Source of the DNA: a virus
Length of the DNA: 64,000 nucleotides
Virus record (IMG/VR): IMGVR_UViG_3300032214_001034
Coordinates: 10,469 to 74,468 of that record
Strand: one strand, 5' to 3'
Part shown: one piece after another, positions 1-64,000 of the stretch
Numbering within the stretch: position 1 is the stretch's first letter
Layout: each line of letters begins with the position of its first letter
The notes under the pieces: model-generated
What the model was told of the DNA's origin: nothing
The model's database searches: none
The model's input: only the letters and a program-made list of their open reading frames with translations
Translations under genes and position numbers: made by a program

Positions 1-7
1 GGGTCAG

Positions 8-265
8 ATGGAGAATGAATTAGAAAAAGCACTAGAAAGCAAATTCTTCTGCCCATCAAGATTTGCACAAGAAATTGAGACATTGGTTCATGTGAACGAT
101 GACATGAACTATATTGATGCAATCATTTTCTTTTGTGAAAAGAATAACATTGATGTTGAATCAGTTCCTAAGTTGATTTCAAAACCACTTAAGGAAAAGA
201 TCAAATATGAAGCGATGGAACTAAACTTTCTGAAGAGGAGCTCTAGAGCGAAACTACCACTTTGA
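8..265 (+). CDS. gp33: Late-transcription coactivator (T4 gp33-like)
   Basis: 85 aa; NYIDAI..FCE.NNID.ESVPKLISKPLKEKIKYEA.ELNFL signature; gp33-gp59-gp32 gene order. Confidence 0.9.
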   Translation: MENELEKALESKFFCPSRFAQEIETLVHVNDDMNYIDAIIFFCEKNNIDVESVPKLISKPLKEKIKYEAMELNFLKRSSRAKLPL

Positions 266-268
266 TGA

Positions 269-865
269 ATGATGCCTTTTGATGCCTACAAATGTTATTT
301 GTCTTTGAAGAATCACTTCACCAAAGACAGTTATGACTATCACAAATATTGTGGTAAAAGTCGTGCGACTGTGCAATCGTTTTACAAACGCAAAGATCGG
401 TTCTGGTTTGAAAAGGTTGCACGAAATAAAAGCGATAAAGAAGTTGTCGATTTCTTTGTATCTAACTTTATCACCTGTACTGATCCAAGTAAACTTTGGA
501 TAGGAGAGATGATACGCGAAGGTGAAAGTAGATACTCTGAGTGGAAGAAAAGAAATCAATCTCTATCTTATGTTTTCCGAGAAGAAACTCAAAGTCTATT
601 TGAGAATAAAAAAGTAGATGATATTTTTGATTGTTCGAAGGGTCATCCACCAGTTTTGAAGAATTTCCTGAACGGGAATATTAGTATAGAAACTCTGGTG
701 ATTTATGATAAGATTTTCCTGTTCGGGAAAAATTTTGATAAGCAATTAAAAGACCCTGTGTGGGAAACCGTCAGTATGAGAATGAAAAAGTATTCTTCGT
801 TTCTAAATATTGATGTGCCACGTTATAAAAACATTTTGAAAGAAGTTGTCTTGGGAGAAAAATGA
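269..865 (+). CDS. gp59: Helicase loader (T4 gp59-like)
   Basis: YLSLKNHF..DYDYHKY.G...SFYKRKDRFWFEK motif; synteny. Confidence 0.9.
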   Translation: MMPFDAYKCYLSLKNHFTKDSYDYHKYCGKSRATVQSFYKRKDRFWFEKVARNKSDKEVVDFFVSNFITCTDPSKLWIGEMIREGESRYSEWKKRNQSLSYVFREETQSLFENKKVDDIFDCSKGHPPVLKNFLNGNISIETLVIYDKIFLFGKNFDKQLKDPVWETVSMRMKKYSSFLNIDVPRYKNILKEVVLGEK

Positions 866-1206
866 GTTTCTTTAAATCTGAAGTTGTTCGTGCCGAGATG
901 GCTGAAATTAGTGAGATGCAAGAAGAAGTTTATTCAAACGTCTTCAAGTTTCCCACGATGACAAAAGAAGATAAACTGAAACATGTTAAACTCCTAGAAA
1001 GACTTCTTGAGAAACAAAAGGTTCTTTATACTCGCTTGAGTTTATCAGATGATCCTGAAGCGATTGAAATGAAGGAAAGAATCACACAATCTGCGTCTAT
1101 GATGGGTCTCCCACCTAACGTTGATATGAATATCATTTTAAATAACATGTCCAAAATGCTTGAGGTGATGAAGGAACAGATTGACAAAACTGGTTCCGAC
1201 CTGTAG
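862..1206 (+). CDS. DUF1825-family protein (cyanobacteria/cyanophage)
   Basis: MSFF.SEVV...LLEKQK..YTRLSLSDDPEA motif. Confidence 0.7.
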   Translation: MSFFKSEVVRAEMAEISEMQEEVYSNVFKFPTMTKEDKLKHVKLLERLLEKQKVLYTRLSLSDDPEAIEMKERITQSASMMGLPPNVDMNIILNNMSKMLEVMKEQIDKTGSDL

Positions 1207-1209
1207 AAT
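1181..1209 (+). promoter_or_regulatory. Sigma70-type early promoter for gp32
   Basis: TTGACA-17 nt-TAGAAT with TG extended -10. Confidence 0.75.
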
Positions 1210-1256
1210 AACAAGGTACACACAAGCCAAATCCGTACAAATCCGAGGTAATCCTA

Positions 1257-2183
1257 ATGTCTTTTGCTGACCTTAAAAAACAATCTTCTCTTGGTTCGCT
1301 GACTTCCAAACTGGTAAAGGAAGTAGAGAAGATGAGTACAACTTCTGGTGGCGCTGATGAGCGTCTCTGGAAACCCGAAATGGATAAAACTGGTAATGGT
1401 TTTGCAGTCATCCGTTTCCTCCCTGCGCCTGAAGGTGAAGAACTTCCCTGGGCAAAGATGTATACCCATGCTTTCCAAAGCAATGGTGGTTGGTATATTG
1501 AGAACTCTCTGACTACTCTTGGTCAGAAAGATCCCGTCTCTGAATACAACCGCGAACTGTGGAACAGTGGTATTGATGCTGATAAAGAAACTGTTCGTAA
1601 GCAGAAGCGTAAACTGTCTTACTACTCCAACATCTATGTGGTGAAGGATCCTACCAATCCTCAGAACGAAGGTAAAGTCTTCCTGTTCAAGTATGGTAAG
1701 AAGATCTTTGACAAGATCATGGAAGCAATGCAACCTGAGTTTGAAGATGAGACTCCTATCAATCCGTTTGATTTCTGGCAAGGTGCAAACTTCAAACTGA
1801 AGATCGTCAAGAAAGACGGTTACTGGAACTATGATAAGTCAGAGTTTGATCGTGTTGCTCCTCTTCTGGACGACGATGATGCTCTGGAAGCAGTTTGGAA
1901 GAAGCAATATTCTCTTGCTGCTGTAACTGCTCCAGATCAGTTCAAGACTTATGAGCAACTGGAAGCACGTCTAAAGATGGTTCTCGGACAGAAAACTTCC
2001 CGTCCTCGTCTGGATGAAGAAGTTGAAGATGAAGATAATGATCGCGGTTCTTATACTCCCGACTTTACTTCACGTCGTTCTGAACTCGAACTTCCTTCTG
2101 TAAGTTCTTCTTCATCCTCTTCTTCTAATGATGAAGATGAAGACGATGCTCTGTCTTACTTCCAGCGTCTTGCTGAAGAGTGA
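1257..2183 (+). CDS. gp32: Single-stranded DNA-binding protein (T4 gp32-like)
   Basis: DERLWKP..DKTGNG.AVIRFLPAP, WYIENSLTT, GANFKLK motifs; acidic tail ending DDALSYFQRLAEE. Confidence 0.95.
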   Translation: MSFADLKKQSSLGSLTSKLVKEVEKMSTTSGGADERLWKPEMDKTGNGFAVIRFLPAPEGEELPWAKMYTHAFQSNGGWYIENSLTTLGQKDPVSEYNRELWNSGIDADKETVRKQKRKLSYYSNIYVVKDPTNPQNEGKVFLFKYGKKIFDKIMEAMQPEFEDETPINPFDFWQGANFKLKIVKKDGYWNYDKSEFDRVAPLLDDDDALEAVWKKQYSLAAVTAPDQFKTYEQLEARLKMVLGQKTSRPRLDEEVEDEDNDRGSYTPDFTSRRSELELPSVSSSSSSSSNDEDEDDALSYFQRLAEE

Positions 2184-2849
2184 TTACTGAAATAGTCTAA
2201 TATTTTCGGCAGTCTTCAAGGTTTCACTCTTATACTGAGTGGAACCTTCTCTGTATGTCATCATATCTTCCATATCATCAAGAACTACATTTAAGTATCT
2301 TGGCTTAAGAATAAAGATATTTCTCTTATCATTTTCCAAACCTTCTTCATACTCATAGTTTGTAACAGATATTACTGGAGTTCTTGTTACATTAGTATCG
2401 GTTAAGAAGTCATAGTATGTTACAGAGTAATCTGATTCAACCTGAAGACCAGCAGGAACGATTACAACATCTTCGCTATTTTTTACTTCTTCAGTTTCAT
2501 AGTGATGAATACCGCTGTAAAGAGTATCATAATTACCATATTTTTCTAAGAGAAAAGAGTCAAAGTCTGTTTGAGACATTGGCCATTCACTTTGGATATT
2601 AATGATGTTGTTTGTAATTAGAACAACCCAATCTAAAGTAGAGTCTCCATAGACATTAGCAGCAACATTATCTGGTCTATCATTACCTTCAATTTTATAT
2701 TTGGTGAAGAAAGATAGGTTCTGGAAAATATCCTCTCTTAAGACACCCCTTTTAAATAAATTCTTTACACGAACATAATCAGATATTTTGGCATTTGGAA
2801 GTCTGCTGACATATTCAAAATCTGGAAGTCTTTGAAAGTAGTTTGACAT
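2184..2849 (-). CDS. gp53: Baseplate wedge subunit (gp53-like)
   Basis: YF..LP, RPD.VA..VYGDS.LDWVVL..NNI..I..EWP, IHHYET, NYEYE...ND.KR.I motifs. Confidence 0.85.
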   Translation of the reverse strand: MSNYFQRLPDFEYVSRLPNAKISDYVRVKNLFKRGVLREDIFQNLSFFTKYKIEGNDRPDNVAANVYGDSTLDWVVLITNNIINIQSEWPMSQTDFDSFLLEKYGNYDTLYSGIHHYETEEVKNSEDVVIVPAGLQVESDYSVTYYDFLTDTNVTRTPVISVTNYEYEEGLENDKRNIFILKPRYLNVVLDDMEDMMTYREGSTQYKSETLKTAENIRLFQ

Positions 2850-2850
2850 T

Positions 2851-4269
2851 TTAGTAACCTATTTCTAAATCTGTTCCATTACCACCAGAACCTTGACCAT
2901 AATCTTCATTAAATACTGGTTCGAGTTCTTGCAATTGCATGGTCATCTCATATGAAACTAAAACACCATCTCTAAAAGTTGCATATTGACCTTCTGGTGT
3001 ATAGTTTACAGTAAAACTTTGTAAAGCACATTCTTTAATCTTACCTATGTATGGATGATCTTTTCCATTTGCTCCTAGGTGTAAATATTGAACTCTAAAA
3101 GTGTGTGGGGCTTTTAAGAAAAGGTTTGAAGCAGATTTTTGAGGTGACATACCTTGTTTAAAAAATCTAATAATAGAAATTATTTGACTTGCTTCATCAG
3201 AATTTCTTGCTGACATTTTAAAGGTAAAATTAAAAGGTCTTAGAGTGGGACCTTGAAATAATAATTCCATATTTGGGTTGAGAACTGCGCCTTGAGTTCT
3301 AGAAAGAAGACTTCCAGCATCTGTTCCAACTGCAGCTGCACCAAATAAACCAGCTAATCCAGTTCCTACCTCTCCAGAATTTTCTGATATTGCTTGCGCT
3401 CCTTCGCCAACTTTATCTGCAGCTGCACCAAGACCTTTGGTAATTCCTTCTAGCGCCACATTCGCAGCAAAAGCTTTGGCAGCATCTAAATCTCCACCAT
3501 TCCACGAGACAGCATTTGTGTCGGATATTCCAGATGGTATGGGTAAAACTACATAACCAATACCTTTTCTATTAGAATCTCTTTCCGAAAATCCTCCTAG
3601 ATTGGATTCAGTAAGATTGGCAAATTTCTTAGGTTCGTATTTTAGCATTGTGAATTTAATCACATCTTGCTTTGTTTCTGCAATATCAATGGGATACTTT
3701 AATTCGGGAAATTGATTTCTTGTTTTATCACTACCTTCTACTGCTGCTGGCAAATCAACTGGTTGTGAAGTATCCCCAGTATCTGTAGCACCATCAGCAC
3801 CATTTCCTTTTGCCGAATCAACTATCTTTGCTTTATCTTGGGGTTTAGTTATTCCCGCTTTTTTAAGGGCATCACTAACATTTTTGTCAACATTTTTATG
3901 AATTGCTCCATTTGGATTTTGCAATTCTTTTTGTAATCCTACTCCAGCAACCCCAGCCATTGTTGGATAGTTTGGATCAGAAAAACTATAGGTTTTTCCT
4001 CCGTCTTTTGTAATTGCTGCTGGTTGCCAACTACCATTTTTTTCAATATAAACTACAGTTTCTCCGCCACTAATATTTCCAGCACCATCTTGCTTTATTG
4101 TTGTGGTAGTTCTGTGATATATTCCAGTTCCCCCAGTAGTTTCTGTCACTGGTTTAGTGGAACCTTGAGTTCCTGGAACTACCCTTTGTACAGTTCTGGT
4201 TGTTGCGCCCACAAAAGTTCTTGCCTGATCACTACAAATTGCTCCTGCAGGACAAGTAAATGACGCCAT
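2851..4269 (-). CDS. gp48: Baseplate tail-tube cap (gp48-like)
   Basis: C-terminal LNPNMELLFQGPTLRPFNFTFKM..R...E, CALQSFTVNYTPEG..LQELEP. Confidence 0.8.
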   Translation of the reverse strand: MASFTCPAGAICSDQARTFVGATTRTVQRVVPGTQGSTKPVTETTGGTGIYHRTTTTIKQDGAGNISGGETVVYIEKNGSWQPAAITKDGGKTYSFSDPNYPTMAGVAGVGLQKELQNPNGAIHKNVDKNVSDALKKAGITKPQDKAKIVDSAKGNGADGATDTGDTSQPVDLPAAVEGSDKTRNQFPELKYPIDIAETKQDVIKFTMLKYEPKKFANLTESNLGGFSERDSNRKGIGYVVLPIPSGISDTNAVSWNGGDLDAAKAFAANVALEGITKGLGAAADKVGEGAQAISENSGEVGTGLAGLFGAAAVGTDAGSLLSRTQGAVLNPNMELLFQGPTLRPFNFTFKMSARNSDEASQIISIIRFFKQGMSPQKSASNLFLKAPHTFRVQYLHLGANGKDHPYIGKIKECALQSFTVNYTPEGQYATFRDGVLVSYEMTMQLQELEPVFNEDYGQGSGGNGTDLEIGY

Positions 4270-4294
4270 CGGATATACTTCTAAACAAAATCCT

Positions 4295-4684
4295 TTATTT
4301 ATTTAGACGAAACTTCCCATACTGTAATGATAATAATTCGTCAAGCTCACTATATTTTACGACGTGAAGTTTTCCTGCGACTTCTTCCCAAGTATATTGT
4401 CTTCCTTGTCTCCAATGGAAATTGATTCCTTTAAATCCCCACCTTTCTAATGATGTGCAAGCAATCAAAGGATGTTGATCATATTCGATGTTTGGTGTTT
4501 TGGGATTGTATATAAAGGTATAAAACTTTCCTGGTTCTGGATATAAAACTTCTTCTGTAAATATACTCATAATCATCAGCATAATTTCTTCCGGATCTTT
4601 TGTTCCAGACTCTTCAACTCTTCTTATAAGTTGTCTTGTTCTTGCTGTTCCGGTGCCTTTATACTTACCAAAACCTTCAGCCAT
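4295..4684 (-). CDS. gp2: DNA end protector-like protein (gp2-like)
   Basis: PGKFYTFIY.PKT....YDQHPLI...GF.GINFHW resembles gp2 core; adjacent to gp4. Confidence 0.6.
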   Translation of the reverse strand: MAEGFGKYKGTGTARTRQLIRRVEESGTKDPEEIMLMIMSIFTEEVLYPEPGKFYTFIYNPKTPNIEYDQHPLIACTSLERWGFKGINFHWRQGRQYTWEEVAGKLHVVKYSELDELLSLQYGKFRLNK

Positions 4685-5127
4685 TACTTGATCCCCAGCT
4701 CTTCTTCTGTGATGATCTTAAACTCAATTAATCTGTCATCGCAAAATTCTTTCGCTGCTTTCCACTTTGCTTTATTAACTTCATAGGTGACGCACTCGTG
4801 AATATATGATTTTGTCACTCTAGATTTTTTCACAGGTGGTTTAGTTTGCTTCTTTGGTTTAACTTCAACAATATATGTTTTAACTTGTCCTGTGCTCTCC
4901 TTCACTTTGATAATAAAGTCTGGAAAATATCTATGAACACGATTGTCAACTGGTGAGATATACGGAATTGAAAATTCTTCACTTCCCCATTCAAGAATAC
5001 TTTCATTCAAGTCACACCAACGACAAAATTTTCTTTCCCAACTACTGCGACAAATAATATTATTTGGATTACCTTTGTACTTTTTAGGAAAGGATGGATA
5101 GTATTTGCTTTTAATACTTTCTGCCAT
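4684..5127 (-). CDS. gp4: Head completion nuclease (gp4-like)
   Basis: KY.GN..NIICRSSWE.KF..WCD, W.SEE..IPY.SP.D...HRYFPDF, EVKP..QT motifs. Confidence 0.9.
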   Translation of the reverse strand: MAESIKSKYYPSFPKKYKGNPNNIICRSSWERKFCRWCDLNESILEWGSEEFSIPYISPVDNRVHRYFPDFIIKVKESTGQVKTYIVEVKPKKQTKPPVKKSRVTKSYIHECVTYEVNKAKWKAAKEFCDDRLIEFKIITEEELGIK

Positions 5128-5150
5128 ACATAATATATAAGGTCAAAAAG

Positions 5151-5158
5151 TATTTATA
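5151..5158 (-). promoter_or_regulatory. T4-type late promoter for the minus-strand gp4-gp2-gp48-gp53 block
   Basis: TATTTATA on + strand = TATAAATA on - strand, just upstream of the gp4 start. Confidence 0.7.
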
Positions 5159-5159
5159 A

Positions 5160-6011
5160 ATGCCTTCAACAAGAAGCATTGCTGATATAAAATCAGCACT
5201 ATTAAATCCAGCAACTACTTCTCACTTTGAGGTTAAAATTCCTTTTCCCACAGGAGCTCGCGCAGACTCTCAGTTTTGGAAGGATAATGGTGTTAAACTT
5301 GATCAAGATAAAATGCAATTGATGTGTCATGAAGCAACTTTACCTGGATCTAATCTTGCTACTTTAGAACTAACAAATGATCATACTGGTGTAACGGAAA
5401 GACACGCATACCGAAGGGTTTATGATGACAGAATTGATTTAAGTTTTTATGTGGATGCAGAAAATTATTTACCTATTAGATTTTTTGAAACTTGGATAAA
5501 ATATACTGCGTTTGAAAGCAAAGCAACTGATTCTGCTATAGGTGCAAGCCTTAGAAGTGATAATTATTTTTATCGTTTCAGATATAGGGATGAATATGTT
5601 GCAAAACAAGGTTTGGAAGTAACTAAATTTGAAAGAAGTAGTTACGCAGGAGCAAAGGGAAGACGTGCAACAGCATTAACATATAAGTTTGTTAATGCTT
5701 TTCCGATTAGCTTGAGTTCTATGCCAGTTTCATATGATAGTTCTAGTCTTTTAAAGTGTACTGTTAGTATGAGTTATATTAGATATTACATTGATGAAAC
5801 AGTTGATGAAAGTTCATCTAGTTCTTCTACACCACAACAACAAGCACAATTCAATTCAAGCAATTTGAGTATTCCTGGTCTTGAAGGTGTAAATGCTTTC
5901 ACAACTCCAGTAAATGGATTTAATCTTGGTGGTATTTCTCAATCATCTGCTAATGCTTCTGGAAATACAGTTTCTGGATTTACTGTTGGAGCGAACTCAA
6001 ATATTGGATAA
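5160..6011 (+). CDS. Baseplate tail-tube initiator / tube-fold protein (gp54-like)
   Basis: C..A.LPG....T, I.LSFYVD......FFE.W, Y.F.NAFP.S.S...VSY tube-fold motifs; position before gp26. Confidence 0.65.
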   Translation: MPSTRSIADIKSALLNPATTSHFEVKIPFPTGARADSQFWKDNGVKLDQDKMQLMCHEATLPGSNLATLELTNDHTGVTERHAYRRVYDDRIDLSFYVDAENYLPIRFFETWIKYTAFESKATDSAIGASLRSDNYFYRFRYRDEYVAKQGLEVTKFERSSYAGAKGRRATALTYKFVNAFPISLSSMPVSYDSSSLLKCTVSMSYIRYYIDETVDESSSSSSTPQQQAQFNSSNLSIPGLEGVNAFTTPVNGFNLGGISQSSANASGNTVSGFTVGANSNIG

Positions 6012-6044
6012 TAAATAATCACACTGAACATTCTATAGGACATT

Positions 6045-6764
6045 ATGCCTTTACCTAAGATTGCTACACCAACTTATGAACTTGAATTGCCATCAACAGG
6101 AGAGACAATTCAATATAGACCGTTCCTAGTCAAGGAAGAAAAATTGCTTGTAATTGCTCTAGAGAGTGAAGATAATAAGCAAATTACAACAGCAATCAAA
6201 ACTGTAATCAAGAACTGTATTCTTACAAAGAATATTAAAGTAGAATCACTTCCTACCTTTGATATTGAATATTTGTTTCTTAATATTCGCGGTAAGTCTG
6301 TTGGGGAAGAACTTGATGTAAATATTATCTGTCCAGATGACGGTGAAACGGAAGTTCCTGTCAAGATTAATCTTGATGATATTAAAGTTCAAAAGAATGA
6401 TGAGCATTCGAATAAGATTAAACTTGATAATTCAATTATGATGGAAATGAAATATCCATCTTTGGACCAATTTATTAAGAATAATTTTGATTTTGATAAT
6501 AAGAATGCAATGGATCAATCGTTTGAACTGATTGGTTCGTGTATTGATAAAATCTACACAGAAGATGAAGTCTGGGCAACAGCAGATGTTTCTAAAAAAG
6601 AACTAAATGAGTTCTTGGAGTCTATGAACTCTTCTCAGTTTAAAGATATTGAGAAGTTCTTTGAAACGATGCCTAAACTTTCTCATACTGTTAAAGTTAC
6701 TAATCCCAAAACAAAAGTTGAAAGTGAAGTTGTTCTTGAGGGCTTAGCGTCTTTTTTCGCGTAG
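6045..6764 (+). CDS. gp26: Baseplate hub subunit (gp26-like)
   Basis: MPLPKI.TPTYELELPS, YRPFLVKEEK.L, DIEYLFL.IRGKSVGE, FFETMPKL. Confidence 0.9.
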   Translation: MPLPKIATPTYELELPSTGETIQYRPFLVKEEKLLVIALESEDNKQITTAIKTVIKNCILTKNIKVESLPTFDIEYLFLNIRGKSVGEELDVNIICPDDGETEVPVKINLDDIKVQKNDEHSNKIKLDNSIMMEMKYPSLDQFIKNNFDFDNKNAMDQSFELIGSCIDKIYTEDEVWATADVSKKELNEFLESMNSSQFKDIEKFFETMPKLSHTVKVTNPKTKVESEVVLEGLASFFA

Positions 6765-6766
6765 CA

Positions 6767-6955
6767 ATGGTCCATATGGACCTTGAGAATTATTTCCGTC
6801 TCAACTTTTCCTTAATGCAGTACCATAAATATTCATTAACGGAGATTGAAAATTGGATGCCTTGGGAAAGAGACATCTATGTTGGATTATTGCAACAGCA
6901 TCTTGAAGAAGAGCAATTAAAACAACAGCAGCAGATGAGTAATGCCCACTTCTAA
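6767..6955 (+). CDS. gp51: Baseplate hub assembly protein (gp51-like)
   Basis: NF.LMQYHKYSLTEIEN.MPWERDIY motif. Confidence 0.8.
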   Translation: MVHMDLENYFRLNFSLMQYHKYSLTEIENWMPWERDIYVGLLQQHLEEEQLKQQQQMSNAHF

Positions 6956-9302
6956 GGAACTAAAAGATTTAGATTCACAACTTAAGAAGACAGTCATCTC
7001 TGCTGAAAGTTTCAAGAGAGGGAGTTCTCTTGACTCATCAAAAAGTATTGCCAATATTCACAAAACAATAGGAAATCTTGCTGGACATACAAGAAAACTT
7101 GCTGTTCGTTTTATTGATCTAGAAAAGGTTGTTGAAAATAATTCAAAAAAGATTACAAGTCTCAAAAATCTTTCTCAATCCCAAGGTAAAAGAATAAGTG
7201 GTGAAAATATTGGTGCGAAATTACCGGGTGGCACTACCTCAAATGTAGAAGATAGTATCTCTGCGATTGCAAAGTCTGTAAACTCCATTGCAGAGATATT
7301 GGTAGGAAGAAAGAAACTTACAGATGATACTGCTGCTTATGAAAGAAGAAAGTCGGAACAGGAAAAGAGAGCACTTGCTGAAAGTAAGTTAGAAACTGTA
7401 TTCAGCGGCATTGCTAAAACTGCAGAAAAAATTATAGCACCTGTTAAAAGTATCCTTGATAGGATATTAGAATTTATTGGAACTGTTATTCTAGGAAGGA
7501 TAGTTTTTAAAATTATTGAGTGGTTTGGAAAGAAAGAAAATCAAGAAAAATTACAATCACTTATTCGTTTCTTTAAGGATCATTGGCCAAAACTTCTTGC
7601 TTTATACCTTGTATTTGGTAATTCATTTGGACGATTTGTTTTTAGTTTAACAAAGACTTTAATTGGTGGTGCAGTTAAACTTGGTATTGCGATTGCTAAA
7701 CTATTAGCAGCGAAAAAAGTAGCGGGTGCTAAAGGTGTAGCAAAGTTTCTTGGTAAGCGTGGTGGTCTTATTGGTGCTGGACTAGCAACCGCTGTTACGG
7801 TTGGTGGTGCATTAGCAGCAACTAATGCTCTTAAAGGTGGAGAAGAGAAACCAAAAACTCAAAAGTTTTCTGGTGGTGGATTAGCAATCCCAAAATTTAG
7901 TGGTGGAGGATTTAACTTCAAAGGCATGATGGGTGGCGCTGGAATGGGCGCTATGTTTGGACCTCTTGGTATGCTTCTTGGTGGTGCATTTGGTTCTGGA
8001 AAACCACAACAAATGATGAGTGGATTTGTAAGTGGGGAGAAGGGTGTAGATAAAGTCCCTGCGATGCTTAGTGATGGTGAGTTTGTTATGTCTCGCGGTG
8101 CTGTCGCAAAGTATGGTGTTGGTACTTTGGAAGCAATGAACGCTGCTGGTGGTGGAACAAACAAACCAAAAATTATGAGCGGAACTGCTTTTGCTCAGGG
8201 TGGCGGTTATATTACAACCAAGGAAGAAAAGAAGGAGAAGGTAAAAGATCCTATACTAGAGAAAAGACAGAAAGAACTTGACAAATTATCAAATGCAGCA
8301 TCGTTTGGTAATTACAGTGATGTTGAAATGGACGCTAATAAATCCGTCTTGATTGATAAAAGATTAAAGAGAATAGAATCTCAAATGCAAGTTCAAAGAG
8401 CACTTGCATCAGGAAAAGGAATTTCTGTTAAAGGAGCAACTTTTGGTACTGATATTGGTACTGGATATGGTGCAAAGTATAAAGGAAGAGATGCTATAAA
8501 AGTAAAACTCCCTCCAGGTGGAAGTTATGAACCACAAATAACACTTGCAGGCAAAATATATTATGCTATGAAGCAGGGAGATAATATAGTATACACTGCT
8601 CAAGACTCTAGAGATGTTGGTGGTGGAGGAATATTCAAACCAGGTGGGATGTTTGGTGGACCAAGAATGTCCGCTAGACAAAACTACGCTGCATCAAAAG
8701 GAAAATATTATGATCCTCGTGACCGAAAAACGTATGCAAGTAAAAATGATGCTGACTCTGCTTACAAATCCAGGATGACTAATTTAGCATCTCAACAAAG
8801 ACTTATTAAGTTGAGTGGTCAGGGTGGAACAGGAGGTAGGAGTGGTATTAGATATGATACTGAAATGGAAGCGTTTCAAAACGAACAGGAAAAGAGAGGT
8901 GGTATTATTGGTCAGTTAAGTAGATGGAGTCAAAGAGCATTTGGTGGAAATGAAGCAAGAGAGAGATTAGATGCGGAACATAAAGCATCTCAGGCAAGAA
9001 TAAAACAAAAAGGTGCAGAATCCATTGGTAGATACTATTCATCCTCTGATGGAAAGTATTATAAAGATTATGCTGCTGCAAAGAAAGCAAGAGATTTGAG
9101 ACTTGCTCAACAACAAAAGAGATCGGCACCAGGAATAACTCCTTCACCAAAACCACAGCAACAGACATATTCTCAGAGAATGAAAGCACGTCAAGATGCT
9201 AGAAGAGGTGGAGCACCAGCAGCACCTAAAACTCCTAACTTTGGTGCAACTAATCCTGCAGCAAGCAGTGCAAAGTCTAAAACTCTTGGAGTTAAGGGGT
9301 AA
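6942..9302 (+). CDS. Tape-measure-like / baseplate-hub protein
   Basis: Helical N-terminus, hydrophobic segments, F.GGG repeats and G.KG.DKVPAMLSDGEFVM motif typical of tape-measure C-termini. Confidence 0.5.
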   Translation: MPTSKELKDLDSQLKKTVISAESFKRGSSLDSSKSIANIHKTIGNLAGHTRKLAVRFIDLEKVVENNSKKITSLKNLSQSQGKRISGENIGAKLPGGTTSNVEDSISAIAKSVNSIAEILVGRKKLTDDTAAYERRKSEQEKRALAESKLETVFSGIAKTAEKIIAPVKSILDRILEFIGTVILGRIVFKIIEWFGKKENQEKLQSLIRFFKDHWPKLLALYLVFGNSFGRFVFSLTKTLIGGAVKLGIAIAKLLAAKKVAGAKGVAKFLGKRGGLIGAGLATAVTVGGALAATNALKGGEEKPKTQKFSGGGLAIPKFSGGGFNFKGMMGGAGMGAMFGPLGMLLGGAFGSGKPQQMMSGFVSGEKGVDKVPAMLSDGEFVMSRGAVAKYGVGTLEAMNAAGGGTNKPKIMSGTAFAQGGGYITTKEEKKEKVKDPILEKRQKELDKLSNAASFGNYSDVEMDANKSVLIDKRLKRIESQMQVQRALASGKGISVKGATFGTDIGTGYGAKYKGRDAIKVKLPPGGSYEPQITLAGKIYYAMKQGDNIVYTAQDSRDVGGGGIFKPGGMFGGPRMSARQNYAASKGKYYDPRDRKTYASKNDADSAYKSRMTNLASQQRLIKLSGQGGTGGRSGIRYDTEMEAFQNEQEKRGGIIGQLSRWSQRAFGGNEARERLDAEHKASQARIKQKGAESIGRYYSSSDGKYYKDYAAAKKARDLRLAQQQKRSAPGITPSPKPQQQTYSQRMKARQDARRGGAPAAPKTPNFGATNPAASSAKSKTLGVKG

Positions 9303-9308
9303 TAACAA

Positions 9309-12300
9309 ATGGCAATCACCTCAGAAAAACTCCTAAACAGATCATCAGAACTTCATAGACGTTATGGTGGAAGACTTGCTATGCAGAAAGCACTGCAAGA
9401 AAAAATGGTAAGTGGTGCTCCTTCTAATGTTGTTTTAACAAAAAAATCAATAAAAGATATTGAAGGTATTAAAGTCAATATTATTAAGATTGAAAGTATT
9501 TTAAAAGGGACTCTTGCTGTTGAGAAAAAATCACTTGATGAAAAGAAAAGACAGGAGAGTGGAAAGAGAAGAGAAAAGCAAGAAGAAAAGTTGGAAACAA
9601 AACCACAAGCAGAAAAGGGTAAAATAAAAACTCCTGAAGTACCAAGAATGGGATTTCTTGATTGGGTAAAGAACTTTATTGGAAATGTTATTCTTGGATA
9701 CTTTGCTGTAAGGATGCTTGATTATCTACCAAAGCTAATTCCTATTGTAAAGTTTCTTGGATCTGCCACAGATTTTGTAATCAACACTGGTGGAAAACTT
9801 TTAGATGGTTTGATTACTTTTGTTGACTGGGGTTACAAGGCGATTGATGCAACCAATGGATTTATTAAGAAGATTGGTGGAGCAGGTGCTGCAGATAATT
9901 TCGGAAAGTTTTTGGGTCTAATTGATAATGCTTTATTCTTAACAACTACTATCGCTGGTGCGATGGCAGTTGAGGCTTTGACCTCTGATAGTGGCGGTCG
10001 CGGAGATGTTGTATCAGATCAAATAACAAAAAGAGTTTTTCAGAAGGGAGCACAGCAGGCGGCAACAAGTGCAGCTGGTCAAGCTGGTGGTGCTGCTCAG
10101 GCTGGTGGATTGGGTGCTGGTGCAGTAGCAGGTATTGTTGCTGGAGCTGGACTTCTTGCATCTGCTTTAGGTGAGGGTGCATTTCAACTTCGTAAGGTTG
10201 CATCAGATCCTATAAAAAGGAAAGAAGATGAATTTAGTAAACTGAGTTGGTTTGACCCAAGAAAGTACTTTGTCGGTGCTCAACTTGGTGGTATGAAAAT
10301 GCTTCTTGGACCTTTAGCGGCCATTGGAGTAATGCTTGATATTGTTGGTGCTCCTTTTAGATATGCTATTGAACTTCTTCGTTATCCATTCCTAAGTGAA
10401 GAAGATAAGAAAAAACAAGCATACAATCTTGCAAAATTTGATGCAAGAATTCGTGAAGATTTTAGAAAAGGATTGAATATGCTTACCCTTGGATTTGCTT
10501 TCAAGGAGAAGGGTTCTTTTGGAAACATTTATGGAAACAAAGGTGCTCAAAAAGAAATGATGGGTAAGATGGCTGGTGGTGGAATTACAAGAGGTGGTAA
10601 AGCGCAAACTGGAGCAAGAAGAACTATAGGTGGAGATAAGAAGAAAGGAAAGTATAAGAGAGCTCTTGCAAGAAAACCATCAAAAACTCAATTCAAAGGA
10701 GATCCTAAAAATCCTTTAGTGAAAACAGGGCAAGAATTAGATAAAACAAAATACTTTGGTCCAGTCCTTGCAGTTTCAACTAAACTTGAAGCAAAGGAAG
10801 AACCAACTCAAAAGGATTATGATAATGTTGGATTGGGTCTAAACTTATTGATTGCAAAAGGTCTTGAAGAAGGTCAACTGAAAGGTGGATTAGTTGCTGC
10901 TTTTGCTGAAGGTGGTATGGTCAACGATGAATTTTTAGAAGCAGCAGAGAAAGGAGTTGATGTTAGTAGCTGGATTAGTAAAACATTTAGAACTGAATTT
11001 GAAACTAATGCACAAAAAACTTTAAGATTGATAAGAGAAAGAAAAGAAACAAAGGAAGGTGCAGCAGGAGTTCCTGGATCTGAAACACCTGGTTCTCCCG
11101 ATATGATTAATATTCAGGGAGGAGACGTTGACTTCTGGACATTAGTTGCTGTTGCTTCTAGGGAAGATGGAGAACCACAAGCATGGGCAGATGTTGCACA
11201 ATCAATTTATAATAGACTTGCATCTGGAGCTTATACTGGAAAGACTATTAAGGATTTAATTCTTGGTCAAATGCAATATGAACCCACTTGGAAGTTTCCT
11301 AAACCGGGTGTAACCGGAAAACCAAACCAAGAGTGGTATGCAATCAAGGATGCTGCTAGTGCAGGAATAGCAGCAGGTCAATCTGAAGGTGCTATGAAAA
11401 AAGTTGCTGCTGCAATTTTGGACCCAACATTGCAAAAGAATGCACGAGAATTTATTCAAGGCAGAACAGATTTTAGAGGATATAGTGTGAGTGGAGGAGT
11501 TCAAAGAAAACCTGGTGACAATTACTATGGATGGTATAACAATTACCGTGCAAATAAAGTAGGTTCTGTTCCAAACTTTGGCGCAACTGCAACTTCTACT
11601 GGATCTGGTCCTGGTGGAACATTTGTTGGTGGAGGAACTGGGTCTGGTTATGGAACTGGTGGTGTGAAAATTGCTGGTGATTTGGGTGATTATATGAAAG
11701 CAAATAGAGGTAAGATTGGTGTTACTGGTGAAATTCACCAACACCCAAGACATCCTGGACAATCTAGACGTAATTATTTTTCATATCACAATCAAAATAG
11801 GGCACTTGACATTGGTGGATGGGGTCCAGCACACCCAAGTTCTGGTGGAAGAGATGAACAAGCACCAGTAATCAGAGCATTGTTGGAATGGAATAAGAAA
11901 AATGGATATCAACCTGTTGAGATTATTCATGGATCTCCTGCATTTAAGGGACTTGGAAAGTACGAATCTTCACCTAATGCACTTCACTCCAATCACGTTC
12001 ACGTTGCATATGCTTTGGGTGGAAGAGTAAGAAAACCTACTTATGCTATTGTTGGAGACAAGGGTCCTGAGTTTATATTTGACGCAGACACCACTGCAGG
12101 ATTAGATAGACTTGCTCCTGGTATTTTAGAAAAACTTAACGTAGCAAAAACAAAACCACAACTTGCAAGTGTTCTTCAATCCTATGCTACATATGAGCAG
12201 CCATATGGTGAAACGCAAGTTATTGAAGTTCCTGTAGAAGTTCCTGTTTCTGTGGGTGGGGGTTCTTATGGATCTTCTGGTTCTTCCATAGTGTTTGCTG

Positions 12301-12344
12301 GTAAGAGAGATGATCCATTTGATACTCTGTATCAAGGTGGGTAA
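9309..12344 (+). CDS. Tape-measure-like protein with putative cell-wall hydrolase and peptidase domains
   Basis: N-terminus paralogous to 6942 ORF; SleB-like E..DVAQSIYNR...TIKDLI....QYEP; M15-like H....ALDI...H.NHVHV; A.GG and VGDKGPE motifs. Confidence 0.55.
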   Translation: MAITSEKLLNRSSELHRRYGGRLAMQKALQEKMVSGAPSNVVLTKKSIKDIEGIKVNIIKIESILKGTLAVEKKSLDEKKRQESGKRREKQEEKLETKPQAEKGKIKTPEVPRMGFLDWVKNFIGNVILGYFAVRMLDYLPKLIPIVKFLGSATDFVINTGGKLLDGLITFVDWGYKAIDATNGFIKKIGGAGAADNFGKFLGLIDNALFLTTTIAGAMAVEALTSDSGGRGDVVSDQITKRVFQKGAQQAATSAAGQAGGAAQAGGLGAGAVAGIVAGAGLLASALGEGAFQLRKVASDPIKRKEDEFSKLSWFDPRKYFVGAQLGGMKMLLGPLAAIGVMLDIVGAPFRYAIELLRYPFLSEEDKKKQAYNLAKFDARIREDFRKGLNMLTLGFAFKEKGSFGNIYGNKGAQKEMMGKMAGGGITRGGKAQTGARRTIGGDKKKGKYKRALARKPSKTQFKGDPKNPLVKTGQELDKTKYFGPVLAVSTKLEAKEEPTQKDYDNVGLGLNLLIAKGLEEGQLKGGLVAAFAEGGMVNDEFLEAAEKGVDVSSWISKTFRTEFETNAQKTLRLIRERKETKEGAAGVPGSETPGSPDMINIQGGDVDFWTLVAVASREDGEPQAWADVAQSIYNRLASGAYTGKTIKDLILGQMQYEPTWKFPKPGVTGKPNQEWYAIKDAASAGIAAGQSEGAMKKVAAAILDPTLQKNAREFIQGRTDFRGYSVSGGVQRKPGDNYYGWYNNYRANKVGSVPNFGATATSTGSGPGGTFVGGGTGSGYGTGGVKIAGDLGDYMKANRGKIGVTGEIHQHPRHPGQSRRNYFSYHNQNRALDIGGWGPAHPSSGGRDEQAPVIRALLEWNKKNGYQPVEIIHGSPAFKGLGKYESSPNALHSNHVHVAYALGGRVRKPTYAIVGDKGPEFIFDADTTAGLDRLAPGILEKLNVAKTKPQLASVLQSYATYEQPYGETQVIEVPVEVPVSVGGGSYGSSGSSIVFAGKRDDPFDTLYQGG

Positions 12345-12367
12345 ATAGAAATAAGAGGTAATATGAA

Positions 12368-13723
12368 ATGGCAAATCAAATAACAACCAAGTCAGCAGAA
12401 GCTTCTAATATAAAGCAACTTGACATCATATCAAATAAAGATGGTAAAAAGGTAAGTGTTGCTGGTGGTACAGTTGGTCTTTTGTATTATGAGAGCATCC
12501 TACAAGACTCTGTAAGAGCAACACTTACTTTTGCTGATGCGGGAAATACCATCAACAACAAAACTGCTTTAGACGGACTCCCTATAGTAGGTCAAGAAAA
12601 AATAGAAGTTAAATTCGCAGATAATAATAACAATGAAATAAAATTATCTTTGTATGTGAATAAGGTTACACCTATGTCCGATGATACAACCAAGTCTTTG
12701 GTGCAACTTGATTTAACTTCCAAAGAATTTATTATGAATGAAAAGGTAAGACTGAATAAAAGATTCGATGGAAAAATATCAGATCATATACAGAAAATAT
12801 TGACCGATCCAAATTATCTTGGAACAAAGAAGAAAGTGGATGTTGAAGAAACATCGAACAACTATAACTTTGTAGGCAACAACCGTAAACCATATTATGC
12901 TATGAACTGGTTGTCTAAAAAAGCAGTGTCTGCAAAAAATCAAAAGCAGGGTGACAGTGCTGGATATTTTTTCTATGAAACATCTGAAGGATTTTTCTTT
13001 AAATCTATTGATGGATTACTTGCACAAGAAAAGAAGAAATCAATTATCTATAACCAAACACCAGATTCAAGAGGAGAAAATATACCTGCTGGATATGACA
13101 TAAAGGCGCTTGATTATGTGAAGGATAATGCTGTGGATGTTCAAGATAAACTTCAGATGGGAGCATTCTCAACTAGAACTATTCTATTTGATCCTTTTAC
13201 ATGCTATTATGAGGTTATTACACCAAACGCTAAGGAAAAGGAAAAGTCATTAAAACTTGGCGGAAAAGAACTCCCTGTTTTAAATAAAGAATTTGATCGT
13301 GAAGGAAATAATAAAGAGTTTTCCAGAACACAATATATGCTTCTTGATAAAGGAACTTTACCGACTGGTAGTGGAATTGGTAAAGGTCAGGAGCAACTCA
13401 ACAAATCGAAGGAAGAAAATTTCCTTCCAAAAGATATATTGAATCAAGCGATTATGAGATATGGTCAGTTGTTTTCTCAGAAGTCAACGATTACAATTGC
13501 AGGAGATTTCTCACTTCATGCGGGCGATGTTATATTCTTAGATGCTCCAGAACTACAGACAGAAACTAAGAATGATGATGTAAACAAAGAAAGTGGAGGT
13601 CTATATATTATAGCAGATTTATGTCACTACATTTCCCCCAAAGAAACGTATACTAAGTTGAATTTGGTTAGAGATTCTTTTGGTAGGAAAGGAAATCACA
13701 CATCAGGTAGTATTCCACTATGA
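12368..13723 (+). CDS. Baseplate hub protein (gp27-like)
   Basis: YYESI, GYFFYET.EGFFFKSID.L, I.GD..L.AGD.I, SGG.Y.I..L.H motifs; upstream of gp5. Confidence 0.6.
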   Translation: MANQITTKSAEASNIKQLDIISNKDGKKVSVAGGTVGLLYYESILQDSVRATLTFADAGNTINNKTALDGLPIVGQEKIEVKFADNNNNEIKLSLYVNKVTPMSDDTTKSLVQLDLTSKEFIMNEKVRLNKRFDGKISDHIQKILTDPNYLGTKKKVDVEETSNNYNFVGNNRKPYYAMNWLSKKAVSAKNQKQGDSAGYFFYETSEGFFFKSIDGLLAQEKKKSIIYNQTPDSRGENIPAGYDIKALDYVKDNAVDVQDKLQMGAFSTRTILFDPFTCYYEVITPNAKEKEKSLKLGGKELPVLNKEFDREGNNKEFSRTQYMLLDKGTLPTGSGIGKGQEQLNKSKEENFLPKDILNQAIMRYGQLFSQKSTITIAGDFSLHAGDVIFLDAPELQTETKNDDVNKESGGLYIIADLCHYISPKETYTKLNLVRDSFGRKGNHTSGSIPL

Positions 13724-13938
13724 AAGATAGAAGCATACAACAACATATTAATGATGATAAAGACCTTTTGGACAACTCAACTCTCTCGCCGCAGATGAGA
13801 AGACATGTTGAGGATGAATTGACACATCTGGAAAAATATCATGCTAATCATCCAGATGAAGATCATGACCCAACTCCATTTGAAATGTACTGTGATGAGA
13901 ACCCAAGTGCATTAGAATGTAAAATTTATGAAGATTAA
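13720..13938 (+). CDS. cp12: CP12 Calvin-cycle inhibitor (auxiliary metabolic gene)
   Basis: 72 aa ending FEMYCDENPSALECKIYED, the CP12 C-terminal two-Cys motif. Confidence 0.9.
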   Translation: MKDRSIQQHINDDKDLLDNSTLSPQMRRHVEDELTHLEKYHANHPDEDHDPTPFEMYCDENPSALECKIYED

Positions 13939-13944
13939 TAACTG

Positions 13945-15738
13945 ATGGAAGGAGGATCTTTATTTAATCCTGGTTTTTTAGGTGGTAGTTTTCTCTGGTG
14001 GATCGGTCAGATTGCCGATGATTCCACCTGGAGAGATAATATCCTGCCTGGAAAATTTGAGAATAAAGATTCTATTCCAGGATGGGGAAGAAGATATAAG
14101 GTAAGAATCATTGGTCTCCATGATAAAGAAGAGGAGACTATTCCATCAGATCAACTTCCATGGGCTCAGGTGATGTATCCTGTGACCGGTGGTGGAGGTC
14201 AAACAAATGCAGGAGCAACAGCAAACCTAAGACAAGGTAATTTTGTTTTTGGATTCTTCCTTGATGGTCAGGATCAACAAGTACCTGTAATCATGGGAGT
14301 GCTTGGAAACAATGCACAAACCGCATTAAATACAAGGTTTCAAAATTTTGCAGCGACAAGTGGTTATGTAGAAGGAGCAGAACCGAAAACTGGAAGTGCT
14401 AAAGAAAGAGTTCCAGATGAAGGTCTTGTAACAACCAAACCAAAGAGTCCGCAAGTATCTCAACAAACCGCTACTCCTCCGCCAGGAGTTAGACTCAATC
14501 AGTTTGGATTAAGACCTGATATTGCTCTCACGAGAGAACAACTAACTGTTGCACAGCAAGCAAGACAGACGGCAAGAGATCGGGGGTTGCCACCAGAACA
14601 AGTAGAAGCAGCAGCACAGCAAGCAGTTGCTGATTTAATCAAGAACGATAGACAGCAAGCAAATTCTAAAACTGCACCATCTCAACCTGGTGCAACAAAA
14701 GAAAATGTTGATGCAGTTCATCAACAGAGTGCAAGTGATGTAAAACGTGAAGACAAGATGAAAGAGAAGATTTCTCTTTTGAAACCTTGCGATACTACCG
14801 AGTCTGCCATAAAAGCAATACAAACCGAAATTGAAAATGTAACAAAAAAGATTGAAAAGTATTTGAAGGCAATCAATAGTTATGTTGATGCAGTATCCAA
14901 TACCATTTCCAATATACAAAAGGTTATTTCTGATGCTGCTTGTATAATTGCAAAATATATGAAAATACTTTTTGATAAGATTATGGAATATGTTTTGAAA
15001 CTACTTAATAAAGAACTCACGAAAGTTGTTTCGGCTATGCCATCCAGCATGAGACAAATGTTTGGTGACATAAAAGAAATCTTAACAGAATTGATTCTTT
15101 GTCTTTACAACAAAATTACAAATGGTCTTTGTGGACTGATTCAAGATCTTCTTAACAAAGCACTTAAACCAAAAGAACTTGAAGCAATAGTAAGAGCAAG
15201 ACAGTTTGATGATCAAGTTACAGTCCCAGAAATTCCCGTTTGTGCTGCTGAAGATTTTGTTGGTCAAGCAGTTTCTGCAAGTAAAGAGCAGATTGACCAA
15301 GCGAATAATACTATTATTGATAATCTAAATGCATTCCTTGATGATATTCAAGGAGAACTTGCTGGAGTAAGTGGTGCATTATCTGACATTACTTCTTTAA
15401 TAGGTAATATCAGTGGAGCACTTACTGCTGCTTTTGCTTTCGAGAATATTAAATTGAATGTATTTGGGTGCGAACTTGCTCCAAATTGTGCAGTATCTGA
15501 TTACTATACATTCTCTCGTGGAGGATCATCTGCTCCAACTAAAGATAAGCCAAGTGCGAAAGGTGTTTCTGACGTTGCTGCTAAACCGACAAATGCAACT
15601 GCACCAACAGAAGTTCAGTATGTTGGTCCTACCAAAAACACTCAAGACTTACCTACAGGTAAAACTTCTGGACAAACTAGAGCAGCTGGGGCTGGAACTC
15701 AAGCAGAGTTGAATCAAATTAACTCCGGTGTAGCATAA
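13945..15738 (+). CDS. gp5: Baseplate hub/spike gp5 N-terminal (OB-fold) protein
   Basis: WWIGQI, RYKVRIIG.H, LPWA.V..P, VFGFFLDG...Q.PVIMG; no T4-lysozyme motif seen. Confidence 0.8.
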   Translation: MEGGSLFNPGFLGGSFLWWIGQIADDSTWRDNILPGKFENKDSIPGWGRRYKVRIIGLHDKEEETIPSDQLPWAQVMYPVTGGGGQTNAGATANLRQGNFVFGFFLDGQDQQVPVIMGVLGNNAQTALNTRFQNFAATSGYVEGAEPKTGSAKERVPDEGLVTTKPKSPQVSQQTATPPPGVRLNQFGLRPDIALTREQLTVAQQARQTARDRGLPPEQVEAAAQQAVADLIKNDRQQANSKTAPSQPGATKENVDAVHQQSASDVKREDKMKEKISLLKPCDTTESAIKAIQTEIENVTKKIEKYLKAINSYVDAVSNTISNIQKVISDAACIIAKYMKILFDKIMEYVLKLLNKELTKVVSAMPSSMRQMFGDIKEILTELILCLYNKITNGLCGLIQDLLNKALKPKELEAIVRARQFDDQVTVPEIPVCAAEDFVGQAVSASKEQIDQANNTIIDNLNAFLDDIQGELAGVSGALSDITSLIGNISGALTAAFAFENIKLNVFGCELAPNCAVSDYYTFSRGGSSAPTKDKPSAKGVSDVAAKPTNATAPTEVQYVGPTKNTQDLPTGKTSGQTRAAGAGTQAELNQINSGVA

Positions 15739-15780
15739 TAAATATGATTATGGCAAGCAAGATGGAAAAAATATAATAGC

Positions 15781-18700
15781 ATGTCATTCAATATTTTTGA
15801 CTTCCCCAGAAAATCTGATATAACAGTTGGTTATGTTGACCCAATTTTGGGATATGTAACAGGTGTATCAATTTGTGATGCAAATGAATATGCCAAAAAG
15901 AATCCTGGTACAACATTTGTTTTTGAAACGAGAGATGGAATCAGATATTTAAATATTAATGAAGTTAATCAATTAACACCAGAAGATCTTCCTTCATCCG
16001 CTGATACTTGTACAGGAATTGTAGTTGAAGGTCAAGCAGAATCTCCCTCAGTTACTTTTTCTGGATGTGGTGGAGTTGGTGCTGCAGGAAATCCTGTTTT
16101 TGGAAGAGATGGATCTTTACTTGCAGTTGATTTGATCTCTGGTGGATTTGGTTATCAATGTCCTCCTCTAGTTGAGGTTAGAGATGAAACTGGAATTGGA
16201 GTCGGTGCAGTTACTCGCTCTATTCTTGTAGGGGATCCTGAGTATCCTGACTGTACATTTGTTGATACTTTTGAAGTTTTTGATCAGGAAGATGACTTCG
16301 AAGACTATCAGATTTGTGATCCAGTTGATGATGTTGAATATGGAACAAGATATGATCCAGATGGGAAACCAATAGGCAGGTGGGAACCAACTCTTTATGC
16401 GACTCTTTCTAGAGATCCAATTGCAAGAGAGATACAAAAATATCAAGACTTCTTACAAAAATTAAGCACGCCTTGGTGGAGTACTAGAAAGGAAAACCCT
16501 TTAAGAGTTACGTCTGGAAATAGAACTACACGAATCAAACATGATGTTCAACATCCTGGGTGGGGTGGAGAGTATGGTATAGAAAAAAGTGAAAACTTTA
16601 AAGAAGTAACATTTAAGGTTTTTACTTCCGGTGGACAAGATAAGGGACTTGTTCTTAAATTTACATCACAAGATAAGTCTCATACTTTTAAAATTAAAGC
16701 GGATGATTTTAAAAATGATGAAACCGGTCAAAAAGTAACCGAGAGAGTTAAAATCAATACAATTTATAATGTATCATCTGAAGGATCTTTTCGCGGAAGG
16801 GGGACTGAGAAAGGTATAGTTAATGCATTGGGAAGAGGTGCAAAAGAAAAAAATCCAACAGGAAAAGAAGTAGTTATAAGTGGAAATACAATATTTGCAG
16901 ACTTTTTAGAAAGTTCAAATGATAATGATGACTTGCAAGTAGAAGCAACTTTAGGAAAGTTTACTTCTAAGCAAATTGGAAAAGGATCCAGCAGAAGTAA
17001 TTTTGATTTAAAGTATGAACTGAGGGATAATTCATCCTATACGAAACCAGCAAAGATTGATGATAGTTTTATGAATAAGTATGCTATCTCACCAGTTCCC
17101 CCATCAAATGCCCCTGGTAGTGATTTTGCTGGACAAGAATTTACTATAGAGTGGGAAGAAAATTTTCCTTATGATGGTGAGTATGTTTTTCGTGCTCAAG
17201 CAGATAATATTGGAAGATATTATTTGGATAATGAAAAACTAATAGAGACAACTCAATTTAGAGCAGATCAAACTCCAAAGGTTGTTAAGAAGAATGTTAA
17301 AGCAGGTGTTCATCGCATCAGAGTTGATCTTTACAATGTTCCAATCGTTCAAAACTCTCCATCACAACCAAAAACTATTTTTAATACGGTTGATTATATT
17401 GGAAAAGCAGACAGAAAACTTTGGAGACTTGATCCTAGAGCTGGTAAAGATGCTGGATTTATAAACCAATATGGTGTTCTTCCATTTGATCCCAACTCTG
17501 ATAGAGCACAGTCCGATGATTTTTCAGGAACTCATGTTATTCGTTGGGAATATGTTGAGTTTCCTAAAGATGGAAACTATAATATTGAAATAATGGTCGA
17601 TGATAATGTTACTCTTTATATTGGAAACAGAGATGGTGGTGGAGAAAAAGGAATTGGAAATGGATTAAGATCAGTGGATCAAGGTGGTGATGAAGTTATT
17701 ATTAGGAAGGTTGGATATAGTTCTCCTAGTAGAAGCACTGGTAAGAGTTTAGAAACCAGATTCTTCAAAGCAGGAAAGTATAGAATTCGTGCTGAACTGG
17801 AACAAATTAAAGGAAGACCACTTTCTGGTGGTAATCCCATGGCTCTTGCCATTAATATTGAAACAACTGCCACTGAGCAACAGGTAGTTTCGGCAAGATC
17901 TTGGAATGACAATCCTATGGGTGCTGCATTAACAATTGATGCACCTATGCCACCTATTCCACAGGAACCAATTCCTCAGCAGGAAGGTCGTTGTCCTAAT
18001 AATCCAATTTGGACTACACGATTCCCAGGCGCAAAAGAAAAGTGGTGGCCTGTTAAATTTCAAAATGCTCCTGGTCTACCGTCCTGGAGTAGATTTATGA
18101 ATCGCTATGCGATCTCTCCTATTCCACCATTAGCAAAACCTGGATCTGATGGTGGTGGCATTATCTATAGAAATCAATGGGATGTTGATATTCCTTATGA
18201 TGGATTCTATGCATTTAAATCTACTGTAGATAATGCTGGTAGAATCTTAATTGATGGTAAACCAGTCATGCAAGCAAACTACATTCCAACAACCCTAGAA
18301 AATACTAGAGGTGGTAGTGGTAGTGAAAGAAGAAGTGGAATTTCTGCAATCGGTAGTGATGGAATTATATACAACTGGAGAGAGGAAAATCCAAAGTCTA
18401 AAAAGATATTTTTAAGCAAAGGATTGCATAAGATTGAGATTGAAGTTGAGAATGGAAAAACTAATACATTTCAAAAAATTGATAAGAAAATTTTTAGCAC
18501 CAAAGATTGGTTAGTTCCTCCTCCTGCACCTTTACCATCTATTTCTCCAACAGAGTTAAATATTTCCTATGTTGGTTTGAATCCTACTAATACAAAACTA
18601 AATGTTAATGGTAATCGTATAAAGATAAAAGATGGTGATGGGAATGATGCAAATGCAACATTCTCAATTGTTTCCTCCGATCCAGGAGTTAATGCAAGAT

Positions 18701-20025
18701 TTTCTTCTGATGGAACTCGCATCGAGTATGATGGATCTGGAAAAATAAAAATAAAGTTGGAGTGGAATGATAATCCATTTATAGCAGGGGTTGCTGTTAA
18801 AAGTATTAGTGTTGGTGGAGTTACTTTAACTCAAAACGACACAAGTGGTACAGAGACTAAAAATATTACAGTAAATAAGCAAATAACTTCTCCAACAACA
18901 ATCAACAAATCTCAAACTGTTGATGGTGTTAATTTTGAAGGACCAACACAAATCGCAAATTATAGAGGAGATTTTATTTCGCCAGTTTTGCAAAATGTGA
19001 ATGCTTTCCCTAATGATGAAATTCAAGGAAAGAGTTGGACTTTCAGATGGACAAATGTTGATTTTCCAGTTGATGGTCAGTATACTCTTGAATCTGAGGC
19101 AGATGATGAATTAGTAATTAAAGTTGATGGTATTAGAGTTGGTTCTTCAAAGGTATTTGAAGGTAGAAGAAAGACAACTTTTAATGCAACTAAAGGAAAG
19201 AAAACTATTGAATTAGAATTATCTAATATTCGTATACCTAATACAGGATTCCAACAAAATCCTACTGTAGGATTTGCTCAAATAACTGTACCAGTTGATG
19301 TTGCTACTGGGGTTGGACAGCCATGGTCAACAAACCCTGTTGGTATTTCTGCCATTCTAATTCCACCTCCTTGTCCAAAGAAAGTAACTGGAAAAGGTGT
19401 TGTTTGTAGAGTCGTTGTAGATGATCCTGGAAATGGATATCCAACCACTCAGGGACCTGGATATCCTGCAGCACTCAGACTTAGAAGTGTTGAGGTTGAA
19501 AATCCAGGAATCAACTATAACTGTGGAGTAGATCAAATTCAAATCACTCCAAGTAATGGTGCTCAACTAGGTTATGAGTGTGATACTTTTGGTAGAATTA
19601 TAAGAGTAAATGTATTAAATCCTGGTCTTGGATTTACTGAATATCCAGAAATATCTATTGTATCGCCTCCAGGTGTTGAACCAACTGGCGTTAATGCAAC
19701 ATTTAGACCTCAGTTTGAGATTGTAAGAGATCCAATCGTTGTTGATCCTGAGATCATTATTCAAGTCACAGATCTTGTTGGTCTTAAGCAGACTGGATAT
19801 GTTGATGGTCGTCCTTACTACGGTGCCGTATACTACAAGGATGGAGTTCGTTATGCTGGATTCTATCAAACGCCAGGAGAACTTGTTCAAGTTTATGATA
19901 CTCTTCAAGAGAGCATTGATGGTGTTGTTGTTACACGTCCATCTGCAATCCAGAGACAGGGTACTGATATTAGCAGTAATGATCCAAGACTCAATATTCC
20001 AGGCACGCCTGATGAAATCATTTAA
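15781..20025 (+). CDS. Large virion protein with repeated PA14-like domains
   Basis: Four segments of type W...FP.DG.Y.F....D[DN]...[LY].[ILV]D...G.H.I..E. Confidence 0.6.
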   Translation: MSFNIFDFPRKSDITVGYVDPILGYVTGVSICDANEYAKKNPGTTFVFETRDGIRYLNINEVNQLTPEDLPSSADTCTGIVVEGQAESPSVTFSGCGGVGAAGNPVFGRDGSLLAVDLISGGFGYQCPPLVEVRDETGIGVGAVTRSILVGDPEYPDCTFVDTFEVFDQEDDFEDYQICDPVDDVEYGTRYDPDGKPIGRWEPTLYATLSRDPIAREIQKYQDFLQKLSTPWWSTRKENPLRVTSGNRTTRIKHDVQHPGWGGEYGIEKSENFKEVTFKVFTSGGQDKGLVLKFTSQDKSHTFKIKADDFKNDETGQKVTERVKINTIYNVSSEGSFRGRGTEKGIVNALGRGAKEKNPTGKEVVISGNTIFADFLESSNDNDDLQVEATLGKFTSKQIGKGSSRSNFDLKYELRDNSSYTKPAKIDDSFMNKYAISPVPPSNAPGSDFAGQEFTIEWEENFPYDGEYVFRAQADNIGRYYLDNEKLIETTQFRADQTPKVVKKNVKAGVHRIRVDLYNVPIVQNSPSQPKTIFNTVDYIGKADRKLWRLDPRAGKDAGFINQYGVLPFDPNSDRAQSDDFSGTHVIRWEYVEFPKDGNYNIEIMVDDNVTLYIGNRDGGGEKGIGNGLRSVDQGGDEVIIRKVGYSSPSRSTGKSLETRFFKAGKYRIRAELEQIKGRPLSGGNPMALAINIETTATEQQVVSARSWNDNPMGAALTIDAPMPPIPQEPIPQQEGRCPNNPIWTTRFPGAKEKWWPVKFQNAPGLPSWSRFMNRYAISPIPPLAKPGSDGGGIIYRNQWDVDIPYDGFYAFKSTVDNAGRILIDGKPVMQANYIPTTLENTRGGSGSERRSGISAIGSDGIIYNWREENPKSKKIFLSKGLHKIEIEVENGKTNTFQKIDKKIFSTKDWLVPPPAPLPSISPTELNISYVGLNPTNTKLNVNGNRIKIKDGDGNDANATFSIVSSDPGVNARFSSDGTRIEYDGSGKIKIKLEWNDNPFIAGVAVKSISVGGVTLTQNDTSGTETKNITVNKQITSPTTINKSQTVDGVNFEGPTQIANYRGDFISPVLQNVNAFPNDEIQGKSWTFRWTNVDFPVDGQYTLESEADDELVIKVDGIRVGSSKVFEGRRKTTFNATKGKKTIELELSNIRIPNTGFQQNPTVGFAQITVPVDVATGVGQPWSTNPVGISAILIPPPCPKKVTGKGVVCRVVVDDPGNGYPTTQGPGYPAALRLRSVEVENPGINYNCGVDQIQITPSNGAQLGYECDTFGRIIRVNVLNPGLGFTEYPEISIVSPPGVEPTGVNATFRPQFEIVRDPIVVDPEIIIQVTDLVGLKQTGYVDGRPYYGAVYYKDGVRYAGFYQTPGELVQVYDTLQESIDGVVVTRPSAIQRQGTDISSNDPRLNIPGTPDEII

Positions 20026-20049
20026 ATAGTAAAATAATGATAAGATAAA

Positions 20050-20697
20050 ATGCCAACATCCAGAAATTCAAAAGGTGATAGGTTGCCCAATAGTACAGGC
20101 ACAAATCCAAATCCTAACGATACAGCAAAACAAAACTATACTGCAATTCGTCAAGGAAATGATCATGGATCAATTTCTTTTGGACATATTCATCAACCAG
20201 CTGACGTAACTGCTGCTGTTAAATTAGAAACTCCGGATGGAAGACATACCTTTTTCTTAGATGAAGATGGTCCAAGAAAAGGTTGGACTACTTCATTATC
20301 GCCAGGCAACTTTCAAGTTGAGTGTGGAAGCGATAATGTAGAAGCACAAGACACCTTGATGTTAAATGCAAAAAATGGTAATATAGTTATTGTAGCAACT
20401 AATGGAAAAATAAGATTACAAGGAACTGATATTGAACTCATTGCTGTAGGTGAAGGTGGTAGTAAGGGAAATATTGTAATGGAAGCAACTGAAACTGTTG
20501 CAGTTAGAAAATGTAAAAAGTTCTTAGTCAACGCTTCAGTTAATTATAAATTGGCAACATCAGGTCTTGGTGAGATTACTTCTAATAGTAGACTTAAAAT
20601 TTATGGATCTATTATTCAAGGTGTAACTGACGCATGTGCTAAGAAAGACTCCAAGAACGGAGGACAACGTTATCAAAAACAAAATAATCGAGTATAA
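20050..20697 (+). CDS. gp5 C-terminal (beta-helix spike)-like protein
   Basis: L.AKNG.I.I.A.NG.I.L.G.DI periodic beta repeats; downstream of gp5-N. Confidence 0.45.
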   Translation: MPTSRNSKGDRLPNSTGTNPNPNDTAKQNYTAIRQGNDHGSISFGHIHQPADVTAAVKLETPDGRHTFFLDEDGPRKGWTTSLSPGNFQVECGSDNVEAQDTLMLNAKNGNIVIVATNGKIRLQGTDIELIAVGEGGSKGNIVMEATETVAVRKCKKFLVNASVNYKLATSGLGEITSNSRLKIYGSIIQGVTDACAKKDSKNGGQRYQKQNNRV

Positions 20698-20708
20698 GGA
20701 GATTTAAA

Positions 20709-21500
20709 ATGACTGCTGGATGGGATGATGTTAATGTTGGTGGACAGCTTAAGGTAGGAACAGGTATTGTTCCTGCGATTAAGGAGGGTGATCAAAAAAT
20801 TAATGGGTCTGCTTTTATTGAAGGACCTGCTGTGATTGGAAGTCCAACACACTTTCCAACTGCATATGCAACTTTAAATGTTGCGCCATTGACAAATAGT
20901 GATCCAGACTCGGTTCCTCCATTTGCTCCAGGTTCTTTATGTCAAGGATTAAGTAATCCCTATGCACTGTGTGTTTCTGACAATGCAGCAGTGATGGGAA
21001 ATCTTGACGTGAATTTTAGAATTCAATCGGGACGTGATATTATTGCGGGAGGAAATATAATTTCAAATTGTGGTGGACATATTCTTGCTGCTAAGAAAAA
21101 CTTTGACATCCCTCACCCAACTAAACCAGGATATCGTTTACGTCACACTTGTCCTGAAGGTCCATCAAATGATGTATATTTCCGTGGAAGAGTGACTAAT
21201 AAAAAAGAAATCATTCTCCCTGGATATTGGAAAAATCTTGTTGACTGGACAACAATTACGGTTAATTTAACTCCAGTTGGAGCACATCAAAATGTAATTG
21301 TAAAAAGAATTGATGAAGAAAAAGTATATCTTCAAGCACATGGTGGTATGCCAATTGATTGTTTCTACCATATCTTTGCCACTAGAGCGGATGGTGAGAG
21401 ACTAATTCCAGAATATGAAGGAAAAACACCAGCAGACTATCCAGGAAACAATGATGAATATTCAGTTTCTGGATACCATTATGACAGAAGGGAGGTTTAA
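20709..21500 (+). CDS. Spike/fibre protein with C-terminal chaperone-like domain
   Basis: K.FDIPHP.K.G.RLRH.C.EGP...VY.RG...I.LP.YW..LVD domain shared with next ORF. Confidence 0.5.
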   Translation: MTAGWDDVNVGGQLKVGTGIVPAIKEGDQKINGSAFIEGPAVIGSPTHFPTAYATLNVAPLTNSDPDSVPPFAPGSLCQGLSNPYALCVSDNAAVMGNLDVNFRIQSGRDIIAGGNIISNCGGHILAAKKNFDIPHPTKPGYRLRHTCPEGPSNDVYFRGRVTNKKEIILPGYWKNLVDWTTITVNLTPVGAHQNVIVKRIDEEKVYLQAHGGMPIDCFYHIFATRADGERLIPEYEGKTPADYPGNNDEYSVSGYHYDRREV

Positions 21501-21502
21501 AC

Positions 21503-22192
21503 ATGGCTGCACCAGGACAACCAAAAAACGCAGAATTTCCAGGAGAATTTATTCCCTCTCAGGGAGATAAAGATTGTACTGATAGACAAGCTTGGGGTGA
21601 ACCATCTGTAATTTATTCTTACATCTTTAAAGGAAACGCGGATCAAAACACATATCCTCCAGATGCATGTCCGCCATATTATCACAAGACTGCACAGATT
21701 GATGAACTTCAAGTAAATACAGAAATTAATGGTTCTGGTAACATTGATATTTCTGGATCTGTAAGAGCATCTCAAGTAACTGCCAGTGGAGTTACTCTAA
21801 CTTCAAGAAAACCTTTTGATATTCCTCATCCAAATAAAGATGGGTGGAGGCTTCGTCATGTTTGTTTGGAAGGTCCAGAATCCGGTGTTTACTATCGTGG
21901 AAGACTCACTGATTCTAACATTATAAATCTTCCCGATTATTGGAAAGGATTGGTTGATCCAGAAACAATCACAGTTACTCTTACTCAGATAGGTTCATCT
22001 CAAGACTTAATTGTTGATTCTATCGAGTGGGGATCTAAAGTAAAAATAAGATCTGGATCTGCATCCAAAATTGATTGTTTCTTTTTGGTTCATGCAGAAA
22101 GAGCGGATGGTGAAAAATTAATTGTTGAATACCCAGGACAATCTTCCGATGATTATCCTGGAGATAATTCAATTTACAGTATTAATAAGTAG
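21503..22192 (+). CDS. Paralog of 20709 ORF (chaperone-like C-terminal domain)
   Basis: KPFDIPHPNKDGWRLRHVCLEGPESGVYYRG...R.DGE.LI.EY.G....DYPG.N. Confidence 0.5.
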   Translation: MAAPGQPKNAEFPGEFIPSQGDKDCTDRQAWGEPSVIYSYIFKGNADQNTYPPDACPPYYHKTAQIDELQVNTEINGSGNIDISGSVRASQVTASGVTLTSRKPFDIPHPNKDGWRLRHVCLEGPESGVYYRGRLTDSNIINLPDYWKGLVDPETITVTLTQIGSSQDLIVDSIEWGSKVKIRSGSASKIDCFFLVHAERADGEKLIVEYPGQSSDDYPGDNSIYSINK

Positions 22193-22202
22193 GAGATAAA
22201 AT

Positions 22203-22547
22203 ATGTCAAAGCATTTTTATTTTATTGATGTCAATGTAGCAGCTGGTCAAAGCACTCTGACTGCTATTGCCAATGAGTCAGCGACTTTTGGTATTGGTGC
22301 AACTTCAATTTTAGAACCCAATGAATTAGTTGTAGGAACAGCATTGAGTGTTGGAGTAGCATTAAGTGTTGGAACAGGAGTTTCGGTTAGTAGTGGAATT
22401 GTAACTGCTACTGGTGGATTTATTAGTGGTATTAGCACTAATGGACTGCTGGGAATTTCTACTACACCGATTCAAATAACTCTCAATGGAAATATACTTT
22501 CCTTTACTGCTGTGGGAATTGGATCAACTTTCTTCACACTGGCTTGA
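22203..22547 (+). CDS. Small fibre-like structural protein
   Basis: VGT..SV.SGIVTAT.GF motif also seen in the fibre locus; AGGAG RBS. Confidence 0.5.
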   Translation: MSKHFYFIDVNVAAGQSTLTAIANESATFGIGATSILEPNELVVGTALSVGVALSVGTGVSVSSGIVTATGGFISGISTNGLLGISTTPIQITLNGNILSFTAVGIGSTFFTLA

Positions 22548-22573
22548 CAGGGGTCCCGTCCATCCCCTATAAT
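22544..22573 (+). promoter_or_regulatory. Sigma70-type early promoter
   Basis: TTGACA-18 nt-TATAAT. Confidence 0.75.
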
Positions 22574-22598
22574 AAGAGGGTAATCAACGGACGACCGA

Positions 22599-22781
22599 AT
22601 GCAAGACGAGTACCTCACACGCTGCGTGGTGGACCCTGTGAAGCGTACAGTGTACCTGTACTCTAATGAAGGGTCAGAAAAGGAAGTGACCTGTGAGACC
22701 GTGGAAGAGTTTATGAATGTGCTAGACTTTGTTCGTGCTACAGTGGATGAAGAAACTCTCTCATACGCAAATCCACTTTAA
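22599..22781 (+). CDS. Hypothetical cyanophage protein
   Basis: 60-aa ORF directly after an early promoter. Confidence 0.65.
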   Translation: MQDEYLTRCVVDPVKRTVYLYSNEGSEKEVTCETVEEFMNVLDFVRATVDEETLSYANPL

Positions 22782-22840
22782 GTTCCATTTTTGGTCGAAA
22801 AAAATCCCGGTAAATTTTCTCACACGATACTTTTTTCAAA

Positions 22841-23047
22841 ATGAATCCTTATCGCATTAACTACAAAGCACTGAAAGAAGAACCAGTGAAAACCACACCA
22901 GAGAATGTGAAGGAAGCAAATGAGAACTTGTTTCGTGCTAAATGGAATCTTCCTCAAGCAGCAAAGCACTGTGGAATGTCACAAAAAGAAATGAAATTGA
23001 CATTCTGGGAGTATCTCAAGTATAATCCTATGACTTACCAAGCGTGA
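22841..23047 (+). CDS. Hypothetical protein, possible helix-turn-helix
   Basis: WNLPQAAKHCGMSQKEMK looks HTH-like. Confidence 0.55.
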   Translation: MNPYRINYKALKEEPVKTTPENVKEANENLFRAKWNLPQAAKHCGMSQKEMKLTFWEYLKYNPMTYQA

Positions 23048-23053
23048 GTTTTT

Positions 23054-23126
23054 GCCCGTGTAGTCCAACGGCAGAGACAGGGGACTTAAAATCCCTCCAG
23101 TGTCGGTTCGAATCCGACCACGGGTA
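23054..23126 (+). tRNA. trnL: tRNA-Leu(TAA)
   Basis: Acceptor GCCCGTG/CACGGGT, anticodon arm GGGGA-CTTAAAA-TCCCT, T arm GTCGG-TTCGAAT-CCGAC; no encoded CCA. Confidence 0.9.
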
Positions 23127-23170
23127 TGAGGTTTAACCTCTAAATAAACAAAAGTAATAGGAATATTACT

Positions 23171-23440
23171 ATGAAGTACAGGATTGATTCTGCATATGTT
23201 TGGTTCAATCGCGGAAGACAACTTGTTCTTATGTACTTTGTAAATCAAGTTCCATTTACTTTTGATGAACTCCCTGACGAATCTTTATTTGACTTGGAGT
23301 TGATTGAACTAGCAGACAACGAAAGACGCTTTGAACCTGAGGACTTGTATCAATCTTCTTACTATCTTATGTTAGAAGAATGTCATCCTTTGCTTTATGA
23401 GTTGGATTTAGAAAATCCAGAAATGTTGCCTGTTGATTAA
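23171..23440 (+). CDS. Hypothetical protein
   Basis: 89-aa ORF with TAAATA at 23141 and AGGA RBS. Confidence 0.65.
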   Translation: MKYRIDSAYVWFNRGRQLVLMYFVNQVPFTFDELPDESLFDLELIELADNERRFEPEDLYQSSYYLMLEECHPLLYELDLENPEMLPVD

Positions 23441-23441
23441 T

Positions 23442-23513
23442 GCCCTTGTAGCTCAGTGGTAGAGCAACGGTTTTGTAAACCGTTGGTCGCTGGTTCAAAT
23501 CCAGTCGGGGGCT
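23442..23513 (+). tRNA. trnT: tRNA-Thr(TGT)
   Basis: GCCCTTG/CGGGGGC acceptor, GCTCAGTGGTAGAGC D arm, ACGGT-TTTGTAA-ACCGT anticodon arm, GGTTCAAATCC T arm. Confidence 0.92.
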
Positions 23514-23532
23514 CTGAGTTCTATAACTCCAA

Positions 23533-23691
23533 ATGTCACTTATTTCACAACAAGACCGTCAAATGGTCATTGAAGCACTTGAATATTATGTTCAAAAACT
23601 TAAGGACGATAATTGTACAGATGCTTCCATCACGGCATTTCAAACCCTCCTTAATTGGATCGAACTGGAACATTTCAAGCATGAAAATTAA
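23533..23691 (+). CDS. Hypothetical 52-aa protein (not in ORF track)
   Basis: Read manually: MSLISQQDRQMVIEALEYYVQKLK...HFKHEN*; overlaps start of next ORF. Confidence 0.6.
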   Translation: MSLISQQDRQMVIEALEYYVQKLKDDNCTDASITAFQTLLNWIELEHFKHEN

Positions 23692-23854
23692 TCTTTGGTA
23701 TTGCGCTGATATGAATCAGTGGCGTTGGACTCTTACGGATAATAGTCGTCCTATTTGTCGCCAAGAATCGGGACAGAGACCTTTTCTTCGTGATGCGATG
23801 AATGACGTAGCAAATACTGTAGAATATATGTTAGAATGCAAACAAACTGAGTAA
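23681..23854 (+). CDS. Hypothetical 57-aa protein
   Basis: Likely true start of track ORF 23456..23854 (MKINLWYCADMNQWRWTL...); upstream part of that ORF is the tRNA. Confidence 0.6.
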   Translation: MKINLWYCADMNQWRWTLTDNSRPICRQESGQRPFLRDAMNDVANTVEYMLECKQTE

Positions 23855-23864
23855 AAATACTTAG

Positions 23865-24485
23865 ATGAAATCAGACTTTTATATAGATAGGGTAGGTAAA
23901 GAAGAAATCAAAGAACTTCTTTATACCTATCATTATCTTAAAGACGAATCCAAAGATTTTAAATCTGGTTTCAATTATGGACTATATCGTAAATCTTTCA
24001 CAGACATCCTTAGGGTTGGCAGCTGTCTTGGTGCTTGCGTTTTTACTGGTCTCCCAGTTCCAGAAATTGCCGTAGGTGCTTTTGGTTTAGAAAGAAATCA
24101 GCAAGAAGGAATATATGAACTCTCACGTTTGTGTATTCATCCAGATTTGCAAAAAGAAGAGTATAATATCACATCTTGGTTCGTTAGTCGTTGCATAAGG
24201 AGATTTAGGAAAGATGCCCGCGTTCGTGCTATTCTTAGTTACGCTGATGCTAATCACCACTCTGGAACTATATACAGAGCTTCTAATTTTGGTTACTACG
24301 GTTTAACTGATAAGAAATCTGATTTCTGGATTAAACAACCAGATGGATCATTTATCAAACATTCAAGGGGTTCAACTAAAGGTGTAGAAGGTGAGTGGAG
24401 AGAAAGAAGTAGAAAACATAGATATTTGATGGTGTTTGACAAAGAACTTCAAAAACGCTTGACATGGGAAGAGGAGAAGTGGTAA
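23865..24485 (+). CDS. Mom-like DNA modification protein (GNAT fold)
   Basis: HYL, ELSRLC, SWFVSRC, ILSYAD...H.GTIYRASNF.Y.G and K.RY motifs of the Mu Mom family. Confidence 0.7.
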   Translation: MKSDFYIDRVGKEEIKELLYTYHYLKDESKDFKSGFNYGLYRKSFTDILRVGSCLGACVFTGLPVPEIAVGAFGLERNQQEGIYELSRLCIHPDLQKEEYNITSWFVSRCIRRFRKDARVRAILSYADANHHSGTIYRASNFGYYGLTDKKSDFWIKQPDGSFIKHSRGSTKGVEGEWRERSRKHRYLMVFDKELQKRLTWEEEKW

Positions 24486-24488
24486 AAT
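24459..24488 (+). promoter_or_regulatory. Sigma70-type promoter at the end of the Mom-like gene
   Basis: TTGACA-18 nt-TAAAAT, preceded by TGG. Confidence 0.55.
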
Positions 24489-24529
24489 ATAAGTTCCTTC
24501 CGTGTGAAAGAAGTCATTGTGCTTCCTTG

Positions 24530-24554
24530 AACCTCTCTTCGGGGAGGTTTTTTT
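24530..24554 (+). terminator. Rho-independent terminator
   Basis: AACCTCTC-TTCG-GGGAGGTT followed by a T tract. Confidence 0.85.
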
Positions 24555-24595
24555 ATGGATAAATAATCCATAACGGAACTATAAGCACTAATAAG

Positions 24596-27500
24596 ATGGG
24601 TCTTTCCAGATTAGATAATTTTCTGAAGTCTTCGCGTGGTACTATTCTTTATGTTGATCCAAACAGTTTGGATGCGACTGATAGTATTGAGAACCAAGGT
24701 AATTCACTTACACGCCCATTCAAAACAATTCAACGTGCTCTGATTGAAGCGGCAAGATTTTCATATCAGAGAGGATTAAATAACGATAGATTTAGTAAGA
24801 CAACAATTTTACTTTATCCTGGAGATCACATTGTTGACAACCGTCCTGGATGGATTCCTGATGGTGTAAACAATTTTAGATTGCGTAATGGATCAACATC
24901 AAATAACCTTCCACCATACGATTTAAACTCTAATTTTGATTTAACAACAGCAGATAATGAACTTTATAAGCTGAATAGTATTCATGGTGGAGTAATTCTT
25001 CCAAGAGGAACATCAATTGTTGGTCTTGACCTGCGTAAGACTAAGATCAGACCAAAATATGTTCCTAGCCCAACAAACGACAATATTGAAAGATCTACAA
25101 TTTTCAGAGTAACTGGAACTTGCTATTTGTGGCAATTCTCTCTGTTTGATGCTGATCCAAACGGAGTTTGTTACGTTGACTATACTTCAAACACATTCGT
25201 TCCAAACTTCTCACACCATAAACTTTCTTGCTTTGAGTATGCTGATGGTGTAAATGATGTCAATATTAATGATGACTTTATGACATATTCAACAGATCGT
25301 ACAGATCTGGATATGTATTATGAAAAAGTTGGTCTTGTTTATGGTCAATCATCTGGTCGTGCAATTGAACCAGATTATCCGAGTTCTGGTCTTGACATTC
25401 AACCAAAAATTGATGAATTTCGTATTGTTGGTTCTACTGGTGCTTCAGTTGGAATTACCAGTATCAAATCGGGTGATGGTGTAACAGCAACTACTGACAT
25501 TACTCTTACAACTGCATCAGCTATTGATGGTCTGGATGTCGATACGCCATTCCGTGTTAGAGGAATTACTTCAGATCCATCAATCTATAATGGTCAATTT
25601 GTAGTTGCAGAGAAGTTAAGTTCAACTGAGATCATTTATCAAGTTCAAAATGCTCCTACAAATCCACTTCCAACTGTAACTGGATCTACGCTCTCACTTC
25701 AGTCAGATACTGTAACCTCAGCATCTCCATATATTTTCAATATCTCTCTGAGATCTGTATATGGAATGTGTGGTCTTCTTGCTGATGGTGATAAGGCAAC
25801 TGGATTTAAATCCATGGTTGTTGCACAGTTCACTGGTATTGGTCTGCAGAAAGACGATAATGCTTTTGTAAAATATAGCACAGTAACTGGAACTTATAAT
25901 GACAGCACTCAACTAGCTGGTGCTAATCTTAGTAATGATTCAAGAGCAGTATTCAAGCCATCATATAGAAACTTCCATATTAGAGCAGCAAATAATGCAT
26001 TCATTCAGTGCGTCTCAGTTTTCGCAATTGGATATGCTGAGCATTTCTCTGCTGAGAATGGTGGTGATATGTCCATCACCAACTCTAACTCAAACTTTGG
26101 TGCAAAGGCACTGATTGCTTCTGGATTTAGAAAAGAAGCATTCCCTCAAGACGACACGGGATATATCACACACATTATTCCACCAAAAGAGATTCCTTTA
26201 ACTGAAACTTCAATTGAATTTAGTTCTATTGATGTTAATAAGACTGTAGGGGTTGCATCAACAGCACATCTCTTCCTTTATGGTGAAACAAATGCTGACG
26301 TTCCACCAGAAAATGTTATTGAAGGATATAGAATTGGTGCAAGACAGGATGATAATCTGAGAGTTCTTGTCTCTTATGCTGGATCTGTTACAGAGTATAG
26401 TGCTCGCATCACGATGGATGGAGCAACATCTAGTTCTGAGAAAGTATTTACTGTAAATCAGAGTCCAACAGGTATTAATAGTATTGGTGCAACTTATGGT
26501 AATGGTGCAAATGTAATTACATTTACTCAAGCACACACACTCGCTGATGGAGAATCTGTTCGCGTAATTAGTGACAATGGTCAATTGCCAGATGGATTGA
26601 TTCCAAATAACGTTTTCTATGCAATTACCAGCGGATTAACTACAAACACTGATATTAAACTTGCTAAAACATTAAACGAAGCTCTGATTGGAACTGCTCT
26701 TCCCATTAATGAAAAGGGCGGTCTCCTGAAAGTTGTAAGTAGAGTATCTGATAAGAATTCGGGTGATATTGGACACCCAATTCAGTATGATACTACTAAT
26801 TCGCAATGGTTTATCAACGTATCCGCAGCATCAACTGAGAACTCAATCTACTCAACAATTGTTGGACTTGGTTCTACTGCACTTGGAGATGCAACTCCAA
26901 GAACATTCATAAAAAGAAAGTCTGATAATAGAAACGCAAACGACACATTATATCGTTTAAGATATGTTGTTCCTAAGAATATCAATTCTGGAGTAGCAAG
27001 ACCTCCAAGTGATGGATTTATTCTTCAAGAATCCAATACATCTATCGGTTCTACTGATGGCGAAATTCAAACCTATTTTGGTAGTGGATCTCTATCAAAT
27101 GTAAATGAGCAAAGAAACTTTAGATTTATTGCTGATGCAACTTGGGATGGATCATCGACAGTTAATGTAACTACAGAACTTCCGCACAATCTGATCGTTG
27201 GATCTGAAGTTGAACTTGTAAATGTCACAAGTACCCTTAATACTACAGGTGTTGCTGGAACAGCATTCAATAGAAAGTATTATGTTACTGGAATCAGCAG
27301 TGCAAAGCACTTTGCTGTTGGATTAACAACCAATCCAGGAACATTTACGAATGATACTTCGGCAAGAAACACTTCATTGCCATATTTCAGAAGAAAAACA
27401 TATAATAACTCCTACTACATTTACAGAAATCAGGAAGCACAAAAGTTTGTAAGTGGTGAGCAAGACGGTATTTACTATCTGACTGTATTGAATTCTTCTA

Positions 27501-30481
27501 ATTCACCAACAGTTGCTCCATTCACTAATGAAAAATACTCACAACCAGTAAAAGAACTCTATCCACAAACAAATAGAGATAATCCAATATCAGATCCAGA
27601 TGAGACAACCTGTTTTGCTACTTCTTCTCTGATTGGTGAAGTTGTTGTAAATGATGTAAGAAACAGTGTTACAAAAGAAACTCTAACTAAGTTTGTTAAG
27701 GATACTGATGTTGGTGTTGGTATTAACAATATTGTATCTCAAACTGGCACAGCACATACAATCTTTACCACCATTGATCATGGTTTAAATCGTATCACGA
27801 GAGCAAGTGTTACTAACGTAGGTGCTGGATACAGTGATGGAACTTATTATAATATTAAATTAGTAGGCGCTGCAGCATCCACTACTGGTAAGTTTGCAAC
27901 TGCAAAGGTTACTGTTTCCAGTAACTCTATTGATGCTGCTTCCATAAGAATTATGGATGGTGGATCTGCATATGGAATTGGTAATACTCTAAGTTTTGTT
28001 GGTATTCCAACTACTGGATCTGGAACATTCACTGAGGCTATTGCAACGGTTGACGCAATTTACAATAACGTTGGTGATACTTTAAGAGTTGTTGGTGTAT
28101 CTTCTGAGGGATATGCTGGATATAATCAACTTTATAGAATCACTGGAGTTAATGTAGGTGCAGCAACTTCTATTAATGTAGAATCGGTTGCCAGTGTTGC
28201 TGGATTCAACACAGTAACTGGAGTAGGTGTAACCCTGACTGCAGATGCGTTTATGTATCTGACAGGCGAAGCAATCCGAATTAATTCACTTGCATATGAT
28301 AATGGCAGTGGAATCGCTACAATCACAACTCAGAATAGTCATGGTCTGAGAGTTGACCAAAAGGTTAAACTGGTTGGATTTAATGAGAGCACTTATACTG
28401 GTGACTTTGTTGTTACTGAGGTTCTTGATGTATTAACATCTTCTCCAACATATAGATTCTCTGTTAATCTTGGTGCAGGAACATCTGCTCCAGTTCCAAC
28501 AGCAGGTGCAGGCACCACATATGTTTATCGTTTAGGTTATACATCTAATGACGGTGTAATCACTGAGAATAATGAGAATCTTGGTGGTAGAATGATTCCT
28601 ACCTATGCAGGTATTACAACCACGCTTTCTGCTGATATTCCAAACGCAACTACAGATGAAGTATACCTCACAAATCTCAATAATCTTAATGTTAATGTTG
28701 GAGATTATCTCTTAATTGATGATGAAATTGTAAGAGTCAAGACAACTGTAACTGGAACAAATCCACTTTATGTTTTCCGTGGAGTTCTTGGAACAAAACC
28801 AACGGTTCACTTCATCAATGGAACTGCAAGAAAGATCTTCATAAATCCAACAGAACTAAGAAGACACTCTATTAACAGAGCGTCTGGTCATACATTTGAA
28901 TATGTTGGTTTTGGTCCTGGTAATTATTCAACTGCATTACCAGATAGACAAGATCGTATTATTACAGCACAAGAAGAACTTCTGGCTCAATCAACCAAGA
29001 GAGAAGGTGGAATCAACTTCTACACGGGTATGAATGACAGAGGTATTTCATACTCTGGTAATAAGAAGTTAAGCACCATTACTGGTATTGAAGAAATCTT
29101 TGATACTCCAGTACAAACGATTACTGGTGAAGACATTGGCATCATTCCTAACATCAACGTTGTCAATCCACTCGAAGGTCTCTTCACAAGATCAATTCGT
29201 GTTGAGGGTGGTTCGGATAATAAGGTTTCTTCCGAATTTAATGGTCCAGTCATCGTTAATAACAAACTGACAGTCAACTCAACTAAGGGTCTAGAAGCAA
29301 ATAATCTCTTCTTACAGGGTGATGCAACAGTTTCTAGAAAGTATACTGTGGGTATTGCAACTCCAGTACTTGCAGGTAATCCAGGTGACATGACTTACTA
29401 TGCTAATCCTGATGAAGGTGGATATGTTGGTTGGGTCTACACTCTGCAAAATGATTGGAAGAGATTTGGAAATGTAAGTCTGTCTAAAGACGCTAATATT
29501 AGTATTTTTGATCAGGTTGGTATTGCAACTACATCTCCTGGATCGCTCAAATTCCTTGTTGGATCTGGTTCTACCCAGTTCTCTATTGATAATGGAGAAG
29601 TTGGCATCGGAACAACTGGAAATGGATATTCTCTGCACGTTATTGGAAATACAAATATTGTAGGAACAGTAACTGCATCCTACTTCTCAGGTGACGGATC
29701 ACTTTTAACTAATCTGAATGCTTCTGCACTTGGTTGGACTGTTATTGCTGGTGGAATTTATAATACAGCTTTGAATAATGTTGGTATTGGAACTTCAGTA
29801 CCAAGATTTAATTTAGAACTTGGATCTGTTGGTACAGCATCAACTTCTCTTTATGTAAATGGAGAAGCAAAGTTTGTAGGACTTATCACTGCTAATAATG
29901 TTAATGTAACTGGTATTCTTACGGCATCTGGATTTGATCTTCAAAATTCATCCACGGGCAGAATCACAACTGGTATTATAACTTCATCTACGATTCACGT
30001 TGGAACTGCACTCACTACTCTTTATGCAAGTGGTACTGATGTTGGTATTGGAACTTCAGCACCAAGAGCTAAGTTAGACGTTGAGGGACATGCTAGATTT
30101 AAGACCTACTCCGAAAATGTAGAATATGTTACACCATTTGCTAGTGTTGTAACTATTGATCTTTCTAAAGCACAAACATTTATCTGTACTGCCACTTCAA
30201 ATATTAACCAGTTTACCTTAACAAATGCTCCATCAGGATCTACTGAATTTACAATTAGAATTGATCAGGATGGAACAGGTAATCGTTCAGTTGGAATTGA
30301 CACCTTTAGAACATCTGGAGGTGTAACAATTCCAGTTTATTGGCCAGGTGGAGGTGTTCTCCCAATTGTAACTCCAACTGCAAATAGATCTGATATTTAC
30401 ACCTTCAAAGTATTTGATGGTAATAATATTACGAGTGTGGGATTATATGGAGTTGTTGTTGGTCAAAACTTTACTAATTGA
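24596..30481 (+). CDS. Giant tail-fibre / structural protein (1961 aa)
   Basis: LYVDP..LDATD..N.G.S..RPFKTIQRAL N-terminus, VGIGT..P repeats, C-terminal fibre domain; late promoter 24560. Confidence 0.75.
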   Translation: MGLSRLDNFLKSSRGTILYVDPNSLDATDSIENQGNSLTRPFKTIQRALIEAARFSYQRGLNNDRFSKTTILLYPGDHIVDNRPGWIPDGVNNFRLRNGSTSNNLPPYDLNSNFDLTTADNELYKLNSIHGGVILPRGTSIVGLDLRKTKIRPKYVPSPTNDNIERSTIFRVTGTCYLWQFSLFDADPNGVCYVDYTSNTFVPNFSHHKLSCFEYADGVNDVNINDDFMTYSTDRTDLDMYYEKVGLVYGQSSGRAIEPDYPSSGLDIQPKIDEFRIVGSTGASVGITSIKSGDGVTATTDITLTTASAIDGLDVDTPFRVRGITSDPSIYNGQFVVAEKLSSTEIIYQVQNAPTNPLPTVTGSTLSLQSDTVTSASPYIFNISLRSVYGMCGLLADGDKATGFKSMVVAQFTGIGLQKDDNAFVKYSTVTGTYNDSTQLAGANLSNDSRAVFKPSYRNFHIRAANNAFIQCVSVFAIGYAEHFSAENGGDMSITNSNSNFGAKALIASGFRKEAFPQDDTGYITHIIPPKEIPLTETSIEFSSIDVNKTVGVASTAHLFLYGETNADVPPENVIEGYRIGARQDDNLRVLVSYAGSVTEYSARITMDGATSSSEKVFTVNQSPTGINSIGATYGNGANVITFTQAHTLADGESVRVISDNGQLPDGLIPNNVFYAITSGLTTNTDIKLAKTLNEALIGTALPINEKGGLLKVVSRVSDKNSGDIGHPIQYDTTNSQWFINVSAASTENSIYSTIVGLGSTALGDATPRTFIKRKSDNRNANDTLYRLRYVVPKNINSGVARPPSDGFILQESNTSIGSTDGEIQTYFGSGSLSNVNEQRNFRFIADATWDGSSTVNVTTELPHNLIVGSEVELVNVTSTLNTTGVAGTAFNRKYYVTGISSAKHFAVGLTTNPGTFTNDTSARNTSLPYFRRKTYNNSYYIYRNQEAQKFVSGEQDGIYYLTVLNSSNSPTVAPFTNEKYSQPVKELYPQTNRDNPISDPDETTCFATSSLIGEVVVNDVRNSVTKETLTKFVKDTDVGVGINNIVSQTGTAHTIFTTIDHGLNRITRASVTNVGAGYSDGTYYNIKLVGAAASTTGKFATAKVTVSSNSIDAASIRIMDGGSAYGIGNTLSFVGIPTTGSGTFTEAIATVDAIYNNVGDTLRVVGVSSEGYAGYNQLYRITGVNVGAATSINVESVASVAGFNTVTGVGVTLTADAFMYLTGEAIRINSLAYDNGSGIATITTQNSHGLRVDQKVKLVGFNESTYTGDFVVTEVLDVLTSSPTYRFSVNLGAGTSAPVPTAGAGTTYVYRLGYTSNDGVITENNENLGGRMIPTYAGITTTLSADIPNATTDEVYLTNLNNLNVNVGDYLLIDDEIVRVKTTVTGTNPLYVFRGVLGTKPTVHFINGTARKIFINPTELRRHSINRASGHTFEYVGFGPGNYSTALPDRQDRIITAQEELLAQSTKREGGINFYTGMNDRGISYSGNKKLSTITGIEEIFDTPVQTITGEDIGIIPNINVVNPLEGLFTRSIRVEGGSDNKVSSEFNGPVIVNNKLTVNSTKGLEANNLFLQGDATVSRKYTVGIATPVLAGNPGDMTYYANPDEGGYVGWVYTLQNDWKRFGNVSLSKDANISIFDQVGIATTSPGSLKFLVGSGSTQFSIDNGEVGIGTTGNGYSLHVIGNTNIVGTVTASYFSGDGSLLTNLNASALGWTVIAGGIYNTALNNVGIGTSVPRFNLELGSVGTASTSLYVNGEAKFVGLITANNVNVTGILTASGFDLQNSSTGRITTGIITSSTIHVGTALTTLYASGTDVGIGTSAPRAKLDVEGHARFKTYSENVEYVTPFASVVTIDLSKAQTFICTATSNINQFTLTNAPSGSTEFTIRIDQDGTGNRSVGIDTFRTSGGVTIPVYWPGGGVLPIVTPTANRSDIYTFKVFDGNNITSVGLYGVVVGQNFTN

Positions 30482-30492
30482 GGTGAAGTAGA

Positions 30493-32931
30493 ATGAAACA
30501 AACAACTCTAGATCTTAACGGTCCCGTCCTTTCGTTCACCACAAATCCAGTTGGTGTTGCATCAACTGGAGTGGTTTCTGGGACAGGGAGTGGTATTGCA
30601 ACTTTTACTGGAATTGCAACAGCATCATTCCCAACAGGTGTAAGCACAGGATCTCCTGATGCACCAACAAATACAGCTTCAAATAGTGGTATTATTACAT
30701 ATCGTTGGTATGAGGTTGGTGTTGGTGCTTTGTCGGATAGTCAGTATGTAACTGGAACAGCAACATCAACTCTTACTTTATCAAGACTTATTACTCCAAC
30801 GGATAATAGAAGACAGTTTTATCTGACTGCAGATTATATTGCATCTGCTTATCAATCTTCATCTCCAGTTACTGCAGGCACTGCAAGATCAACTGGTAAT
30901 GCTATAAATGAACCTTTTAGTTCTGGTATTGGAACTCTTACGGTTTATCCATTACTTGAAGTTATTGGTCAACCATCAAATAGAAGTGCGTTAATCAATA
31001 ACAATGCAACGTTTACCGTTAATGCTGGATTAACTGATTCTTCATTTGATGATAGTCTGACCACATATCAGTGGTATGTGGATGGAAATCTTGCTAATGA
31101 TGGTACAATAGACACTACATCATCAACATCAACTACTACCACAACTACTTTTAATGATACTTATACGAATGACACTTCACTATCATTACCATCAGCAACA
31201 ACAAACGTTACTATAACTGTTGCAGGAGCAAGAGGTGGTAATGGTGGATCAGATGCTGGTGGTGGAGGAGGTGCTGGTGGTAGTGGAAGAGCTGGAAGAT
31301 TCTCATATGCAAACGGTGGAAGAACTTTAAGATTTAGAATTGGTAGAAGAGGTGGTGATGGAGGAACTGGAACTGGATGTTGTGCTGGCGGTGGCGGATC
31401 CAGTCCATTTGGTGGTGGAGGAAGAGGAGGAAATACTGGTGGATCCGGATGGTCTGGCGGCGGAGCAGGTGGTGGAGGTGCTACGGGAGTTTTTGATGAC
31501 AATAAAGGTGGATATACTATCGTCGCTGGCGGTGGCGGCGGTGGCGGTGGTGGATCAAATAATAGAGGTGGATCAAACGGAGGAGCATCTCCTGGGTTTG
31601 GTCAAGGAAATGTAAATTCCGTTGGTGGTGGTGGACAAGGTGGTGATAAAGGTGGTGATGGCGGCGGTGGCGGCGGTGGTGGCGGCGGCGCTCCTGGTGG
31701 TGGTGGAGGCGGTGCTGGTGAAGATAATTCTTTTGGTGGTGGCGGTGGAAATGGTGGATTAAGTGCATATGACACAAACTATGCTACTTTTGGATTTGAT
31801 GGTTGGTTGCACGATGGAGATGGGTATGTTAATATTCAGTACACAACTTTAAAATCTGATACAGTAGTAGTAAACAGAAAGACAGTTGTTTCTGGAACAA
31901 AGACTCCAACTCTTACAATGAGAGCAGACTTTGTTGGAATTCAAACAGTCCAATGTAGAATTTCTCATCCATCTGCTACAAATTCACCAATTTTTACTGA
32001 TGTTGCTTACTTCACTTCACTCTCAACAGCAGATCAATATAATGTTCAACTAGAAACGATTGGTGTCAGCAATACTGCAACTATTTCAACGTTTGATCTA
32101 TTCAGTGGAGATAGAGAAATTATAACTTCATTATCAGATCCTACTGTAGAAGGAATTAATAGTTACTATAGTTTCTTTGCACCTGATAGAGATATTCCTG
32201 TTGAAATAGATCTTTATGGTGGAAAGGGATATGATAGAGGATCTTTTGTTGGAGGAGAGGGTGGATTCTCTAGAATCAGATTTACTATGACAAGAAATAC
32301 CGAATATGTTATTTCTGGTTTATCAACATCTATCAATGCCCCATTCCTTTATAGAAAGGGTCAATTGATTGCTTGTGTTGGTAGAGGTGGAGATGCTGGA
32401 ACATCTGGTAATGGTGGATTTGGTGGTGGAATCGGAATTGCAGGTGCATCTGGATCTGGTAGAAATGGTGGATCGGGTGGATCGGTGATTGCAGTTGGTT
32501 CTTTGGGATCAAATGGTGTTTTTGGATCACTAACAACACTCTCTGCAACATCACCAGATACAAAAACTACAATTCCAAATGGTGGAAGAACTATTAAATG
32601 TACCAAAGGTGTTTACTGGCAGCAACAAGGAATCTCTGCTTGTAGTGATGTTGGTACAACCTTGTTTAGATTGTCAGATGGCACACAAGTTACAAACACT
32701 GCTTCTATTACTAGAGGATATAAAGCAGGATATGATATTATTCAAACTGCAGGAAGATCTATAGGAAATGGTGGTAATGGTGGCAGTGGTGCTGCAGGTG
32801 GTGCTGGTGGTGATGGTTCATCTGGTGGTGGAGGTGGATCTGGATATACTGATGGATCTGTAACTGTGGTTTCAAATACTCTTGGTGGAAGTACTGGTAA
32901 TGCGAGAGTAATTATTAGACTTGCGACTTAA
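30493..32931 (+). CDS. Ig-like plus glycine-rich virion/adhesin protein
   Basis: YRWY/YQWY Ig-type strands; two polyglycine-rich regions; follows giant fibre gene. Confidence 0.65.
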   Translation: MKQTTLDLNGPVLSFTTNPVGVASTGVVSGTGSGIATFTGIATASFPTGVSTGSPDAPTNTASNSGIITYRWYEVGVGALSDSQYVTGTATSTLTLSRLITPTDNRRQFYLTADYIASAYQSSSPVTAGTARSTGNAINEPFSSGIGTLTVYPLLEVIGQPSNRSALINNNATFTVNAGLTDSSFDDSLTTYQWYVDGNLANDGTIDTTSSTSTTTTTTFNDTYTNDTSLSLPSATTNVTITVAGARGGNGGSDAGGGGGAGGSGRAGRFSYANGGRTLRFRIGRRGGDGGTGTGCCAGGGGSSPFGGGGRGGNTGGSGWSGGGAGGGGATGVFDDNKGGYTIVAGGGGGGGGGSNNRGGSNGGASPGFGQGNVNSVGGGGQGGDKGGDGGGGGGGGGGAPGGGGGGAGEDNSFGGGGGNGGLSAYDTNYATFGFDGWLHDGDGYVNIQYTTLKSDTVVVNRKTVVSGTKTPTLTMRADFVGIQTVQCRISHPSATNSPIFTDVAYFTSLSTADQYNVQLETIGVSNTATISTFDLFSGDREIITSLSDPTVEGINSYYSFFAPDRDIPVEIDLYGGKGYDRGSFVGGEGGFSRIRFTMTRNTEYVISGLSTSINAPFLYRKGQLIACVGRGGDAGTSGNGGFGGGIGIAGASGSGRNGGSGGSVIAVGSLGSNGVFGSLTTLSATSPDTKTTIPNGGRTIKCTKGVYWQQQGISACSDVGTTLFRLSDGTQVTNTASITRGYKAGYDIIQTAGRSIGNGGNGGSGAAGGAGGDGSSGGGGGSGYTDGSVTVVSNTLGGSTGNARVIIRLAT

Positions 32932-32970
32932 CTAAATAGTTAAAACTAACCGGGGGAGAGTGAACCCGAA

Positions 32971-34188
32971 ATGGCTGTAAATAAGAATTTTGTAGTCAAA
33001 AATGGTTTAGAGGTCGATACCAACCTCATTCTCGCGGATGCTACAACGAATAGTGTTGGTATTGGCACCACAGTTCCCGAATATACCCTTCACGTTTTTG
33101 AAGGGAGTGGTATTGGTGCTACTACCGTTTATGTTACTGGCGTAACAACATCCCTTCAGGGATTAAGAGTTGGTGCCGGTGGAACAGTTTTAACGGTTGT
33201 TGCAAGCCCAGGAATTGGATATTCTGTTGGTGTTGGTTCATCCCAACCAGAATATCTGTTAGATGTTCGTTCACCAGTTTCTACTGGACAAACAGCACTT
33301 TATGTTCAGGGTGATGTCAGAATTACTGGTGATATAAATCTAGACGACATCACGCTTGATGATGCAACAATTCAAGATCTGAGGGTTCAGAACACTTTAT
33401 TTGTTGGTGCTGATGGTGGAACTGGCGTTTCTACCTTTGTTGGTTTCACTACATTCCAAAATAACGTTTATATTGCAGGTGTTACAACACTTGCTGCCAA
33501 CGGAGGAATCACTACAACAGGTGGTGATTTTTATGTCGGTGGAAACTTCTTTAGCAGTGGTGGAATAATTGTTGACAGCGACCTCTATATTATTGGTATT
33601 GCTACTGTTGGGACATTAGATGTCAACGATAATGCAAATATTGATGGTAATCTTCTTGTAACAGGACTATCCACATTTGTTGGACTTAGTACCTTCCAGG
33701 ATTACGTTTTTGTTCAAGATGGTCTAATTAATGCTGGTGTTACAACATCAAATGCATATACAATTAATGGAACTCAAGTAGTTAGTTCTGCAAGAGAACT
33801 GCAGAATATTGCTTCTCTTGATGCAACTACAACTGCAACGATTGAAGCAGCAATTGCTAATGCACCAAACACCTTTACTGATATTGAGGTTACTGGTCTT
33901 TCCACATTTGTTGGATTCAGTACATTCCAAAATGATGTTTATGTTGCTGGTGTAGTAACTGCAACTTCATTCTATGGTAATGGATCAAATCTGACTGGTA
34001 TTGCTACTGGTTTAACTGCAACAATTGGCGTTGGTTCTGAATCAACTTTTGTTGGTGCAGGAGTTACTGAAATTTACTTTGCAACAACCACAGGAACAAA
34101 CGTAAGTGTTGTTTCTGCTGGAACAAGTGCAACTGTTACAATTACTCCAGGTGTTTCACTTGGACTTGCAATCGCTCTTGGCGGTTAA
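32971..34188 (+). CDS. Fibre stalk (putative root), C-terminus GVSLGLAIALGG
   Basis: NFVVKNGL start, repeated VTGLSTFVG.STFQ, FYG.GSNLTGI. Confidence 0.65.
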   Translation: MAVNKNFVVKNGLEVDTNLILADATTNSVGIGTTVPEYTLHVFEGSGIGATTVYVTGVTTSLQGLRVGAGGTVLTVVASPGIGYSVGVGSSQPEYLLDVRSPVSTGQTALYVQGDVRITGDINLDDITLDDATIQDLRVQNTLFVGADGGTGVSTFVGFTTFQNNVYIAGVTTLAANGGITTTGGDFYVGGNFFSSGGIIVDSDLYIIGIATVGTLDVNDNANIDGNLLVTGLSTFVGLSTFQDYVFVQDGLINAGVTTSNAYTINGTQVVSSARELQNIASLDATTTATIEAAIANAPNTFTDIEVTGLSTFVGFSTFQNDVYVAGVVTATSFYGNGSNLTGIATGLTATIGVGSESTFVGAGVTEIYFATTTGTNVSVVSAGTSATVTITPGVSLGLAIALGG

Positions 34189-34214
34189 TAAATACTCTTA
34201 ACACATAAAGAAAA

Positions 34215-34754
34215 ATGGCAGAATCATTTTCAAACGCATTATCAAGAGCAGCAGGAATTGTAACAACCAGTTCTGCTGGTTCTATTGGAATCACGACTAA
34301 CTTAATCACTGGTATTTCAACGGCATCAGTTTCTGTAGGTGATCTGATTGATAATGCAAACTTTATTGCGGGAACTAAAGTTTCTACAATTGGATCTGGG
34401 CAAGTTACTGCAGATAGAAATTCTACAAACACTGCACCAACATCAGCTCAAAACGTCAAGTTCCTTGGTGTTACAAACGTCTATACTTCGCCATCAGCAA
34501 CGAAGAGTATTCTGATTGGCGGAACTTTTGCTAATAACACTAATAATCAAGTAAATTTGACTGTTGAAGTTTTTGATAATAGTGCGGGAATCAGTGCTGC
34601 GATCGCAAGTAAGATTCCAGTTCCTGCAGGAAGTTCATTCGTCATCTCTGATACAGGTAAGACACTTTTAGAAGGTGATGATGTGTTGAGGGTATACTGT
34701 GATACTGCAAATGCAATTGATGTAAGCCTCAGCATTCTCACAGGAGTAGCGTGA
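34215..34754 (+). CDS. Fibre adaptor protein, type A
   Basis: Small beta-rich protein; VPAGSSFV...K..LE..D.L.V...IDV..S shared with 44563 ORF. Confidence 0.55.
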   Translation: MAESFSNALSRAAGIVTTSSAGSIGITTNLITGISTASVSVGDLIDNANFIAGTKVSTIGSGQVTADRNSTNTAPTSAQNVKFLGVTNVYTSPSATKSILIGGTFANNTNNQVNLTVEVFDNSAGISAAIASKIPVPAGSSFVISDTGKTLLEGDDVLRVYCDTANAIDVSLSILTGVA

Positions 34755-34755
34755 T

Positions 34756-35556
34756 ATGGCAGATCGTAACGGTTATATTGGAAGAGCTCCTGGTGATTCA
34801 TCAGTAGTTGTTGCTAGACAGGTATTTTCTCCATCAGGAGTTCAAACAAACTTTACGTTTGCATCTGGATATACTGTTGGTTATTTGGACGCATACCTGA
34901 ATGGCGTTCGTCTGATTGAAGGTCAAGACTATAGTGCAACTGATACATCAACTGTTGGTCTGACTAGTTTTGCTCAGAACGGTGATGTTCTTGAGTTAGT
35001 TGCATATAAAGCATTTAATGTTGCAACAATTGACACTGCACCAGGAAATCTTACCGTTGGTGGATATATTTCTGCTGGTGGATCTATCACTGGATCTGCA
35101 TTTTATGGTGATGGAAGTAACCTAACAGGAATTTCTTCTGTTTCATTTGCAACTACAGCATTCACTCTTGCTAATAATGCAACAGGAATCAATGCAACAT
35201 TTACTGGTAATGTGTCAATTGGTGGCACATTAACGTATGAAGATGTAACAAATGTTGATGCGGTAGGAGTTATTACTGCAAGAAGCGGTATTGAACTTGG
35301 TGCTTCTGGGGTAGGTGGAACAATTACCTCTGGTGGAAATGCAACTTTTGCTGGAATTGTAACTGCAACTGGTGGATTTAATCTTGGTATTAGTTCTGCT
35401 GGATCTGTTATTACTTCAGGACCAGTAAAAACTTTGAATTTTGTAGGAACCGGTAATACATTTGCAGTAAATGGAACTACCGTTGATATTAGTATTCAAG
35501 GTGGTGGTGGAGGAGGGATTACTTCTCTGGATATTACTTCATCATTATTCATTTAA
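34756..35556 (+). CDS. Fibre stalk/branch protein
   Basis: YIGRAP N-terminus, YLNGVRL..G.DY.A.D domain, TLTYEDVTNVD motif, C-terminus LDITSSLFI. Confidence 0.6.
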   Translation: MADRNGYIGRAPGDSSVVVARQVFSPSGVQTNFTFASGYTVGYLDAYLNGVRLIEGQDYSATDTSTVGLTSFAQNGDVLELVAYKAFNVATIDTAPGNLTVGGYISAGGSITGSAFYGDGSNLTGISSVSFATTAFTLANNATGINATFTGNVSIGGTLTYEDVTNVDAVGVITARSGIELGASGVGGTITSGGNATFAGIVTATGGFNLGISSAGSVITSGPVKTLNFVGTGNTFAVNGTTVDISIQGGGGGGITSLDITSSLFI

Positions 35557-35580
35557 ATAAATACCTAAAAAGATAAAGAG

Positions 35581-35979
35581 ATGGCACTCCAGAAAACTAA
35601 AGTATTAAGTATCACATCGGTTACAGGCATTAGCACTGTTGGAATCTTTACTGCTGGTGTGACCGCTACTGATGCAGGAACAGCATCAACAACTTATGTA
35701 AGAAGTGTTGTGATGCATAACACTGGATTGGGAACTGCTAGGGTTTCACTCTACATTAACCCAGACACTAATCCTGTTATTACTGGTTATGGAATCACTG
35801 CAAATAGAATTTTAAGAGTTGATCTTGCTCCAAGTGAAACAACATTCTTTGAAACTAACTATCCGATTGTTCTCACGCCAACTGATGCAATTTCAGTAGA
35901 GGTAAATGCTCCTGATACTGGCGGAACGGGTATTGGTTCAGCAGTTAATTTCCTAGTAAACGGCGATGTTGAAGTCTGA
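35581..35979 (+). CDS. Fibre adaptor protein, type B
   Basis: TTYVRSVVMHNTG...RVDLA..ET.FFE.NYP.VL; close paralog of 53406 ORF. Confidence 0.6.
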   Translation: MALQKTKVLSITSVTGISTVGIFTAGVTATDAGTASTTYVRSVVMHNTGLGTARVSLYINPDTNPVITGYGITANRILRVDLAPSETTFFETNYPIVLTPTDAISVEVNAPDTGGTGIGSAVNFLVNGDVEV

Positions 35980-35981
35980 TT

Positions 35982-36980
35982 ATGAGCGTCAAATCATTTG
36001 GCAATCCATCATCAAGTTTTAGATACAGATTCGGTAGAACTGGAAATAGAGCTTCTAAGCCTTATGCAGTATCAATTCCAATATCTGCTTCTGGTGGAAA
36101 TGTAAGTGCTCTGGAGCCAGGAAATGGATATAAGTATCATACATTTACAAGTCCAGGAACATTTACAGTAACTTCTGGTGTTGGTAATATTGAATATATT
36201 GTAGTTGCTGGTGGTGGCGGAGGAGGAGAATCTGGTGGTGGTGGTGCTGGTGGATTATTATCAAACTCTGTTGAAATGCCTTCTCCAACTAGACAGGCAC
36301 CTTTTCCAGTTTCTGGACCAGTATCATATTCAGTTGTAATTGGTGGTGGTGGTAGTGCAGGTGTATCTGGTCCTGGCGCGGTTGATGGATCTCAAGGAAG
36401 TCCGTCTTCATTTGGACCAGTATCAACAAATGGTGGTGGAGGGGGAACATCGGCTGATGCACCATCTCCATTTGTTGGTGGATCAGGTGGTTCTGGTGGG
36501 GGTGCATCAACTCCTACAGCATTTGATCCTGGTGGAGCGGCAACTAACTATCCTGGACCAACACAACAAGGTTATCCTGGTGGTGGTGCATATGGATATT
36601 TGGCAGGAAATGGAAATAGTGGAGGTGGTGGTGGTGCCGGAGCAGCAGGTCAAGATGGAAGTCCGCCTGGAGGATCACCATTAAAAGGAGGTGATGGTGG
36701 AAATGGACTTCAGTTTCCTGCCTTTACTGGACCTTTAATTGGAGTTCCTGCTCTTGCACCATTGAGTGGTTACTTTGCAGGTGGCGGCGGTGGCGGTTCT
36801 TGGGGGAATCCAGGTGGTGCTGGTGGTTTGGGTGGTGGTGTTCCTGGATCTGGTACTGGAACTACTCCCGCAGCTGCCCAAGCAAATACTGGAGGAGGTG
36901 GTGGTGGATCTGGATATCCACCTTGGGTTCCTGGTGGTGCTGGTGGTTCTGGCATCGTCATCATTCGTTACTTAGCATAA
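35982..36980 (+). CDS. Gly/Pro-rich adhesin tip (one domain)
   Basis: A.GG...YKYHTFT..GTF.V...EY.VVAGGGGGG ... GGSGIVIIRY. Confidence 0.65.
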   Translation: MSVKSFGNPSSSFRYRFGRTGNRASKPYAVSIPISASGGNVSALEPGNGYKYHTFTSPGTFTVTSGVGNIEYIVVAGGGGGGESGGGGAGGLLSNSVEMPSPTRQAPFPVSGPVSYSVVIGGGGSAGVSGPGAVDGSQGSPSSFGPVSTNGGGGGTSADAPSPFVGGSGGSGGGASTPTAFDPGGAATNYPGPTQQGYPGGGAYGYLAGNGNSGGGGGAGAAGQDGSPPGGSPLKGGDGGNGLQFPAFTGPLIGVPALAPLSGYFAGGGGGGSWGNPGGAGGLGGGVPGSGTGTTPAAAQANTGGGGGGSGYPPWVPGGAGGSGIVIIRYLA

Positions 36981-36998
36981 ATATTCAAAAACTATAAA

Positions 36999-38984
36999 AT
37001 GGCATTAAGAGCACTCGGAAATCCACTTGCAAGTTTTATAGATTACCTAGCAAAGACTGGTACTGATGCTTCTACTCCACCACCAACCTTAGAAGGTTTA
37101 ACAGCAACTGGTGGTGTGATTAGTGATTATGTTGATCCGGGATCTGGCGCAATTTATCGAGCACATATATTTAATTCTACGGGTACTTTTTCCGTAACTT
37201 CTGTCGGTGATTATGGTGATACTGTTGATTATTTGCTTGTAGGTGGTGGTGGTGCCGGTGGAATGGGTTTAAATGGTGGTGGTGGTGGAGGAGCAGGAAG
37301 ATACTTGACGGGCACTACTCCAATTCCATCACCATCTTCTTTTTCAATTTCTGTTGGTGGTGGTGGTGCAATAAATTTTCCTGGAGATGGAATAACGGGA
37401 TCTAATAGTGTTGCATCTTTCCCAGCAGGAACAATCACCGCACAAGGAGGTGGTGGAGGAGGTGGAAATGCCAATGCTGGTCTTGCTGGCGGTTCTGGTG
37501 GTGGTGCAGGTAGAGATTCTAATGGTGCTGCTGGTGGATCTGCAACTCCTGGTCCTGGTGGAAATGCTGGTGGAACTTCTGGTTCTTCTACCTCTTTTTC
37601 CGCATCTGGTGGTGGTGGTGGTGCTGGGAGTGCTGGACAACCATTTCAAGCACCACCAGGACCTGGTGTAGAAGTTTCTGGTGGTGGTGGAAATGGACTT
37701 CCAAATAGTATTTCCGGAACTGAAACAATCTATGCAGCAGGTGGAGGAGGGGCAGGAAGATTAAAAACTGCTGGTGGTTCCTCTGGTGTTGGTGGAGGAG
37801 GTGCTGGATATGCAGATCCCACTAATCCAACTGACCCAAATTACTATAAAGGTAGACAAAGCACTGGATCTGGTGGTGGAGGATCTGGGTATTCTTCACC
37901 ATTTACTTGGAACCCACCACAAATTCCAGGTGGAACTGGTGCATCTGGCGTTGCTGTAATTAGATATCAAATAGGACAATTAACAGCAGCAGCAAAAGCA
38001 ACTGGTGGTGCGATTAGTTATTATCAAGGACAAACCATTCATACCTTTACAAGTTCTGGTACTTTTACTTTACCAGCGTCTTATCCATCAATTTCAGCAC
38101 AAATATTAGTTGTTGCTGGTGGTGGTGCAGGTGGATATAGGCATGGTGGTGGTGGAGGAGGAGGAGGTGTTGTCCACGTTCCTCTTGCAAATGGTTCAAT
38201 TTCTAATGGAACTTATACTATAACTGTTGGTGGTGGTGGAGCAGCAAAAACTGTTGATTATGATGGGGGGGATGATGGAAGTCCTTCGTCATTTGGTCCA
38301 CCTTCATCTGCTTCTGCACCAACTCATCTTCTTGCTCTTGGTGGAGGAGGTGGTGGAACTTGGCAACCTGCTACATCTGGTCCTTGGGGATCAGGACATC
38401 CAGGTGGTTCCGGTGGTGGAGAATATGGAAATCCAGATCAATCTGGTGGAACTGGTTCTCAACCCGCACCAACGGTATTTGGTACATCAACCGGATATGG
38501 AACAAATGGTGGAAGTGGAATCAATTATCCAGGAGATGGTAGAATAGGTGGTGGAGGTGGTGGAGCAGGTGGAGCAGGTGTTCCTGGTGGACCTTCTGCA
38601 CCAGAAACAGGAAATGGTGGACCCGGTATTCAAATACAAATAGCATCAAATCCAAATAATAACTACTATTGGGCTGGTGGTGGTGGTGCTGGTGCTTGGA
38701 ATGCACCAGATTTTAGATCTGCTAATAAAGGAGTTGGTGGTGCTGGTGGTGGTGGCGGTGGATCATCTTGGGATGCTGGAGTTCCTGGTGGTCCTGGTGC
38801 TTCTGGTGGACTTGGAGTTGGTGGAACGGGAACTGCTGGTGCAGTAAATATTGGTGGTGATGGGGCACAATCTACAGGTGGTGGTGGAGGTGGAAACGGT
38901 CAGTCGGACTATTCCACTTGGCCTGCTGTTGGAAGAGGTGGATTTGGTGGTTCTGGTATTGTTATTATTGCTTATCCTTCATAA
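36999..38984 (+). CDS. Gly/Pro-rich adhesin tip (two domains)
   Basis: LTATGG..SDY..YRAHIF; linker LTA.AKATGG.ISYY..TIHTFT; ends GSGIVIIAYPS. Confidence 0.65.
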   Translation: MALRALGNPLASFIDYLAKTGTDASTPPPTLEGLTATGGVISDYVDPGSGAIYRAHIFNSTGTFSVTSVGDYGDTVDYLLVGGGGAGGMGLNGGGGGGAGRYLTGTTPIPSPSSFSISVGGGGAINFPGDGITGSNSVASFPAGTITAQGGGGGGGNANAGLAGGSGGGAGRDSNGAAGGSATPGPGGNAGGTSGSSTSFSASGGGGGAGSAGQPFQAPPGPGVEVSGGGGNGLPNSISGTETIYAAGGGGAGRLKTAGGSSGVGGGGAGYADPTNPTDPNYYKGRQSTGSGGGGSGYSSPFTWNPPQIPGGTGASGVAVIRYQIGQLTAAAKATGGAISYYQGQTIHTFTSSGTFTLPASYPSISAQILVVAGGGAGGYRHGGGGGGGGVVHVPLANGSISNGTYTITVGGGGAAKTVDYDGGDDGSPSSFGPPSSASAPTHLLALGGGGGGTWQPATSGPWGSGHPGGSGGGEYGNPDQSGGTGSQPAPTVFGTSTGYGTNGGSGINYPGDGRIGGGGGGAGGAGVPGGPSAPETGNGGPGIQIQIASNPNNNYYWAGGGGAGAWNAPDFRSANKGVGGAGGGGGGSSWDAGVPGGPGASGGLGVGGTGTAGAVNIGGDGAQSTGGGGGGNGQSDYSTWPAVGRGGFGGSGIVIIAYPS

Positions 38985-39002
38985 ATACTCAAAAAGCATA
39001 AA

Positions 39003-40979
39003 ATGGGCGTAAGATCGGTCAATAATTCACTACAACAGTTTTTAGACACTTTTGTAAGAAGTGGTACTGATGCGTCTACCCCTTCTGTTGCGCCATCAGG
39101 ATTAACAGCAACTGGTGGCGTTATTAGTGATTATGTAGATGGTTCTAATGTTTATAGAGCACACATCTTTACATCAACAGGAACATTTTCAGTAAGTTCT
39201 ATTGGATCTTATGGTTCTAATGTTGAATATCTCGTGGTTGCTGGTGGTGGAGGAGGTGGTGGACATAATACTGGTGGTGGAGGAGGTGCTGGAGGTTTAA
39301 GAACTAATCTTACCGGACATCCATTAGCAGGTTCAGCATTTCCAGTATCAACTTCGCCCGGATCTTATACAGTTACTATTGGATCTGGTGGAATAGGAGG
39401 AGCTCCCTCAGGAAATTCTGGCACTCAGGGTGGTCCATCATCTTTTGGTCCTATTACATCAACAGGTGGTGGATATGGTGGTAAAGGTGTAACTGCATCC
39501 CCAAATGCTGCTCCTGGTGGACCTGGTGGATCTGGTGGAGGTGGAGGTGGAGATGATACTGCTGGCCCATATCCCGGTGGTACTGGCACTTCCGGACAAG
39601 GAAATAATGGTGGATTTGGATATGCACCAGGAGCAAGAGGTGGCGGCGGCGGTGGAATAAGTGCCGAAGGAACTCCCGGTGCATCTGTTGCTGGTCCTGG
39701 TGGCGCAGGTGTTCAAGTTGCTATTGCTGGCCCACCAACATCTACTGGCATAGTTGGCGCATTAAATCCTGGTCCGGGTGAATATCAGTGGTTTGCTGGT
39801 GGTGGCGGCGGCGGTGGAAATGTCAATGCCGGAACTGGTGGTGTAGGTGGTGGTGGAACTGGTGGAACTGGAGGTGGACCTCCAGGAATACCATTTTCTG
39901 CTCCATCACGAGGAACTTATGCTACTGGAGGCGGTGGAGGTGGTGCCGCTGGATGGGGAACAGCAGTTCCTGGAGGTAATGGCGGTTCCGGAATCGTAGT
40001 AGTAAGATATAAAATTGGACAATTAACAGCAACCGCAAAAGCAACTGGTGGTTCTATAAGTTACTATGATGGTAAGACAATTCATACCTTTACGACTTCT
40101 GGTACTTTTACTGCTCCAGGATCATTTAATGAGACTGTAGAATATGTTGTAATTGCTGGTGGTGGTAGTGGTGCTGCTGTATTTGGTGGAGGTGGTGCTG
40201 GTGGATACAGAGAAGGAAGTGTGCCAATTTCCGGTCCATCATCTACTACAATTCAAGTTGGAGCTGGTGCAGCAGGAGTTTCTTACCCTGCCGGTGGTGC
40301 ATTATCTGGTTCACAAGGAACTTCATCTTATTTTGGAGCACCAATAACATCCGATGGTGGGGGTTTTGGTGCCAGTGGACCTGGTGTAGTTGGTGGACCT
40401 GGTGGATCTGGTGGTGGTGGATCCGACTGGGCAGCAACAGGAGCTGCTGGTGGACCGGCAACTGGATATCCAGGACCATCTCAACAAGGATTTCCTGGAG
40501 GAAGTGGATCTGGTGTTGATGCTGGCGGTGGCGGTGGTGGCGGCGCTGGCGGTGCGGGAGGAAATGGTTCTTCTCCATCTGGTGGACTTGGTGGATTGGG
40601 AAGACAAGTACCAGCAACATTTAGAAACCCAAAATCATCTACATCATTAGGATCTTCTGGACCAACGGGACCAGTTCCTGCAACAAATCCTGGAGGAGAT
40701 ACTAGTGGTCTATATTGGTTTGCAGGTGGTGGTGGTGGTGGAGCATATCACGGACCAACAGGAGCTAATCCAGCATCAACTGGTGGTGGTGGAGGAGGAG
40801 GGCCTGTCCCATCTCCATATGCAGGTGCTGGTAATGGTGGAATAAATCCAAATGGAAATGGTAGTCCCGGAAAGGAAAACACTGGTGGCGGAGGAGGAGG
40901 AGGAACTAGAGATCTTGTTACAAAAAGTGCCAGTGGATCTGGTGGTTCCGGAATAGTCCTAATTGCTTATCCTTCATAA
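39003..40979 (+). CDS. Gly/Pro-rich adhesin tip (two domains)
   Basis: Same architecture as 36999 ORF. Confidence 0.65.
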   Translation: MGVRSVNNSLQQFLDTFVRSGTDASTPSVAPSGLTATGGVISDYVDGSNVYRAHIFTSTGTFSVSSIGSYGSNVEYLVVAGGGGGGGHNTGGGGGAGGLRTNLTGHPLAGSAFPVSTSPGSYTVTIGSGGIGGAPSGNSGTQGGPSSFGPITSTGGGYGGKGVTASPNAAPGGPGGSGGGGGGDDTAGPYPGGTGTSGQGNNGGFGYAPGARGGGGGGISAEGTPGASVAGPGGAGVQVAIAGPPTSTGIVGALNPGPGEYQWFAGGGGGGGNVNAGTGGVGGGGTGGTGGGPPGIPFSAPSRGTYATGGGGGGAAGWGTAVPGGNGGSGIVVVRYKIGQLTATAKATGGSISYYDGKTIHTFTTSGTFTAPGSFNETVEYVVIAGGGSGAAVFGGGGAGGYREGSVPISGPSSTTIQVGAGAAGVSYPAGGALSGSQGTSSYFGAPITSDGGGFGASGPGVVGGPGGSGGGGSDWAATGAAGGPATGYPGPSQQGFPGGSGSGVDAGGGGGGGAGGAGGNGSSPSGGLGGLGRQVPATFRNPKSSTSLGSSGPTGPVPATNPGGDTSGLYWFAGGGGGGAYHGPTGANPASTGGGGGGGPVPSPYAGAGNGGINPNGNGSPGKENTGGGGGGGTRDLVTKSASGSGGSGIVLIAYPS

Positions 40980-40999
40980 ATAACTAAAAAAGAAATAAG

Positions 41000-41692
41000 A
41001 TGGCAATAGGACGCCCAGTATCATTAACATCGAATGTGGCTTCTAAAACCATCAGTGTAACTGCAACAGCATCTCAGACGCTTTTTACAGTCACTGGTGG
41101 TTATAGAATCAATCAACTTGCAGTATTTCGTAATGGTGTTCGTTTAGTTGATGGGACTGATTACACTGCAAGAGATGGTGCATCAGTCACTCTTCTTTCT
41201 GCAGCAACTGCAGGAGATACATTAGAGTTTCAGATTTTTGATGATTTCCGTGTTGCTGATGCGATTGTTTCTGCTGAGTCAGATCAAACAATCTATGGAA
41301 ATCTAACTGTTACTGGTACATTAACTGGTGCATCAATTGGTATTCAGTCTGCAGGAACTTCTGTTGGTTCTGCAACAACACTTAACTTTATAGGTGTTGG
41401 TAATACCTTTGCGGTTAATGGCAATACAATTGATATTAGTATTGCTGGTGGCGGTGGTGGTGGTCTTGGAACTGCAATCAACTATTCCAATGGAACTACC
41501 ACACCATTTAGTTACATTGATAGAGAAGCAACAATAGGTCAAGATATTGTTCTTGATACTTTAAATGCTGGTGAGAGTTCATCAATTATCGTTTCAGTTA
41601 TTCCAAACATTACTATTGCATCTGGTGTTGGAGTAACTGTTGGTGCAGGTAAGACAATGGTTATTGATGTCCTTCAAATCGGAGATCTCTGA
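41000..41692 (+). CDS. Fibre stalk/branch protein
   Basis: MAIGRP N-terminus, NGVRL.DG.DY.A.D domain and TLNF.G.GNTFAVNG..DISI.GGGGGG shared with 34756 ORF. Confidence 0.6.
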   Translation: MAIGRPVSLTSNVASKTISVTATASQTLFTVTGGYRINQLAVFRNGVRLVDGTDYTARDGASVTLLSAATAGDTLEFQIFDDFRVADAIVSAESDQTIYGNLTVTGTLTGASIGIQSAGTSVGSATTLNFIGVGNTFAVNGNTIDISIAGGGGGGLGTAINYSNGTTTPFSYIDREATIGQDIVLDTLNAGESSSIIVSVIPNITIASGVGVTVGAGKTMVIDVLQIGDL

Positions 41693-41925
41693 TGTCAAGT
41701 TTAAGAGTTACTACTTTAAGAGGTAGATCAGGTAATGAAAGCCCATCATTACCTGATGGTGTCGTCATTACTGGTATTGCAACTGCTACTGGATTTAGTG
41801 GCAATTTAACTGGTAATGCAACGGGACTTTCTGGTACTCCAGATATTGTTGTTGGAACTATCACTGCATCGACGTATGTGGGTGTTCCAGCGTCATCAGA
41901 TTGGCGTGATAGTTCACTCTTCTAA
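41692..41925 (+). CDS. Short stalk, C-terminus DWRDSSLF
   Basis: MS.L.V N-terminus and G.ATAT.F.GN.TG shared with 44297 and 47014 ORFs. Confidence 0.6.
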   Translation: MSSLRVTTLRGRSGNESPSLPDGVVITGIATATGFSGNLTGNATGLSGTPDIVVGTITASTYVGVPASSDWRDSSLF

Positions 41926-41947
41926 ATAGATATAAAACAGAAATAAG

Positions 41948-42310
41948 ATGGCACTTAATAGAGGCAACTTAGGGAATGTAACGCAGGTTTCAGCAGCGAC
42001 CACGACTGCAGTATATACTGTTGGTTCTGCTCAGACTGCTTATATTAAGAGTGTTCTGATCACCAATCTGAGTGCATCTGCAACTCAAAATGTTCAGGTT
42101 CATGTAGTTCCAAACAGCGGTGGAAGTGCTGGGACTGCATCATCAACCACAAGAATTGCAAGAATTGGTATATCAACAGATGATACATTCTTCTTTGAGC
42201 CAGCATATCCAATCACATTAACCGCAACTGGAGATACTTTACAGGTTTATAATGAAGGTTTAACATCAAACTCCGTTAATGTTCTGGTATTAGGCGACAA
42301 AGAGGTATGA
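41948..42310 (+). CDS. Fibre adaptor protein, type B
   Basis: TAYIKSV..TN...RIARI...DTFFFEPAYPITL...VNVLVLGD.EV. Confidence 0.6.
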   Translation: MALNRGNLGNVTQVSAATTTAVYTVGSAQTAYIKSVLITNLSASATQNVQVHVVPNSGGSAGTASSTTRIARIGISTDDTFFFEPAYPITLTATGDTLQVYNEGLTSNSVNVLVLGDKEV

Positions 42311-42311
42311 T

Positions 42312-44276
42312 ATGGCATTTAAGAATATTCAAGGCAACGTAAGAAATAGTCTTTTAGATTATTTCGTAAGTGGTAAAGCAGTTCAGTATCATTCTAATCA
42401 GTTTGGTGGAGCAGTAATATTATCAGGATTAACAGCAACTGGTGGTGTCATTAGTGATTATACTGACGGTTCTACTGTTTATAGAGCTCATATCTTTACT
42501 TCATCGGGAACTTTTAATGTAACTGCTACTGGTTCTTATGGTGATACTGTAGAATATCTTGTGGTTGCTGGTGGAGGTGGAGGCGCTGCTAGGCATGGCG
42601 GAGGTGGTGGAGCTGGAGGTCTTTTAGTGAGTCCGGGATTTACTGGAATTCCAACATCACAAAATCAAGGATCATCTATAACAATTCCAGGAACTTTACC
42701 CGCACCTTATTCTATAACCGTTGGTGCTGGTGGTGTTGGAGGTATGGGTCCAGATAGCAACAATTCACCAACAACCATTGGAACCCAAGGTGGTCCATCA
42801 TCATTTGGTCCTGTTTCTACAACTGGTGGTGGTTATGGTGCTTCATATATACCATCTCCACCGGGAGCAAATCCTGGTGGTCCTGGTGGATCTGGTGGTG
42901 GAGGTTCTAATTTTGATACTTCAACGTTTGGAATTGGTGGACCTGCAACTAATTATCCTGGACCAACGCAGCAAGGTTTTCCTGGTGGTGCTGGAGGTCC
43001 GGGAGTCCCATCTCATGGTGCAGGCGCCGGCGGCGGCGCGGGTGAAGCAGGTCAAAATGCAGTTTCTCCTCAAACTGGTGGAAGAGGTGGTGCTGGACTA
43101 ACAGTTTATATTGCATCCCCACCAGCACAACCAGCACCACAAAACTCCTTTGCCGGTGGTGGAGGTGGTGGTGGAGATATTGCCGGCGCAGGATCACCAA
43201 TAGGAGGTGGAGGTGCTGGTGGAGCTGGTGGTGGACAAAGTGGAACTGCCGGAACTTTTGCAACTGGTGGAGGCGGAGGAGGATCAAGAACTATTGGACC
43301 AGGTAATGGTGGCAACGGTGGTTCCGGAATCGTAGTAGTTCGCTACCAAATCGCTCAATTAACAGCAACCGCAAAAGCAACTGGTGGTTCTATAAGTTAT
43401 TATAATGGCAAGACAATTCATACCTTTACGAGTTCTGGTACTTTTGCTGCACCTTCACCACTAAACCCAACATCATTGTCTGTTGAGTATGTTGTAGTTG
43501 GTGGTGGAGGTGCAGGTGGATCTGGACAAAGAGCTGGTGGTGGTGGAGGTGCTGGACAATATCTTACTGGTTCATCAACTATTCCATCTGGTTCTTCTTT
43601 CCCAATTTCTATTGGTGCTGGTGGAGCACAAGTAACAACATCAACCGAAGGGACATCTGCAAGTGATGGTGCTCTTGGAACACAAACTGTAGCAACATTC
43701 CCAGCAGGAACTATAACCTCTGGTGGTGGGGGCGGTGGTGGTGGATATCAAAGAGCAGGTAAAGCAGGTTCTCCTACCGGCGCATCTGGTGGAGGTGGTG
43801 GTAGAGATGGATCATCTGCAGGACCATCTGCTGGACCTGGAGGAAATCCAGGAGGAACTGGGGGACCAGGATCTGGATATGGAGGTGCTGGTGGAGGCGG
43901 TGGTGCTGGTGGTGCTGGAGTGAATGGATCAAATCCAGGAGCTTCAACAGAAACTGCCGGACCAGGTGGACCCGGAGTACAAGTTCCTGCAACATTTAGA
44001 AATCCACAATCAGCAACATCTTTAGGAACTCCTGGTCCAGGAGGTGCATATTATATTGCAGGTGGAGGTGGTGGTACTGCTTATAGACCTGGTGGACAGG
44101 GAACTGGTGGTGTTGGTGGTGGAGGAGCAGGATCTTCGGAAGTTTCAGGAGGCACTCCCGGACAACAATATGCTAAAGAAAACACCGGAAGTGGAGGTGG
44201 TGGTGGAGGAACAGGAACATATCTTCCTGCTGGTTCTGGTGGTTCCGGAATTGTCCTCATCGCATATCCTTCATAA
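42312..44276 (+). CDS. Gly/Pro-rich adhesin tip (two domains)
   Basis: Same architecture as 36999 and 39003 ORFs. Confidence 0.65.
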   Translation: MAFKNIQGNVRNSLLDYFVSGKAVQYHSNQFGGAVILSGLTATGGVISDYTDGSTVYRAHIFTSSGTFNVTATGSYGDTVEYLVVAGGGGGAARHGGGGGAGGLLVSPGFTGIPTSQNQGSSITIPGTLPAPYSITVGAGGVGGMGPDSNNSPTTIGTQGGPSSFGPVSTTGGGYGASYIPSPPGANPGGPGGSGGGGSNFDTSTFGIGGPATNYPGPTQQGFPGGAGGPGVPSHGAGAGGGAGEAGQNAVSPQTGGRGGAGLTVYIASPPAQPAPQNSFAGGGGGGGDIAGAGSPIGGGGAGGAGGGQSGTAGTFATGGGGGGSRTIGPGNGGNGGSGIVVVRYQIAQLTATAKATGGSISYYNGKTIHTFTSSGTFAAPSPLNPTSLSVEYVVVGGGGAGGSGQRAGGGGGAGQYLTGSSTIPSGSSFPISIGAGGAQVTTSTEGTSASDGALGTQTVATFPAGTITSGGGGGGGGYQRAGKAGSPTGASGGGGGRDGSSAGPSAGPGGNPGGTGGPGSGYGGAGGGGGAGGAGVNGSNPGASTETAGPGGPGVQVPATFRNPQSATSLGTPGPGGAYYIAGGGGGTAYRPGGQGTGGVGGGGAGSSEVSGGTPGQQYAKENTGSGGGGGGTGTYLPAGSGGSGIVLIAYPS

Positions 44277-44296
44277 ATACCTAAAAACATAGACAA

Positions 44297-44533
44297 ATGT
44301 CAAAGATACAAGTTGATGAAATCGTAGATAAACTAGATGCAGGTGCTCCCACATTTACAAAGGGAGTATCTGTAGCTGGTGTTGCTACTGCTACAACTTT
44401 TAATGGAAACGTAACTGGTATTGCTATTACTGCAACATCAACGATTAGTGTTGGTGGAACAAGTGTAAATACTTTGATTGACAATAAAACATCACCAGGA
44501 AAAGCAATTGCTTTGTCAATGGTCTTCGGTTGA
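44297..44533 (+). CDS. Short stalk, C-terminus GKAIALSMVFG
   Basis: MSKIQVDEI N-terminus; GVATATTFNGNVTG. Confidence 0.6.
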   Translation: MSKIQVDEIVDKLDAGAPTFTKGVSVAGVATATTFNGNVTGIAITATSTISVGGTSVNTLIDNKTSPGKAIALSMVFG

Positions 44534-44562
44534 TAAATAAACAAAAGAGGTATTGTAAGTAA

Positions 44563-44964
44563 ATGGCTGCTCCGAATATAGTAAATGTTGCATCTATTGC
44601 AGGAATAACGACATATCACGCAGGTATTGCCGCAACTACTGGTGGTCGTGGTGCATTAGGTATTACAACTGTTGTTTCTAACGCAGCAGCAAGCGGAAAA
44701 GTTTTAAAAATTAACTCTTTAGTTGCAGCAGGAATTGGAAACACAACGGGAGTTACTTTACAACACTTCAATAACGTAAATCACGTTTCTGCATCAAGTA
44801 CAGTTTCCATCGCAATGACTGTATCAGTACCAACATACTCTACATTAGTACTGATCAGTAAAGAAAATTCAATATACTTAGAAGAAAATACCTCTCTTGG
44901 AGTCTTTGCTCAACCAGGCACAGGACGTATTGATGTAGTTTGCTCTTACGAAGAAATTAGTTGA
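44563..44964 (+). CDS. Fibre adaptor protein, type A
   Basis: MAAPNIVNV...KVLKINSL...VSVP..STL..I.K...IYLEE...IDVVCSYEEIS. Confidence 0.6.
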   Translation: MAAPNIVNVASIAGITTYHAGIAATTGGRGALGITTVVSNAAASGKVLKINSLVAAGIGNTTGVTLQHFNNVNHVSASSTVSIAMTVSVPTYSTLVLISKENSIYLEENTSLGVFAQPGTGRIDVVCSYEEIS

Positions 44965-44976
44965 GGAGAGTGAACA

Positions 44977-46992
44977 ATGAGTTATCTTGGAAGAAGAATT
45001 GGTAAGTCACAGGATACTGCTACTGATACTGGAGATGGTGCAGGTGGTGGTCTTTTAGATCTTTTTACAAACGGATATTTTCAAAGACAAGGAAACATTT
45101 ATAATGCTCCTGGAATAATACCACAAGGATTAACAGCAACTGGTGGTATTATTAGTGATTATGTAGATGGATCGACGGTTTATAGAGCACATATCTTTAC
45201 TTCATCAGGTACTTTTAGTGTAAGTTCTATTGGTGGTTATGGATCTAATGTAGAGTATCTTGTTGTTGCTGGTGGCGGCGGCGGTGGCGGAGGATGGCAG
45301 GCAGGTGGCGGAGGCGCTGGTGGGTACAGAAGTAGTGTATCTGGCGAAAGTTCTGGTGGTGGAGCAAGTGCAGAAAGCGCATTTCCAGTATCAGCATCTC
45401 CCGGTTCATATACAGTAACAATTGGTGCTGGTGGTGTTGGTGGTCAACCCAGTCCAGGATCATTCGGAGCATTTACTGGTAGTCAAGGAGGACCATCTTC
45501 ATTTGGTCCTATAACGTCTACAGGTGGTGGTTATGGTGCAACTTATATAAATCCCGGTGATAATCCAGGAGGACCTGGTGGTTCAGGTGGTGGTGCTGGT
45601 GATAGTGGAACTTCAGCAACCGCATCAGGAGGAACTGGTACTCCTGGACAGGGGTATAATGGTGGTGGTAGATCAGGTCCTTATGCACCAAACTATACCG
45701 GTGGCGGCGGCGGAGGCGCTGGCGGAGTTGGATCTACCGGAGGTACTAGTCTTGCACCAGGTGGTAATGGTGTTGCATCATCTATTACAGGTTCTTCTGT
45801 GATAAGAGCTGGTGGTGGTGGAGGAGGATCATATAGTTTATCTGTGGGTGGAACAGGTGGTTCTGGTGGTGGTGGAACAGGTGGTGGAGGATCTCCAGCC
45901 ACAAATTCAACTGAAGGAACTTACTCAACCGGCGGGGGCGGTGGTGGACAAGGTACATTAGCCGTTGGATCTAATGGTGGTTCTGGAATCGTAGTAGTAA
46001 GATATCAAATAGGTTTATTAACAGCAACCGCAAAAGCAACTGGTGGTGCTATTAGTTACTATGGTGGTAAGACTATTCATACCTTTACGAGTTCTGGTAC
46101 TTTTGCAACAGAACCTAATTGGACTTCAACTAATGTAGAGTATGTTGTAGTTGGTGGGGGGGCTGGTGGAGCAGGTGGGACTGGTGGTGCTGGTTCAGGT
46201 GGTGGTGGAGGTGCTGGTGGATTTATTACAAATACAAATCATCCAATTGGCACTCATCCAGTATCAGTATCCGTTGTTGTTGGAGCAGGAGGTAGATTGG
46301 GATATGCTCCAGGACCTACTGCACCAGATACAAGAGGAACTAATGGATCTCCATCTTATTTTGGTCCATCATTAGTTGGTTATGGTGGTGGTCGTGGTAG
46401 TGGTGGATATCCAACACCATCACAATCTGCAGATAATGGGGGATCTGGTGGTGGAGCACAGCCTCGTGCTGGTGCTGGTGCTCCTGATAATATTGGAGGT
46501 CTTGGTGATAGACAAACTGGAACTTCCACTCCTGCACCAATCACTCCACAAGGATTCCCTGGCGGTAATTCTTTAGGACCTGTTGCGATTGGTGGTGGTG
46601 GCGGAGGTGCAGGCGGCGCTGGTACTGATGGTGGACCAGGAGCAGCTCATGGTGGTATTGGAAAACAAGTTCCAGCGACATTTAGAAATCCATTATCAGC
46701 ACCAGGACCAAATGGAGGTGGTTTAGGATTCCCTGGACCTTCCGGATCTTATTGGCTTGCTGGAGGTGGTGGAGGTGGTGGATGGTCTGCAACCGCAGGT
46801 GGATCAGGTGGTGGTCCTGGTGGACCTTATGCTGGTGCAGGTAGTGGAGGACCATCAAGTTCACCTAGTGATGGATTTGCTGCAAAAGAAAATTCTGGAT
46901 CTGGTGGAGGCGGAGGTGGAGAAAATCCTGATCCATTTAGTCCGGGTGCTTCGGGTGGTTCCGGAATCGTCCTCATTGCTTATCCTTCATAA
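44977..46992 (+). CDS. Gly/Pro-rich adhesin tip (two domains)
   Basis: YLGR N-terminus; same two-domain architecture; ends GIVLIAYPS. Confidence 0.65.
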   Translation: MSYLGRRIGKSQDTATDTGDGAGGGLLDLFTNGYFQRQGNIYNAPGIIPQGLTATGGIISDYVDGSTVYRAHIFTSSGTFSVSSIGGYGSNVEYLVVAGGGGGGGGWQAGGGGAGGYRSSVSGESSGGGASAESAFPVSASPGSYTVTIGAGGVGGQPSPGSFGAFTGSQGGPSSFGPITSTGGGYGATYINPGDNPGGPGGSGGGAGDSGTSATASGGTGTPGQGYNGGGRSGPYAPNYTGGGGGGAGGVGSTGGTSLAPGGNGVASSITGSSVIRAGGGGGGSYSLSVGGTGGSGGGGTGGGGSPATNSTEGTYSTGGGGGGQGTLAVGSNGGSGIVVVRYQIGLLTATAKATGGAISYYGGKTIHTFTSSGTFATEPNWTSTNVEYVVVGGGAGGAGGTGGAGSGGGGGAGGFITNTNHPIGTHPVSVSVVVGAGGRLGYAPGPTAPDTRGTNGSPSYFGPSLVGYGGGRGSGGYPTPSQSADNGGSGGGAQPRAGAGAPDNIGGLGDRQTGTSTPAPITPQGFPGGNSLGPVAIGGGGGGAGGAGTDGGPGAAHGGIGKQVPATFRNPLSAPGPNGGGLGFPGPSGSYWLAGGGGGGGWSATAGGSGGGPGGPYAGAGSGGPSSSPSDGFAAKENSGSGGGGGGENPDPFSPGASGGSGIVLIAYPS

Positions 46993-47013
46993 ATATCTAA
47001 AAAGTAGTTAAAA

Positions 47014-47811
47014 ATGTCGCAGCTATACGTTGACAACATCAAAAACAGAACAGGTGGATCAGTTGGATTTCCGACTGGAATTGTTGTAACGGGGGTTGCG
47101 ACTGCTACGCAATTTAGTGGAAACATCACAGGAACAACAGCAACATTCTCTGGTAATGTGTCAGTTGGAGGCACATTAAGTTATGAAGATGTAACGAATG
47201 TTGATTCAGTCGGATTGATCACTGCAAGAAATGGTATTGATGTAACAGCGGGTGGTATTAATGCTGTTGGTGTTGTAAGTGCTACTAGTTTTGTCGGAAC
47301 TGCATTAAGTATTTCTGGTATTGGAACTATCAGCGACCTAAGTATAAAAGCAGCTGCAGAAACAGTATCAGTCGCCTCAACAAGTGATTTGGGTGGGGGA
47401 AAGGTTGTAATTGAGTGTGATGCAACAAATGGAACAGTATTTACTCACAATCTTGTGAATGGAACTGTTGGTATTGTTTCATTAAAAAATTTCCCAGTTA
47501 GAGGAAATTCTGTTACAACATATTCAATTATATTCAACCAACTTCCAACAACTCCTGCAGGGGCTGGTAATACAACTCCAGCAACAGGTATTGGAACTAA
47601 TATTACATTAACTCCTTCAGGTGTTTCTGGATTTACAACATCAGCAAGAGTTGCAACAGCATCTACTGTAACTCTTTCAACAACTGCAAATGATGTAGAT
47701 ATTGTAACTCTTGCAGTTCATTACAATGGTTCTGGAACAGGAACTCCAGGAAATTACAGAGTATTTGCAACAGGAAATACTGGATATAGATTCGGAACTA
47801 TTGGATTCTGA
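47014..47811 (+). CDS. Stalk with fused C-terminal adaptor domain (type C)
   Basis: MSQLYVDNI N-terminus, TLSYEDVTNVDSVG, C-terminal ..DI..L......NYRV domain. Confidence 0.6.
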   Translation: MSQLYVDNIKNRTGGSVGFPTGIVVTGVATATQFSGNITGTTATFSGNVSVGGTLSYEDVTNVDSVGLITARNGIDVTAGGINAVGVVSATSFVGTALSISGIGTISDLSIKAAAETVSVASTSDLGGGKVVIECDATNGTVFTHNLVNGTVGIVSLKNFPVRGNSVTTYSIIFNQLPTTPAGAGNTTPATGIGTNITLTPSGVSGFTTSARVATASTVTLSTTANDVDIVTLAVHYNGSGTGTPGNYRVFATGNTGYRFGTIGF

Positions 47812-47824
47812 TAGGAGGTAGATT

Positions 47825-48832
47825 ATGGCACCATTTTTTACTGGAATTGCAAAGAATATAGGTGGTTATGGATTTGGTAGAAGAAGAAGTGGGCCCGTTC
47901 CATTTTCTGCTACTGGAGGTACTTTAGTTTCTCCGGGAAATGGATATAATTATCACGTTTTTCTTACACCCGGAACTTTTACAGTAACTTCAGGAACTGC
48001 TAATGTAGAATATCTGGTAGTTGCTGGTGGTGGAGCAGGTGCTTATGATGGAAGATCCCCATCAGACCGACAAGCAACAGGTGGTGGTGCTGGAGGTTTA
48101 AGAACTAACTCACCAACAGCACCAGCACCATTAAAGGCACCAGATTTACCTCTAGACGCAGGAACATATCCTGTTAGTGTTGGTCCTGGAGGAGTTGGTG
48201 GTTTTGTTACTGGACCCGGTTCTGATGGATTTAGAGTAGGAAATAAGGGCGGAGATTCAACATTTCATACTATAACTTCAAACGCAGGTGGTGGTGGAGG
48301 AGGTCATTATCCACCAGCTGGAGGTAATGTCTATCCAGATATAACAGTATATAAAGGTGGATCTGGATCTAGTGGAAATGGACCATCAACATCTGATGGA
48401 AACTTTCCACCAACTTCTCCGCCACAAGGAAATCCTTCTGGTGCTGCAAGCGGACCTGGAGCTAGTGTTGGTGGTGCTGGTGGTGCTGGTGGTGTTGGGG
48501 GTCCAGGATTAACTGGTGCTGGCGGCGCTGGATTGGCAGTTCCTGCTTTTGCTGCGCCACTAATTTCGCCGGCAATCCCCGCACCAGTTCAACCAACTTG
48601 GATACCTGCTGTTGGACCTACAGGGTTGTATGCTGGTGGTGGTGGATCTACGAGTAATTTTTCTGATGGAACAATTATTGGACCTGGTGGACCGGGTGGA
48701 GGCGGAAGTGCTGGTAGACCTGCAGGATCTGCAGCAGTTACTTATACAGGTGGTGGTGGTGGGGGATCTGGTGGATCTGCAACTTTTGCATCTGGTGGAT
48801 CCGGAATTGTTATTGTTAGATATGTTGCATAA
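47825..48832 (+). CDS. Gly/Pro-rich adhesin tip (one domain)
   Basis: MAP...GFGRRR N-terminus; YNYHVF..PGTF; ends GSGIVIVRY. Confidence 0.65.
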   Translation: MAPFFTGIAKNIGGYGFGRRRSGPVPFSATGGTLVSPGNGYNYHVFLTPGTFTVTSGTANVEYLVVAGGGAGAYDGRSPSDRQATGGGAGGLRTNSPTAPAPLKAPDLPLDAGTYPVSVGPGGVGGFVTGPGSDGFRVGNKGGDSTFHTITSNAGGGGGGHYPPAGGNVYPDITVYKGGSGSSGNGPSTSDGNFPPTSPPQGNPSGAASGPGASVGGAGGAGGVGGPGLTGAGGAGLAVPAFAAPLISPAIPAPVQPTWIPAVGPTGLYAGGGGSTSNFSDGTIIGPGGPGGGGSAGRPAGSAAVTYTGGGGGGSGGSATFASGGSGIVIVRYVA

Positions 48833-48835
48833 AGT

Positions 48836-48864
48836 TTGACACTCCAACAAACATCCTATATAAT
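48836..48864 (+). promoter_or_regulatory. Consensus sigma70 early promoter for the oxygenase/halogenase cluster
   Basis: TTGACA-17 nt-TATAAT. Confidence 0.85.
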
Positions 48865-48887
48865 ATCACTGAATACATTATTCAAAT

Positions 48888-49508
48888 ATGGCATTTCAAT
48901 CAATTTGGTATTTTTCTGATCTACCAGAAGAAGTAGTAGATCTTGTAGAACGAGACCTTTCAGAAAAGTTCGAAGAGCAAATGGCAGACTCCAGATTGCA
49001 TGGAGACGCACTGAACAAAGATAAACGAAACTCACAAAACGCTTGGATCCCCACCACACATTGGGTTGGTGGATTCGTATGGCACTATATTGAACGTGCA
49101 AACCGCGAGAACTTCCTCTATGACCTTCGTTGTATTGATGGAGAATCAATGCAGTTCACGAAGTATAGTGAAGGACAGTTCTATGGTTGGCATAATGACG
49201 CAGGTTTAGCGACTCAATACAAACCTGTAAGTGTTGGTAATCGTCAGGATGGTCTGGCACAAGATTTCTTGAATGAGAATATTGAACTTGTACGTAAACT
49301 TTCATTCGTGGTCCAACTCTCTGACCCCGATGATTATGAAGGTGGCAATCTCCAACTTCTTGATGAAGCAGGGAATAGTTATATTGCTCCCCGTAAGCGT
49401 GGCACTGTGATTCTGTTTGATTCCCGCACACAACATAGAGTTCTTAAAGTTACAAAAGGAACCCGTAAGAGTTTGGTAGGTTGGTGCGTAGGCAGCCGTT
49501 GGAAATAG
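48888..49508 (+). CDS. 2OG-Fe(II) oxygenase (prolyl-hydroxylase/PKHD type)
   Basis: Y.WH.D, RKLS..VQLS.P.DYEGG.L, H.V..VT.G.R.SLV.W. Confidence 0.9.
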   Translation: MAFQSIWYFSDLPEEVVDLVERDLSEKFEEQMADSRLHGDALNKDKRNSQNAWIPTTHWVGGFVWHYIERANRENFLYDLRCIDGESMQFTKYSEGQFYGWHNDAGLATQYKPVSVGNRQDGLAQDFLNENIELVRKLSFVVQLSDPDDYEGGNLQLLDEAGNSYIAPRKRGTVILFDSRTQHRVLKVTKGTRKSLVGWCVGSRWK

Positions 49509-49557
49509 AAACTTCGGTGGAACTGACTAAATAGTTATATCTATATTGAATAAAACT

Positions 49558-50268
49558 ATGGAAAATCATTATGTTTACTATTCTTATGAGGAGTTTGGGA
49601 GGGGTTACATAGGTTGTAGGACCTGCGAATGTCTCCCAGAAGAAGATCAATATATGGGGTCTTTTACTGATGAAACATTCAATCCAACCAACAAGATAAT
49701 CCTTGAAACTTTTTCTACAAGAAAAGAAGCACTTCAAGCAGAAGTAGATCTCCATAAGTTTTATCAAGTAGACAAAAATTCTCACTTTGCTAATAAAGCA
49801 AGACAAAAAACAACTGGATTTTATTATTCATTTAAAGGAGCAATTCGCACAGAAGAATACAAAAAGAAAATGAGCGAAAGACTTAAAGGTAGAGAAATAA
49901 AACCAGAATGGATTGAAAAAATGAAAGAAAATCTAAAACCTGCTTTTGGTGAAGATAATCATTTTTATGGAAAAAATCACACAGAAAAATCTAGAAAAGA
50001 AATTTCAAATTCCCTCAAAGAATATTATACAAATAATTCACATCCTTGGTCTGGTAGAAAACATAGTGAAGAATCAAAAGTAAAATTTAGAATAAAAAAC
50101 TCTGGTGAAAATAATCCAAATTTTGGAAAAATACAAAGTGAAGAAACAAAGGAAAAAGTTAGATTAGCAAAAATTGGTAAAAATTGGTGGTCTAATCAAA
50201 TGGAAGAAAAATTTTGTAAAGAATGTCCTGGTGAAGGATGGAAACTTGGTAGAAAGAAAAGGAGGTAA
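49558..50268 (+). mobile_element. Free-standing GIY-YIG (Seg-like) homing endonuclease with NUMOD3 repeats
   Basis: YVY...GRGYIG..Y.GS; G.+H[ST]E[EK]S repeats; late promoter TAAATA at 49528; inserted between two oxygenase genes. Confidence 0.8.
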
Positions 50269-50271
50269 GTT

Positions 50272-50994
50272 ATGGCAGAACAAATGAGCGAACTGCAACT
50301 AATGATGCAGGAAAGGATGAATACGGGAACTGCTTGGACTCGTAATGAATCCTTTGAAAAGAATGGATATTTGGTAATCAAAGACCTTTGGGACCCAGAA
50401 GAACTTTATCATCCTCTGCCACCAGAACGTGGACAGATGAACTGGTGGGGTAAAAAGATTGACCAGTTTACTCATACACCAGTAGAACAACAGGTTGAAG
50501 GTTCACTTGCGCGTTATTGGCACCCACAATATCGTCAGATTCACTGTGGTATTCGCACAAAACTAGAAGAAGCACTGGGTCGTAAACTTTATAATACTTA
50601 TTATTATGATAGATATTACTTCCCTGGTCAGGAACTTACACGTCACGCAGACCGTGATGCCTGTGAGATTTCTGTGACGGTTCATATCAGCACTAATCTG
50701 GAAGGTAAGGATGCTGATTGGCCGATCTTTATTAAGACACCAGACCAATACGCAGACAAAAAGAAAACCCAGGTATTAGTTCCTGGTGAGAACCGTTCTG
50801 TGGTTCTCAAAGCAGGTGATGGTATGGTTTATAAAGGTTGTGAACGCCCACACTGGCGTGATCCGATGCCTGGTGCAAAGAAGAATAAAAAACTGTTTGG
50901 TAAAACTTCTGAACTTTATTTTCATCAGATCTTTTTTCACTACGTGCTTCAAGATGGACAACGTGCCCACTGTGCTTGGGATAGAGCACGATGA
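50272..50994 (+). CDS. 2OG-Fe(II) oxygenase
   Basis: L.RHADR.ACEISVT, WPI, GDG..YKGCE..HWR, QIFFHYV. Confidence 0.8.
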   Translation: MAEQMSELQLMMQERMNTGTAWTRNESFEKNGYLVIKDLWDPEELYHPLPPERGQMNWWGKKIDQFTHTPVEQQVEGSLARYWHPQYRQIHCGIRTKLEEALGRKLYNTYYYDRYYFPGQELTRHADRDACEISVTVHISTNLEGKDADWPIFIKTPDQYADKKKTQVLVPGENRSVVLKAGDGMVYKGCERPHWRDPMPGAKKNKKLFGKTSELYFHQIFFHYVLQDGQRAHCAWDRAR

Positions 50995-51542
50995 AAACTC
51001 CACTTTTTGAATACCCTTCTTATCAATATCAAATTGATGATTGGGATTTTAAAAAGAAGGGACTGCTAAATCGTATCAACTCTCAAAAGTTTGTAAGGAC
51101 TACACTTCAAACTTTTGAGACCGACAGACAAACAAACAAGAAGTCATATCTACATTACTTCCAAGACCTTATCAAACCTCAACTGTTTGAGTTTTGTCGG
51201 GAAGCAGAAGTTTCTTGTAGTATGACTGATTGTTGGTCTGTGAGATATAAACAAGGAGACCATCAGACCATTCACAATCATCGTAGTTGGGGATTTTCTG
51301 GTGTTCTTTATGTTGAGTATGATCCCAAACTTCATACTCCTACTTGTTTCGTTGCTCCTTGGCAAGACCCAAGAACTGATACAACAACATTAGCATATCC
51401 ACAAAATGTAAAGGAGGGAACATTAGTGATTGTTCCTTCTTATACTTTACATTTTGTACATCCCAATCAAGTAAGAAAGCAGAGAACGATTATATCTTTT
51501 GACTTACTTCCCAAACTACCAGAACACCAAGCAATCCAGTGA
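50991..51542 (+). CDS. 2OG-Fe(II) oxygenase (TIGR02466-like)
   Basis: H.H....SGVLY, EG.L...PS...H.V.P.....R..ISF. Confidence 0.8.
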   Translation: MKTPLFEYPSYQYQIDDWDFKKKGLLNRINSQKFVRTTLQTFETDRQTNKKSYLHYFQDLIKPQLFEFCREAEVSCSMTDCWSVRYKQGDHQTIHNHRSWGFSGVLYVEYDPKLHTPTCFVAPWQDPRTDTTTLAYPQNVKEGTLVIVPSYTLHFVHPNQVRKQRTIISFDLLPKLPEHQAIQ

Positions 51543-52960
51543 AAATAGTTATTGTAGGAGGCGGAACCGCAGGATGGATTTCCGCCCTCATTCTTCAAAA
51601 GGAAACAGATCATAACATCACTTTGATTGATAGTTCTTCTATCGGACCATTAGGTGTTGGTGAAAGTACAACAGGACTCTTTGGACAAGTTATTCGTGCA
51701 TACTTGTCTGAGGAGGACTTTGTTGAAAAGTGTGGTTTAACTCCTAAATTAGGAACACAATTTATCGGATGGTCCGATAAAGATTTTTATTCTCCATTAG
51801 AAGGTACATTCTCAGCACATGATGAGTTTGATTATGCCTTCTATTATGGATTAGAAAACTCAAGACTGAATGATTATTCTGTATTCAGTTTATTTGCAAG
51901 TCAAGATAAGATTAATTTTAATAAGACAACTACAAAAGAAAAGTTTGTCTCTGATAGAAGGTATGCATATCATTTAGATACTTACAAAACAATTGCATAT
52001 CTAAAAGAAAAATGTGTTGAATCTGGTGTCCAATTTATTGATTCAAAAGTTGTAGATATTTCTTTAGATAAATTCAGAAACGTAAATCAAATCTATACAG
52101 AAGACTCTGCGATAGAGTGTGATTTTGTAATTGACTGTAGTGGTTTCAATCGTACAGTCATATCAGCATATAATCCTAACTTTGTATCTTATGAGAAATG
52201 GATGAGTGTCAATACAGGACTTCCATTTAACTTAAGTTGGGATGAGATTGAATATAAAAAACCTGTTACTACATCAAGAGCTTTATCTTGTGGTTGGATG
52301 TGGATGATTCCAACACAACATAGTATTGGTTGTGGAATTGTATATGACAATAACTTTGCAACACAAGATGAAATAGTTGCAGAAGTCAATGAAATACTTG
52401 GAGTCAATATAAAAATAAGAAAAGAAATTAAATTTAGATCTGGAAGACTGGATCAATCTTTGTGTCATAATGTTGCATCAATTGGCACTTGCTATTCATT
52501 CTTGGAACCATTACAAGCAACAAGTATTCATACAACAATTCTACAAATAGAACGATTGGTTCATCTATTAGAGAATAGTATTACTGTAGATGACTATAAT
52601 CTTTTTTGTGCAGATGTAGTTGATAATTATGCTGACTTTGTATCATTACATTATCAATTTAAGCATATTAATAATGAGTTCTGGCAAAGTAGAATTCCAA
52701 GAGAATATACAGCAGAAATGATTGAAAAATCAAAGAGACAAGCATTAACACCATATGATTATGATATTAATCGAGGACATTATGAACTAGTTGGTCATAA
52801 TTTATGGAGTTATATACTTGCTGGTGGTCATTTAGTAACTCATCAAAGAATAAGTTATACGGAAGAGCAGTTAAATAATATTCAACTTTGGGAAAATCAA
52901 ATTCCAGAAGTTTTAGAGAACTCTATGACATTCACCGATTTTCTGGGGATGTATAAATAA
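51539..52960 (+). CDS. Flavin-dependent halogenase (tryptophan-halogenase family)
   Basis: VGGGTAGW, GVGEST, AYHLD, IDCSGF, WMWMIP (WxWxIP), FLEPL.ATSI; GTG start. Confidence 0.88.
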   Translation: MKIVIVGGGTAGWISALILQKETDHNITLIDSSSIGPLGVGESTTGLFGQVIRAYLSEEDFVEKCGLTPKLGTQFIGWSDKDFYSPLEGTFSAHDEFDYAFYYGLENSRLNDYSVFSLFASQDKINFNKTTTKEKFVSDRRYAYHLDTYKTIAYLKEKCVESGVQFIDSKVVDISLDKFRNVNQIYTEDSAIECDFVIDCSGFNRTVISAYNPNFVSYEKWMSVNTGLPFNLSWDEIEYKKPVTTSRALSCGWMWMIPTQHSIGCGIVYDNNFATQDEIVAEVNEILGVNIKIRKEIKFRSGRLDQSLCHNVASIGTCYSFLEPLQATSIHTTILQIERLVHLLENSITVDDYNLFCADVVDNYADFVSLHYQFKHINNEFWQSRIPREYTAEMIEKSKRQALTPYDYDINRGHYELVGHNLWSYILAGGHLVTHQRISYTEEQLNNIQLWENQIPEVLENSMTFTDFLGMYK

Positions 52961-52975
52961 CTAGAAAGTCATAAA

Positions 52976-53383
52976 ATGACAAGAGCAAGAGACCTAGCAA
53001 GATTAGGCAATAGCCAAGCACTTTCGGTTGATAGTAACTTTAATGTTGGTATTAACTCCACACAACCCGATTCAAAGTTAGATGTTGTTGGTGTTGTTAG
53101 TGCTACTTCATTTTATGGTGATGGTTCAAACTTAACTGGTATTGCTGCTACTGATACAGTAAGCACCAGTTCTTTAAACGTTATTGGTATTTCCACTCTC
53201 GGTGGATTTACTACTTTTGGTAATAATGCTTTTATTGCGGGTATTGTAACTGCTACTAGTTTCAGCGGAACAGTCCCATCATCAAACTTAAGTGGAGCAT
53301 TACCTGCTCTTGATGGTTCTGCACTTACAAATCTCAATATTCCTGCAGGTTTTAACGAACTTGATGCAGCTTTGTTTAACTAA
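52976..53383 (+). CDS. Short stalk, C-terminus FNELDAALFN
   Basis: MTRARDLA N-terminus, VGI.ST.P, FYGDGSNLTGI. Confidence 0.6.
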   Translation: MTRARDLARLGNSQALSVDSNFNVGINSTQPDSKLDVVGVVSATSFYGDGSNLTGIAATDTVSTSSLNVIGISTLGGFTTFGNNAFIAGIVTATSFSGTVPSSNLSGALPALDGSALTNLNIPAGFNELDAALFN

Positions 53384-53405
53384 ATAATACAAAAAGTATA
53401 TACCA

Positions 53406-53807
53406 ATGGGACTTAAAAGAACTAAACTCTTAGGAATTCAAGCAGTTACTGGTATTAATACCGTTGGTATTTTGACGGTTGGCACCACTCCAACTGCTGG
53501 TGGTGTTGGTATTGCATCAACCACTTATCTGCGTGGTGTGGTGATGCATAATACTGGACTTGCAACCTGCACCTCATCACTTTATGTTTATCCAAGCACT
53601 GTTGCAGTTTCTGGTGTAGGACAGACGGCATATCGTTTAGCGAGAGTTGACTTAGCATCTAACGAAACTTTCTTCTTTGAGATGAACTACCCACTGGTTC
53701 TGGTAAATCAAGAAAAGATTGTTGTAGAAGTTACAGCACCAGCATCAGGAGGAACGGGTATTGGTAGTGCAGTAAACTATCAAATCCTTGGTGACACTGA
53801 CATCTAA
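53406..53807 (+). CDS. Fibre adaptor protein, type B
   Basis: Close paralog of 35581 ORF (STTY.R.VVMHNTGL, GGTGIGSAVN). Confidence 0.6.
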   Translation: MGLKRTKLLGIQAVTGINTVGILTVGTTPTAGGVGIASTTYLRGVVMHNTGLATCTSSLYVYPSTVAVSGVGQTAYRLARVDLASNETFFFEMNYPLVLVNQEKIVVEVTAPASGGTGIGSAVNYQILGDTDI

Positions 53808-53822
53808 TAAGAGGTAGTTAAA

Positions 53823-54857
53823 ATGGGTGCAAGAAGTTCTAATAGTAATAGGGGACAAAATAATCGTAGTGATGGACACTTATTAGAGTATTTCCGTAAT
53901 ACTTTTGTTCGTGGTGGTGGTGGTACTAATGTCAATATCAGTTTTCTTGCTACTGGTGGAGACATTGCTAGTGCTTTATCTCCAGGAAACGGGTATAAGT
54001 ATCATACTTTTTCCAGTCTTGGAACTTTTACCGTTAATAGTATTGGAAATAAAGGCACAAAATGCGAAATATTAATTGTTGCCGGAGGAGCATCTGGTGG
54101 ATCTGATAGAGGTGGTGGTGGTGGCGCCGGTGGCGTAGTTCATTACACTAATTTGAGTTTATCGGTTGGGTCTTATACAGTATCTGTTGGTGGTGGAGGA
54201 GCATCAGTTACTGGGTCACCCGGAAATTCTGGCAGTGATAGTTCATTTGGAACTAGTCCATCCCCAACTTATCTAGTATCTAAAGGTGGTGGTGGTGGAG
54301 GATATAATTCTGGTGGTGGTCTAAATGGTAAAATTGGTGGTTCTGGTGGCGGCGCAAACTATGGCGGAAATCCAGGTCCAGCAAATCAATCATCTCAAAA
54401 TCCTTCATTCGTAGGATTACCTGGATTTAATCAATATGGAAACAATGGTGGTACTGGTTCCGGAGGTCCAAAGTTTCAAAATGGAGGTGGAGGTGGTGCC
54501 GGTGGTGCCGGAGGAAATGGAAATACTGGATCAACCAATACCGGTGTTGGTGGAGTGGGAATTCAAATTCCTGCTTTTTCTGGTCCTCTTATTGGCATCC
54601 CTGCCCTGAATCCATTAAGTGCTTTTTTTGCAGGTGGTGGTGCTGCTTCTGTTGGTTCTGAAAATGGTTATGGAACGCCATATTCTCCAGGAGCATCTGG
54701 CGGTTCTGGTGGTGGTGGACCATCTAACCCAGAACCTCCCGGCACTGGAAATCCAGGAACTCAATATTCTGGTGGAGGTGGCGGTGGTGGTCACACCGGC
54801 GCAGATTCTTCGGGTTCTGGTGGTGATGGTCTTGTTGTTATTCGATATTTAGAATAA
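53823..54857 (+). CDS. Gly/Pro-rich adhesin tip (one domain)
   Basis: AL.PGNGYKYHTF and PAF.GPLIG.PAL.PLS shared with 35982 ORF. Confidence 0.65.
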   Translation: MGARSSNSNRGQNNRSDGHLLEYFRNTFVRGGGGTNVNISFLATGGDIASALSPGNGYKYHTFSSLGTFTVNSIGNKGTKCEILIVAGGASGGSDRGGGGGAGGVVHYTNLSLSVGSYTVSVGGGGASVTGSPGNSGSDSSFGTSPSPTYLVSKGGGGGGYNSGGGLNGKIGGSGGGANYGGNPGPANQSSQNPSFVGLPGFNQYGNNGGTGSGGPKFQNGGGGGAGGAGGNGNTGSTNTGVGGVGIQIPAFSGPLIGIPALNPLSAFFAGGGAASVGSENGYGTPYSPGASGGSGGGGPSNPEPPGTGNPGTQYSGGGGGGGHTGADSSGSGGDGLVVIRYLE

Positions 54858-54865
54858 ATAACATT

Positions 54866-54914
54866 ACCTAAACATTTACAAATTTAGGTGGGGGAGTAAA
54901 AATACTCTCTTTTT
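54866..54914 (+). ncRNA. Candidate tiny late RNA 1 (hairpin plus terminator)
   Basis: TAAATA 54855; ACCTAAA...TTTAGGT hairpin; GGGAGTA/TACTCTC-TTTTT terminator. Confidence 0.35.
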
Positions 54915-54977
54915 ATATTTGTGACTTTATGATATAATAAATACTTTCACACTAGTAATCATTCATATAAGAAAACG

Positions 54978-55406
54978 ATGGCACATTTCGCACAACTAGA
55001 TGAAAACAATGTTGTTACTCAAGTCATTGTTGTGAGTAACGAAGATACTTCTGACTCAAATGGTGTAGAAGTAGAAGAAATCGGTGTAGCATTCTGTAAG
55101 AAACTTCTGGGTGCTGACACCAACTGGAAGCAGACTTCATATAATAACAATATGAGAGTTCGTTATGCCGGTATTGGTTATACCTATAATGAAGAACTGG
55201 ATGCTTTTGTACCCCCCATCCCATTTTCCAGTTGGATATTAAATGAAGAAACTGCTGATTGGGAATCCCCACTTAGACCTGCTCCAGAACTTACTGAAGA
55301 AGAAATTGCTTCTAGAAGTTTTTACAGATGGGACGAAGAAGCATATCAAGCAGACAATACTACCGGATGGGTTCTAGAAACTCTTGAAGCACCTGTAGAG
55401 GAGTGA
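54978..55406 (+). CDS. Conserved 'MAHFA' phage protein associated with Gly-rich tips
   Basis: MAHFAQLD.NNVV..VIVV...WKQTSYN...R..YAGIG..Y....DAF.PP.P..SW. Confidence 0.7.
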   Translation: MAHFAQLDENNVVTQVIVVSNEDTSDSNGVEVEEIGVAFCKKLLGADTNWKQTSYNNNMRVRYAGIGYTYNEELDAFVPPIPFSSWILNEETADWESPLRPAPELTEEEIASRSFYRWDEEAYQADNTTGWVLETLEAPVEE

Positions 55407-55417
55407 TAAATACTAAT

Positions 55418-55472
55418 ACCTGATGGACCGCAATCTTTTCAGGTTGGAGGGGCAGTAATGTCCCTCCTTTTT
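55418..55472 (+). ncRNA. Candidate tiny late RNA 2, antisense to the endonuclease leader
   Basis: TAAATA 55407; ACCTGA...TCAGGT hairpin containing GGACCGCA; GGAGGG/CCCTCC-TTTTT terminator. Confidence 0.45.
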
Positions 55473-55507
55473 AATATAAATACATATGCGGTCCTAATGG
55501 TAGAAAA

Positions 55508-56191
55508 ATGTCTAACAAAAAGTATCACTATACCTACTATTCTTATGAAGAATGGGGGAGAGGATATATTGGTTGTAGAAGTTGTGATTGTTTGCCTGAA
55601 GAAGATGTAAAATATCTTGGATCATTCTACGACAAAACCTTTAATCCAACCCAAAAAATAATTCTAGAAACTTTTAAAACGAGAAAGGATGCAATTCGTG
55701 CAGAAATAGAAATGCATAACTTCTATGATATTGCAGCAAATCCACACTTCGCAAATAAAGCAAAACAAACCTCTACAAGATTTACTCAAGCGGGCGTAAG
55801 TCCATCTGAAGAGACGAGAAAGAAATTGAGTAAAGCAGGTAAAGGTAAAAAAAGAAGTGAAGAAACAAGAAAGAAAATAAGTCAGTATCAGAGGAGTAAA
55901 AGTTTAAGTGAAGAAACAAGAGAAAAGGTTCGTCTAGCAAATATCGGTAAAAAGTTATCACCAGAAACAATAAGAAAAAGAGAGGAGACAAGAAGAAAAA
56001 ACTACGAAAAAGGTCCAAAAAGAGTTTTAAGTGAAGAAAGTAAAAGAAAAATAAGTCAATCTGTTAAAAATTTGCCAAGCACTATTTTTATAAATGATGG
56101 ATTTGTATCTAAAAGAATAGAAAGAAATGTATCAATACCCGATGGTTGGGTAAGAGGTAGATTACCAAAAAACCCCGCCACCAGCACCTGA
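55508..56191 (+). mobile_element. Free-standing GIY-YIG homing endonuclease with NUMOD3 repeats
   Basis: YTYYSYEEWGRGYIG; SEETR.K.S repeats; own late promoter TATAAATA at 55475; paralog of 49558 ORF. Confidence 0.8.
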
Positions 56192-56219
56192 AGAGGATCC
56201 TGCTTGATATAGATAAGAA

Positions 56220-56243
56220 GGAGGGTTTATCCCTCCTTTTTTT
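56220..56243 (+). terminator. Rho-independent terminator
   Basis: GGAGGG-TTTAT-CCCTCC-TTTTTTT. Confidence 0.8.
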
Positions 56244-56278
56244 ATGCGAATAAATAACTAGAAATAGGTTTGGGAATA

Positions 56279-57193
56279 ATGCCCACGAATGCATCAAGAC
56301 TATCTGATTTTGGATCGGGAATAGGCACTCAAGGTGCAGTGCTTCAGGTTGATAATGCAAATCAGCGTATTGGTATTGGTACAACAAATCCACAAGCAAT
56401 GCTTCAGGTTGGAACTGGAGTTTCTGTGTATGGGAATAGTGGTATTGTAAGTGCAACTGCGTTTTATGGTGACGGAAGTAACTTAACTGGTATCAATATC
56501 AATTATGTATCAAATGCTGGCATTGCAACTTATGCGACTACTGCTGGTATTGCAACAAATGCACAAGGATTAACAGGAACACCAAATATTGTAATTAATA
56601 ATATTGCTGGTGCTGCAGCTACATTTAGTGGCAATGTGTCAATTGCTGGTACATTAACTTATGAAGATGTAACCAACGTTGACTCTGTTGGTCTAATCAC
56701 GGCAAGAAGTGGTGTAAGAATTAATAGTGGTGGATTAGTTGTAACTGCAGGAGTTTCTACATTAACTACATTAATTCCAGACGAAACTAGGTTTGTAACT
56801 GTTGCAGAAAAACTTACAAGAATTGATGGAAATACGGTAAATCTTACCTACAGTTCCAATGGTTCTAATATTGGATTAGCAACAAATCCAAGTGGTAATA
56901 TTACGCTCAACGTAACTGGAATTCCAACATCAAGTGATTTTGATAATCACGTTATTACCTTTAGTGTCTTTGTTACTAATACTGGAACTGCAAGATCTTG
57001 TACTGCAGTTAATCTAAATGGAGTATCAAAAACTATTAACTGGGCAGGTGGTTCACTTGGAGAGGCAACTTCTGGAGTAACTACATCAAATGGAATAGAC
57101 ATTTATAGTTTTACTGGAATTAATACAGTTGGATCTGCAAGTACAACTGCAAATTATAGAGTTCTTGGAGTAGTTAATGGGGGGTATAGATGA
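56279..57193 (+). CDS. Stalk with fused C-terminal adaptor domain (type C)
   Basis: ATG at 56279; IGIGTTNP, FYGDGSNLTGI, TLTYEDVTNVDSVG, I.W.GG...DIYSF...NYRV. Confidence 0.6.
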   Translation: MPTNASRLSDFGSGIGTQGAVLQVDNANQRIGIGTTNPQAMLQVGTGVSVYGNSGIVSATAFYGDGSNLTGININYVSNAGIATYATTAGIATNAQGLTGTPNIVINNIAGAAATFSGNVSIAGTLTYEDVTNVDSVGLITARSGVRINSGGLVVTAGVSTLTTLIPDETRFVTVAEKLTRIDGNTVNLTYSSNGSNIGLATNPSGNITLNVTGIPTSSDFDNHVITFSVFVTNTGTARSCTAVNLNGVSKTINWAGGSLGEATSGVTTSNGIDIYSFTGINTVGSASTTANYRVLGVVNGGYR

Positions 57194-57196
57194 TTT

Positions 57197-58132
57197 ATGG
57201 CACCTATTTTAAGTAGAGTTGGATTTGATAAAGGATTTGGTAGAAGAAGAGGAGGAGCAAGTAGTGTTGCTGCTGCTTTTGCCACTGGTGGAGATTTAAG
57301 AAGTGCGTATTTGGCACCTGATGGATATTATTATCACACTTTTTCAACTCCAGGAACTTTTACTGTAATTTCAGGATCTAAAAATGTAGAACTTCTTGTT
57401 GTTGGTGGTGGTGGCGGCAGTACTGGATCTGGAGGCGGCGCAGGCGGTGGTGGTATAGTTTATGTTCCAAGTTTTCCTGTTTCTTCTCCAATTTCTGTTA
57501 ATGTTGGTTCTGGTGGTCTGGTTGCTGCCGTACCAGCAAATGATGGAAGTCCTTCTAGTTTTGGTCCTACGGTTGTTGCTACTGGAGGAGGTGGGGGTTA
57601 TACTGATGGAACTGGTTATGGTGCAGGAAGACCTGGTGGAAGTGGAAGCGGTGGTTTAGGTCCAGGTAATCCCGGTGGCAGTAGTGTTTCTCCACCAAGC
57701 ACTGGTGGTGGAACTGCTTATGGAAATCCAGGTGGTGCCGGTTATTCTAGAGCTTCTGGTGGTGGCGGTGGCGGTGCTGGTGCTGCCGGAAGTCCTTCTG
57801 GACCTGGTGGTAATGGTCAACCTTTTCCACAATTTTCTTATTCAAATGTTTTTCCTACACCAATAGCATCATCATTAAATCCATATTCCCCAACAACTAA
57901 TCATTATGCTGGAGGAGGAGGAGGAGGACAATCAGAATCTGGCACTATTTTTCCTGGCGGATTTGGTGGTGGTGGACAATCTGCTGCATTTGATGCCTCT
58001 CCTGGACTTGCTGGGACAGGAGTAAATTATCTAGGAGGAGGCGGCGGCGGTTCTTCAACACGTTCTGGAGTCGGAACTAAAGGTGGTGCTGCCGGTGGAT
58101 CTGGAATAGTAGTAGTTCGTTATCTACCATAA
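57197..58132 (+). CDS. Gly/Pro-rich adhesin tip (one domain)
   Basis: MAP...GFGRRR N-terminus like 47825 ORF; ends GSGIVVVRY. Confidence 0.65.
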   Translation: MAPILSRVGFDKGFGRRRGGASSVAAAFATGGDLRSAYLAPDGYYYHTFSTPGTFTVISGSKNVELLVVGGGGGSTGSGGGAGGGGIVYVPSFPVSSPISVNVGSGGLVAAVPANDGSPSSFGPTVVATGGGGGYTDGTGYGAGRPGGSGSGGLGPGNPGGSSVSPPSTGGGTAYGNPGGAGYSRASGGGGGGAGAAGSPSGPGGNGQPFPQFSYSNVFPTPIASSLNPYSPTTNHYAGGGGGGQSESGTIFPGGFGGGGQSAAFDASPGLAGTGVNYLGGGGGGSSTRSGVGTKGGAAGGSGIVVVRYLP

Positions 58133-58141
58133 AACATAAAA

Positions 58142-58198
58142 GACACTTTAAAAACTGGCACACCATACCCCGCAGAACCACCTGTGGGGTCTTATAAT
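58142..58198 (+). promoter_or_regulatory. GACA-N8-ACTGGCACA-N30-TATAAT promoter, copy 1
   Basis: Identical spacing in three copies; inverted repeat in the spacer. Confidence 0.7.
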
Positions 58199-58219
58199 AT
58201 CTGGAGACACACGAAACCG

Positions 58220-58324
58220 ATGAGGTACTCCACACTGGACAGATTGATTTTTGTCTCCAGTTTCCTGTGGTTCATTCACTGGGCTGCTAAAGTATCTGAA
58301 CTAACCTTCAACGCACTGTTCTGA
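58220..58324 (+). CDS. 34-aa membrane peptide (not in ORF track)
   Basis: MRYSTLDRLIFVSSFLWFIHWAAKVSELTFNALF*; TGATG-coupled to next gene. Confidence 0.55.
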   Translation: MRYSTLDRLIFVSSFLWFIHWAAKVSELTFNALF

Positions 58325-58752
58325 TGTATTGCTTGGACATCACAGGATACAACGCTCGTAAGAGACGCGCAGAAGACGCTGTAAGGTGGTTCATTCAGAA
58401 ATACTTACCACGACACCATATCTACATTGAAATGCTTCACAGAGGTCTCCGTAGAGAGCAAGCATATGGTTATTGTTCTGTATCTGGAGAAATCTATCGC
58501 CCTCGTGAATTTCTGATTGAAATTGATCCCAAACTAGATCTTGAACTTTATACTAAAACTATTCTACACGAATTAGTTCATCTTCGCCAATGGGTTCAAG
58601 GCACACTCAAAGAACGCAGAGGTAAGATGTATTACAAAGACATCAATTGTGATGATTTGGATTATTGGGAACAACCTCACGAGATCGAAGCACACTCACT
58701 GGAAGAAATGTATTACCACGACTACTTGACAGACACCCATCAAACCCACTAG
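58324..58752 (+). CDS. Zinc metallopeptidase (HExxH)
   Basis: TILHELVHLRQ and Y..QP.E.EA. Confidence 0.75.
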   Translation: MYCLDITGYNARKRRAEDAVRWFIQKYLPRHHIYIEMLHRGLRREQAYGYCSVSGEIYRPREFLIEIDPKLDLELYTKTILHELVHLRQWVQGTLKERRGKMYYKDINCDDLDYWEQPHEIEAHSLEEMYYHDYLTDTHQTH

Positions 58753-58755
58753 AAT
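58726..58755 (+). promoter_or_regulatory. Sigma70-type promoter
   Basis: TTGACA-18 nt-TAGAAT. Confidence 0.6.
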
Positions 58756-58802
58756 ACCTTTGTTGGGTTTGATAGAAAAGCTTTAAGAAACTTAAAAACA
58801 TC

Positions 58803-59003
58803 ATGAAGACCAAGAAAAAATTTATCAACGTTGCTCCAAAAACATCAAAAAGTAAGAACAGATTTGTAAATCAGATGGATTCTCTACACGCAATGGAAGT
58901 AGAGCAAGAGAATGCTACACAAATGTTTGTTGTTTCTATCAATCGTCGCTACTGCTTTTGGTTGAATAAGGAAAATGATCCACATTGGGATGTGATTAAA
59001 TGA
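58803..59003 (+). CDS. Hypothetical cyanophage protein
   Basis: V.P.TSK.KNRF.N.M...Y.FW.....D.HW. Confidence 0.65.
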   Translation: MKTKKKFINVAPKTSKSKNRFVNQMDSLHAMEVEQENATQMFVVSINRRYCFWLNKENDPHWDVIK

Positions 59004-59311
59004 TTGGTTTGATTGCTGGACTTACTTGCGGCATTTCAACATTTTATGGACTAGGAGATGGTTTCCATGGACAAAAAACCGCCAATGGTGAACGGTTTGA
59101 TGCTTATCGTTGGACTGCAGCTCATCCTTATCTACCTATGGGTAGTAAAATTAGGGTGACAAATCAAGACAATGGAAAACAAGTCATCGTTCGTGTAAAT
59201 GATCGTGGACCCTATTCTCATGCTGATCTGGATTTGTCTTATGCTGCTTTTGCTCATATAGAGTCTGTAAAGAAAGGAAACGCTGTTGTTTGTTGGAGAG
59301 TTGTTGGATGA
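59000..59311 (+). CDS. RlpA-like double-psi beta-barrel lytic transglycosylase
   Basis: FHG.KTANGERFD....TAAH..LP.G....VTN..NG..VIVRVNDRGP....LDLS.AAF. Confidence 0.88.
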   Translation: MIGLIAGLTCGISTFYGLGDGFHGQKTANGERFDAYRWTAAHPYLPMGSKIRVTNQDNGKQVIVRVNDRGPYSHADLDLSYAAFAHIESVKKGNAVVCWRVVG

Positions 59312-59679
59312 AAAAACTTCTGATTCTTGTCGCACTTCTTTTTTCTTCTCCTGCAATTGCACAAGAGAAGCATACTTATCGACCATTTCGATATGAAACT
59401 GCATGTGGAATTGAATCAAAAAGTGAATTTCTCACTGACACATGTATCGTGATTGAAACTCGTGAAAAAGGTGGAGCACTTCGGAGTCGTAATATCTTTT
59501 CAAACAAATTTGCTCTAACAATTAAGAGTCGATATGATAATGAAAAAGGATACTTGACATGGGATAGTCATAACAAGTTTGAGTATAAATGGGATTATAA
59601 AGTTGGTGGTAGTCAAGATCTTGGAGTTTGGACATATGTAATGCCAGGATTTCTTGTTCAAAATATCTCATGGGAGTAG
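59308..59679 (+). CDS. Hypothetical secreted protein
   Basis: Signal peptide MKKLLILVALLFSSPAIA. Confidence 0.65.
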   Translation: MKKLLILVALLFSSPAIAQEKHTYRPFRYETACGIESKSEFLTDTCIVIETREKGGALRSRNIFSNKFALTIKSRYDNEKGYLTWDSHNKFEYKWDYKVGGSQDLGVWTYVMPGFLVQNISWE

Positions 59680-59721
59680 TTTCTATAAACTGAATTAAAT
59701 AGATATTAATTGGAGAGTATT

Positions 59722-59907
59722 ATGGTTGAGTTACTCGCTACAACTGTAATCAGTTGTTCTGATGCAGTAAGAATTATCAATCGACTATCAAATGTTATTG
59801 GTCTTTCTTATCAACAAAGGATAGAGATTATTCAAGTCGTCAGCCAACAAGTTCCAACTTGTCCTCTGAAAATTATTTCTGATGAAAGACCAAAATCCAG
59901 TAACTGA
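59722..59907 (+). CDS. Hypothetical protein
   Basis: GGAG RBS before ATG 59722. Confidence 0.55.
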   Translation: MVELLATTVISCSDAVRIINRLSNVIGLSYQQRIEIIQVVSQQVPTCPLKIISDERPKSSN

Positions 59908-60076
59908 TAATGAATCCAAAGATATAAAGTGGAATCGTGGACTTGATTTGTTTATTGAATCAGTTTATAAACCTGATAATGAATTGCGTCAGTGTTCTCA
60001 TAATCAAAAATGTTACAATGAACTCCTTGAAGTTCGTGAAACAGTGTTAGAATATCTCAAAACACTGAGACGATGA
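59882..60076 (+). CDS. Hypothetical cyanophage protein
   Basis: KWNRGLDLFIESV.KPD.ELRQC.HNQ.CY.EL. Confidence 0.65.
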   Translation: MKDQNPVTDNESKDIKWNRGLDLFIESVYKPDNELRQCSHNQKCYNELLEVRETVLEYLKTLRR

Positions 60077-60309
60077 CAACGCAATACATTTATCTGGTTA
60101 TATTCTTCTGTATTGGATACTTAATCGTAACTGATCAAAGTGTTGCGAGAGCAGTTGTACTTATAACTCAAATTACCAAGAATAAGTTTCAAGTATTTAA
60201 ATGGTGGTTGGTTCATAATCCAAAGACACCTTGGGCAAGGTATGCTATTCACCGTCGTTCTATGAAGATGGCAGAAGAACTGATGAAAGAGTTTGAAGAC
60301 AGACAATAA
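60073..60309 (+). CDS. Hypothetical membrane protein
   Basis: N-terminal hydrophobic helix; ATGA overlap. Confidence 0.6.
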   Translation: MTTQYIYLVIFFCIGYLIVTDQSVARAVVLITQITKNKFQVFKWWLVHNPKTPWARYAIHRRSMKMAEELMKEFEDRQ

Positions 60310-60354
60310 ACTGGCACATAGCACCTTGATTTTCTTGTCAAGAGATCTTATAGT
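60298..60354 (+). promoter_or_regulatory. GACA-N8-ACTGGCACA-N30-TATAGT promoter, copy 2
   Basis: Same spacing as copies at 58142 and 61591. Confidence 0.7.
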
Positions 60355-60377
60355 ATAAACATTGAAACACTCTCACT

Positions 60378-60800
60378 ATGACTTACAACGCTGAAGTTCA
60401 ATTCAAGTTTGATGCAACCTGGACTCCTGGTTATAGTTCATCATTCTCTGATGATGACTTTATTCCTGAAGAACACTATTTGATTACTGCTCCTGCTGCT
60501 GATCTGAATGCCAAACAGTATTTCAAACTGTTTGAGAAGTTTATGCTGTGTGTTGGTATGAATCCCGCAAGTATTCGCAGTGGTGCGATGTCTTTGGTCT
60601 TTAATGATTGGGTGAGTGAAGATGAACAACGTAAGGTCTGTAAAGAATATGAGATCACAATGGATGAAGATCTTGAAGAGAAGTTCAAAGAATGGAAAGT
60701 GCGGGATGAAGAGATTGCCCGACTGATGAAAGCACCTAAAGGTCCGATGGGAACTGTGTTGAGCGAAGAAGAACTGACTAATTTGGAGGAAGGGCAATGA
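60378..60800 (+). CDS. Hypothetical protein
   Basis: 140-aa ORF directly after promoter. Confidence 0.65.
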   Translation: MTYNAEVQFKFDATWTPGYSSSFSDDDFIPEEHYLITAPAADLNAKQYFKLFEKFMLCVGMNPASIRSGAMSLVFNDWVSEDEQRKVCKEYEITMDEDLEEKFKEWKVRDEEIARLMKAPKGPMGTVLSEEELTNLEEGQ

Positions 60801-61066
60801 AACTGATTTCCTTTAAGCATCGTGAGGATTATGGAGATGAGTGGTATGCTCAAGTCCTTCACAACAAACGCTGGGCAATTCTTCAAGCATCAGTTTCTTG
60901 GAATGAATATGCTGGTTGGCCTTTTATTCAAATCAAATCGGGATCAGGTACTCTCTTGAGTATTATGTTCTGGGTGTATAAATTTGGGTTTGATATTGGG
61001 TTCTGTGAACATACTTGGAACTTTGAGTATCTGAAAGATCTTGAGGATGAAAATGAAACTCCTTGA
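60797..61066 (+). CDS. Small aromatic beta-rich protein (paralog family)
   Basis: MKL.....ED.G.EWY.QVL. Confidence 0.6.
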   Translation: MKLISFKHREDYGDEWYAQVLHNKRWAILQASVSWNEYAGWPFIQIKSGSGTLLSIMFWVYKFGFDIGFCEHTWNFEYLKDLEDENETP

Positions 61067-61355
61067 TTACGCACACTACGAAGATTTTGGACATGAATGG
61101 TATTTTCAAGTTCTCTCATTTTATTCAAAGTTTGCTCTGATTGATGGATGTGTTCAGTGGGATGAATACCCAGCAACAGAACTATTTCCTATGTTGTTGA
61201 TAAGTTTTGGTAGTCGTTCACTTACTGGGTTCTCGTTCCGTTGGAAATGGTTTCAAATTCGGTGTGATTTTCTGACATCTGAACCACGCAATCTAAACAA
61301 CTATCGAGAAGGTAGAACTGTTTATTACAAAGTGAGGAAGAATGAGATTTCGTAA
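61053..61355 (+). CDS. Small aromatic beta-rich protein (paralog family)
   Basis: MKLLDYAHYEDFGHEWYFQVL; paralog of 60797 ORF. Confidence 0.6.
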   Translation: MKLLDYAHYEDFGHEWYFQVLSFYSKFALIDGCVQWDEYPATELFPMLLISFGSRSLTGFSFRWKWFQIRCDFLTSEPRNLNNYREGRTVYYKVRKNEIS

Positions 61356-61602
61356 TATTGAGTTCCGTTGGAGCAAATGCAACAACAAGTATGAACTCGT
61401 CAAGTGGAATCAACGCAATGGTTCCGTAGAAGAGACTTGTTATGTGATTGCTTTCTTTGATAAAGGTTCAGAGTGTTATGATATGAGAACCATAGGTGAT
61501 AGGTTCTTTGAGGATAAAGATGCCTGGGTTGTGGGTAAGTATGGTTTGGAGTTTCTAAATGAAATTTTTGAGATTGAGAAGCAGGAAGAGGACAATCTCT
61601 AA
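61342..61602 (+). CDS. Hypothetical protein
   Basis: 86-aa ORF with GAGG RBS. Confidence 0.6.
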   Translation: MRFRNIEFRWSKCNNKYELVKWNQRNGSVEETCYVIAFFDKGSECYDMRTIGDRFFEDKDAWVVGKYGLEFLNEIFEIEKQEEDNL

Positions 61603-61647
61603 ACTGGCACAGGGCATCTCCACAGGTGCCCTTTTTCGTTGTATAAT
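61591..61647 (+). promoter_or_regulatory. GACA-N8-ACTGGCACA-N30-TATAAT promoter, copy 3 (overlaps a terminator-like hairpin)
   Basis: Same spacing; AGGGCA..TGCCCT-TTTT in the spacer. Confidence 0.7.
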
Positions 61648-61668
61648 GACTTCATACACAACAAACCG

Positions 61669-61845
61669 ATGAACTACCTCTGCCTTGTTGATGGTGTCAT
61701 AGAATACGGCAGCACAGACCTCTACCAATTCAATCATTATCGTATGATGTATTACGAAGACCATAAAGATGCTGAAAATGTAGAGTATCTTGTGCTGACT
61801 GATGAAGCATACAACGAAATGTTCCCTTGTGAGGATGAAGAATGA
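61669..61845 (+). CDS. Hypothetical protein
   Basis: Start reassigned to ATG after AAACCG leader, as at 58220. Confidence 0.55.
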   Translation: MNYLCLVDGVIEYGSTDLYQFNHYRMMYYEDHKDAENVEYLVLTDEAYNEMFPCEDEE

Positions 61846-62084
61846 AACTCTTTCAATACGATAAAAAAGTATGGGATGATGGTGATACTGACTACACTTG
61901 GCAGTTTGGTATTATCAACAATAAAACATTACTCTGGGTTCATTATGAAAATCCCAGTCGTTTAGTTTTTAGTGATGGTGGATTACACATCTTATTCTCA
62001 TTCTTTACTAATTCTTTATTTGGAGTAGATTTTCAAGTTGGAAAATATGGTTTAAGTTTTTATTTCTTTACTGAATACTGTTGA
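61842..62084 (+). CDS. Small aromatic beta-rich protein (distant paralog)
   Basis: MKLF.......D.G....WQ, C-terminal SLFG.DFQV.K.G. Confidence 0.5.
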   Translation: MKLFQYDKKVWDDGDTDYTWQFGIINNKTLLWVHYENPSRLVFSDGGLHILFSFFTNSLFGVDFQVGKYGLSFYFFTEYC

Positions 62085-62092
62085 TGGGTGGG

Positions 62093-62311
62093 ATGATGAC
62101 CAACGAAGAAATCCTTGAACTTGTGAGATTTCACTTTGAAGAGGGTGGATTGAGAGACGATGGTAGTTGTTCTGAATATTTTGGAACTCCTGAAAATTTT
62201 ATTAAGTTTGCCCGAGCAATCTATGAAATTGGTAATGAAAATGGTTGGGAAAGTCACCAAGAAAGTGTATCCCTGAACTCCTCTTATCCTACTGATTATA
62301 ACTATGACTGA
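62093..62311 (+). CDS. Hypothetical protein
   Basis: MT.EEILEL...FARAIYE.G. Confidence 0.55.
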   Translation: MMTNEEILELVRFHFEEGGLRDDGSCSEYFGTPENFIKFARAIYEIGNENGWESHQESVSLNSSYPTDYNYD

Positions 62312-62510
62312 CGCAGCATACAAAGTTTGGGAAGCATTCAAAGCAGAATTGATTGTAGAACCCACAGATGATATGAAACAAGCATTAGCATCTTCTATTC
62401 GTGTGATTTCTTCTCTCATTTATAGAGATGGAGTGCTTGCAAATGAACCTTGGCTTACTCATACTGCTCAAGAACTAAATGAAATTGCTGGTGATGTGGA
62501 GGCACTATGA
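62304..62510 (+). CDS. Hypothetical protein
   Basis: MT..A.KV.EAF...LA...R; similar to 62668 ORF. Confidence 0.55.
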   Translation: MTDAAYKVWEAFKAELIVEPTDDMKQALASSIRVISSLIYRDGVLANEPWLTHTAQELNEIAGDVEAL

Positions 62511-62671
62511 AAATCTATTGTGTGGTTGATAATGTTGATTTAGGTTATCATATTGAGTATGCTTCCACTTCCAAAGACAAAGCAAATGAGGTATTGCTTA
62601 CGAAACTTCAAGAAGAAAGACAAAAATTTTATGTTACTTATGAAATGATTGAGATTGAGGTAGAAGAATGA
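62507..62671 (+). CDS. Hypothetical 54-aa protein (not in ORF track)
   Basis: MKIYCVVDNVDLGYHIEYAS...IEVEE*; GGAGG RBS, ATGA overlaps at both ends. Confidence 0.6.
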   Translation: MKIYCVVDNVDLGYHIEYASTSKDKANEVLLTKLQEERQKFYVTYEMIEIEVEE

Positions 62672-62850
62672 CTGAACGAGCACAAAGAGTAAAAGAAGCA
62701 TTTTGGGAAAACACAGAATATCCAGATGACCTTGATGAATGGAACCTTGCTAATGCTCTCCGTGAGACAATCAACCAACTCCAACAAAGCCCTGGTGTGA
62801 TTATGTGTGCTGACCTGTTAGAATTGTGTGAGGAGATTGAAAAACTATGA
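62668..62850 (+). CDS. Hypothetical protein
   Basis: MTERAQRVKEAF...LANALRE. Confidence 0.55.
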   Translation: MTERAQRVKEAFWENTEYPDDLDEWNLANALRETINQLQQSPGVIMCADLLELCEEIEKL

Positions 62851-63020
62851 AAATCCAAGAAAAATATTACAACGATTATCCAAAAGAACCTATTGGTGGT
62901 GGTAATCCTTATTACTGTTGTTCTTATTGCGGAAAAAGTGACCCAGAAATCAACGGAGAAATCAAAAATCACGCAGAATGGTGTGAGTATCGTATCCAAA
63001 AGGAATTGGAGGCACTATGA
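62847..63020 (+). CDS. 57-aa putative zinc-finger protein (not in ORF track)
   Basis: YYCCSYCGK...H...CEYR; ATGA overlaps at both ends. Confidence 0.55.
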   Translation: MKIQEKYYNDYPKEPIGGGNPYYCCSYCGKSDPEINGEIKNHAEWCEYRIQKELEAL

Positions 63021-63235
63021 AATTTGAAGGATTTGATTGGGCAATTTTTTCTTTGTTTTTTGGTATAATCGTTGCTGGTAGTATCATCACCTATGATGCT
63101 CAACAACAACGAGTAACATTCCAACAAACATATAATAAGAACTTGGAGTGTCGTCAAGCACTCAAAGACCAAACAGTAGTAAGAGTGAATGAGATTTGTG
63201 GAGAAGTTCCTGTGATTGGAGATTTTGTGAAATGA
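63017..63235 (+). CDS. Hypothetical membrane protein
   Basis: One TM segment; GGAGG RBS. Confidence 0.55.
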   Translation: MKFEGFDWAIFSLFFGIIVAGSIITYDAQQQRVTFQQTYNKNLECRQALKDQTVVRVNEICGEVPVIGDFVK

Positions 63236-63432
63236 TTGAACCAGGTATTATTATTCCTTTTATACTGGGTATTCCAACGATTGCTACTGTGATATTCTTT
63301 CTTGGTTTCAATATCGGTGGGCATAATGGTATGAGTGTAGGAAAGAATGAGGGTATTGTGTATTGCATAGAGAAACCAAAAGAGTGTAAGATTGCTTATG
63401 ATTACCTAAAACTTCAAGAGAACCAGAAATGA
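63232..63432 (+). CDS. Hypothetical membrane protein
   Basis: TM segment then GIVYCIEKPKECK. Confidence 0.55.
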   Translation: MIEPGIIIPFILGIPTIATVIFFLGFNIGGHNGMSVGKNEGIVYCIEKPKECKIAYDYLKLQENQK

Positions 63433-63713
63433 ACCAAATACTTGAAGGTTGGAAAATGGTTCTCAAAGATTATCGGCACTGGAAAATGATACTCAAATAT
63501 CCTTATGATGCTTTTGATTGTGCCGTTTTCTTTGGTAATCTTGCTGAACCACCAAACTCACTTGATGATTATATCAAAGAATTGAAAGAACTTGACCCAG
63601 ATTGGGAAAAGAATTATTATGATAATCTCTGGGAACTTTATGGTGATATTGAACAACGAATGGACGAAACAGATAAGTTGCTTGAAGAAGTTGATGAGGT
63701 ATTAAAAGAATGA
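63429..63713 (+). CDS. Hypothetical protein
   Basis: 94-aa ORF, ATGA overlaps. Confidence 0.55.
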   Translation: MNQILEGWKMVLKDYRHWKMILKYPYDAFDCAVFFGNLAEPPNSLDDYIKELKELDPDWEKNYYDNLWELYGDIEQRMDETDKLLEEVDEVLKE

Positions 63714-63886
63714 TTGAACTTCGTATCGTGGAAAATGAACTGGGAATGAAACCAGATATTCAGTATCGTCATCATATGCTTAGAGTTGATGCAAATGGAG
63801 CATTATGCCCACCTCCATATGAGTATGTGTGGAGTGAATGGAAAACGGCTCCTTATGTAAACGCAGAGGAGATTGAAAATGATTGA
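63710..63886 (+). CDS. Hypothetical 58-aa protein (not in ORF track)
   Basis: MIELRIVENE...IQYR...WSEWK...*; ATGA overlap. Confidence 0.55.
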   Translation: MIELRIVENELGMKPDIQYRHHMLRVDANGALCPPPYEYVWSEWKTAPYVNAEEIEND

Positions 63887-64000
63887 AATTCAAAAGAACT
63901 ACAAACTCACACTCACAGAGCAACAAGCAAAAGAACTCTACTGGATTTTGAAAGATGTAAATTTGGATGTTGATAATGAGTTGAAACTTGTTTATCACGA
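63879..64000 (+). CDS. Hypothetical protein, truncated by window end
   Basis: MIEIQKNYKLTLTEQQAKELY...; GGAG RBS. Confidence 0.5.
   Translation, partial: MIEIQKNYKLTLTEQQAKELYWILKDVNLDVDNELKLVYH

What the first reader, a model, noticed from the sequence alone, without database searches (positions are those of the whole stretch)
32971..58132. Hierarchical branched adhesin system with a terminal-peptide docking code
Seen in sequence: 21 fibre-type genes fall into stalks, small adaptors and eight Gly/Pro-rich tips (12 tip domains), and their termini co-vary in three classes. Class A: stalk C-terminus G.AIA..G (32971, 44297) -> adaptors 34215/44563 -> next protein starts Y[IL]GR (34756, 44977; 41000 starts IGRP). 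Class B: stalk C-terminus D..(S/A)LF (34756, 41692, 52976) -> adaptors with FFE..YP (35581, 41948, 53406) -> tips starting M..[KR][SAN]..N, mostly followed by a [LI][DE][YT][FL] helix (35982, 36999, 39003, 42312, 53823). Class C: stalk with a fused C-terminal domain (47014, 56279) -> tips starting MAP...GFGRRR (47825, 57197). Stalks 41692, 44297 and 47014 share an MS.[LI].V N-terminus; 52976 and 56279 share a weaker A..L N-terminus. Established knowledge: polyglycine-II sandwiches form the T-even gp38 adhesin. Inference: these parts plug together into a branched or interchangeable fibre tree displaying many different receptor-binding tips.
Basis: partly seen in the sequence, partly recalled or inferred. 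Interest (0 to 1): 0.9.

Follow-up and report, generated by a model that had tools for sequence, protein, structure and literature searches.

The report
Modular multi-tip cyanophage tail fibres
A marine cyanophage carries about 21 tail-fibre genes arranged as repeated shaft, small connector and glycine-rich tip cassettes whose matching end-peptides recur in over 100 related contigs. This probably encodes the branched fibres seen by microscopy on its cultured relative Bellamy, but no physical contact has been shown.

Summary
The window is a T4-type cyanomyovirus fragment near Synechococcus phage Bellamy. It has 8 shaft genes, 5 small genes and 8 tip genes with 12 Pfam Gly_rich_2 domains.

The tip model matches the TNF-like plus glycine-rich receptor-binding domain of cyanophage Pam3 fibre gp24 and a Bxb1 tail-tip protein (Z 14.5), not specifically T-even gp38. 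The small class-B protein models as a ~120 aa jellyroll.

In 62 non-redundant viral cassettes and 62 independent metagenomic ones, this protein is flanked by a shaft ending in ..LF and by a tip. Connector subtype tracks the shaft's last 12 residues and the tip's first ~40, but not their bodies.

- ELDAALF is invariant across 21 synonymous DNA versions.
- One near-identical shaft pair differs only in the last 10 residues, and connector and tip class switch with them.
- The same tip N-termini occur on LamG and DUF7483 bodies.
- I found a fourth junction class: DVLQI.. hub followed by MS.L.V shafts.
- Published EM reports branched fibres on Bellamy.

The docking and branching reading is well motivated but unproven. 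The complex prediction gave no answer. The small proteins could be connectors or assembly factors. This is a new variant of known branched receptor-binding systems.

The parts
24596..30481 (+). 1961 aa long tail fibre.
   Evidence: phrog_529 'tail fiber protein', E = 0. Homologue of Bellamy gp27.
30493..32931 (+). 812 aa protein with two Gly-rich blocks of another subtype. It is a ninth Gly-rich protein and ends ..VIIRLAT.
   Evidence: phrog_24848. BLASTP to the tips down to 4e-41. No Pfam hit.
32971..34188 (+). Proximal shaft, 405 aa. The N-terminus resembles a baseplate wedge initiator family. The C-terminus is ..GLAIALGG (junction class A1).
   Evidence: phrog_8215, E = 3e-40, over residues 1-136. 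The C-terminal motif recurs in 15 or more loci.
34215..34754 (+). Small junction protein A1, 179 aa.
   Evidence: phrog_26609, E = 9e-82. In relatives it is flanked by ..GL[AV]IALG. and MADRNGYIGRAP...
34756..35556 (+). Shaft, 266 aa. N-terminus MADRNGYIGRAP (class A). A Gly6 linker precedes the C-terminal ..DITSSLFI (class B1).
   Evidence: phrog_18345 'tail fiber'.
35581..35979 (+). Small junction protein B1, 132 aa (jellyroll family).
   Evidence: phrog_20100, E = 4e-44.
35982..36980 (+). Tip, 332 aa, with one TNF-like/Gly-rich domain and a B1-type N-terminus.
   Evidence: PF21722, E = 6e-23. AF2 pLDDT 77.7. Z 14.5 to Pam3 gp24 (7ypx_A) and to 9d93_Qb.
36999..38984 (+). Tip, 661 aa, two domains, B1-type N-terminus.
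   Evidence: PF21722, two stretches.
39003..40979 (+). Tip, 658 aa, two domains, B1-type N-terminus.
   Evidence: PF21722, two matches.
41000..41692 (+). Hub shaft, 230 aa. The N-terminus MAIGRP is homologous to the 34756 N-domain. The C-terminus is ..DVLQIGDL (junction class D).
   Evidence: phrog_18345. In 8 of 8 loci it is followed by an MS.L.V-type shaft, in 7 of them through an ATGA overlap.
41692..41925 (+). Short shaft, 77 aa. N-terminus MSSLRV, C-terminus ..SSDWRDSSLF (class B3).
   Evidence: Natural swap partner L060.
41948..42310 (+). Small junction protein B3, 120 aa, modelled as an 8-10 strand jellyroll.
   Evidence: AF2 pLDDT 87.8. VIA Z 10.4 to the KHP40 cement protein, 8.7-9.6 to turret, Ena and nucleoplasmin folds.
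42312..44276 (+). Tip, 654 aa, two domains, B3-type N-terminus MAFKNI..SLLDYF.
   Evidence: PF21722, two matches.
44297..44533 (+). Short shaft, 78 aa. N-terminus MSKIQV, C-terminus ..GKAIALSMVFG (class A2).
44563..44964 (+). Small junction protein A2, 133 aa.
   Evidence: hhalign 96% to the A1 family. Flanks recur.
44977..46992 (+). Tip, 671 aa, two domains, N-terminus MSYLGRRIG (class A).
   Evidence: PF21722, two matches.
47014..47811 (+). Shaft, 265 aa. N-terminus MSQLYV, with a fused ~140 aa C-terminal domain (class C).
   Evidence: phrog_36132, E = 8e-31, over residues 109-264.
47825..48832 (+). Tip, 335 aa, one domain, N-terminus MAPFF (class C).
   Evidence: PF21722.
52976..53383 (+). 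Shaft, 135 aa, with C-terminus ..FNELDAALFN (class B2).
53406..53807 (+). Small junction protein B2, 133 aa.
   Evidence: phrog_20100, E = 1e-46.
53823..54857 (+). Tip, 344 aa, one domain, B2-type N-terminus MGARS..DGHLLEYFRNTF.
   Evidence: PF21722.
56279..57193 (+). Shaft, 304-307 aa, with a fused C-terminal domain (class C). The start is ATG 56279 or TTG 56270.
57197..58132 (+). Tip, 311 aa, one domain, N-terminus MAPILS (class C).
   Evidence: PF21722.

Best explanation
This is the host-recognition module of a Bellamy-like T4-type cyanomyovirus. It is built from exchangeable parts.

The parts (fold and family shown; trimeric state and receptor binding inferred):
- Fibre shafts, presumed trimeric.
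- Receptor-binding tips made of one or two TNF-like plus glycine-rich domains of the Pam3 gp24 type.
- Small ~120-180 aa proteins encoded exactly between a shaft gene and the next part. Class B models as a jellyroll.

How a junction is defined (co-variation shown; binding inferred): each junction has three elements that travel together in evolution. These are the last ~10 residues of the shaft, often behind a poly-Gly linker; the subtype of the small protein; and the first ~40 residues of the next protein, a short basic peptide plus a helix. I infer that the small protein binds the shaft's C-terminal peptide on one side and the N-terminal module of the next part on the other. In class C the equivalent socket would be a domain fused to the shaft. 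In class D a hub C-terminus (..DVLQI..) would take shafts that start MS.L.V directly.

Why I infer a branched assembly: several parts share one socket type. Three tips follow the B1 connector, and three MS.L.V shafts follow hub 41000. The assembly is therefore either branched or alternatively loaded, displaying up to eight or nine different tips.
For: Shown by tools:

1. Tips. There are 12 PF21722 domains. The tip model has Z 14.5, rmsd 3.0 A over 182 residues, to the Pam3 fibre 7ypx_A, and Z 14.5 to Bxb1 9d93_Qb. ALK/LTK score about 7 and the next unrelated hits about 3.

2. Class B connector. The model has pLDDT 87.8. It is a jellyroll, best matched by virion cement and turret proteins and Ena pilins (Z 8.7-10.4). 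The family has no known name. It comprises 378 clusters at 50% identity, mostly stand-alone proteins of 105-136 aa.

3. Gene order. Shaft, ~22 nt gap, connector, 1-15 nt gap, tip is conserved in 62 non-redundant IMG/VR cassettes and in 62 further metagenome cassettes.

4. Co-variation. Connector identity correlates with the shaft's last 12 residues (rho 0.74) and with tip residues 1-12 (0.59) and 13-40 (0.56). It does not correlate with the shaft's preceding 40 residues (0.19) or with tip residues 41-140 (-0.06). Connector clusters against peptide classes give ARI 0.89, and against tip classes 0.87. The maximum over 2000 permutations was 0.22.

5. Selection. ELDAALF is invariant across 21 distinct DNA versions that use up to 6 synonymous Leu codons.

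6. Natural swap. 41692 and L060_5715 are near-identical up to ..YVGVPA. They then read SSDWRDSSLF and GFTELDAALFN, with B3 and B2 connector and tip respectively.

7. Modular bodies. The same tip N-termini occur on DUF7483 and LamG bodies. MS.L.V shafts carry four different C-terminal classes.

8. Late expression. Late-promoter-like TAAATA overlaps the stop codon before shafts, connectors and tandem tips. Connector and tip are translationally coupled.

9. Relative. Bellamy has the same cassettes and 'branched fibers' by EM (PMC5646251).
Against: - No physical evidence exists for any contact.
- Co-variation of three adjacent DNA segments can also arise from linkage within one recombination block, and the cassettes are related by descent.
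- No virion proteomics exists for these proteins. A jellyroll fold does not prove a structural role.
- Sequence profiles do not link class A connectors, class B connectors and the class C fused domain.
- The tip N-terminus is modelled with low confidence (pLDDT about 50).
- The link between Bellamy's branched fibres and these particular genes is unproven.
Confidence: 0.5

Rival explanations
1. The small proteins are junction-specific assembly factors or chaperones that do not stay in the virion. They would hold or register the shaft's C-terminal peptides, or help join shaft and tip, and then leave. The shaft C-terminus would bind the tip N-terminus directly, as with T-even gp37-gp38 or the released Pam3 gp25 chaperone.
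For: - Phage fibres commonly need a small chaperone encoded next to them (Pam3 gp24/gp25, PMC9608196).
- Fibre folding often starts at the C-terminus (established knowledge).
- The small genes look late-expressed, as chaperone genes are.
- The co-variation data fit this model as well as the connector model.
Against: - The fold is a full 8-10 strand jellyroll that resembles virion cement, turret and pilin subunits. It has no helical trimerisation domain like gp25 or Tfa.
- The connector subtype ignores the tip body. It is the same with Gly-rich, LamG or DUF7483 bodies, so it is not a folding chaperone of the Gly-rich domain.
- In class C the corresponding position is a domain fused to the shaft.
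Confidence: 0.3
2. The cassettes are separate, unbranched fibres or independent baseplate and head appendages that arose by duplication. The shared termini would reflect common descent and recombination blocks, not a docking specificity.
For: - All cassettes are paralogous.
- The three co-varying segments are contiguous DNA of roughly 550 nt.
- Permutation tests do not correct for relatedness.
Against: - The terminal heptapeptide is conserved at protein level despite saturating synonymous change.
- The recombination boundary falls exactly at the start of the terminal decapeptide.
- Many short shafts of 57-135 aa, and tips with only ~40 non-domain residues, have no other plausible attachment part.
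- Three tips and three MS.L.V shafts share one upstream socket.
- Bellamy's fibres look branched.
Confidence: 0.12
3. The Gly-rich proteins are not virion receptor-binding proteins at all. They might be secreted, or act as decoy or host-modifying proteins.
For: There is no proteomic evidence. The 2OG oxygenase and halogenase genes are interspersed among the cassettes.
Against: - The fold matches the distal receptor-binding domain of solved phage fibres.
- The genes sit in the baseplate and fibre region.
- They are interleaved with fibre-repeat shafts and late-promoter-like motifs.
Confidence: 0.04

Closest known systems
Cyanophage Pam3 tail fibre gp24 with chaperone gp25 (PDB 7YPX/7YFW; PMC9608196)
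   Same: The tip domain has the same TNF-like plus glycine-rich fold (Z 14.5, 27% identity over 182 residues). It has an N-terminal helix ahead of the domain and a small partner gene next to it. The host is a cyanobacterium.
   Different: - Pam3 has one fibre, one protein and one downstream chaperone with a helical trimerisation domain.
- Here there are 8-9 tips, some with two tandem domains. They sit behind separate shafts, and a jellyroll protein is encoded upstream of the tip.
T-even long tail fibre with gp38 adhesin (T2 and S16 type: gp34-gp35-gp36-gp37-gp38)
   Same: Both are serial multi-protein fibres whose last piece is a small Gly-rich adhesin. That adhesin is attached by its N-terminal module to the C-terminus of the distal shaft. 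Bodies are hypervariable and junctions are conserved (PMC3157838).
   Different: - There is no Pfam GP38 match, and S16 gp38 (6F45) was not among the fold hits.
- T-even has no small connector gene between gp37 and gp38.
- T-even has one tip type per virion rather than many.
Branched receptor-binding protein systems with docking peptides: Klebsiella KP32, K11 and KP34-type podophages, Ackermannviridae CBA120-type tailspike complexes, and the phiKp24 hyperbranched fibres (PMC6872550, PMC13352976, bioRxiv 10.1101/2024.03.21.586117, 10.1101/2022.03.15.484430)
   Same: The logic is the same: a primary anchor carries further receptor-binding proteins through short conserved N-terminal peptides or docking domains. 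Specificity modules are exchanged by recombination at those junctions.
   Different: - Those systems use T4gp10-like branching domains and tailspike depolymerases.
- Here no such domain was detected. The sockets appear to be separate small jellyroll proteins or short C-terminal peptides, and the tips are TNF-like/Gly-rich domains.
Synechococcus phage Bellamy gp27-gp54 (NC_047838; PMC5646251)
   Same: The cassette order and terminal motifs are the same. It is the only cultured phage found with the class B small protein. EM shows branched fibres.
   Different: Nearly all these Bellamy genes are annotated 'hypothetical protein'. No paper found here links them to the branched fibres. The cassette types at equivalent positions differ. 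For example, Bellamy's first branch is B2 where the window's is B3.

Membership tests
Pfam PF21722 Gly_rich_2 (TNF-like/glycine-rich fibre tip domain, Pam3 gp24 type) | Profile match above the curated cut-off | tested here: met
   There are 12 matches of 27.8-82.2 bits against a cut-off of 24.3. E = 6e-23 and 5e-29.
Pfam PF21722 Gly_rich_2 (TNF-like/glycine-rich fibre tip domain, Pam3 gp24 type) | Fold superposes on a solved TNF-like plus Gly-rich domain | tested here: met
   Model m0ebc12737ec4 gives Z 14.5, rmsd 3.0 A over 182 residues to 7ypx_A, and Z 14.5 to 9d93_Qb. ALK/LTK score 6.3-7.3 and the next hits about 3.3.
Pfam PF21722 Gly_rich_2 (TNF-like/glycine-rich fibre tip domain, Pam3 gp24 type) | Located at the distal end of a virion fibre and binds the host receptor | not testable with these tools
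   This needs virion proteomics, cryo-EM and adsorption assays.
T-even gp38 adhesin (S16/T2 type) | Sequence membership in the GP38 family | tested here: not met
   The Pfam scan of tips returned only PF21722. There were only weak hits to phrog_863 'tail fiber assembly' (E = 2e-5 and 6e-6).
T-even gp38 adhesin (S16/T2 type) | Three-layer polyglycine-II sandwich matching 6F45 | tested here: inconclusive
   6F45 was not among the listed Foldseek or VIA hits. Absence from a hit list does not exclude the fold.
Branched RBP systems with T4gp10-like branching domain and docking peptide | T4gp10-like branching domain in the anchor protein | tested here: inconclusive
   Shafts had no Pfam hit. PHROG hits were only to generic 'tail fiber' and 'baseplate wedge subunit' repeat families. 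No shaft structure was predicted.
Branched RBP systems with T4gp10-like branching domain and docking peptide | Conserved short N-terminal docking peptide on secondary RBPs, independent of the RBP body | tested here: met
   N-terminal classes are conserved on Gly-rich, LamG and DUF7483 bodies. Physical docking was not tested.
Tail-fibre assembly chaperones (Tfa, T4 gp38/gp57A, Pam3 gp25) | Sequence or fold match of the small proteins to a known chaperone family | tested here: inconclusive
   There was no Pfam or named PHROG match. The top 50 fold hits are jellyroll capsid, cement, turret, pilin and nucleoplasmin proteins, and none is a fibre chaperone. Only class B was modelled.

The most novel reading that the evidence does not exclude
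The small jellyroll proteins could be a new class of stand-alone plug connectors. Each of the three flexible C-terminal tails of a trimeric shaft would capture its own connector-tip unit. Every node would then branch up to three-fold, and paralogous tips would compete for the same socket. A single burst would produce virions with mixed, combinatorial sets of up to nine different TNF-like/Gly-rich adhesins. This could be the molecular basis of broad and plastic host range in marine cyanomyoviruses, and of Bellamy's branched baseplate and head fibres.
Probability: 0.25. Interest if true: 0.85.

Novelty: new variant of a known kind. Interest (0 to 1): 0.62.

Why it matters
Receptor-binding proteins of T4-type cyanophages are largely unassigned, although these phages are major agents of mortality for marine Synechococcus and Prochlorococcus.

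This module gives a concrete and testable parts list. It names 8-9 candidate adhesins of a solved fold class. It proposes a set of junction rules: four terminal-peptide classes and two small-protein families. It also points to a cultured relative, Bellamy, whose unexplained branched fibres could be mapped onto these genes.

If the junction rules hold, they would help explain how host range is reshuffled by recombination in the ocean. They would also allow tip repertoires to be read directly from metagenomes.

Tried and rejected
1. Complex prediction. I submitted shaft C-terminal 60 aa x3, connector 53406 and full tip 53823, each with its own alignment. The result was 'no answer' (ipSAE 0.00 and 0.01, mark 0.32; controls not run). 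It counts neither for nor against binding.

2. An apparent natural connector-tip fusion. An 823 aa protein had five variants in one 90% cluster alongside eight unfused 120 aa variants. I first read this as support for a structural role and then rejected it. In the closest available DNA (L077) the spacer reads TAG GAG GTA TAG AAG ATG. Both TAG codons correspond to Q in the 'fusion'. It is therefore most likely a gene call made with a TAG=Q code across a normal Shine-Dalgarno spacer.

3. Other 'long' relatives. P0002, P0003, P0060 and P0134 look like chimeric or misassembled contigs. Several distant relatives are tandem duplications of the jellyroll, not shaft fusions.

4. Sequence searches of tips and of shaft 47014 against the PDB, with single sequences and with a 12-domain profile. 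Nothing significant was found.

5. Profile-profile comparison of class A connectors, class B connectors and the class C fused domain. Only A1-A2 are related. The A-B and C-domain links were not detectable. ESM Atlas look-ups gave only unnamed viral clusters.

6. The S-TIM5 'virion structural protein' fold neighbour of the connector (TM 0.6, 12% identity). This is too weak to use as proteomic evidence, and S-TIM5 is a different lineage.

7. tblastn of connectors and tips against 50,697 phage records returned only Bellamy. The class B connector thus appears confined to Bellamy among cultured phages, but the low-complexity filter and possible withheld records limit this conclusion.

8. A strict T4 late promoter, TATAAATA, occurs only twice on the + strand in the region. 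The shorter TAAATA motif that overlaps stop codons is a consensus-level observation only.

Full report
**What the window is.** The window is 64 kb of a 74.5 kb IMG/VR viral contig estimated to be 36% complete. Upstream genes encode a baseplate tail-tube cap, a tail tube protein, a baseplate hub/lysozyme and a large virion structural protein. The only cultured relative detected is Synechococcus phage Bellamy (Kyanoviridae, Bellamyvirus). At the DNA level this match is one short 84%-identical stretch. At the protein level the Bellamy connector gp37 is 72% identical to 53406. Bellamy genes gp27 to gp54 have the same gene order and the same terminal motifs, and nearly all are annotated 'hypothetical protein'.

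**Checking the observation.**
- Eight are fibre-repeat shafts of 77-405 aa, with PHROG hits to 'tail fiber' and 'baseplate wedge' families.
- Five are small proteins. 35581, 41948 and 53406 all belong to phrog_20100. 34215 belongs to phrog_26609. 44563 is a distant homologue of 34215 (hhalign 96%).
- Eight are proteins with 27-33% Gly. Together they hold exactly 12 Pfam PF21722 domains above the cut-off.

The terminal motif classes are present. Two things were missed. One is a ninth Gly-rich protein of another subtype, together with a 1961 aa fibre just upstream. The other is a fourth junction class: hub 41000 ends ..DVLQIGDL and is followed by an MS.L.V-type shaft in 8 of 8 loci, in 7 of them through an ATGA overlap.

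**What the parts are.** A tip (35982), modelled with 25 homologues, reached pLDDT 77.7. Its best structural matches are the Pam3 fibre gp24 (7ypx_A: Z 14.5, rmsd 3.0 A, 182 residues, 27% identity) and a mycobacteriophage Bxb1 tail-tip chain (9d93_Qb: Z 14.5). ALK/LTK TNF-like/Gly-rich domains follow at Z about 7, and everything else is near Z 3. In Pam3 this domain is the distal part proposed to bind the receptor, and an N-terminal helix docks the fibre (PMC9608196). The tips here also have a short N-terminal helix, modelled with low confidence. T-even gp38 was not retrieved, so gp38 is an analogy rather than the family.

The class B small protein (41948, 44-sequence alignment) gave a confident all-beta model (pLDDT 87.8). 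It is a jellyroll. The best matches are a trimeric phage cement protein (Z 10.4), virus turret proteins, Ena pilins and nucleoplasmin. None of the listed matches is a fibre chaperone. The family has 378 clusters at 50% identity in 1.8 billion representatives, mostly stand-alone proteins of 105-136 aa.

**Comparative test of the 'docking code'.** A scan of IMG/VR with the class B proteins returned 69 loci. After de-duplication there were 62 cassettes.
- In 59 of these the upstream gene ends ..LF or ..LF plus one residue, typically 19-25 nt before the small gene.
- In 54 the downstream gene, 1-15 nt away, is Gly-rich.
- A second, independent set from metagenome contigs gave 62 further cassettes. 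There, 59 of the 60 with an upstream gene end the same way.

Subtypes match across the three elements.
- ..DITASLF. goes with tips that start M..K..GN.
- ..ELDAALF. goes with MGARS..DGHLLEYF.
- ..DWRDSSLF goes with MAFKNI..SLLDYF.
- ..W..D.WLYG.G goes with MAPIKS.

Connector clusters at 60% identity agree with peptide classes (ARI 0.89) and with tip classes (ARI 0.87). No permutation out of 2000 exceeded 0.22. Classes A and C recur in the same way.

**Is this more than co-inheritance?** Four results say the junction is a unit distinct from the bodies.
1. Connector identity tracks the shaft's last 12 residues (rho 0.74) and tip residues 1-40 (0.56-0.59). It does not track the shaft's preceding 40 residues (0.19) or tip residues 41-140 (-0.06).
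2. ELDAALF is invariant in 21 different DNA versions with free synonymous change, so the constraint acts on the peptide and not on an overlapping promoter.
3. Shaft 41692 and a shaft in L060 are nearly identical until the last ten residues. There they carry the B3 and B2 peptides respectively, and each is followed by the matching connector and tip type.
4. The same N-terminal modules sit on tips with unrelated bodies, LamG lectin-like and DUF7483. Shafts with the MS.L.V N-terminus carry four different C-terminal classes.

In many shafts the peptide follows a poly-Gly linker, which suggests a tethered plug. These data cannot exclude linkage within a ~550 nt recombination block. They show selection and modularity, not contact.

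**Branching.** Three tips with one N-terminal class follow the single B1 connector, and the same three-tip arrangement occurs in L022. Three MS.L.V shafts follow the single hub 41000, as in Bellamy (gp35, then gp36, gp39 and gp42). The shafts are presumed to be trimers, so either three-fold branching or alternative loading is plausible. Independently, Hua et al. [quoted passage not shown] No one has linked those fibres to these genes.

**Connector or chaperone?** The small genes each follow a late-promoter-like TAAATA that overlaps the preceding stop codon, and they are translationally coupled to the tip. Their subtype ignores the tip body, so they are not folding chaperones of the Gly-rich domain. 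They are specific to the junction. Nothing here shows whether they remain in the virion (my preferred reading, 0.5) or act transiently (0.3).

**What failed.**
- The single complex prediction gave no answer.
- An apparent connector-tip fusion is most likely a TAG=Q gene-calling artefact.

**Comparison with what is known.** The logic matches branched receptor-binding systems with docking peptides in Klebsiella podophages, Ackermannviridae and phiKp24, and the serial T-even fibre with a gp38 tip. The parts differ. No T4gp10-like branching domain was detected. The putative sockets are stand-alone jellyrolls or short peptides. The tips are of the Pam3 gp24 type. I therefore class this as a new variant of a known kind, of real interest for cyanophage host recognition, with the mechanism still inferred.

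Noticed in passing
window 48888-52960: Metabolic genes sit between two fibre cassettes. They include two Pfam-confirmed 2OG-Fe(II) oxygenases (48888 and 50991), a third Pfam-less gene (50272) that corresponds in position to one of Bellamy's annotated oxygenase/ferrochelatase genes, and a flavin-dependent tryptophan halogenase (51539, PF04820, E = 3e-81). They follow a sigma-70-like TTGACA..TATAAT rather than a late motif. Bellamy has the oxygenases at the same place. Whether they modify the Pro- and Gly-rich tips is unknown.
   Followed up: partly
window 49546-50268 and 55508-56191: Two paralogous proteins (46% identity) have a YxYxSYEE..GRGYIG N-terminus and lysine-rich SEET-type repeats. They look like homing-endonuclease-type insertions inside the fibre module.
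   Followed up: no
window 30493-32931: This 812 aa protein directly follows the 1961 aa fibre. It has two Gly-rich blocks and a ..VIIRLAT end that resembles the tips' ..GIVVIRY end, but it falls below the PF21722 threshold. It may be a ninth adhesin of another subtype, with no small connector gene.
   Followed up: partly
window 37893-38066, 39936-40109, 43272-43445, 45931-46104: The linker between the two domains of the four two-domain tips (..GIVVVRYQIGQLTATAKATGG.ISYY.GKTIHTF..) is a conserved 174 nt DNA block. Identity is 68-83%, not near-identical. The tip 3' ends plus CATAAATA..CTAAAAA form another repeated block. Both are plausible recombination anchors.
   Followed up: partly
L077:811-835 and proteins P0001, P0008: Public protein collections contain 823 aa 'connector-tip fusion' proteins. 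The two Q residues at their junction coincide with two TAG codons in the nearest available DNA. This probably reflects gene calling with a TAG=Q code on short contigs, and is a caution for database users.
   Followed up: partly
proteins P0105, P0132, P0146, P0107, P0119, P0057: Distant relatives of the class B jellyroll occur as tandem duplications within one polypeptide. This hints that the domain self-associates.
   Followed up: no
window 54978-55406: A 142 aa acidic protein (phrog_7759) has a homologue in Bellamy (gp34) that also sits inside the fibre module. Its function is unknown.
   Followed up: no

Follow-up and report, generated by a model that had tools for sequence, protein, structure and literature searches.

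A conserved tailoring-enzyme module among the hypervariable tail-fibre genes of a T4-like cyanomyovirus

In a T4-like cyanomyovirus, a marine cyanobacterial virus, tailoring enzymes form a conserved module embedded in the hypervariable array of genes for the tail fibres. The cassette occupies positions 48888-52960 of the window (the whole 64,000-nucleotide stretch of DNA analysed) and comprises three 2OG-Fe(II) oxygenases (ORF1, ORF3 and ORF4), a flavin halogenase (ORF5) and a NUMOD3 endonuclease. At the core of the module stand an oxygenase with a prolyl-hydroxylase fold (ORF1) and, directly after it in gene order, a gp54-like dioxygenase (ORF3), in most cases accompanied by an Oxy_5 protein (ORF4); the halogenase and the homing endonuclease may each be present or absent. 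In kind, this enzyme set is already known from the cyanophage dioxygenase/halogenase neighbourhood of Syn9, VirX1 included (Iyer 2010). The best overall explanation, which we hold at somewhat less than an even chance, is that the module is driven by a host-type promoter and acts on proteins, with the co-encoded Gly/Pro-rich fibre proteins as the likeliest substrates. Genes for 2OG-Fe(II) oxygenases rank with the commonest accessory genes in marine cyanophages, and we know of no substrate identified, over some 20 years, for these cyanophage enzymes or for the viral halogenases, VirX1 with its biotechnological uses among them; that the enzymes reside so tightly, and in so many relatives, in an array of receptor-binding genes provides a concrete candidate. 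The features of the region are as follows.

47825..48832, + strand: Gly/Pro-rich fibre tip (PF21722) upstream of the cassette, closing a late operon that begins at 47014
48836..48864, + strand: sigma70-type promoter TTGACA-17-TATAAT, an exact match (TTGACA at 48836, TATAAT at 48864)
48870..48884, + strand: palindromic leader TGAATAcatTATTCA, after the -10 box and ahead of the ATG, conserved in relatives
48888..49508, + strand: ORF1, prolyl-hydroxylase-like 2OG-Fe(II) oxygenase (PF13640 2OG-FeII_Oxy_3, T4-GC412 type)
49555..50268, + strand: NUMOD3 homing endonuclease (NUMOD3 x2, phrog_314), with TAAATA 27 nt upstream
50272..50994, + strand: ORF3, Syn9-gp54-like classical 2OG-Fe(II) dioxygenase (phrog_2954)
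50991..51542, + strand: ORF4, 2OG-FeII_Oxy_5 protein (PF13759, T4-GC155 type), its start overlapping the ORF3 stop (ATGA)
51539..52960, + strand: ORF5, flavin-dependent halogenase (PF04820 Trp_halogenase), its GTG start overlapping the ORF4 stop (GTGA)
52952..54857, + strand: downstream late fibre cassette, whose TATAAATA promoter lies within the halogenase 3′ end
52976-53383, + strand: stalk, part of the downstream late fibre cassette
53406-53807, + strand: phrog_20100 gene, part of the same cassette
53823-54857, + strand: downstream tip, part of the same cassette

An earlier note on this DNA had described three different oxygenases and a WxWxIP halogenase between a tip gene at 47825 and a stalk gene at 52976. 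Matches to PF13640, phrog_2954, PF13759 and PF04820 agree with this description, and both fibre genes flank the cassette; the four enzymes were thus correctly listed, but the fifth gene, the endonuclease at 49555-50268, had been overlooked. This endonuclease is a mobile insertion outside the enzyme pathway: it combines NUMOD3 motifs with presence/absence polymorphism at a conserved site, since some related loci have it between ORF1 and ORF3 and others do not, and a metagenome variant that lacks it joins 49484 to 50271. It gave no match to Pfam GIY-YIG, a motif seen by eye only. Because consecutive stop and start codons overlap from ORF3 through ORF5, these three genes probably form one translation unit.

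Both ORF1 and ORF3 have the hallmarks of 2OG-Fe(II) dioxygenases. In ORF1, which shares 78% DNA identity with S-SM2 gene 035, the HxD...H and RxS motifs and the double-stranded beta-helix fold are all present, and the iron triad (H102-x-D104, H183) and 2OG-binding R193-x-S195 are invariant in 39 sequences. The best fold matches of its AF2 model (pLDDT 83) are P. putida PPHD, PHD2, PiuC and PBCV-1 vCPH. With PPHD (4iw3), human PHD2 and the PBCV-1 collagen P4H (5c5t) it has in common the fold (TM 0.58-0.71) and the HxD...H and RxS residues, although sequence identity is only 15-20%; it is solely by fold resemblance to PPHD, PHD2 and vCPH that ORF1 would be taken for a protein prolyl 4-hydroxylase. 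Its nearest sequence relatives are PiuC/YbiX, for which the literature gave a link to iron-uptake receptors only and no substrate. ORF3 carries H125-x-D127...H194, invariant in 34 sequences, on a predicted double-stranded beta-helix (pLDDT 92) with Foldseek E 2.5e-8 to PPHD, AlkB and SnoN; the protein is 77% identical to S-SM2 036 and 27% identical to Syn9 gp54, and it has no Pfam match. The "ferrochelatase" label of phrog_2954 is a mislabelling. ORF4 matches PF13759 at 50 bits and is 81% identical in protein to S-SM2 038; its invariant residues are H95-x-H97...H154, and the acidic ligand of the 2-His-1-carboxylate triad is not evident. Sequence searches of the PDB with ORF3 and ORF4 returned nothing useful.

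ORF5 matches PF04820 over residues 2-436 (E 2.8e-81; 274 bits, cut-off 21) and has the complete catalytic motif set of a flavin halogenase: in alignment with 9luq, its GGGTAG (GxGxxG), the K of "tpKlG", GWMWMIP and the glutamate of "LEPLqaTSIH" fall on conserved residues. Its length is 473 aa; PrnA, RebH and VirX1 are longer by 40-70 residues. VirX1, the halogenase of cyanophage Syn10 (PDB 6qgm), belongs to the same family and has the FAD motif, lysine, WxWxIP and glutamate in common with ORF5, but the two are only ~29% identical, differ in length (531 vs 473 aa) and fall in different clades. The gene is accessory, being missing from S-SM2 and most related loci; a metagenome variant without it joins 51523 to 53078, and a scan of IMG/VR with the halogenase as a single query sequence yielded one short locus. 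Three deep halogenase clades each contain fibre-adjacent members, including actinophage DSL-LC01, where the gene lies beside collagen-like genes. ORF5 itself is sister to the S-PM2/Syn1/Sf-CH3_193 clade, which adjoins talC, hli and psbA; the named relatives nearest to it are thus found among photosynthesis genes and not next to fibres. The locus MT835646, considered as a "fecal phage" context, was rejected as a bacterial TonB/SapC/cupin/halogenase cluster.

The regulation of the cassette differs from that of the surrounding fibre genes. The window holds three perfect TTGACA-17-TATAAT sites against 0.09 expected, and the exact match at 48836/48864 stands ahead of the enzymes as the earlier note had it. 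Across 59 non-duplicate related viral loci this promoter is perfect in 23 and has one mismatch in 18 (41/59 with one mismatch or fewer), a perfect copy likewise precedes the orthologous cassette of S-SM2, and a phylogenetic footprint of the upstream regions also shows it conserved. The leader that follows has a per-column conservation of 0.7-0.9, vs 0.3-0.4 further upstream (45 upstream regions). The fibre cassettes, as had been claimed, use TAAATA late promoters: the motif lies 12-45 nt 5′ of 16/27 structural or fibre gene starts where 0.64 would be expected, and the endonuclease (27 nt upstream) is the sole cassette gene that has it. Enzyme genes found in related arrays all have sigma70-type -10 boxes and are without late motifs. 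Given a near-consensus sigma70-type promoter conserved at the same position in most relatives, it is reasonable to infer from the sequence that the cassette is expressed early, as proposed; however, no terminator was found between the upstream late operon and the cassette, which makes late read-through likely as well. Downstream, a hairpin resembling a terminator is first met at 54890-54911. Halogenase sequence is present in RNA libraries among metatranscriptome contigs, whose contig-derived depth cannot rank expression, and the cyanophage transcriptome papers that could be searched contain no statement on the cassette genes.

The tips that flank the cassette belong to the PF21722 (Gly_rich_2) type, and those of the window contain 27-33% Gly, 6-11% Pro and 0-1.1% Trp. 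The claim that they are rich in PG, GP and PSP is correct for PG (7-19 per tip) and GP (3-17) but not for PSP, which is rare (0-2 per protein). Tips were located by profile search because the low-complexity filter masks the tip protein in tblastn, which gave almost no matches in the phage collection. Metagenome joints between tip genes (48033 to 54480) are short-sided, and small-share runs labelled lake, subsurface and drinking-water have no bearing on habitat.

Linkage of the enzymes to Gly/Pro-rich tips across phages held when it was tested. In essentially all of the 79 related loci the ORF1-ORF3 pair has fibre genes around it, and this placement persists despite heavy local rearrangement (inverted in HTVC008M, in a different slot in L072/L082). 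The same enzyme-fibre neighbourhood is found in Syn9, P-TIM40, Sf-CH3 and HTVC008M, and in two 136-139 kb records a single PF13640 gene lies 0.7 and 2.3 kb from a single PF21722 gene. This linkage is not independent evidence, because all of the phage loci come from one family with conserved gene order; shared ancestry of that order could account for it, and recombination between paralogous fibre cassettes would alone retain intervening genes within the array. The tailoring enzymes sampled in related arrays comprise a sulfotransferase, a carbamoyltransferase, an Asp/Asn beta-hydroxylase and a number of 2OG oxygenases; the other identifiable non-fibre genes are a subtilase, a tail chaperone and endonucleases, with no photosynthesis or nucleotide genes among those sampled.

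Comparison with known systems places the cassette among several partial counterparts. S-SM2 (NC_015279) carries the orthologous cassette as SSM2_035-038 between genes annotated as tail fibre, with an extra oxygenase (037) but no halogenase, endonuclease or PF21722 tip gene. The Syn9 gp38-gp54 neighbourhood resembles the window in that tandem, distantly related dioxygenases occur with Trp-type halogenase(s) in a cyanomyovirus; its array lies directly 3′ of Gly_rich_2 tip genes, gp54 is the ORF3 homologue, and VirX1 corresponds to Syn9 gp42, 2.3 kb from the tips. That array is much larger, however, with ten dioxygenases and two halogenases of another clade than ORF5, and it follows a late-promoter gene. 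Its dioxygenases include a JmjC/MINA member, whereas no cassette ORF matched Cupin_8 or JmjC in Pfam. Bacterial dioxygenase-sulfotransferase-tail-collar operons contain tandem gp54-like dioxygenases of the ORF3 type beside sulfotransferases; in related phage arrays a sulfotransferase also adjoins a tip gene. The bacterial operons differ in being cellular and only 28-36% identical, in carrying asparagine-synthase-like and methyltransferase genes, and in lacking a halogenase (except L095). Fibre-like proteins have been predicted as the substrates in such operons, although secondary metabolites, not fibre modification, were proposed for the Syn9 array (Iyer, Abhiman, de Souza, Aravind 2010, PMC2938197).

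In the explanation that we favour, host RNA polymerase would transcribe the module from the start of infection, and read-through from the upstream late operon would continue its expression later. The enzymes would target proteins or peptides, not free metabolites, and the likeliest substrates would be the co-encoded Gly/Pro-rich fibre proteins, an assignment that is the weak step. Pro or other residues would be hydroxylated, sulfation or carbamoylation of the hydroxyls may follow in relatives, and an aromatic residue would be halogenated wherever a halogenase is present. Among solved structures, those closest in fold to ORF1 belong to prolyl hydroxylases of proteins (PPHD, with EF-Tu; PHD2; the viral collagen P4H), the residents of the fibre arrays are again tailoring enzymes, and bacterial gp54-like genes adjoin sulfotransferases at 7 loci and tail-collar proteins at 3. 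Promoter conservation, the fibre-adjacent members of three halogenase clades, the nearness of VirX1 to the Syn9 tips and its large, open active site (PMC8407142) also count in favour. Against this, the enzyme promoters are of early type and the fibre promoters late, S-SM2 has the orthologous cassette yet no PF21722 gene, and bacteria cluster a halogenase and a dioxygenase with TonB receptors and SapC and no fibre gene. The idea of fibre tailoring in the earlier note is partly supported, by linkage and the company of tailoring enzymes, but is weakened by the low tip Trp and by halogenase kin located elsewhere. Its further step, that these are not host-metabolism genes, does not follow, in view of that Trp content, the halogenase relatives in the photosynthesis region and the fibre-free bacterial clusters.

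Because the enzyme-fibre pairing recurs in many related viruses, fibre decoration is a testable, unproven idea. In its most specific form, it would be a dedicated virion-tailoring system in which phage hydroxylases and a halogenase covalently modify Gly/Pro-rich receptor-binding tips, with sulfo- and carbamoyl-transferases using the new hydroxyls in relatives; we regard this as rather doubtful, and a literature search found no report of hydroxylated or halogenated phage fibres. If true, phage adhesins would for the first time be seen to have their side chains modified by a dedicated enzyme system, the search for the natural substrate of abundant cyanophage 2OG oxygenases and of viral halogenases such as VirX1 would be answered, and host-range variation in ocean viruses would gain a further layer through chemical decoration of adhesins. 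Refutation would strengthen two other readings.

The first of these, which we consider unlikely, is that what the enzymes make or alter is a short peptide or a small molecule, for instance a secondary metabolite bearing halogen or hydroxyl groups or a compound resembling a siderophore, and that the fibre array is simply a region tolerant of insertions. This agrees with the proposal for the Syn9 array and with bacteria that combine halogenase, JmjC/cupin protein, SapC and TonB receptors without fibres. In Syn1, P-SSM2 and HTVC008M, too, halogenase and oxygenase genes adjoin each other at sites that are not next to fibre tips, the nearest named relatives of ORF5 lie in a metabolic-gene region, and VirX1 halogenates many free aromatics in vitro. 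However, the cassette contains no peptide synthetase, precursor-peptide or export gene, the closest folds to ORF1 have protein substrates, and the genes lodged in the arrays are tailoring enzymes and not the usual accessory mix.

The second, to which we give slightly less weight again, is early host takeover: the enzymes would modify host proteins or receptor precursors, for example by prolyl hydroxylation of a translation factor or by a change in a cell-surface receptor that blocks superinfection, and co-evolution would keep them beside receptor-binding genes. A strong, conserved host-type promoter fits such early action, as do the sigma70-type -10 boxes of related enzyme genes; the best structural match of ORF1 is the EF-Tu prolyl hydroxylase PPHD, and PiuC/YbiX work with outer-membrane receptors. 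This reading names no host target, though, Syn9-type arrays come after a late-promoter gene, and the tail-collar association in bacteria is left unexplained. Finally, it is highly improbable that the oxygenases serve chiefly to use up 2-oxoglutarate and thereby tune the nitrogen-status signal of the host (NtcA) with their prime substrates irrelevant, as suggested by Sullivan 2010 (PMC3037559) and as early expression would fit, since such a sink needs neither three unrelated oxygenase families in fixed order, nor a halogenase, nor strict fibre linkage, and both catalytic and substrate-side residues are strongly conserved in ORF1 and ORF3.

The window is the final 64 kb of a viral record 74.5 kb long, with a GC content of 35-49% along its length and T4-like baseplate and fibre genes; within the phage collection, only Synechococcus phage S-SM2 matches it at the DNA level. 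Fibre cassettes form an array at 34.7-58.1 kb; they are made up of a stalk-like gene, the small gene phrog_20100 and at least one Gly_rich_2 (PF21722/phrog_2295) tip gene. Within it, the earlier note had seen three 2OG oxygenases and a halogenase. This observation was confirmed, with the gene count amended from four to five to take in an endonuclease:

48888-49508, + strand, ORF1, PF13640 2OG-Fe(II) oxygenase (profile match)
49555-50268, + strand, NUMOD3 homing endonuclease (NUMOD3 matches)
50272-50994, + strand, ORF3, phrog_2954, homologue of the Syn9 dioxygenase gp54 (HxD...H and predicted fold)
50991-51542, + strand, ORF4, Oxy_5 family (PF13759 match)
51539-52960, + strand, ORF5, flavin-dependent halogenase (all catalytic motifs present)

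The HxD...H and RxS residues of ORF1 are invariant in 39 homologues, and the folds closest to its AlphaFold model (pLDDT 83) are protein prolyl hydroxylases, the matches being, in order, P. putida PPHD, PHD2, PiuC and the chlorovirus collagen P4H. The substrate of P. putida PPHD is EF-Tu. A Pfam search with ORF3 gave no match; its HxD...H motif is invariant, and its model (pLDDT 92) is a confident double-stranded beta-helix. The "ferrochelatase" label of phrog_2954 is a mislabel. In ORF4 the invariant residues are H95-x-H97...H154 (HxH...H) and the canonical carboxylate, the acidic iron ligand, is not evident; the protein may hold a three-histidine centre instead of being a canonical 2OG hydroxylase. 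The reading frames overlap at ATGA (ORF3/ORF4) and GTGA (ORF4/ORF5), which suggests that each pair is translationally coupled.

At this position, the endonuclease is found in some relatives but not in others. Among metagenome contigs from close relatives, some run directly from 49484 to 50271 and others from 51523 to 53078; hence variants lacking the endonuclease and variants lacking the halogenase co-exist in nature. Another NUMOD3 homing endonuclease, paralogous to the first (E 2e-44), lies between two fibre cassettes at 55508-56191, with a TATAAATA motif upstream and hairpin terminators on both flanks.

Both kinds of promoter described in the earlier note were found. An exact TTGACA-17-TATAAT lies at 48836-48864, one of three perfect sites in the window against 0.09 expected, whereas TAAATA stands 12-45 nt upstream of 16 of the 27 structural or fibre starts (0.64 expected) and, within the cassette, precedes the endonuclease only. 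S-SM2 has a perfect copy of the ORF1 promoter, as do 23 of 59 non-duplicate related contigs; another 18 of these deviate at a single position. The spacing to the ATG is constant across those contigs. The conserved footprint consists of both hexamers and a palindromic leader, in flanking sequence that is unconserved. This leader, at 48870-48884 after the -10 box and ahead of ORF1, is the perfect palindrome TGAATA-cat-TATTCA; its conservation among relatives exceeds that of the -35 box, and it may serve as an operator or form a hairpin in the leader. A terminator search found none between the upstream late operon and the cassette, nor between the cassette and the next fibre cassette. The cassette would likely be transcribed early from its own promoter and also by late read-through. 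In two metatranscriptome runs, contigs match parts of the halogenase exactly, and one extends into the stalk gene, a weak sign that the halogenase is transcribed.

A scan of IMG/VR with ORF3 returned 79 loci (37-93% identity), in nearly all of which ORF1 and ORF3 are adjacent. Where at least 3 kb of upstream sequence was present (n=50), a Gly-rich tip gene lies within 1.5 kb in 23 loci and within 6 kb in 33; in five inspected loci with no detected tip, large fibre-like ORFs surround the pair. Many loci have further fibre cassettes downstream, as in the window, and two records of 136-139 kb have just one PF13640 and one PF21722 gene each, separated by 0.7 and 2.3 kb. Syn9, P-TIM40 and Sf-CH3 share the order tips, small late gene, halogenase(s), dioxygenases, and Pelagibacter phage HTVC008M has a tip, next that small gene and then an inverted oxygenase cluster. 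In relatives and in HTVC008M, a phrog_7759 gene (about 140 aa, without a Pfam match; 54978-55406 in the window and in many loci) regularly stands between the last tip gene and ORF1; its product is a possible fibre helper.

Sampling of related arrays for non-fibre genes gave, among those that could be identified, genes for more 2OG oxygenases, an Asp/Asn beta-hydroxylase, a sulfotransferase, a carbamoyltransferase, a subtilase, a tail chaperone and endonucleases. The sulfotransferase (L027:13630-14433) lies immediately 3' of a tip gene; the beta-hydroxylase, carbamoyltransferase and subtilase are at L017:14853-15380, L021:362-1900 and L045:5826-7490. Where an upstream signal is visible, several of these enzyme genes show a -10 box of the sigma70 type, and the late motif occupies promoter position in none.

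Outside this virus family, bacterial gp54-like genes are arranged in tandem, and their neighbours include genes for asparagine-synthase-like proteins (nine loci), sulfotransferases (seven) and phage tail-collar-domain proteins (three); for such operons, Iyer et al. (2010, PMC2938197) predicted fibre-like proteins as substrates. Actinophage DSL-LC01 has a halogenase gene and a glycosyltransferase gene after its collagen-like genes.

Tailoring of the fibres is, in our estimate, the single most likely function of the cassette, held tentatively at somewhat under an even chance. Against it, the phage loci have a common ancestry and gene arrangement, recombination between paralogous cassettes would keep any intervening gene trapped in the array, and S-SM2 carries the cassette without a PF21722 gene. 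The tips contain only 0-1.1% Trp, which also counts against it, and PSP, in which the earlier note had thought them rich, is rare. The halogenase is an accessory gene, missing from S-SM2 and most loci, and in our tree is sister to the S-PM2/Syn1/Sf-CH3_193 clade, whose members are surrounded by talC, hli and psbA genes; we count both points against fibre tailoring as well. A literature search for modified phage fibres found no report.

Small-molecule chemistry is the next reading in order of probability, credible if rather unlikely: a secondary-metabolite pathway is the interpretation published for the Syn9 array (Iyer et al. 2010, PMC2938197), and bacterial halogenase-dioxygenase clusters, which occur with TonB receptors and without fibres, weigh against fibre tailoring. 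Modification directed at the host we consider unlikely, and a 2OG sink very improbable; a 2-oxoglutarate/NtcA effect is the other published reading (Sullivan 2010, PMC3037559).

The enzyme set belongs to a known type, the dioxygenase/halogenase neighbourhood of cyanophages, and is a new instance of it. Added here are the strongly conserved host-type promoter of the ORF1-ORF3 core, a halogenase of another clade than VirX1 (the cyanophage Syn10 halogenase, which is Syn9 gp42), and the association of the gp54 family in bacteria with sulfotransferases and tail-collar proteins.

In one single-cell genome, from a marine Pseudomonadota (L095:3330-15261), a single neighbourhood holds a gp54-like oxygenase, a Trp-type halogenase, a TPR-sulfotransferase, a TPR-GT41 protein glycosyltransferase and TauE, its TPR enzymes hinting at protein substrates. 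Another locus, MT835646.1, filed as an unverified faecal bacteriophage, encodes a TonB receptor, SapC, a Cupin_8 protein, a halogenase and an amine oxidase; we rejected its phage origin, as the gene content looks like that of a bacterial contig. The other two perfect promoters in the window, at 22544 and 22997, head a separate early-type island inside the structural module (22.5-24.5 kb; 22544-24485), in which small ORFs accompany two tRNAs and a Mom-family gene:

23053-23127, tRNA-Leu
23442-23514, tRNA-Thr
23865-24485, Mom-family (PF25680) gene

What the first reader, a model, noticed from the sequence alone, without database searches (positions are those of the whole stretch)
55407..55510. 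Tiny late hairpin RNA complementary to the 5' end of the homing-endonuclease mRNA
Seen in sequence: late promoter TAAATA (55407) -> ACCTGA-[TGGACCGCAATCTTT]-TCAGGT hairpin -> terminator (55446-55472) -> second late promoter TATAAATA (55475) -> leader beginning TGCGGTCC (55487-55494), the exact reverse complement of the loop sequence GGACCGCA (55425-55432). Established knowledge: T4 endonucleases are restrained by RNA structure at their translation starts. Inference: a roughly 55-nt RNA pairs in trans (or in read-through RNA, in cis) with the endonuclease leader to limit a toxic nuclease, like a type-I antitoxin.
Basis: partly seen in the sequence, partly recalled or inferred. Interest (0 to 1): 0.7.

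Follow-up and report, generated by a model that had tools for sequence, protein, structure and literature searches.

The report
Portable RNA leash on homing endonucleases
The 100 bases in front of this cyanophage's selfish DNA-cutting gene are one copy of a widespread, movable control module whose hairpin loop base-pairs with the start of the nuclease's own mRNA; this extends a known phage T4 trick and may also produce a small antisense RNA that nobody has yet observed.

Summary
It is far more than chance. The same layout (late-promoter box P1, hairpin H1, terminator T1, TATAAATA box P2, then a leader complementary to the H1 loop) precedes homing-endonuclease genes in well over 100 IMG/VR cyanomyovirus contigs and three times in isolate S-SRM01. 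The loop and the leader change together: about 30 different "codes" occur, and a cassette's own complement is 11 nt (median) against 4 nt for mismatched pairs. G·U wobbles place the pairing in plus-strand RNA. The module sits in front of unrelated cargo: GIY-YIG and HNH nucleases and one TnpB.

The pairing most likely blocks translation of the nuclease. It should act in cis on read-through transcripts, like the T4 I-TevI/segB masks that a nested late promoter bypasses. P1, H1 and T1 are all conserved and together outline a ~55-nt RNA that starts at the base of the hairpin, so a trans-acting antisense RNA is plausible. No such RNA has been seen, and cis versus trans stays open.

It is not a type I toxin-antitoxin system. 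I found no Rfam family and no paper that describes it. This scan has already reported the same module on other DNA, in at least 37 genomes. A second, orphan copy without a nuclease gene lies at 54853-54915.

The parts
55389..56219 (+). Inserted homing-endonuclease cassette (831 nt) relative to the empty site in Synechococcus phage Bellamy
   Evidence: Local alignment: left homology ends at window 55388 (Bellamy locus L003 3442) and right homology resumes at window 56220 (L003 3452). Bellamy has only about 10 nt between these points.
55405..55412 (+). P1, late-promoter-type box GATAAATA. The stop codon TGA (55404-55406) of the upstream 142-aa gene overlaps it. Predicted +1 is 55418.
   Evidence: Sequence. 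This is the same form as the phage's ordinary late promoters: ATAAATA occurs 18 times on the plus strand and 2 on the minus, and 14 of the 18 lie within 60 nt of an ORF start. The TAAATA core is present in 123 of 134 nuclease-anchored cassettes that have the complement.
55418..55444 (+). Hairpin H1: stem 55418-55423 / 55439-55444 and a 15-nt loop. The anti-leader GGACCGCA is at 55425-55432.
   Evidence: the candidate sRNA folds alone at -25.2 kcal/mol. H1 begins at the predicted +1 or +2 of P1 in 121 of 122 cassettes. There are 45 stem sequence types with compensatory and G·U changes.
55446..55472 (+). T1, an intrinsic-terminator-like hairpin (stem 55446-55453 / 55460-55467) followed by TTTTT
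   Evidence: In 121 of 123 cassettes there are exactly two hairpins between the P1 +1 and P2. The tails are T-rich. There are 89 distinct T1 sequences.
55475..55482 (+). P2, consensus T4-type late promoter TATAAATA, lying between the two pairing arms. Predicted +1 is 55488.
   Evidence: The box reads TATAAATA in 121 of 134 cassettes. It is one of only two plus-strand TATAAATA copies in the window.
55487..55502 (+). Leader target: TGCGGTCC (55487-55494) pairs with the H1 loop, and GGTA (55499-55502) can pair with TACC (55417-55420)
   Evidence: The minimum-energy fold of the read-through RNA contains both helices. The complement starts 4-5 nt after the P2 box in 106 of 134 cassettes. The intermolecular duplex is -19.2 kcal/mol.
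55508..56191 (+). Cargo: 227-aa free-standing homing-endonuclease-like gene with a GIY-YIG-like N-terminal domain and NUMOD3 repeats
   Evidence: Pfam NUMOD3, E = 7e-8. PHROG 314 'homing endonuclease', E = 5e-23. Model residues 5-87 match the I-TevI catalytic domain 1LN0 at Z 5.5, followed by UvrC GIY-YIG domains. Relatives are annotated as Seg-like GIY-YIG.
56220..56256 (+). Native terminator T2 (GGAGGG / CCCTCC plus T7) and native late promoter AATAAATA (56249-56256) of the downstream tail-fibre-like gene (ATG 56279)
   Evidence: Aligns with the single terminator-promoter pair at the Bellamy empty site. Sequence.
54853..54915 (+). Orphan copy of the module's upstream half: AATAAATA (containing the stop TAA of the 344-aa Gly-rich gene), H1 ACCTAAA / TTTAGGT, then a terminator. 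No P2, matching leader or nuclease gene follows.
   Evidence: It resembles the complete cassettes L188 and L230. No target for its loop lies near any promoter in the window.

Best explanation
This is one copy of a portable control module that homing-endonuclease genes carry with them in T4-like cyanophages. A segment in the loop and 5' arm of hairpin H1 (the anti-leader) pairs with the first 8-14 nt of the nuclease mRNA made from the nested late promoter P2. The helix ends a few nucleotides before the start codon and hinders ribosome binding.

Shown here: the pairing is under selection, it is an RNA pairing on the plus strand, and the module moves between unrelated nuclease genes.

Inferred, mode 1 (cis): any transcript that enters from upstream and reads through T1 carries both arms and is translationally silent. 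Only the short P2 transcript is translatable. This is how T4 I-TevI, I-TevII, I-TevIII and segB, and Aeh1 mobE, are controlled.

Inferred, mode 2 (trans): the anti-leader has its own conserved late-promoter box exactly 5 nt before the hairpin and its own terminator. It is therefore probably also released as a ~55-nt RNA that titrates P2 mRNA and keeps the nuclease dose low.

I put about 0.85 on 'the pairing represses nuclease translation' and about 0.5 on both modes operating.
For: Covariation of loop and leader:
- In 106 pattern-derived cassettes, a cassette's own exact complement is 11 nt (median) against 4 nt in 20,000 mismatched pairs. There are 31 distinct leader 7-mers.
- In a sample anchored only on nuclease proteins of three families (149 distinct upstream regions), 137 have P2, 134 of those have a complement of 7 nt or more, and 123 also have P1.
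- At one fixed register, with no per-sequence fitting, 70% of cells are Watson-Crick pairs, against 19-34% at other registers and 43% with shuffled leaders.

RNA level and strand:
- The first pair beyond the exact core is G·U in 64 cassettes and A·C in 6.

Specificity:
- Cognate duplexes have a median of -22.1 kcal/mol and non-cognate ones -10.8.

Cis mask:
- Opening positions -14 to +4 costs 11.7 kcal/mol (median) in read-through RNA and 3.2 in the P2 transcript. For the window the figures are 7.5 and 4.2.
- In 56 of 94 cassettes the upstream ORF's stop codon lies inside the P1 box, and only 1 of 94 has another terminator before it. Upstream transcription therefore runs straight into the module.
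- The T4 precedent is documented in PMC2988022.

Small-RNA anatomy:
- The P1 form equals the phage's normal late promoters.
- H1 starts at the predicted +1 or +2 in 121 of 122 cassettes. In 121 of 123 there are exactly two hairpins, with a median length of 57 nt.
- H1 itself shows compensatory changes. A pure cis mask does not need this hairpin.

Portability:
- The same codes precede different cargo families: GIY-YIG, HNH and one TnpB.
- The cassette is an 831-nt insertion relative to Bellamy.
Against: - No transcript ends are known, so P1 activity, T1 efficiency and the ~55-nt RNA are all inferred from sequence.
- The window's copy pairs less extensively than most (8 + 4 bp against about 14 bp). 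Its predicted cis mask is modest, at 3.3 kcal/mol.
- The helix stops 5-10 nt before the ATG rather than covering the start codon, and cyanophage ribosome sites are poorly defined.
- A variant of the module on the same nuclease families (for example L183, L203, L269) has no P1 and a helix that reaches the AUG. The core function therefore does not need a dedicated promoter.
- The P1 box also supplies the upstream gene's stop codon in 60% of cassettes, which could contribute to its conservation.
Confidence: 0.5

Rival explanations
1. Cis-only T4-type mask. The anti-leader matters only on read-through RNA from the upstream late gene. T1 is simply that gene's terminator, brought along by the cassette. 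P1 is kept because it supplies the upstream stop codon or is a recombination or insertion junction, and any short RNA it makes has no function.
For: - The T4, RB3 and Aeh1 precedents have the same logic.
- The upstream ORF stops inside the P1 box in 56 of 94 cassettes, with no other terminator.
- There is a large predicted accessibility difference between read-through and P2 transcripts.
- The variant without P1 keeps the loop-leader pairing.
- Two RNA-library contigs bridge T1 and P2. This is weak, because DNA carry-over is not excluded.
Against: - TAAATA is kept in 123 of about 126 cassettes of this type. That includes the 38 of 94 pattern-set cassettes where the upstream stop lies elsewhere or no same-strand ORF ends there. 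The spacing to H1 is fixed at 5 nt while the spacer sequence varies. A stop codon needs neither this motif nor this spacing.
- The H1 3' arm covaries with the 5' arm, although a cis mask does not need the anti-leader to be pre-folded in its own hairpin.
- An efficient terminator between the two arms would leave little RNA to mask.
Confidence: 0.3
2. Trans-only antisense control. T1 is efficient, read-through is negligible, and the ~55-nt late RNA is the sole regulator. It would work like IS10 RNA-OUT acting on the 5' end of RNA-IN, or like a type I antitoxin.
For: - The promoter, 5' hairpin and terminator anatomy is complete.
- The anti-leader is presented in a loop and is GC-rich, and the target is the extreme 5' end of the P2 mRNA.
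- Cognate and non-cognate duplexes are well separated in energy.
- Cassettes within one genome carry different codes: three in S-SRM01 and two each in L047, L055 and L123.
Against: - No RNA has been observed.
- Many T1 tails are interrupted U-tracts (longest T run of 3 or fewer in 90 of 122), so some read-through is likely.
- The upstream gene transcribes directly into the module, so cis pairing cannot be avoided whenever read-through occurs.
- Type I toxin-antitoxin defining features are not met (see membership test).
Confidence: 0.1
3. The pairing serves another RNA-level purpose. It could create a processing site that separates the upstream mRNA from the nuclease mRNA, or it could protect the 5' end of the nuclease mRNA and so raise expression rather than lower it.
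For: - The helix begins at the predicted first nucleotide of the P2 mRNA.
- The P2 leader alone is nearly unstructured, at -3.0 kcal/mol.
Against: - The helix abuts or overlaps the purine-rich stretch just before the ATG.
- In the variant module it covers the AUG itself. That fits repression, as does the T4 precedent.
Confidence: 0.07
4. Chance inverted repeat, or a DNA-level signal such as a recombination site or nuclease recognition site.
For: An isolated 8-mer match is not rare across a 64-kb genome scan.
Against: - More than 100 cassettes preserve the complementarity while the sequence changes.
- G·U outnumbers A·C by 64 to 6, which has no meaning in duplex DNA.
- The module precedes nucleases of unrelated families with different specificities.
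Confidence: 0.02

Closest known systems
T-even translational masks with a nested late promoter (T4 I-TevI, I-TevII, I-TevIII, segB; Aeh1 mobE; also T4 e, soc and 49 from my own knowledge), reviewed in PMC2988022
   Same: A homing-endonuclease leader is paired with an upstream segment on long transcripts. A late promoter sits between the two arms, so the short late transcript escapes the mask. The purpose is to restrain a selfish nuclease.
   Different: - Here the upstream arm is pre-folded in its own covarying hairpin, has its own late-promoter box 5 nt upstream and is followed by an intrinsic-terminator-like hairpin. The T4 cases have none of these.
- The helix covers the 5' end of the late mRNA and stops 5-10 nt before the ATG instead of enclosing the Shine-Dalgarno sequence and AUG.
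- The whole unit is a conserved, portable cassette shared by unrelated nuclease families.
- The variant module (L183 type) is much closer to the T4 form.
IS10/Tn10 RNA-OUT and RNA-IN antisense control (my own knowledge, not tested here)
   Same: A hairpin loop of a small stable RNA pairs first with the extreme 5' end of the mRNA of a selfish element's enzyme and blocks its translation. This would give copy-number-dependent self-restraint.
   Different: RNA-OUT is transcribed from the opposite strand and overlaps its target by about 35 nt. Here the candidate RNA lies on the same strand, upstream and non-overlapping, with 8-14 nt of complementarity. Its existence is not shown.
Type I toxin-antitoxin systems (hok/sok and similar)
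   Same: An adjacent small RNA complementary to the leader of a potentially harmful gene.
   Different: The cargo is a 185-400-aa nuclease, not a small membrane peptide. There is no evidence of differential RNA stability or addiction. The module occurs in a lytic phage, and both promoters are late.
PeSL mobile promoter-terminator cassettes of T4-like coliphages and vibriophages (PMC2839356, PMC4122927)
   Same: Small conserved composite terminator/promoter units that sit at the borders of inserted genes in T4-like genomes and appear to be shuffled as modules.
   Different: PeSLs combine a stem-loop with an early sigma70-type promoter. They have no reported anti-leader complementarity, are not specific to nuclease genes and were not described in cyanophages.
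CfrI antisense RNA of cyanophage S-PM2, next to the homing endonuclease F-CphI
   Same: A non-coding RNA associated with a homing-endonuclease locus in a T4-like cyanophage. The window's nuclease is a homologue of S-PM2p178, the gene next to F-CphI.
   Different: CfrI is a ~200-nt true antisense transcript on the opposite strand, spanning the psbA/F-CphI junction (annotated). S-PM2p178 has no such module, because its start overlaps the F-CphI stop.

Membership tests
T4-type translational mask with nested late promoter | The upstream segment is complementary to the endonuclease leader, so long transcripts fold over the translation start region | tested here: met
   The window has 8 + 4 bp in the minimum-energy fold of the read-through RNA. 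Across the family, the median exact complement is 11 nt and extends to about 14 bp through G·U pairs. The opening energy at -14 to +4 is 11.7 against 3.2 kcal/mol.
T4-type translational mask with nested late promoter | A late promoter lies between the arms, so the late transcript lacks the 5' arm | tested here: met
   TATAAATA at 55475-55482 lies between 55425-55432 and 55487-55494. The same holds in 134 of 137 nuclease-anchored upstream regions that have a P2 box. Promoter activity itself was not measured.
T4-type translational mask with nested late promoter | The helix sequesters the Shine-Dalgarno sequence and/or the start codon | tested here: inconclusive
   In this type of module the exact complement ends 9-13 nt before the ATG, or about 6-10 nt with the G·U extension. 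In the window, GGTA at -9 to -6 is paired. The variant module covers the AUG. No ribosome site has been defined experimentally.
Trans-acting antisense small RNA | An independent transcription unit: its own promoter and its own terminator | tested here: inconclusive
   The sequence signals are present and conserved: P1 in 123 of 134, H1 at +1 or +2 in 121 of 122, and a terminator hairpin in 121 of 123. No transcript data exist. Metatranscriptome contigs cannot show RNA ends.
Trans-acting antisense small RNA | Acts on a target RNA molecule other than its own | not testable with these tools
   This needs a reporter or Northern experiment. Orphan copies (window 54853-54915, L070, L149) have no matching leader in the DNA available.
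Type I toxin-antitoxin | The toxin is a small, usually hydrophobic peptide whose mRNA is neutralised by an unstable antisense RNA | tested here: not met
   The cargo is a 227-aa GIY-YIG-like/NUMOD3 nuclease. Other cassettes carry HNH nucleases or a TnpB.
GIY-YIG homing endonuclease (I-TevI/Seg type) | N-terminal GIY-YIG catalytic fold with conserved Tyr, Tyr-Ile-Gly, Arg, Glu and Asn | tested here: inconclusive
   Pfam GIY-YIG does not hit this protein. Invariant residues in 14 homologues include Y8, Y10, G19, Y20, G22, R24, E66 and N78. Model residues 5-87 give the best structural match to the I-TevI catalytic domain, at Z 5.5, rmsd 3.8 and 78 aligned residues, followed by UvrC GIY-YIG domains at Z 4.3-4.8. 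These scores are below the level that excludes a common arrangement.
GIY-YIG homing endonuclease (I-TevI/Seg type) | NUMOD-type DNA-binding repeats after the catalytic domain, and a free-standing gene inserted between conserved phage genes | tested here: met
   NUMOD3, E = 7e-8. PHROG 314 'homing endonuclease', E = 5e-23. The cassette is an 831-nt insertion relative to the Bellamy empty site.
Rfam families (any) | A covariance-model match | tested here: not met
   Nothing overlaps the module at E up to 1 in window 54000-57500, or at E up to 0.1 in 13 loci with cassettes.

The most novel reading that the evidence does not exclude
The upstream half of the module is a genuine small-RNA gene. Each cassette would then make a ~55-nt late antisense RNA with its own 8-14-nt 'address', about 30 of which are seen. 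This would be a family of mutually orthogonal, portable riboregulators that selfish nucleases (GIY-YIG, HNH, even TnpB) carry to limit their own dose in T4-like cyanophages. It would be the first trans-acting antisense control described for homing endonucleases. An extension with lower odds: orphan copies left after nuclease loss, such as window 54853-54915, could silence an incoming nuclease with the same address during co-infection.
Probability: 0.45. Interest if true: 0.8.

Novelty: new variant of a known kind. Interest (0 to 1): 0.62.

Why it matters
Homing endonucleases are selfish genes that must be expressed enough to spread but not enough to harm the phage. T4 solves this case by case with local hairpins. 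Here the solution is packaged as a standard, exchangeable ~105-nt module that travels with many unrelated nucleases and is very common in uncultured cyanomyoviruses.

If the short RNA exists, it would be a natural set of orthogonal antisense regulators. It would also be a rare example of trans-RNA control in a T4-like phage.

Practically, the module marks nuclease insertions, and their footprints, in cyanophage metagenomes. It also gives a clean system for compensatory-mutation tests.

Tried and rejected
- **RNA evidence.** One search for runs and one laying of four metatranscriptome runs returned only assembled contigs at depth 2-12. One 151-nt piece (55394-55544) and one 231-nt piece (55444-55674) bridge T1 and P2, and one piece ends at 55468 in the T1 U-tract. 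Contigs cannot show RNA ends, and DNA carry-over is not excluded, so I draw no conclusion from them.
- **Covariation on a MAFFT alignment.** On the alignment of 118 cassettes (A2) only 55% of cells paired, and a +1 slide scored as well. Loop-length differences put subfamilies out of register. I replaced this with alignment-free and fixed-register tests.
- **Distant targets of orphan hairpins.** I searched the L070 and L149 records and the window and found none. The records are only 6-24% complete, so this is uninformative.
- **BLAST of the module against isolate phages**. Only S-SRM01 matched. Isolates carrying a homologous nuclease (S-PM2, ACG-2014f, Sf-CH5, S-H68, S-B43) lack the module, so no cultured system with transcript maps was found.
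- **Sequence search of the nuclease against PDB**: nothing.
- **Foldseek**: only weak hits (E > 0.2), though most of the top ones are GIY-YIG domains.
- **P1 as an off-consensus promoter.** I rejected this, because NATAAATA and NCTAAATA are the normal late-promoter forms in this phage.
- **Literature searches** found no description of this module.

Full report
**What is in the window**

- The 142-aa gene ending at 55406 stops with a TGA that overlaps GATAAATA (55405-55412, here P1).
- Five nucleotides later comes hairpin H1. Its stem is ACCTGA (55418-55423) / TCAGGT (55439-55444), and its 15-nt loop contains GGACCGCA (55425-55432).
- Next is a GC-rich hairpin with a T5 tail (T1, 55446-55472), then TATAAATA (P2, 55475-55482).
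- Four nucleotides after P2 lies TGCGGTCC (55487-55494), the exact complement of the loop 8-mer.
- The ATG of a 227-aa ORF is at 55508.

Folded as one RNA, positions 55400-55530 give -41.2 kcal/mol (z = -4.7). The minimum-energy structure contains the long-range loop-leader helix plus a second short helix, UACC (55417-55420) with GGUA (55499-55502), enclosing T1.

**Context**

The window is a T4-like cyanomyovirus fragment.

The ORF carries NUMOD3 and matches PHROG 314 'homing endonuclease'. It has relatives annotated as Seg-like GIY-YIG endonucleases, and it is homologous to S-PM2p178. A model built from 14 homologues places residues 5-87 closest to the I-TevI catalytic domain (Z 5.5), followed by UvrC GIY-YIG domains. 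That match is weak but coherent.

Compared with Synechococcus phage Bellamy, which has the flanking genes but no nuclease, window 55389-56219 is an 831-nt insertion. Bellamy's single terminator-promoter pair corresponds to the window's 56220-56256, downstream of the nuclease gene. P1, H1, T1 and P2 therefore arrived with the nuclease gene.

S-SRM01 has the same scaffold in front of its homologue, but with loop CGGGTGAC and leader GTCACCCG. Of 28 IMG/VR loci encoding homologues, 17 loci (12 distinct upstream sequences) carry the module, with six further loop/leader pairs.

This gave 106 distinct cassettes. In 97 of them the hairpin holds an exact complement of 7-16 nt (median 11) to the leader. 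In 89 of those 97 the complement begins 4-5 nt after the P2 box. Twenty thousand mismatched hairpin/leader pairs give a median of 4 nt.

To avoid selecting on the pattern, I also collected loci through the proteins of two other nuclease families. Together with the first family this gave 149 distinct upstream regions.
- 137 have a P2 box.
- 134 have a complement of 7 nt or more.
- 123 also have a TAAATA box at the P1 position.

At a single fixed register, with no per-sequence fitting, 70% of cells are Watson-Crick pairs. Other registers give 19-34%, and shuffled leaders give 43%. The first pair beyond the exact core is G·U in 64 cassettes and A·C in 6, so the helix is selected in plus-strand RNA, not in DNA. 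Cognate duplexes are about 11 kcal/mol more stable than non-cognate ones.

**What the module is attached to**

The cargo differs between cassettes: this YSYEE..GYIG family, Pfam GIY-YIG proteins, HNH and I-HmuI-like proteins, and one TnpB. The same loop/leader code occurs in front of different cargo families. Genomes with several cassettes use different codes: three in S-SRM01 and two each in L047, L055 and L123. The module is therefore a portable unit, not a feature of one gene.

**How it probably works**

Two readings fit, and they are not exclusive.

(a) *Cis.* This matches the documented control of T4 I-TevI, I-TevII, I-TevIII and segB, and of Aeh1 mobE. In those cases long transcripts fold over the ribosome site, and a late promoter inside the structure yields a short translatable transcript (PMC2988022).
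- In 56 of 94 cassettes the upstream ORF's stop codon lies inside the P1 box, and only one cassette has another terminator before it. Upstream transcription therefore runs straight into the module.
- The predicted cost of opening -14 to +4 is 11.7 kcal/mol in read-through RNA against 3.2 in the P2 transcript. For the window the figures are 7.5 and 4.2.
- A variant module on the same nuclease families (L183, L203, L269 and others) has no P1. A single large hairpin carries the anti-leader in its apical loop, and the helix reaches the AUG. This is the T4 design in almost pure form.

(b) *Trans.* In the window's type of module the upstream half looks like a gene for a ~55-nt RNA.
- P1 has the form of this phage's ordinary late promoters. 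NATAAATA or NCTAAATA occurs 24 times on the plus strand and 4 on the minus, mostly 15-36 nt before ORF starts.
- P1 is retained in about 98% of such cassettes, while the 5-nt spacer behind it varies.
- H1 begins at the predicted +1 or +2 in 121 of 122 cases. Exactly two hairpins fill the space up to P2 in 121 of 123, with a median length of 57 nt.
- The H1 stem itself shows compensatory and G·U changes, with 45 stem types.

A pure cis mask needs neither a promoter directly in front of the 5' arm, nor a hairpin that presents the anti-leader in a loop, nor a terminator between the arms. This is an argument from design, not an observation.

**What could not be shown**

No transcript ends are available. 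The only RNA data were low-depth metatranscriptome contigs. Among isolates only S-SRM01 carries the module. I found no paper on it that mentions the module, and I read none for transcript data.

**Comparison with what is known**

No Rfam family matches. Searches of the open literature found the T4 masks, the PeSL promoter-terminator cassettes of coliphages and vibriophages and the S-PM2 CfrI antisense RNA, but no description of this module. It is not a type I toxin-antitoxin system.

This scan has reported the same module before on other DNA: 64 notes in at least 37 genomes. Those follow-ups reached the same partly-supported verdict. I re-derived the result independently here.

- The nuclease-anchored, pattern-free frequencies.
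- The fixed-register test.
- The finding that P1 matches the phage's native promoter form.
- The frequent overlap of the upstream stop codon with P1.
- The contrast with the P1-less variant.
- The orphan copy at 54853-54915.

**Verdict**

The feature is real and strongly conserved, and it is very probably a translational restraint on homing endonucleases. It is a new, elaborated and portable variant of a known T4 mechanism. Whether it also makes a trans-acting small RNA is open, at roughly even odds.

Noticed in passing
window 54853-54915 (+): An orphan copy of the module's upstream half: AATAAATA (containing the stop TAA of the 344-aa Gly-rich gene), hairpin ACCTAAA / TTTAGGT, then a terminator. 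No P2, matching leader or nuclease gene follows. It resembles the complete cassettes L188 and L230. It is probably the footprint of a lost nuclease cassette. Similar orphans occur in L070 (upstream of the homologue of the window's 142-aa gene), L149 and L073.
   Followed up: partly
L183:296-412, also L198, L203, L207, L269, L271, L272, L275, L293: A second form of the module on the same nuclease families. It has no upstream promoter box. A single large hairpin (GGGCAGCAAC ... GTTGC GTAA GTCCCAC) carries the anti-leader in its apical loop, followed by TATAAATA. The leader complement reaches the AUG (13 bp in L183).
   Followed up: partly
L087:3958-5151 (+): One cassette drives a 398-aa TnpB (Pfam OrfB_IS605, Cas12f1-like TNB, HTH_OrfB_IS605) instead of a homing endonuclease. 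Its loop/leader pair is intact (TTGGTTCGCA).
   Followed up: partly
pattern-derived cassettes, for example window 55404-55412: In 56 of 94 cassettes the upstream ORF's stop codon lies inside the P1 box (TGA of TGATAAATA, or one of the TAAs of TAAATAA). The cassette therefore supplies the stop of the gene it lands behind. In the window, the last five codons of the 142-aa gene differ from Bellamy's.
   Followed up: partly
window, whole (for example 24558, 36976, 38980, 40975, 44272, 46988): Late-promoter-type boxes in this phage read NATAAATA or NCTAAATA with a strong strand bias (24 plus, 4 minus). They sit 15-36 nt before the starts of the fibre and structural genes. Several share the context tccttCATAAATA.
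   Followed up: no
L158:506-603 (S-SRM01, about 900 nt upstream of its third cassette): A strong match to the Rfam wcaG RNA motif (RF01761, 101 bits, E = 1.5e-18).
   Followed up: no
window 55318-55674: Metatranscriptome contigs from one study cover the module. One piece ends at 55468 in the T1 U-tract and two pieces bridge T1 and P2. Depth is low, and contigs cannot show RNA ends.
   Followed up: partly
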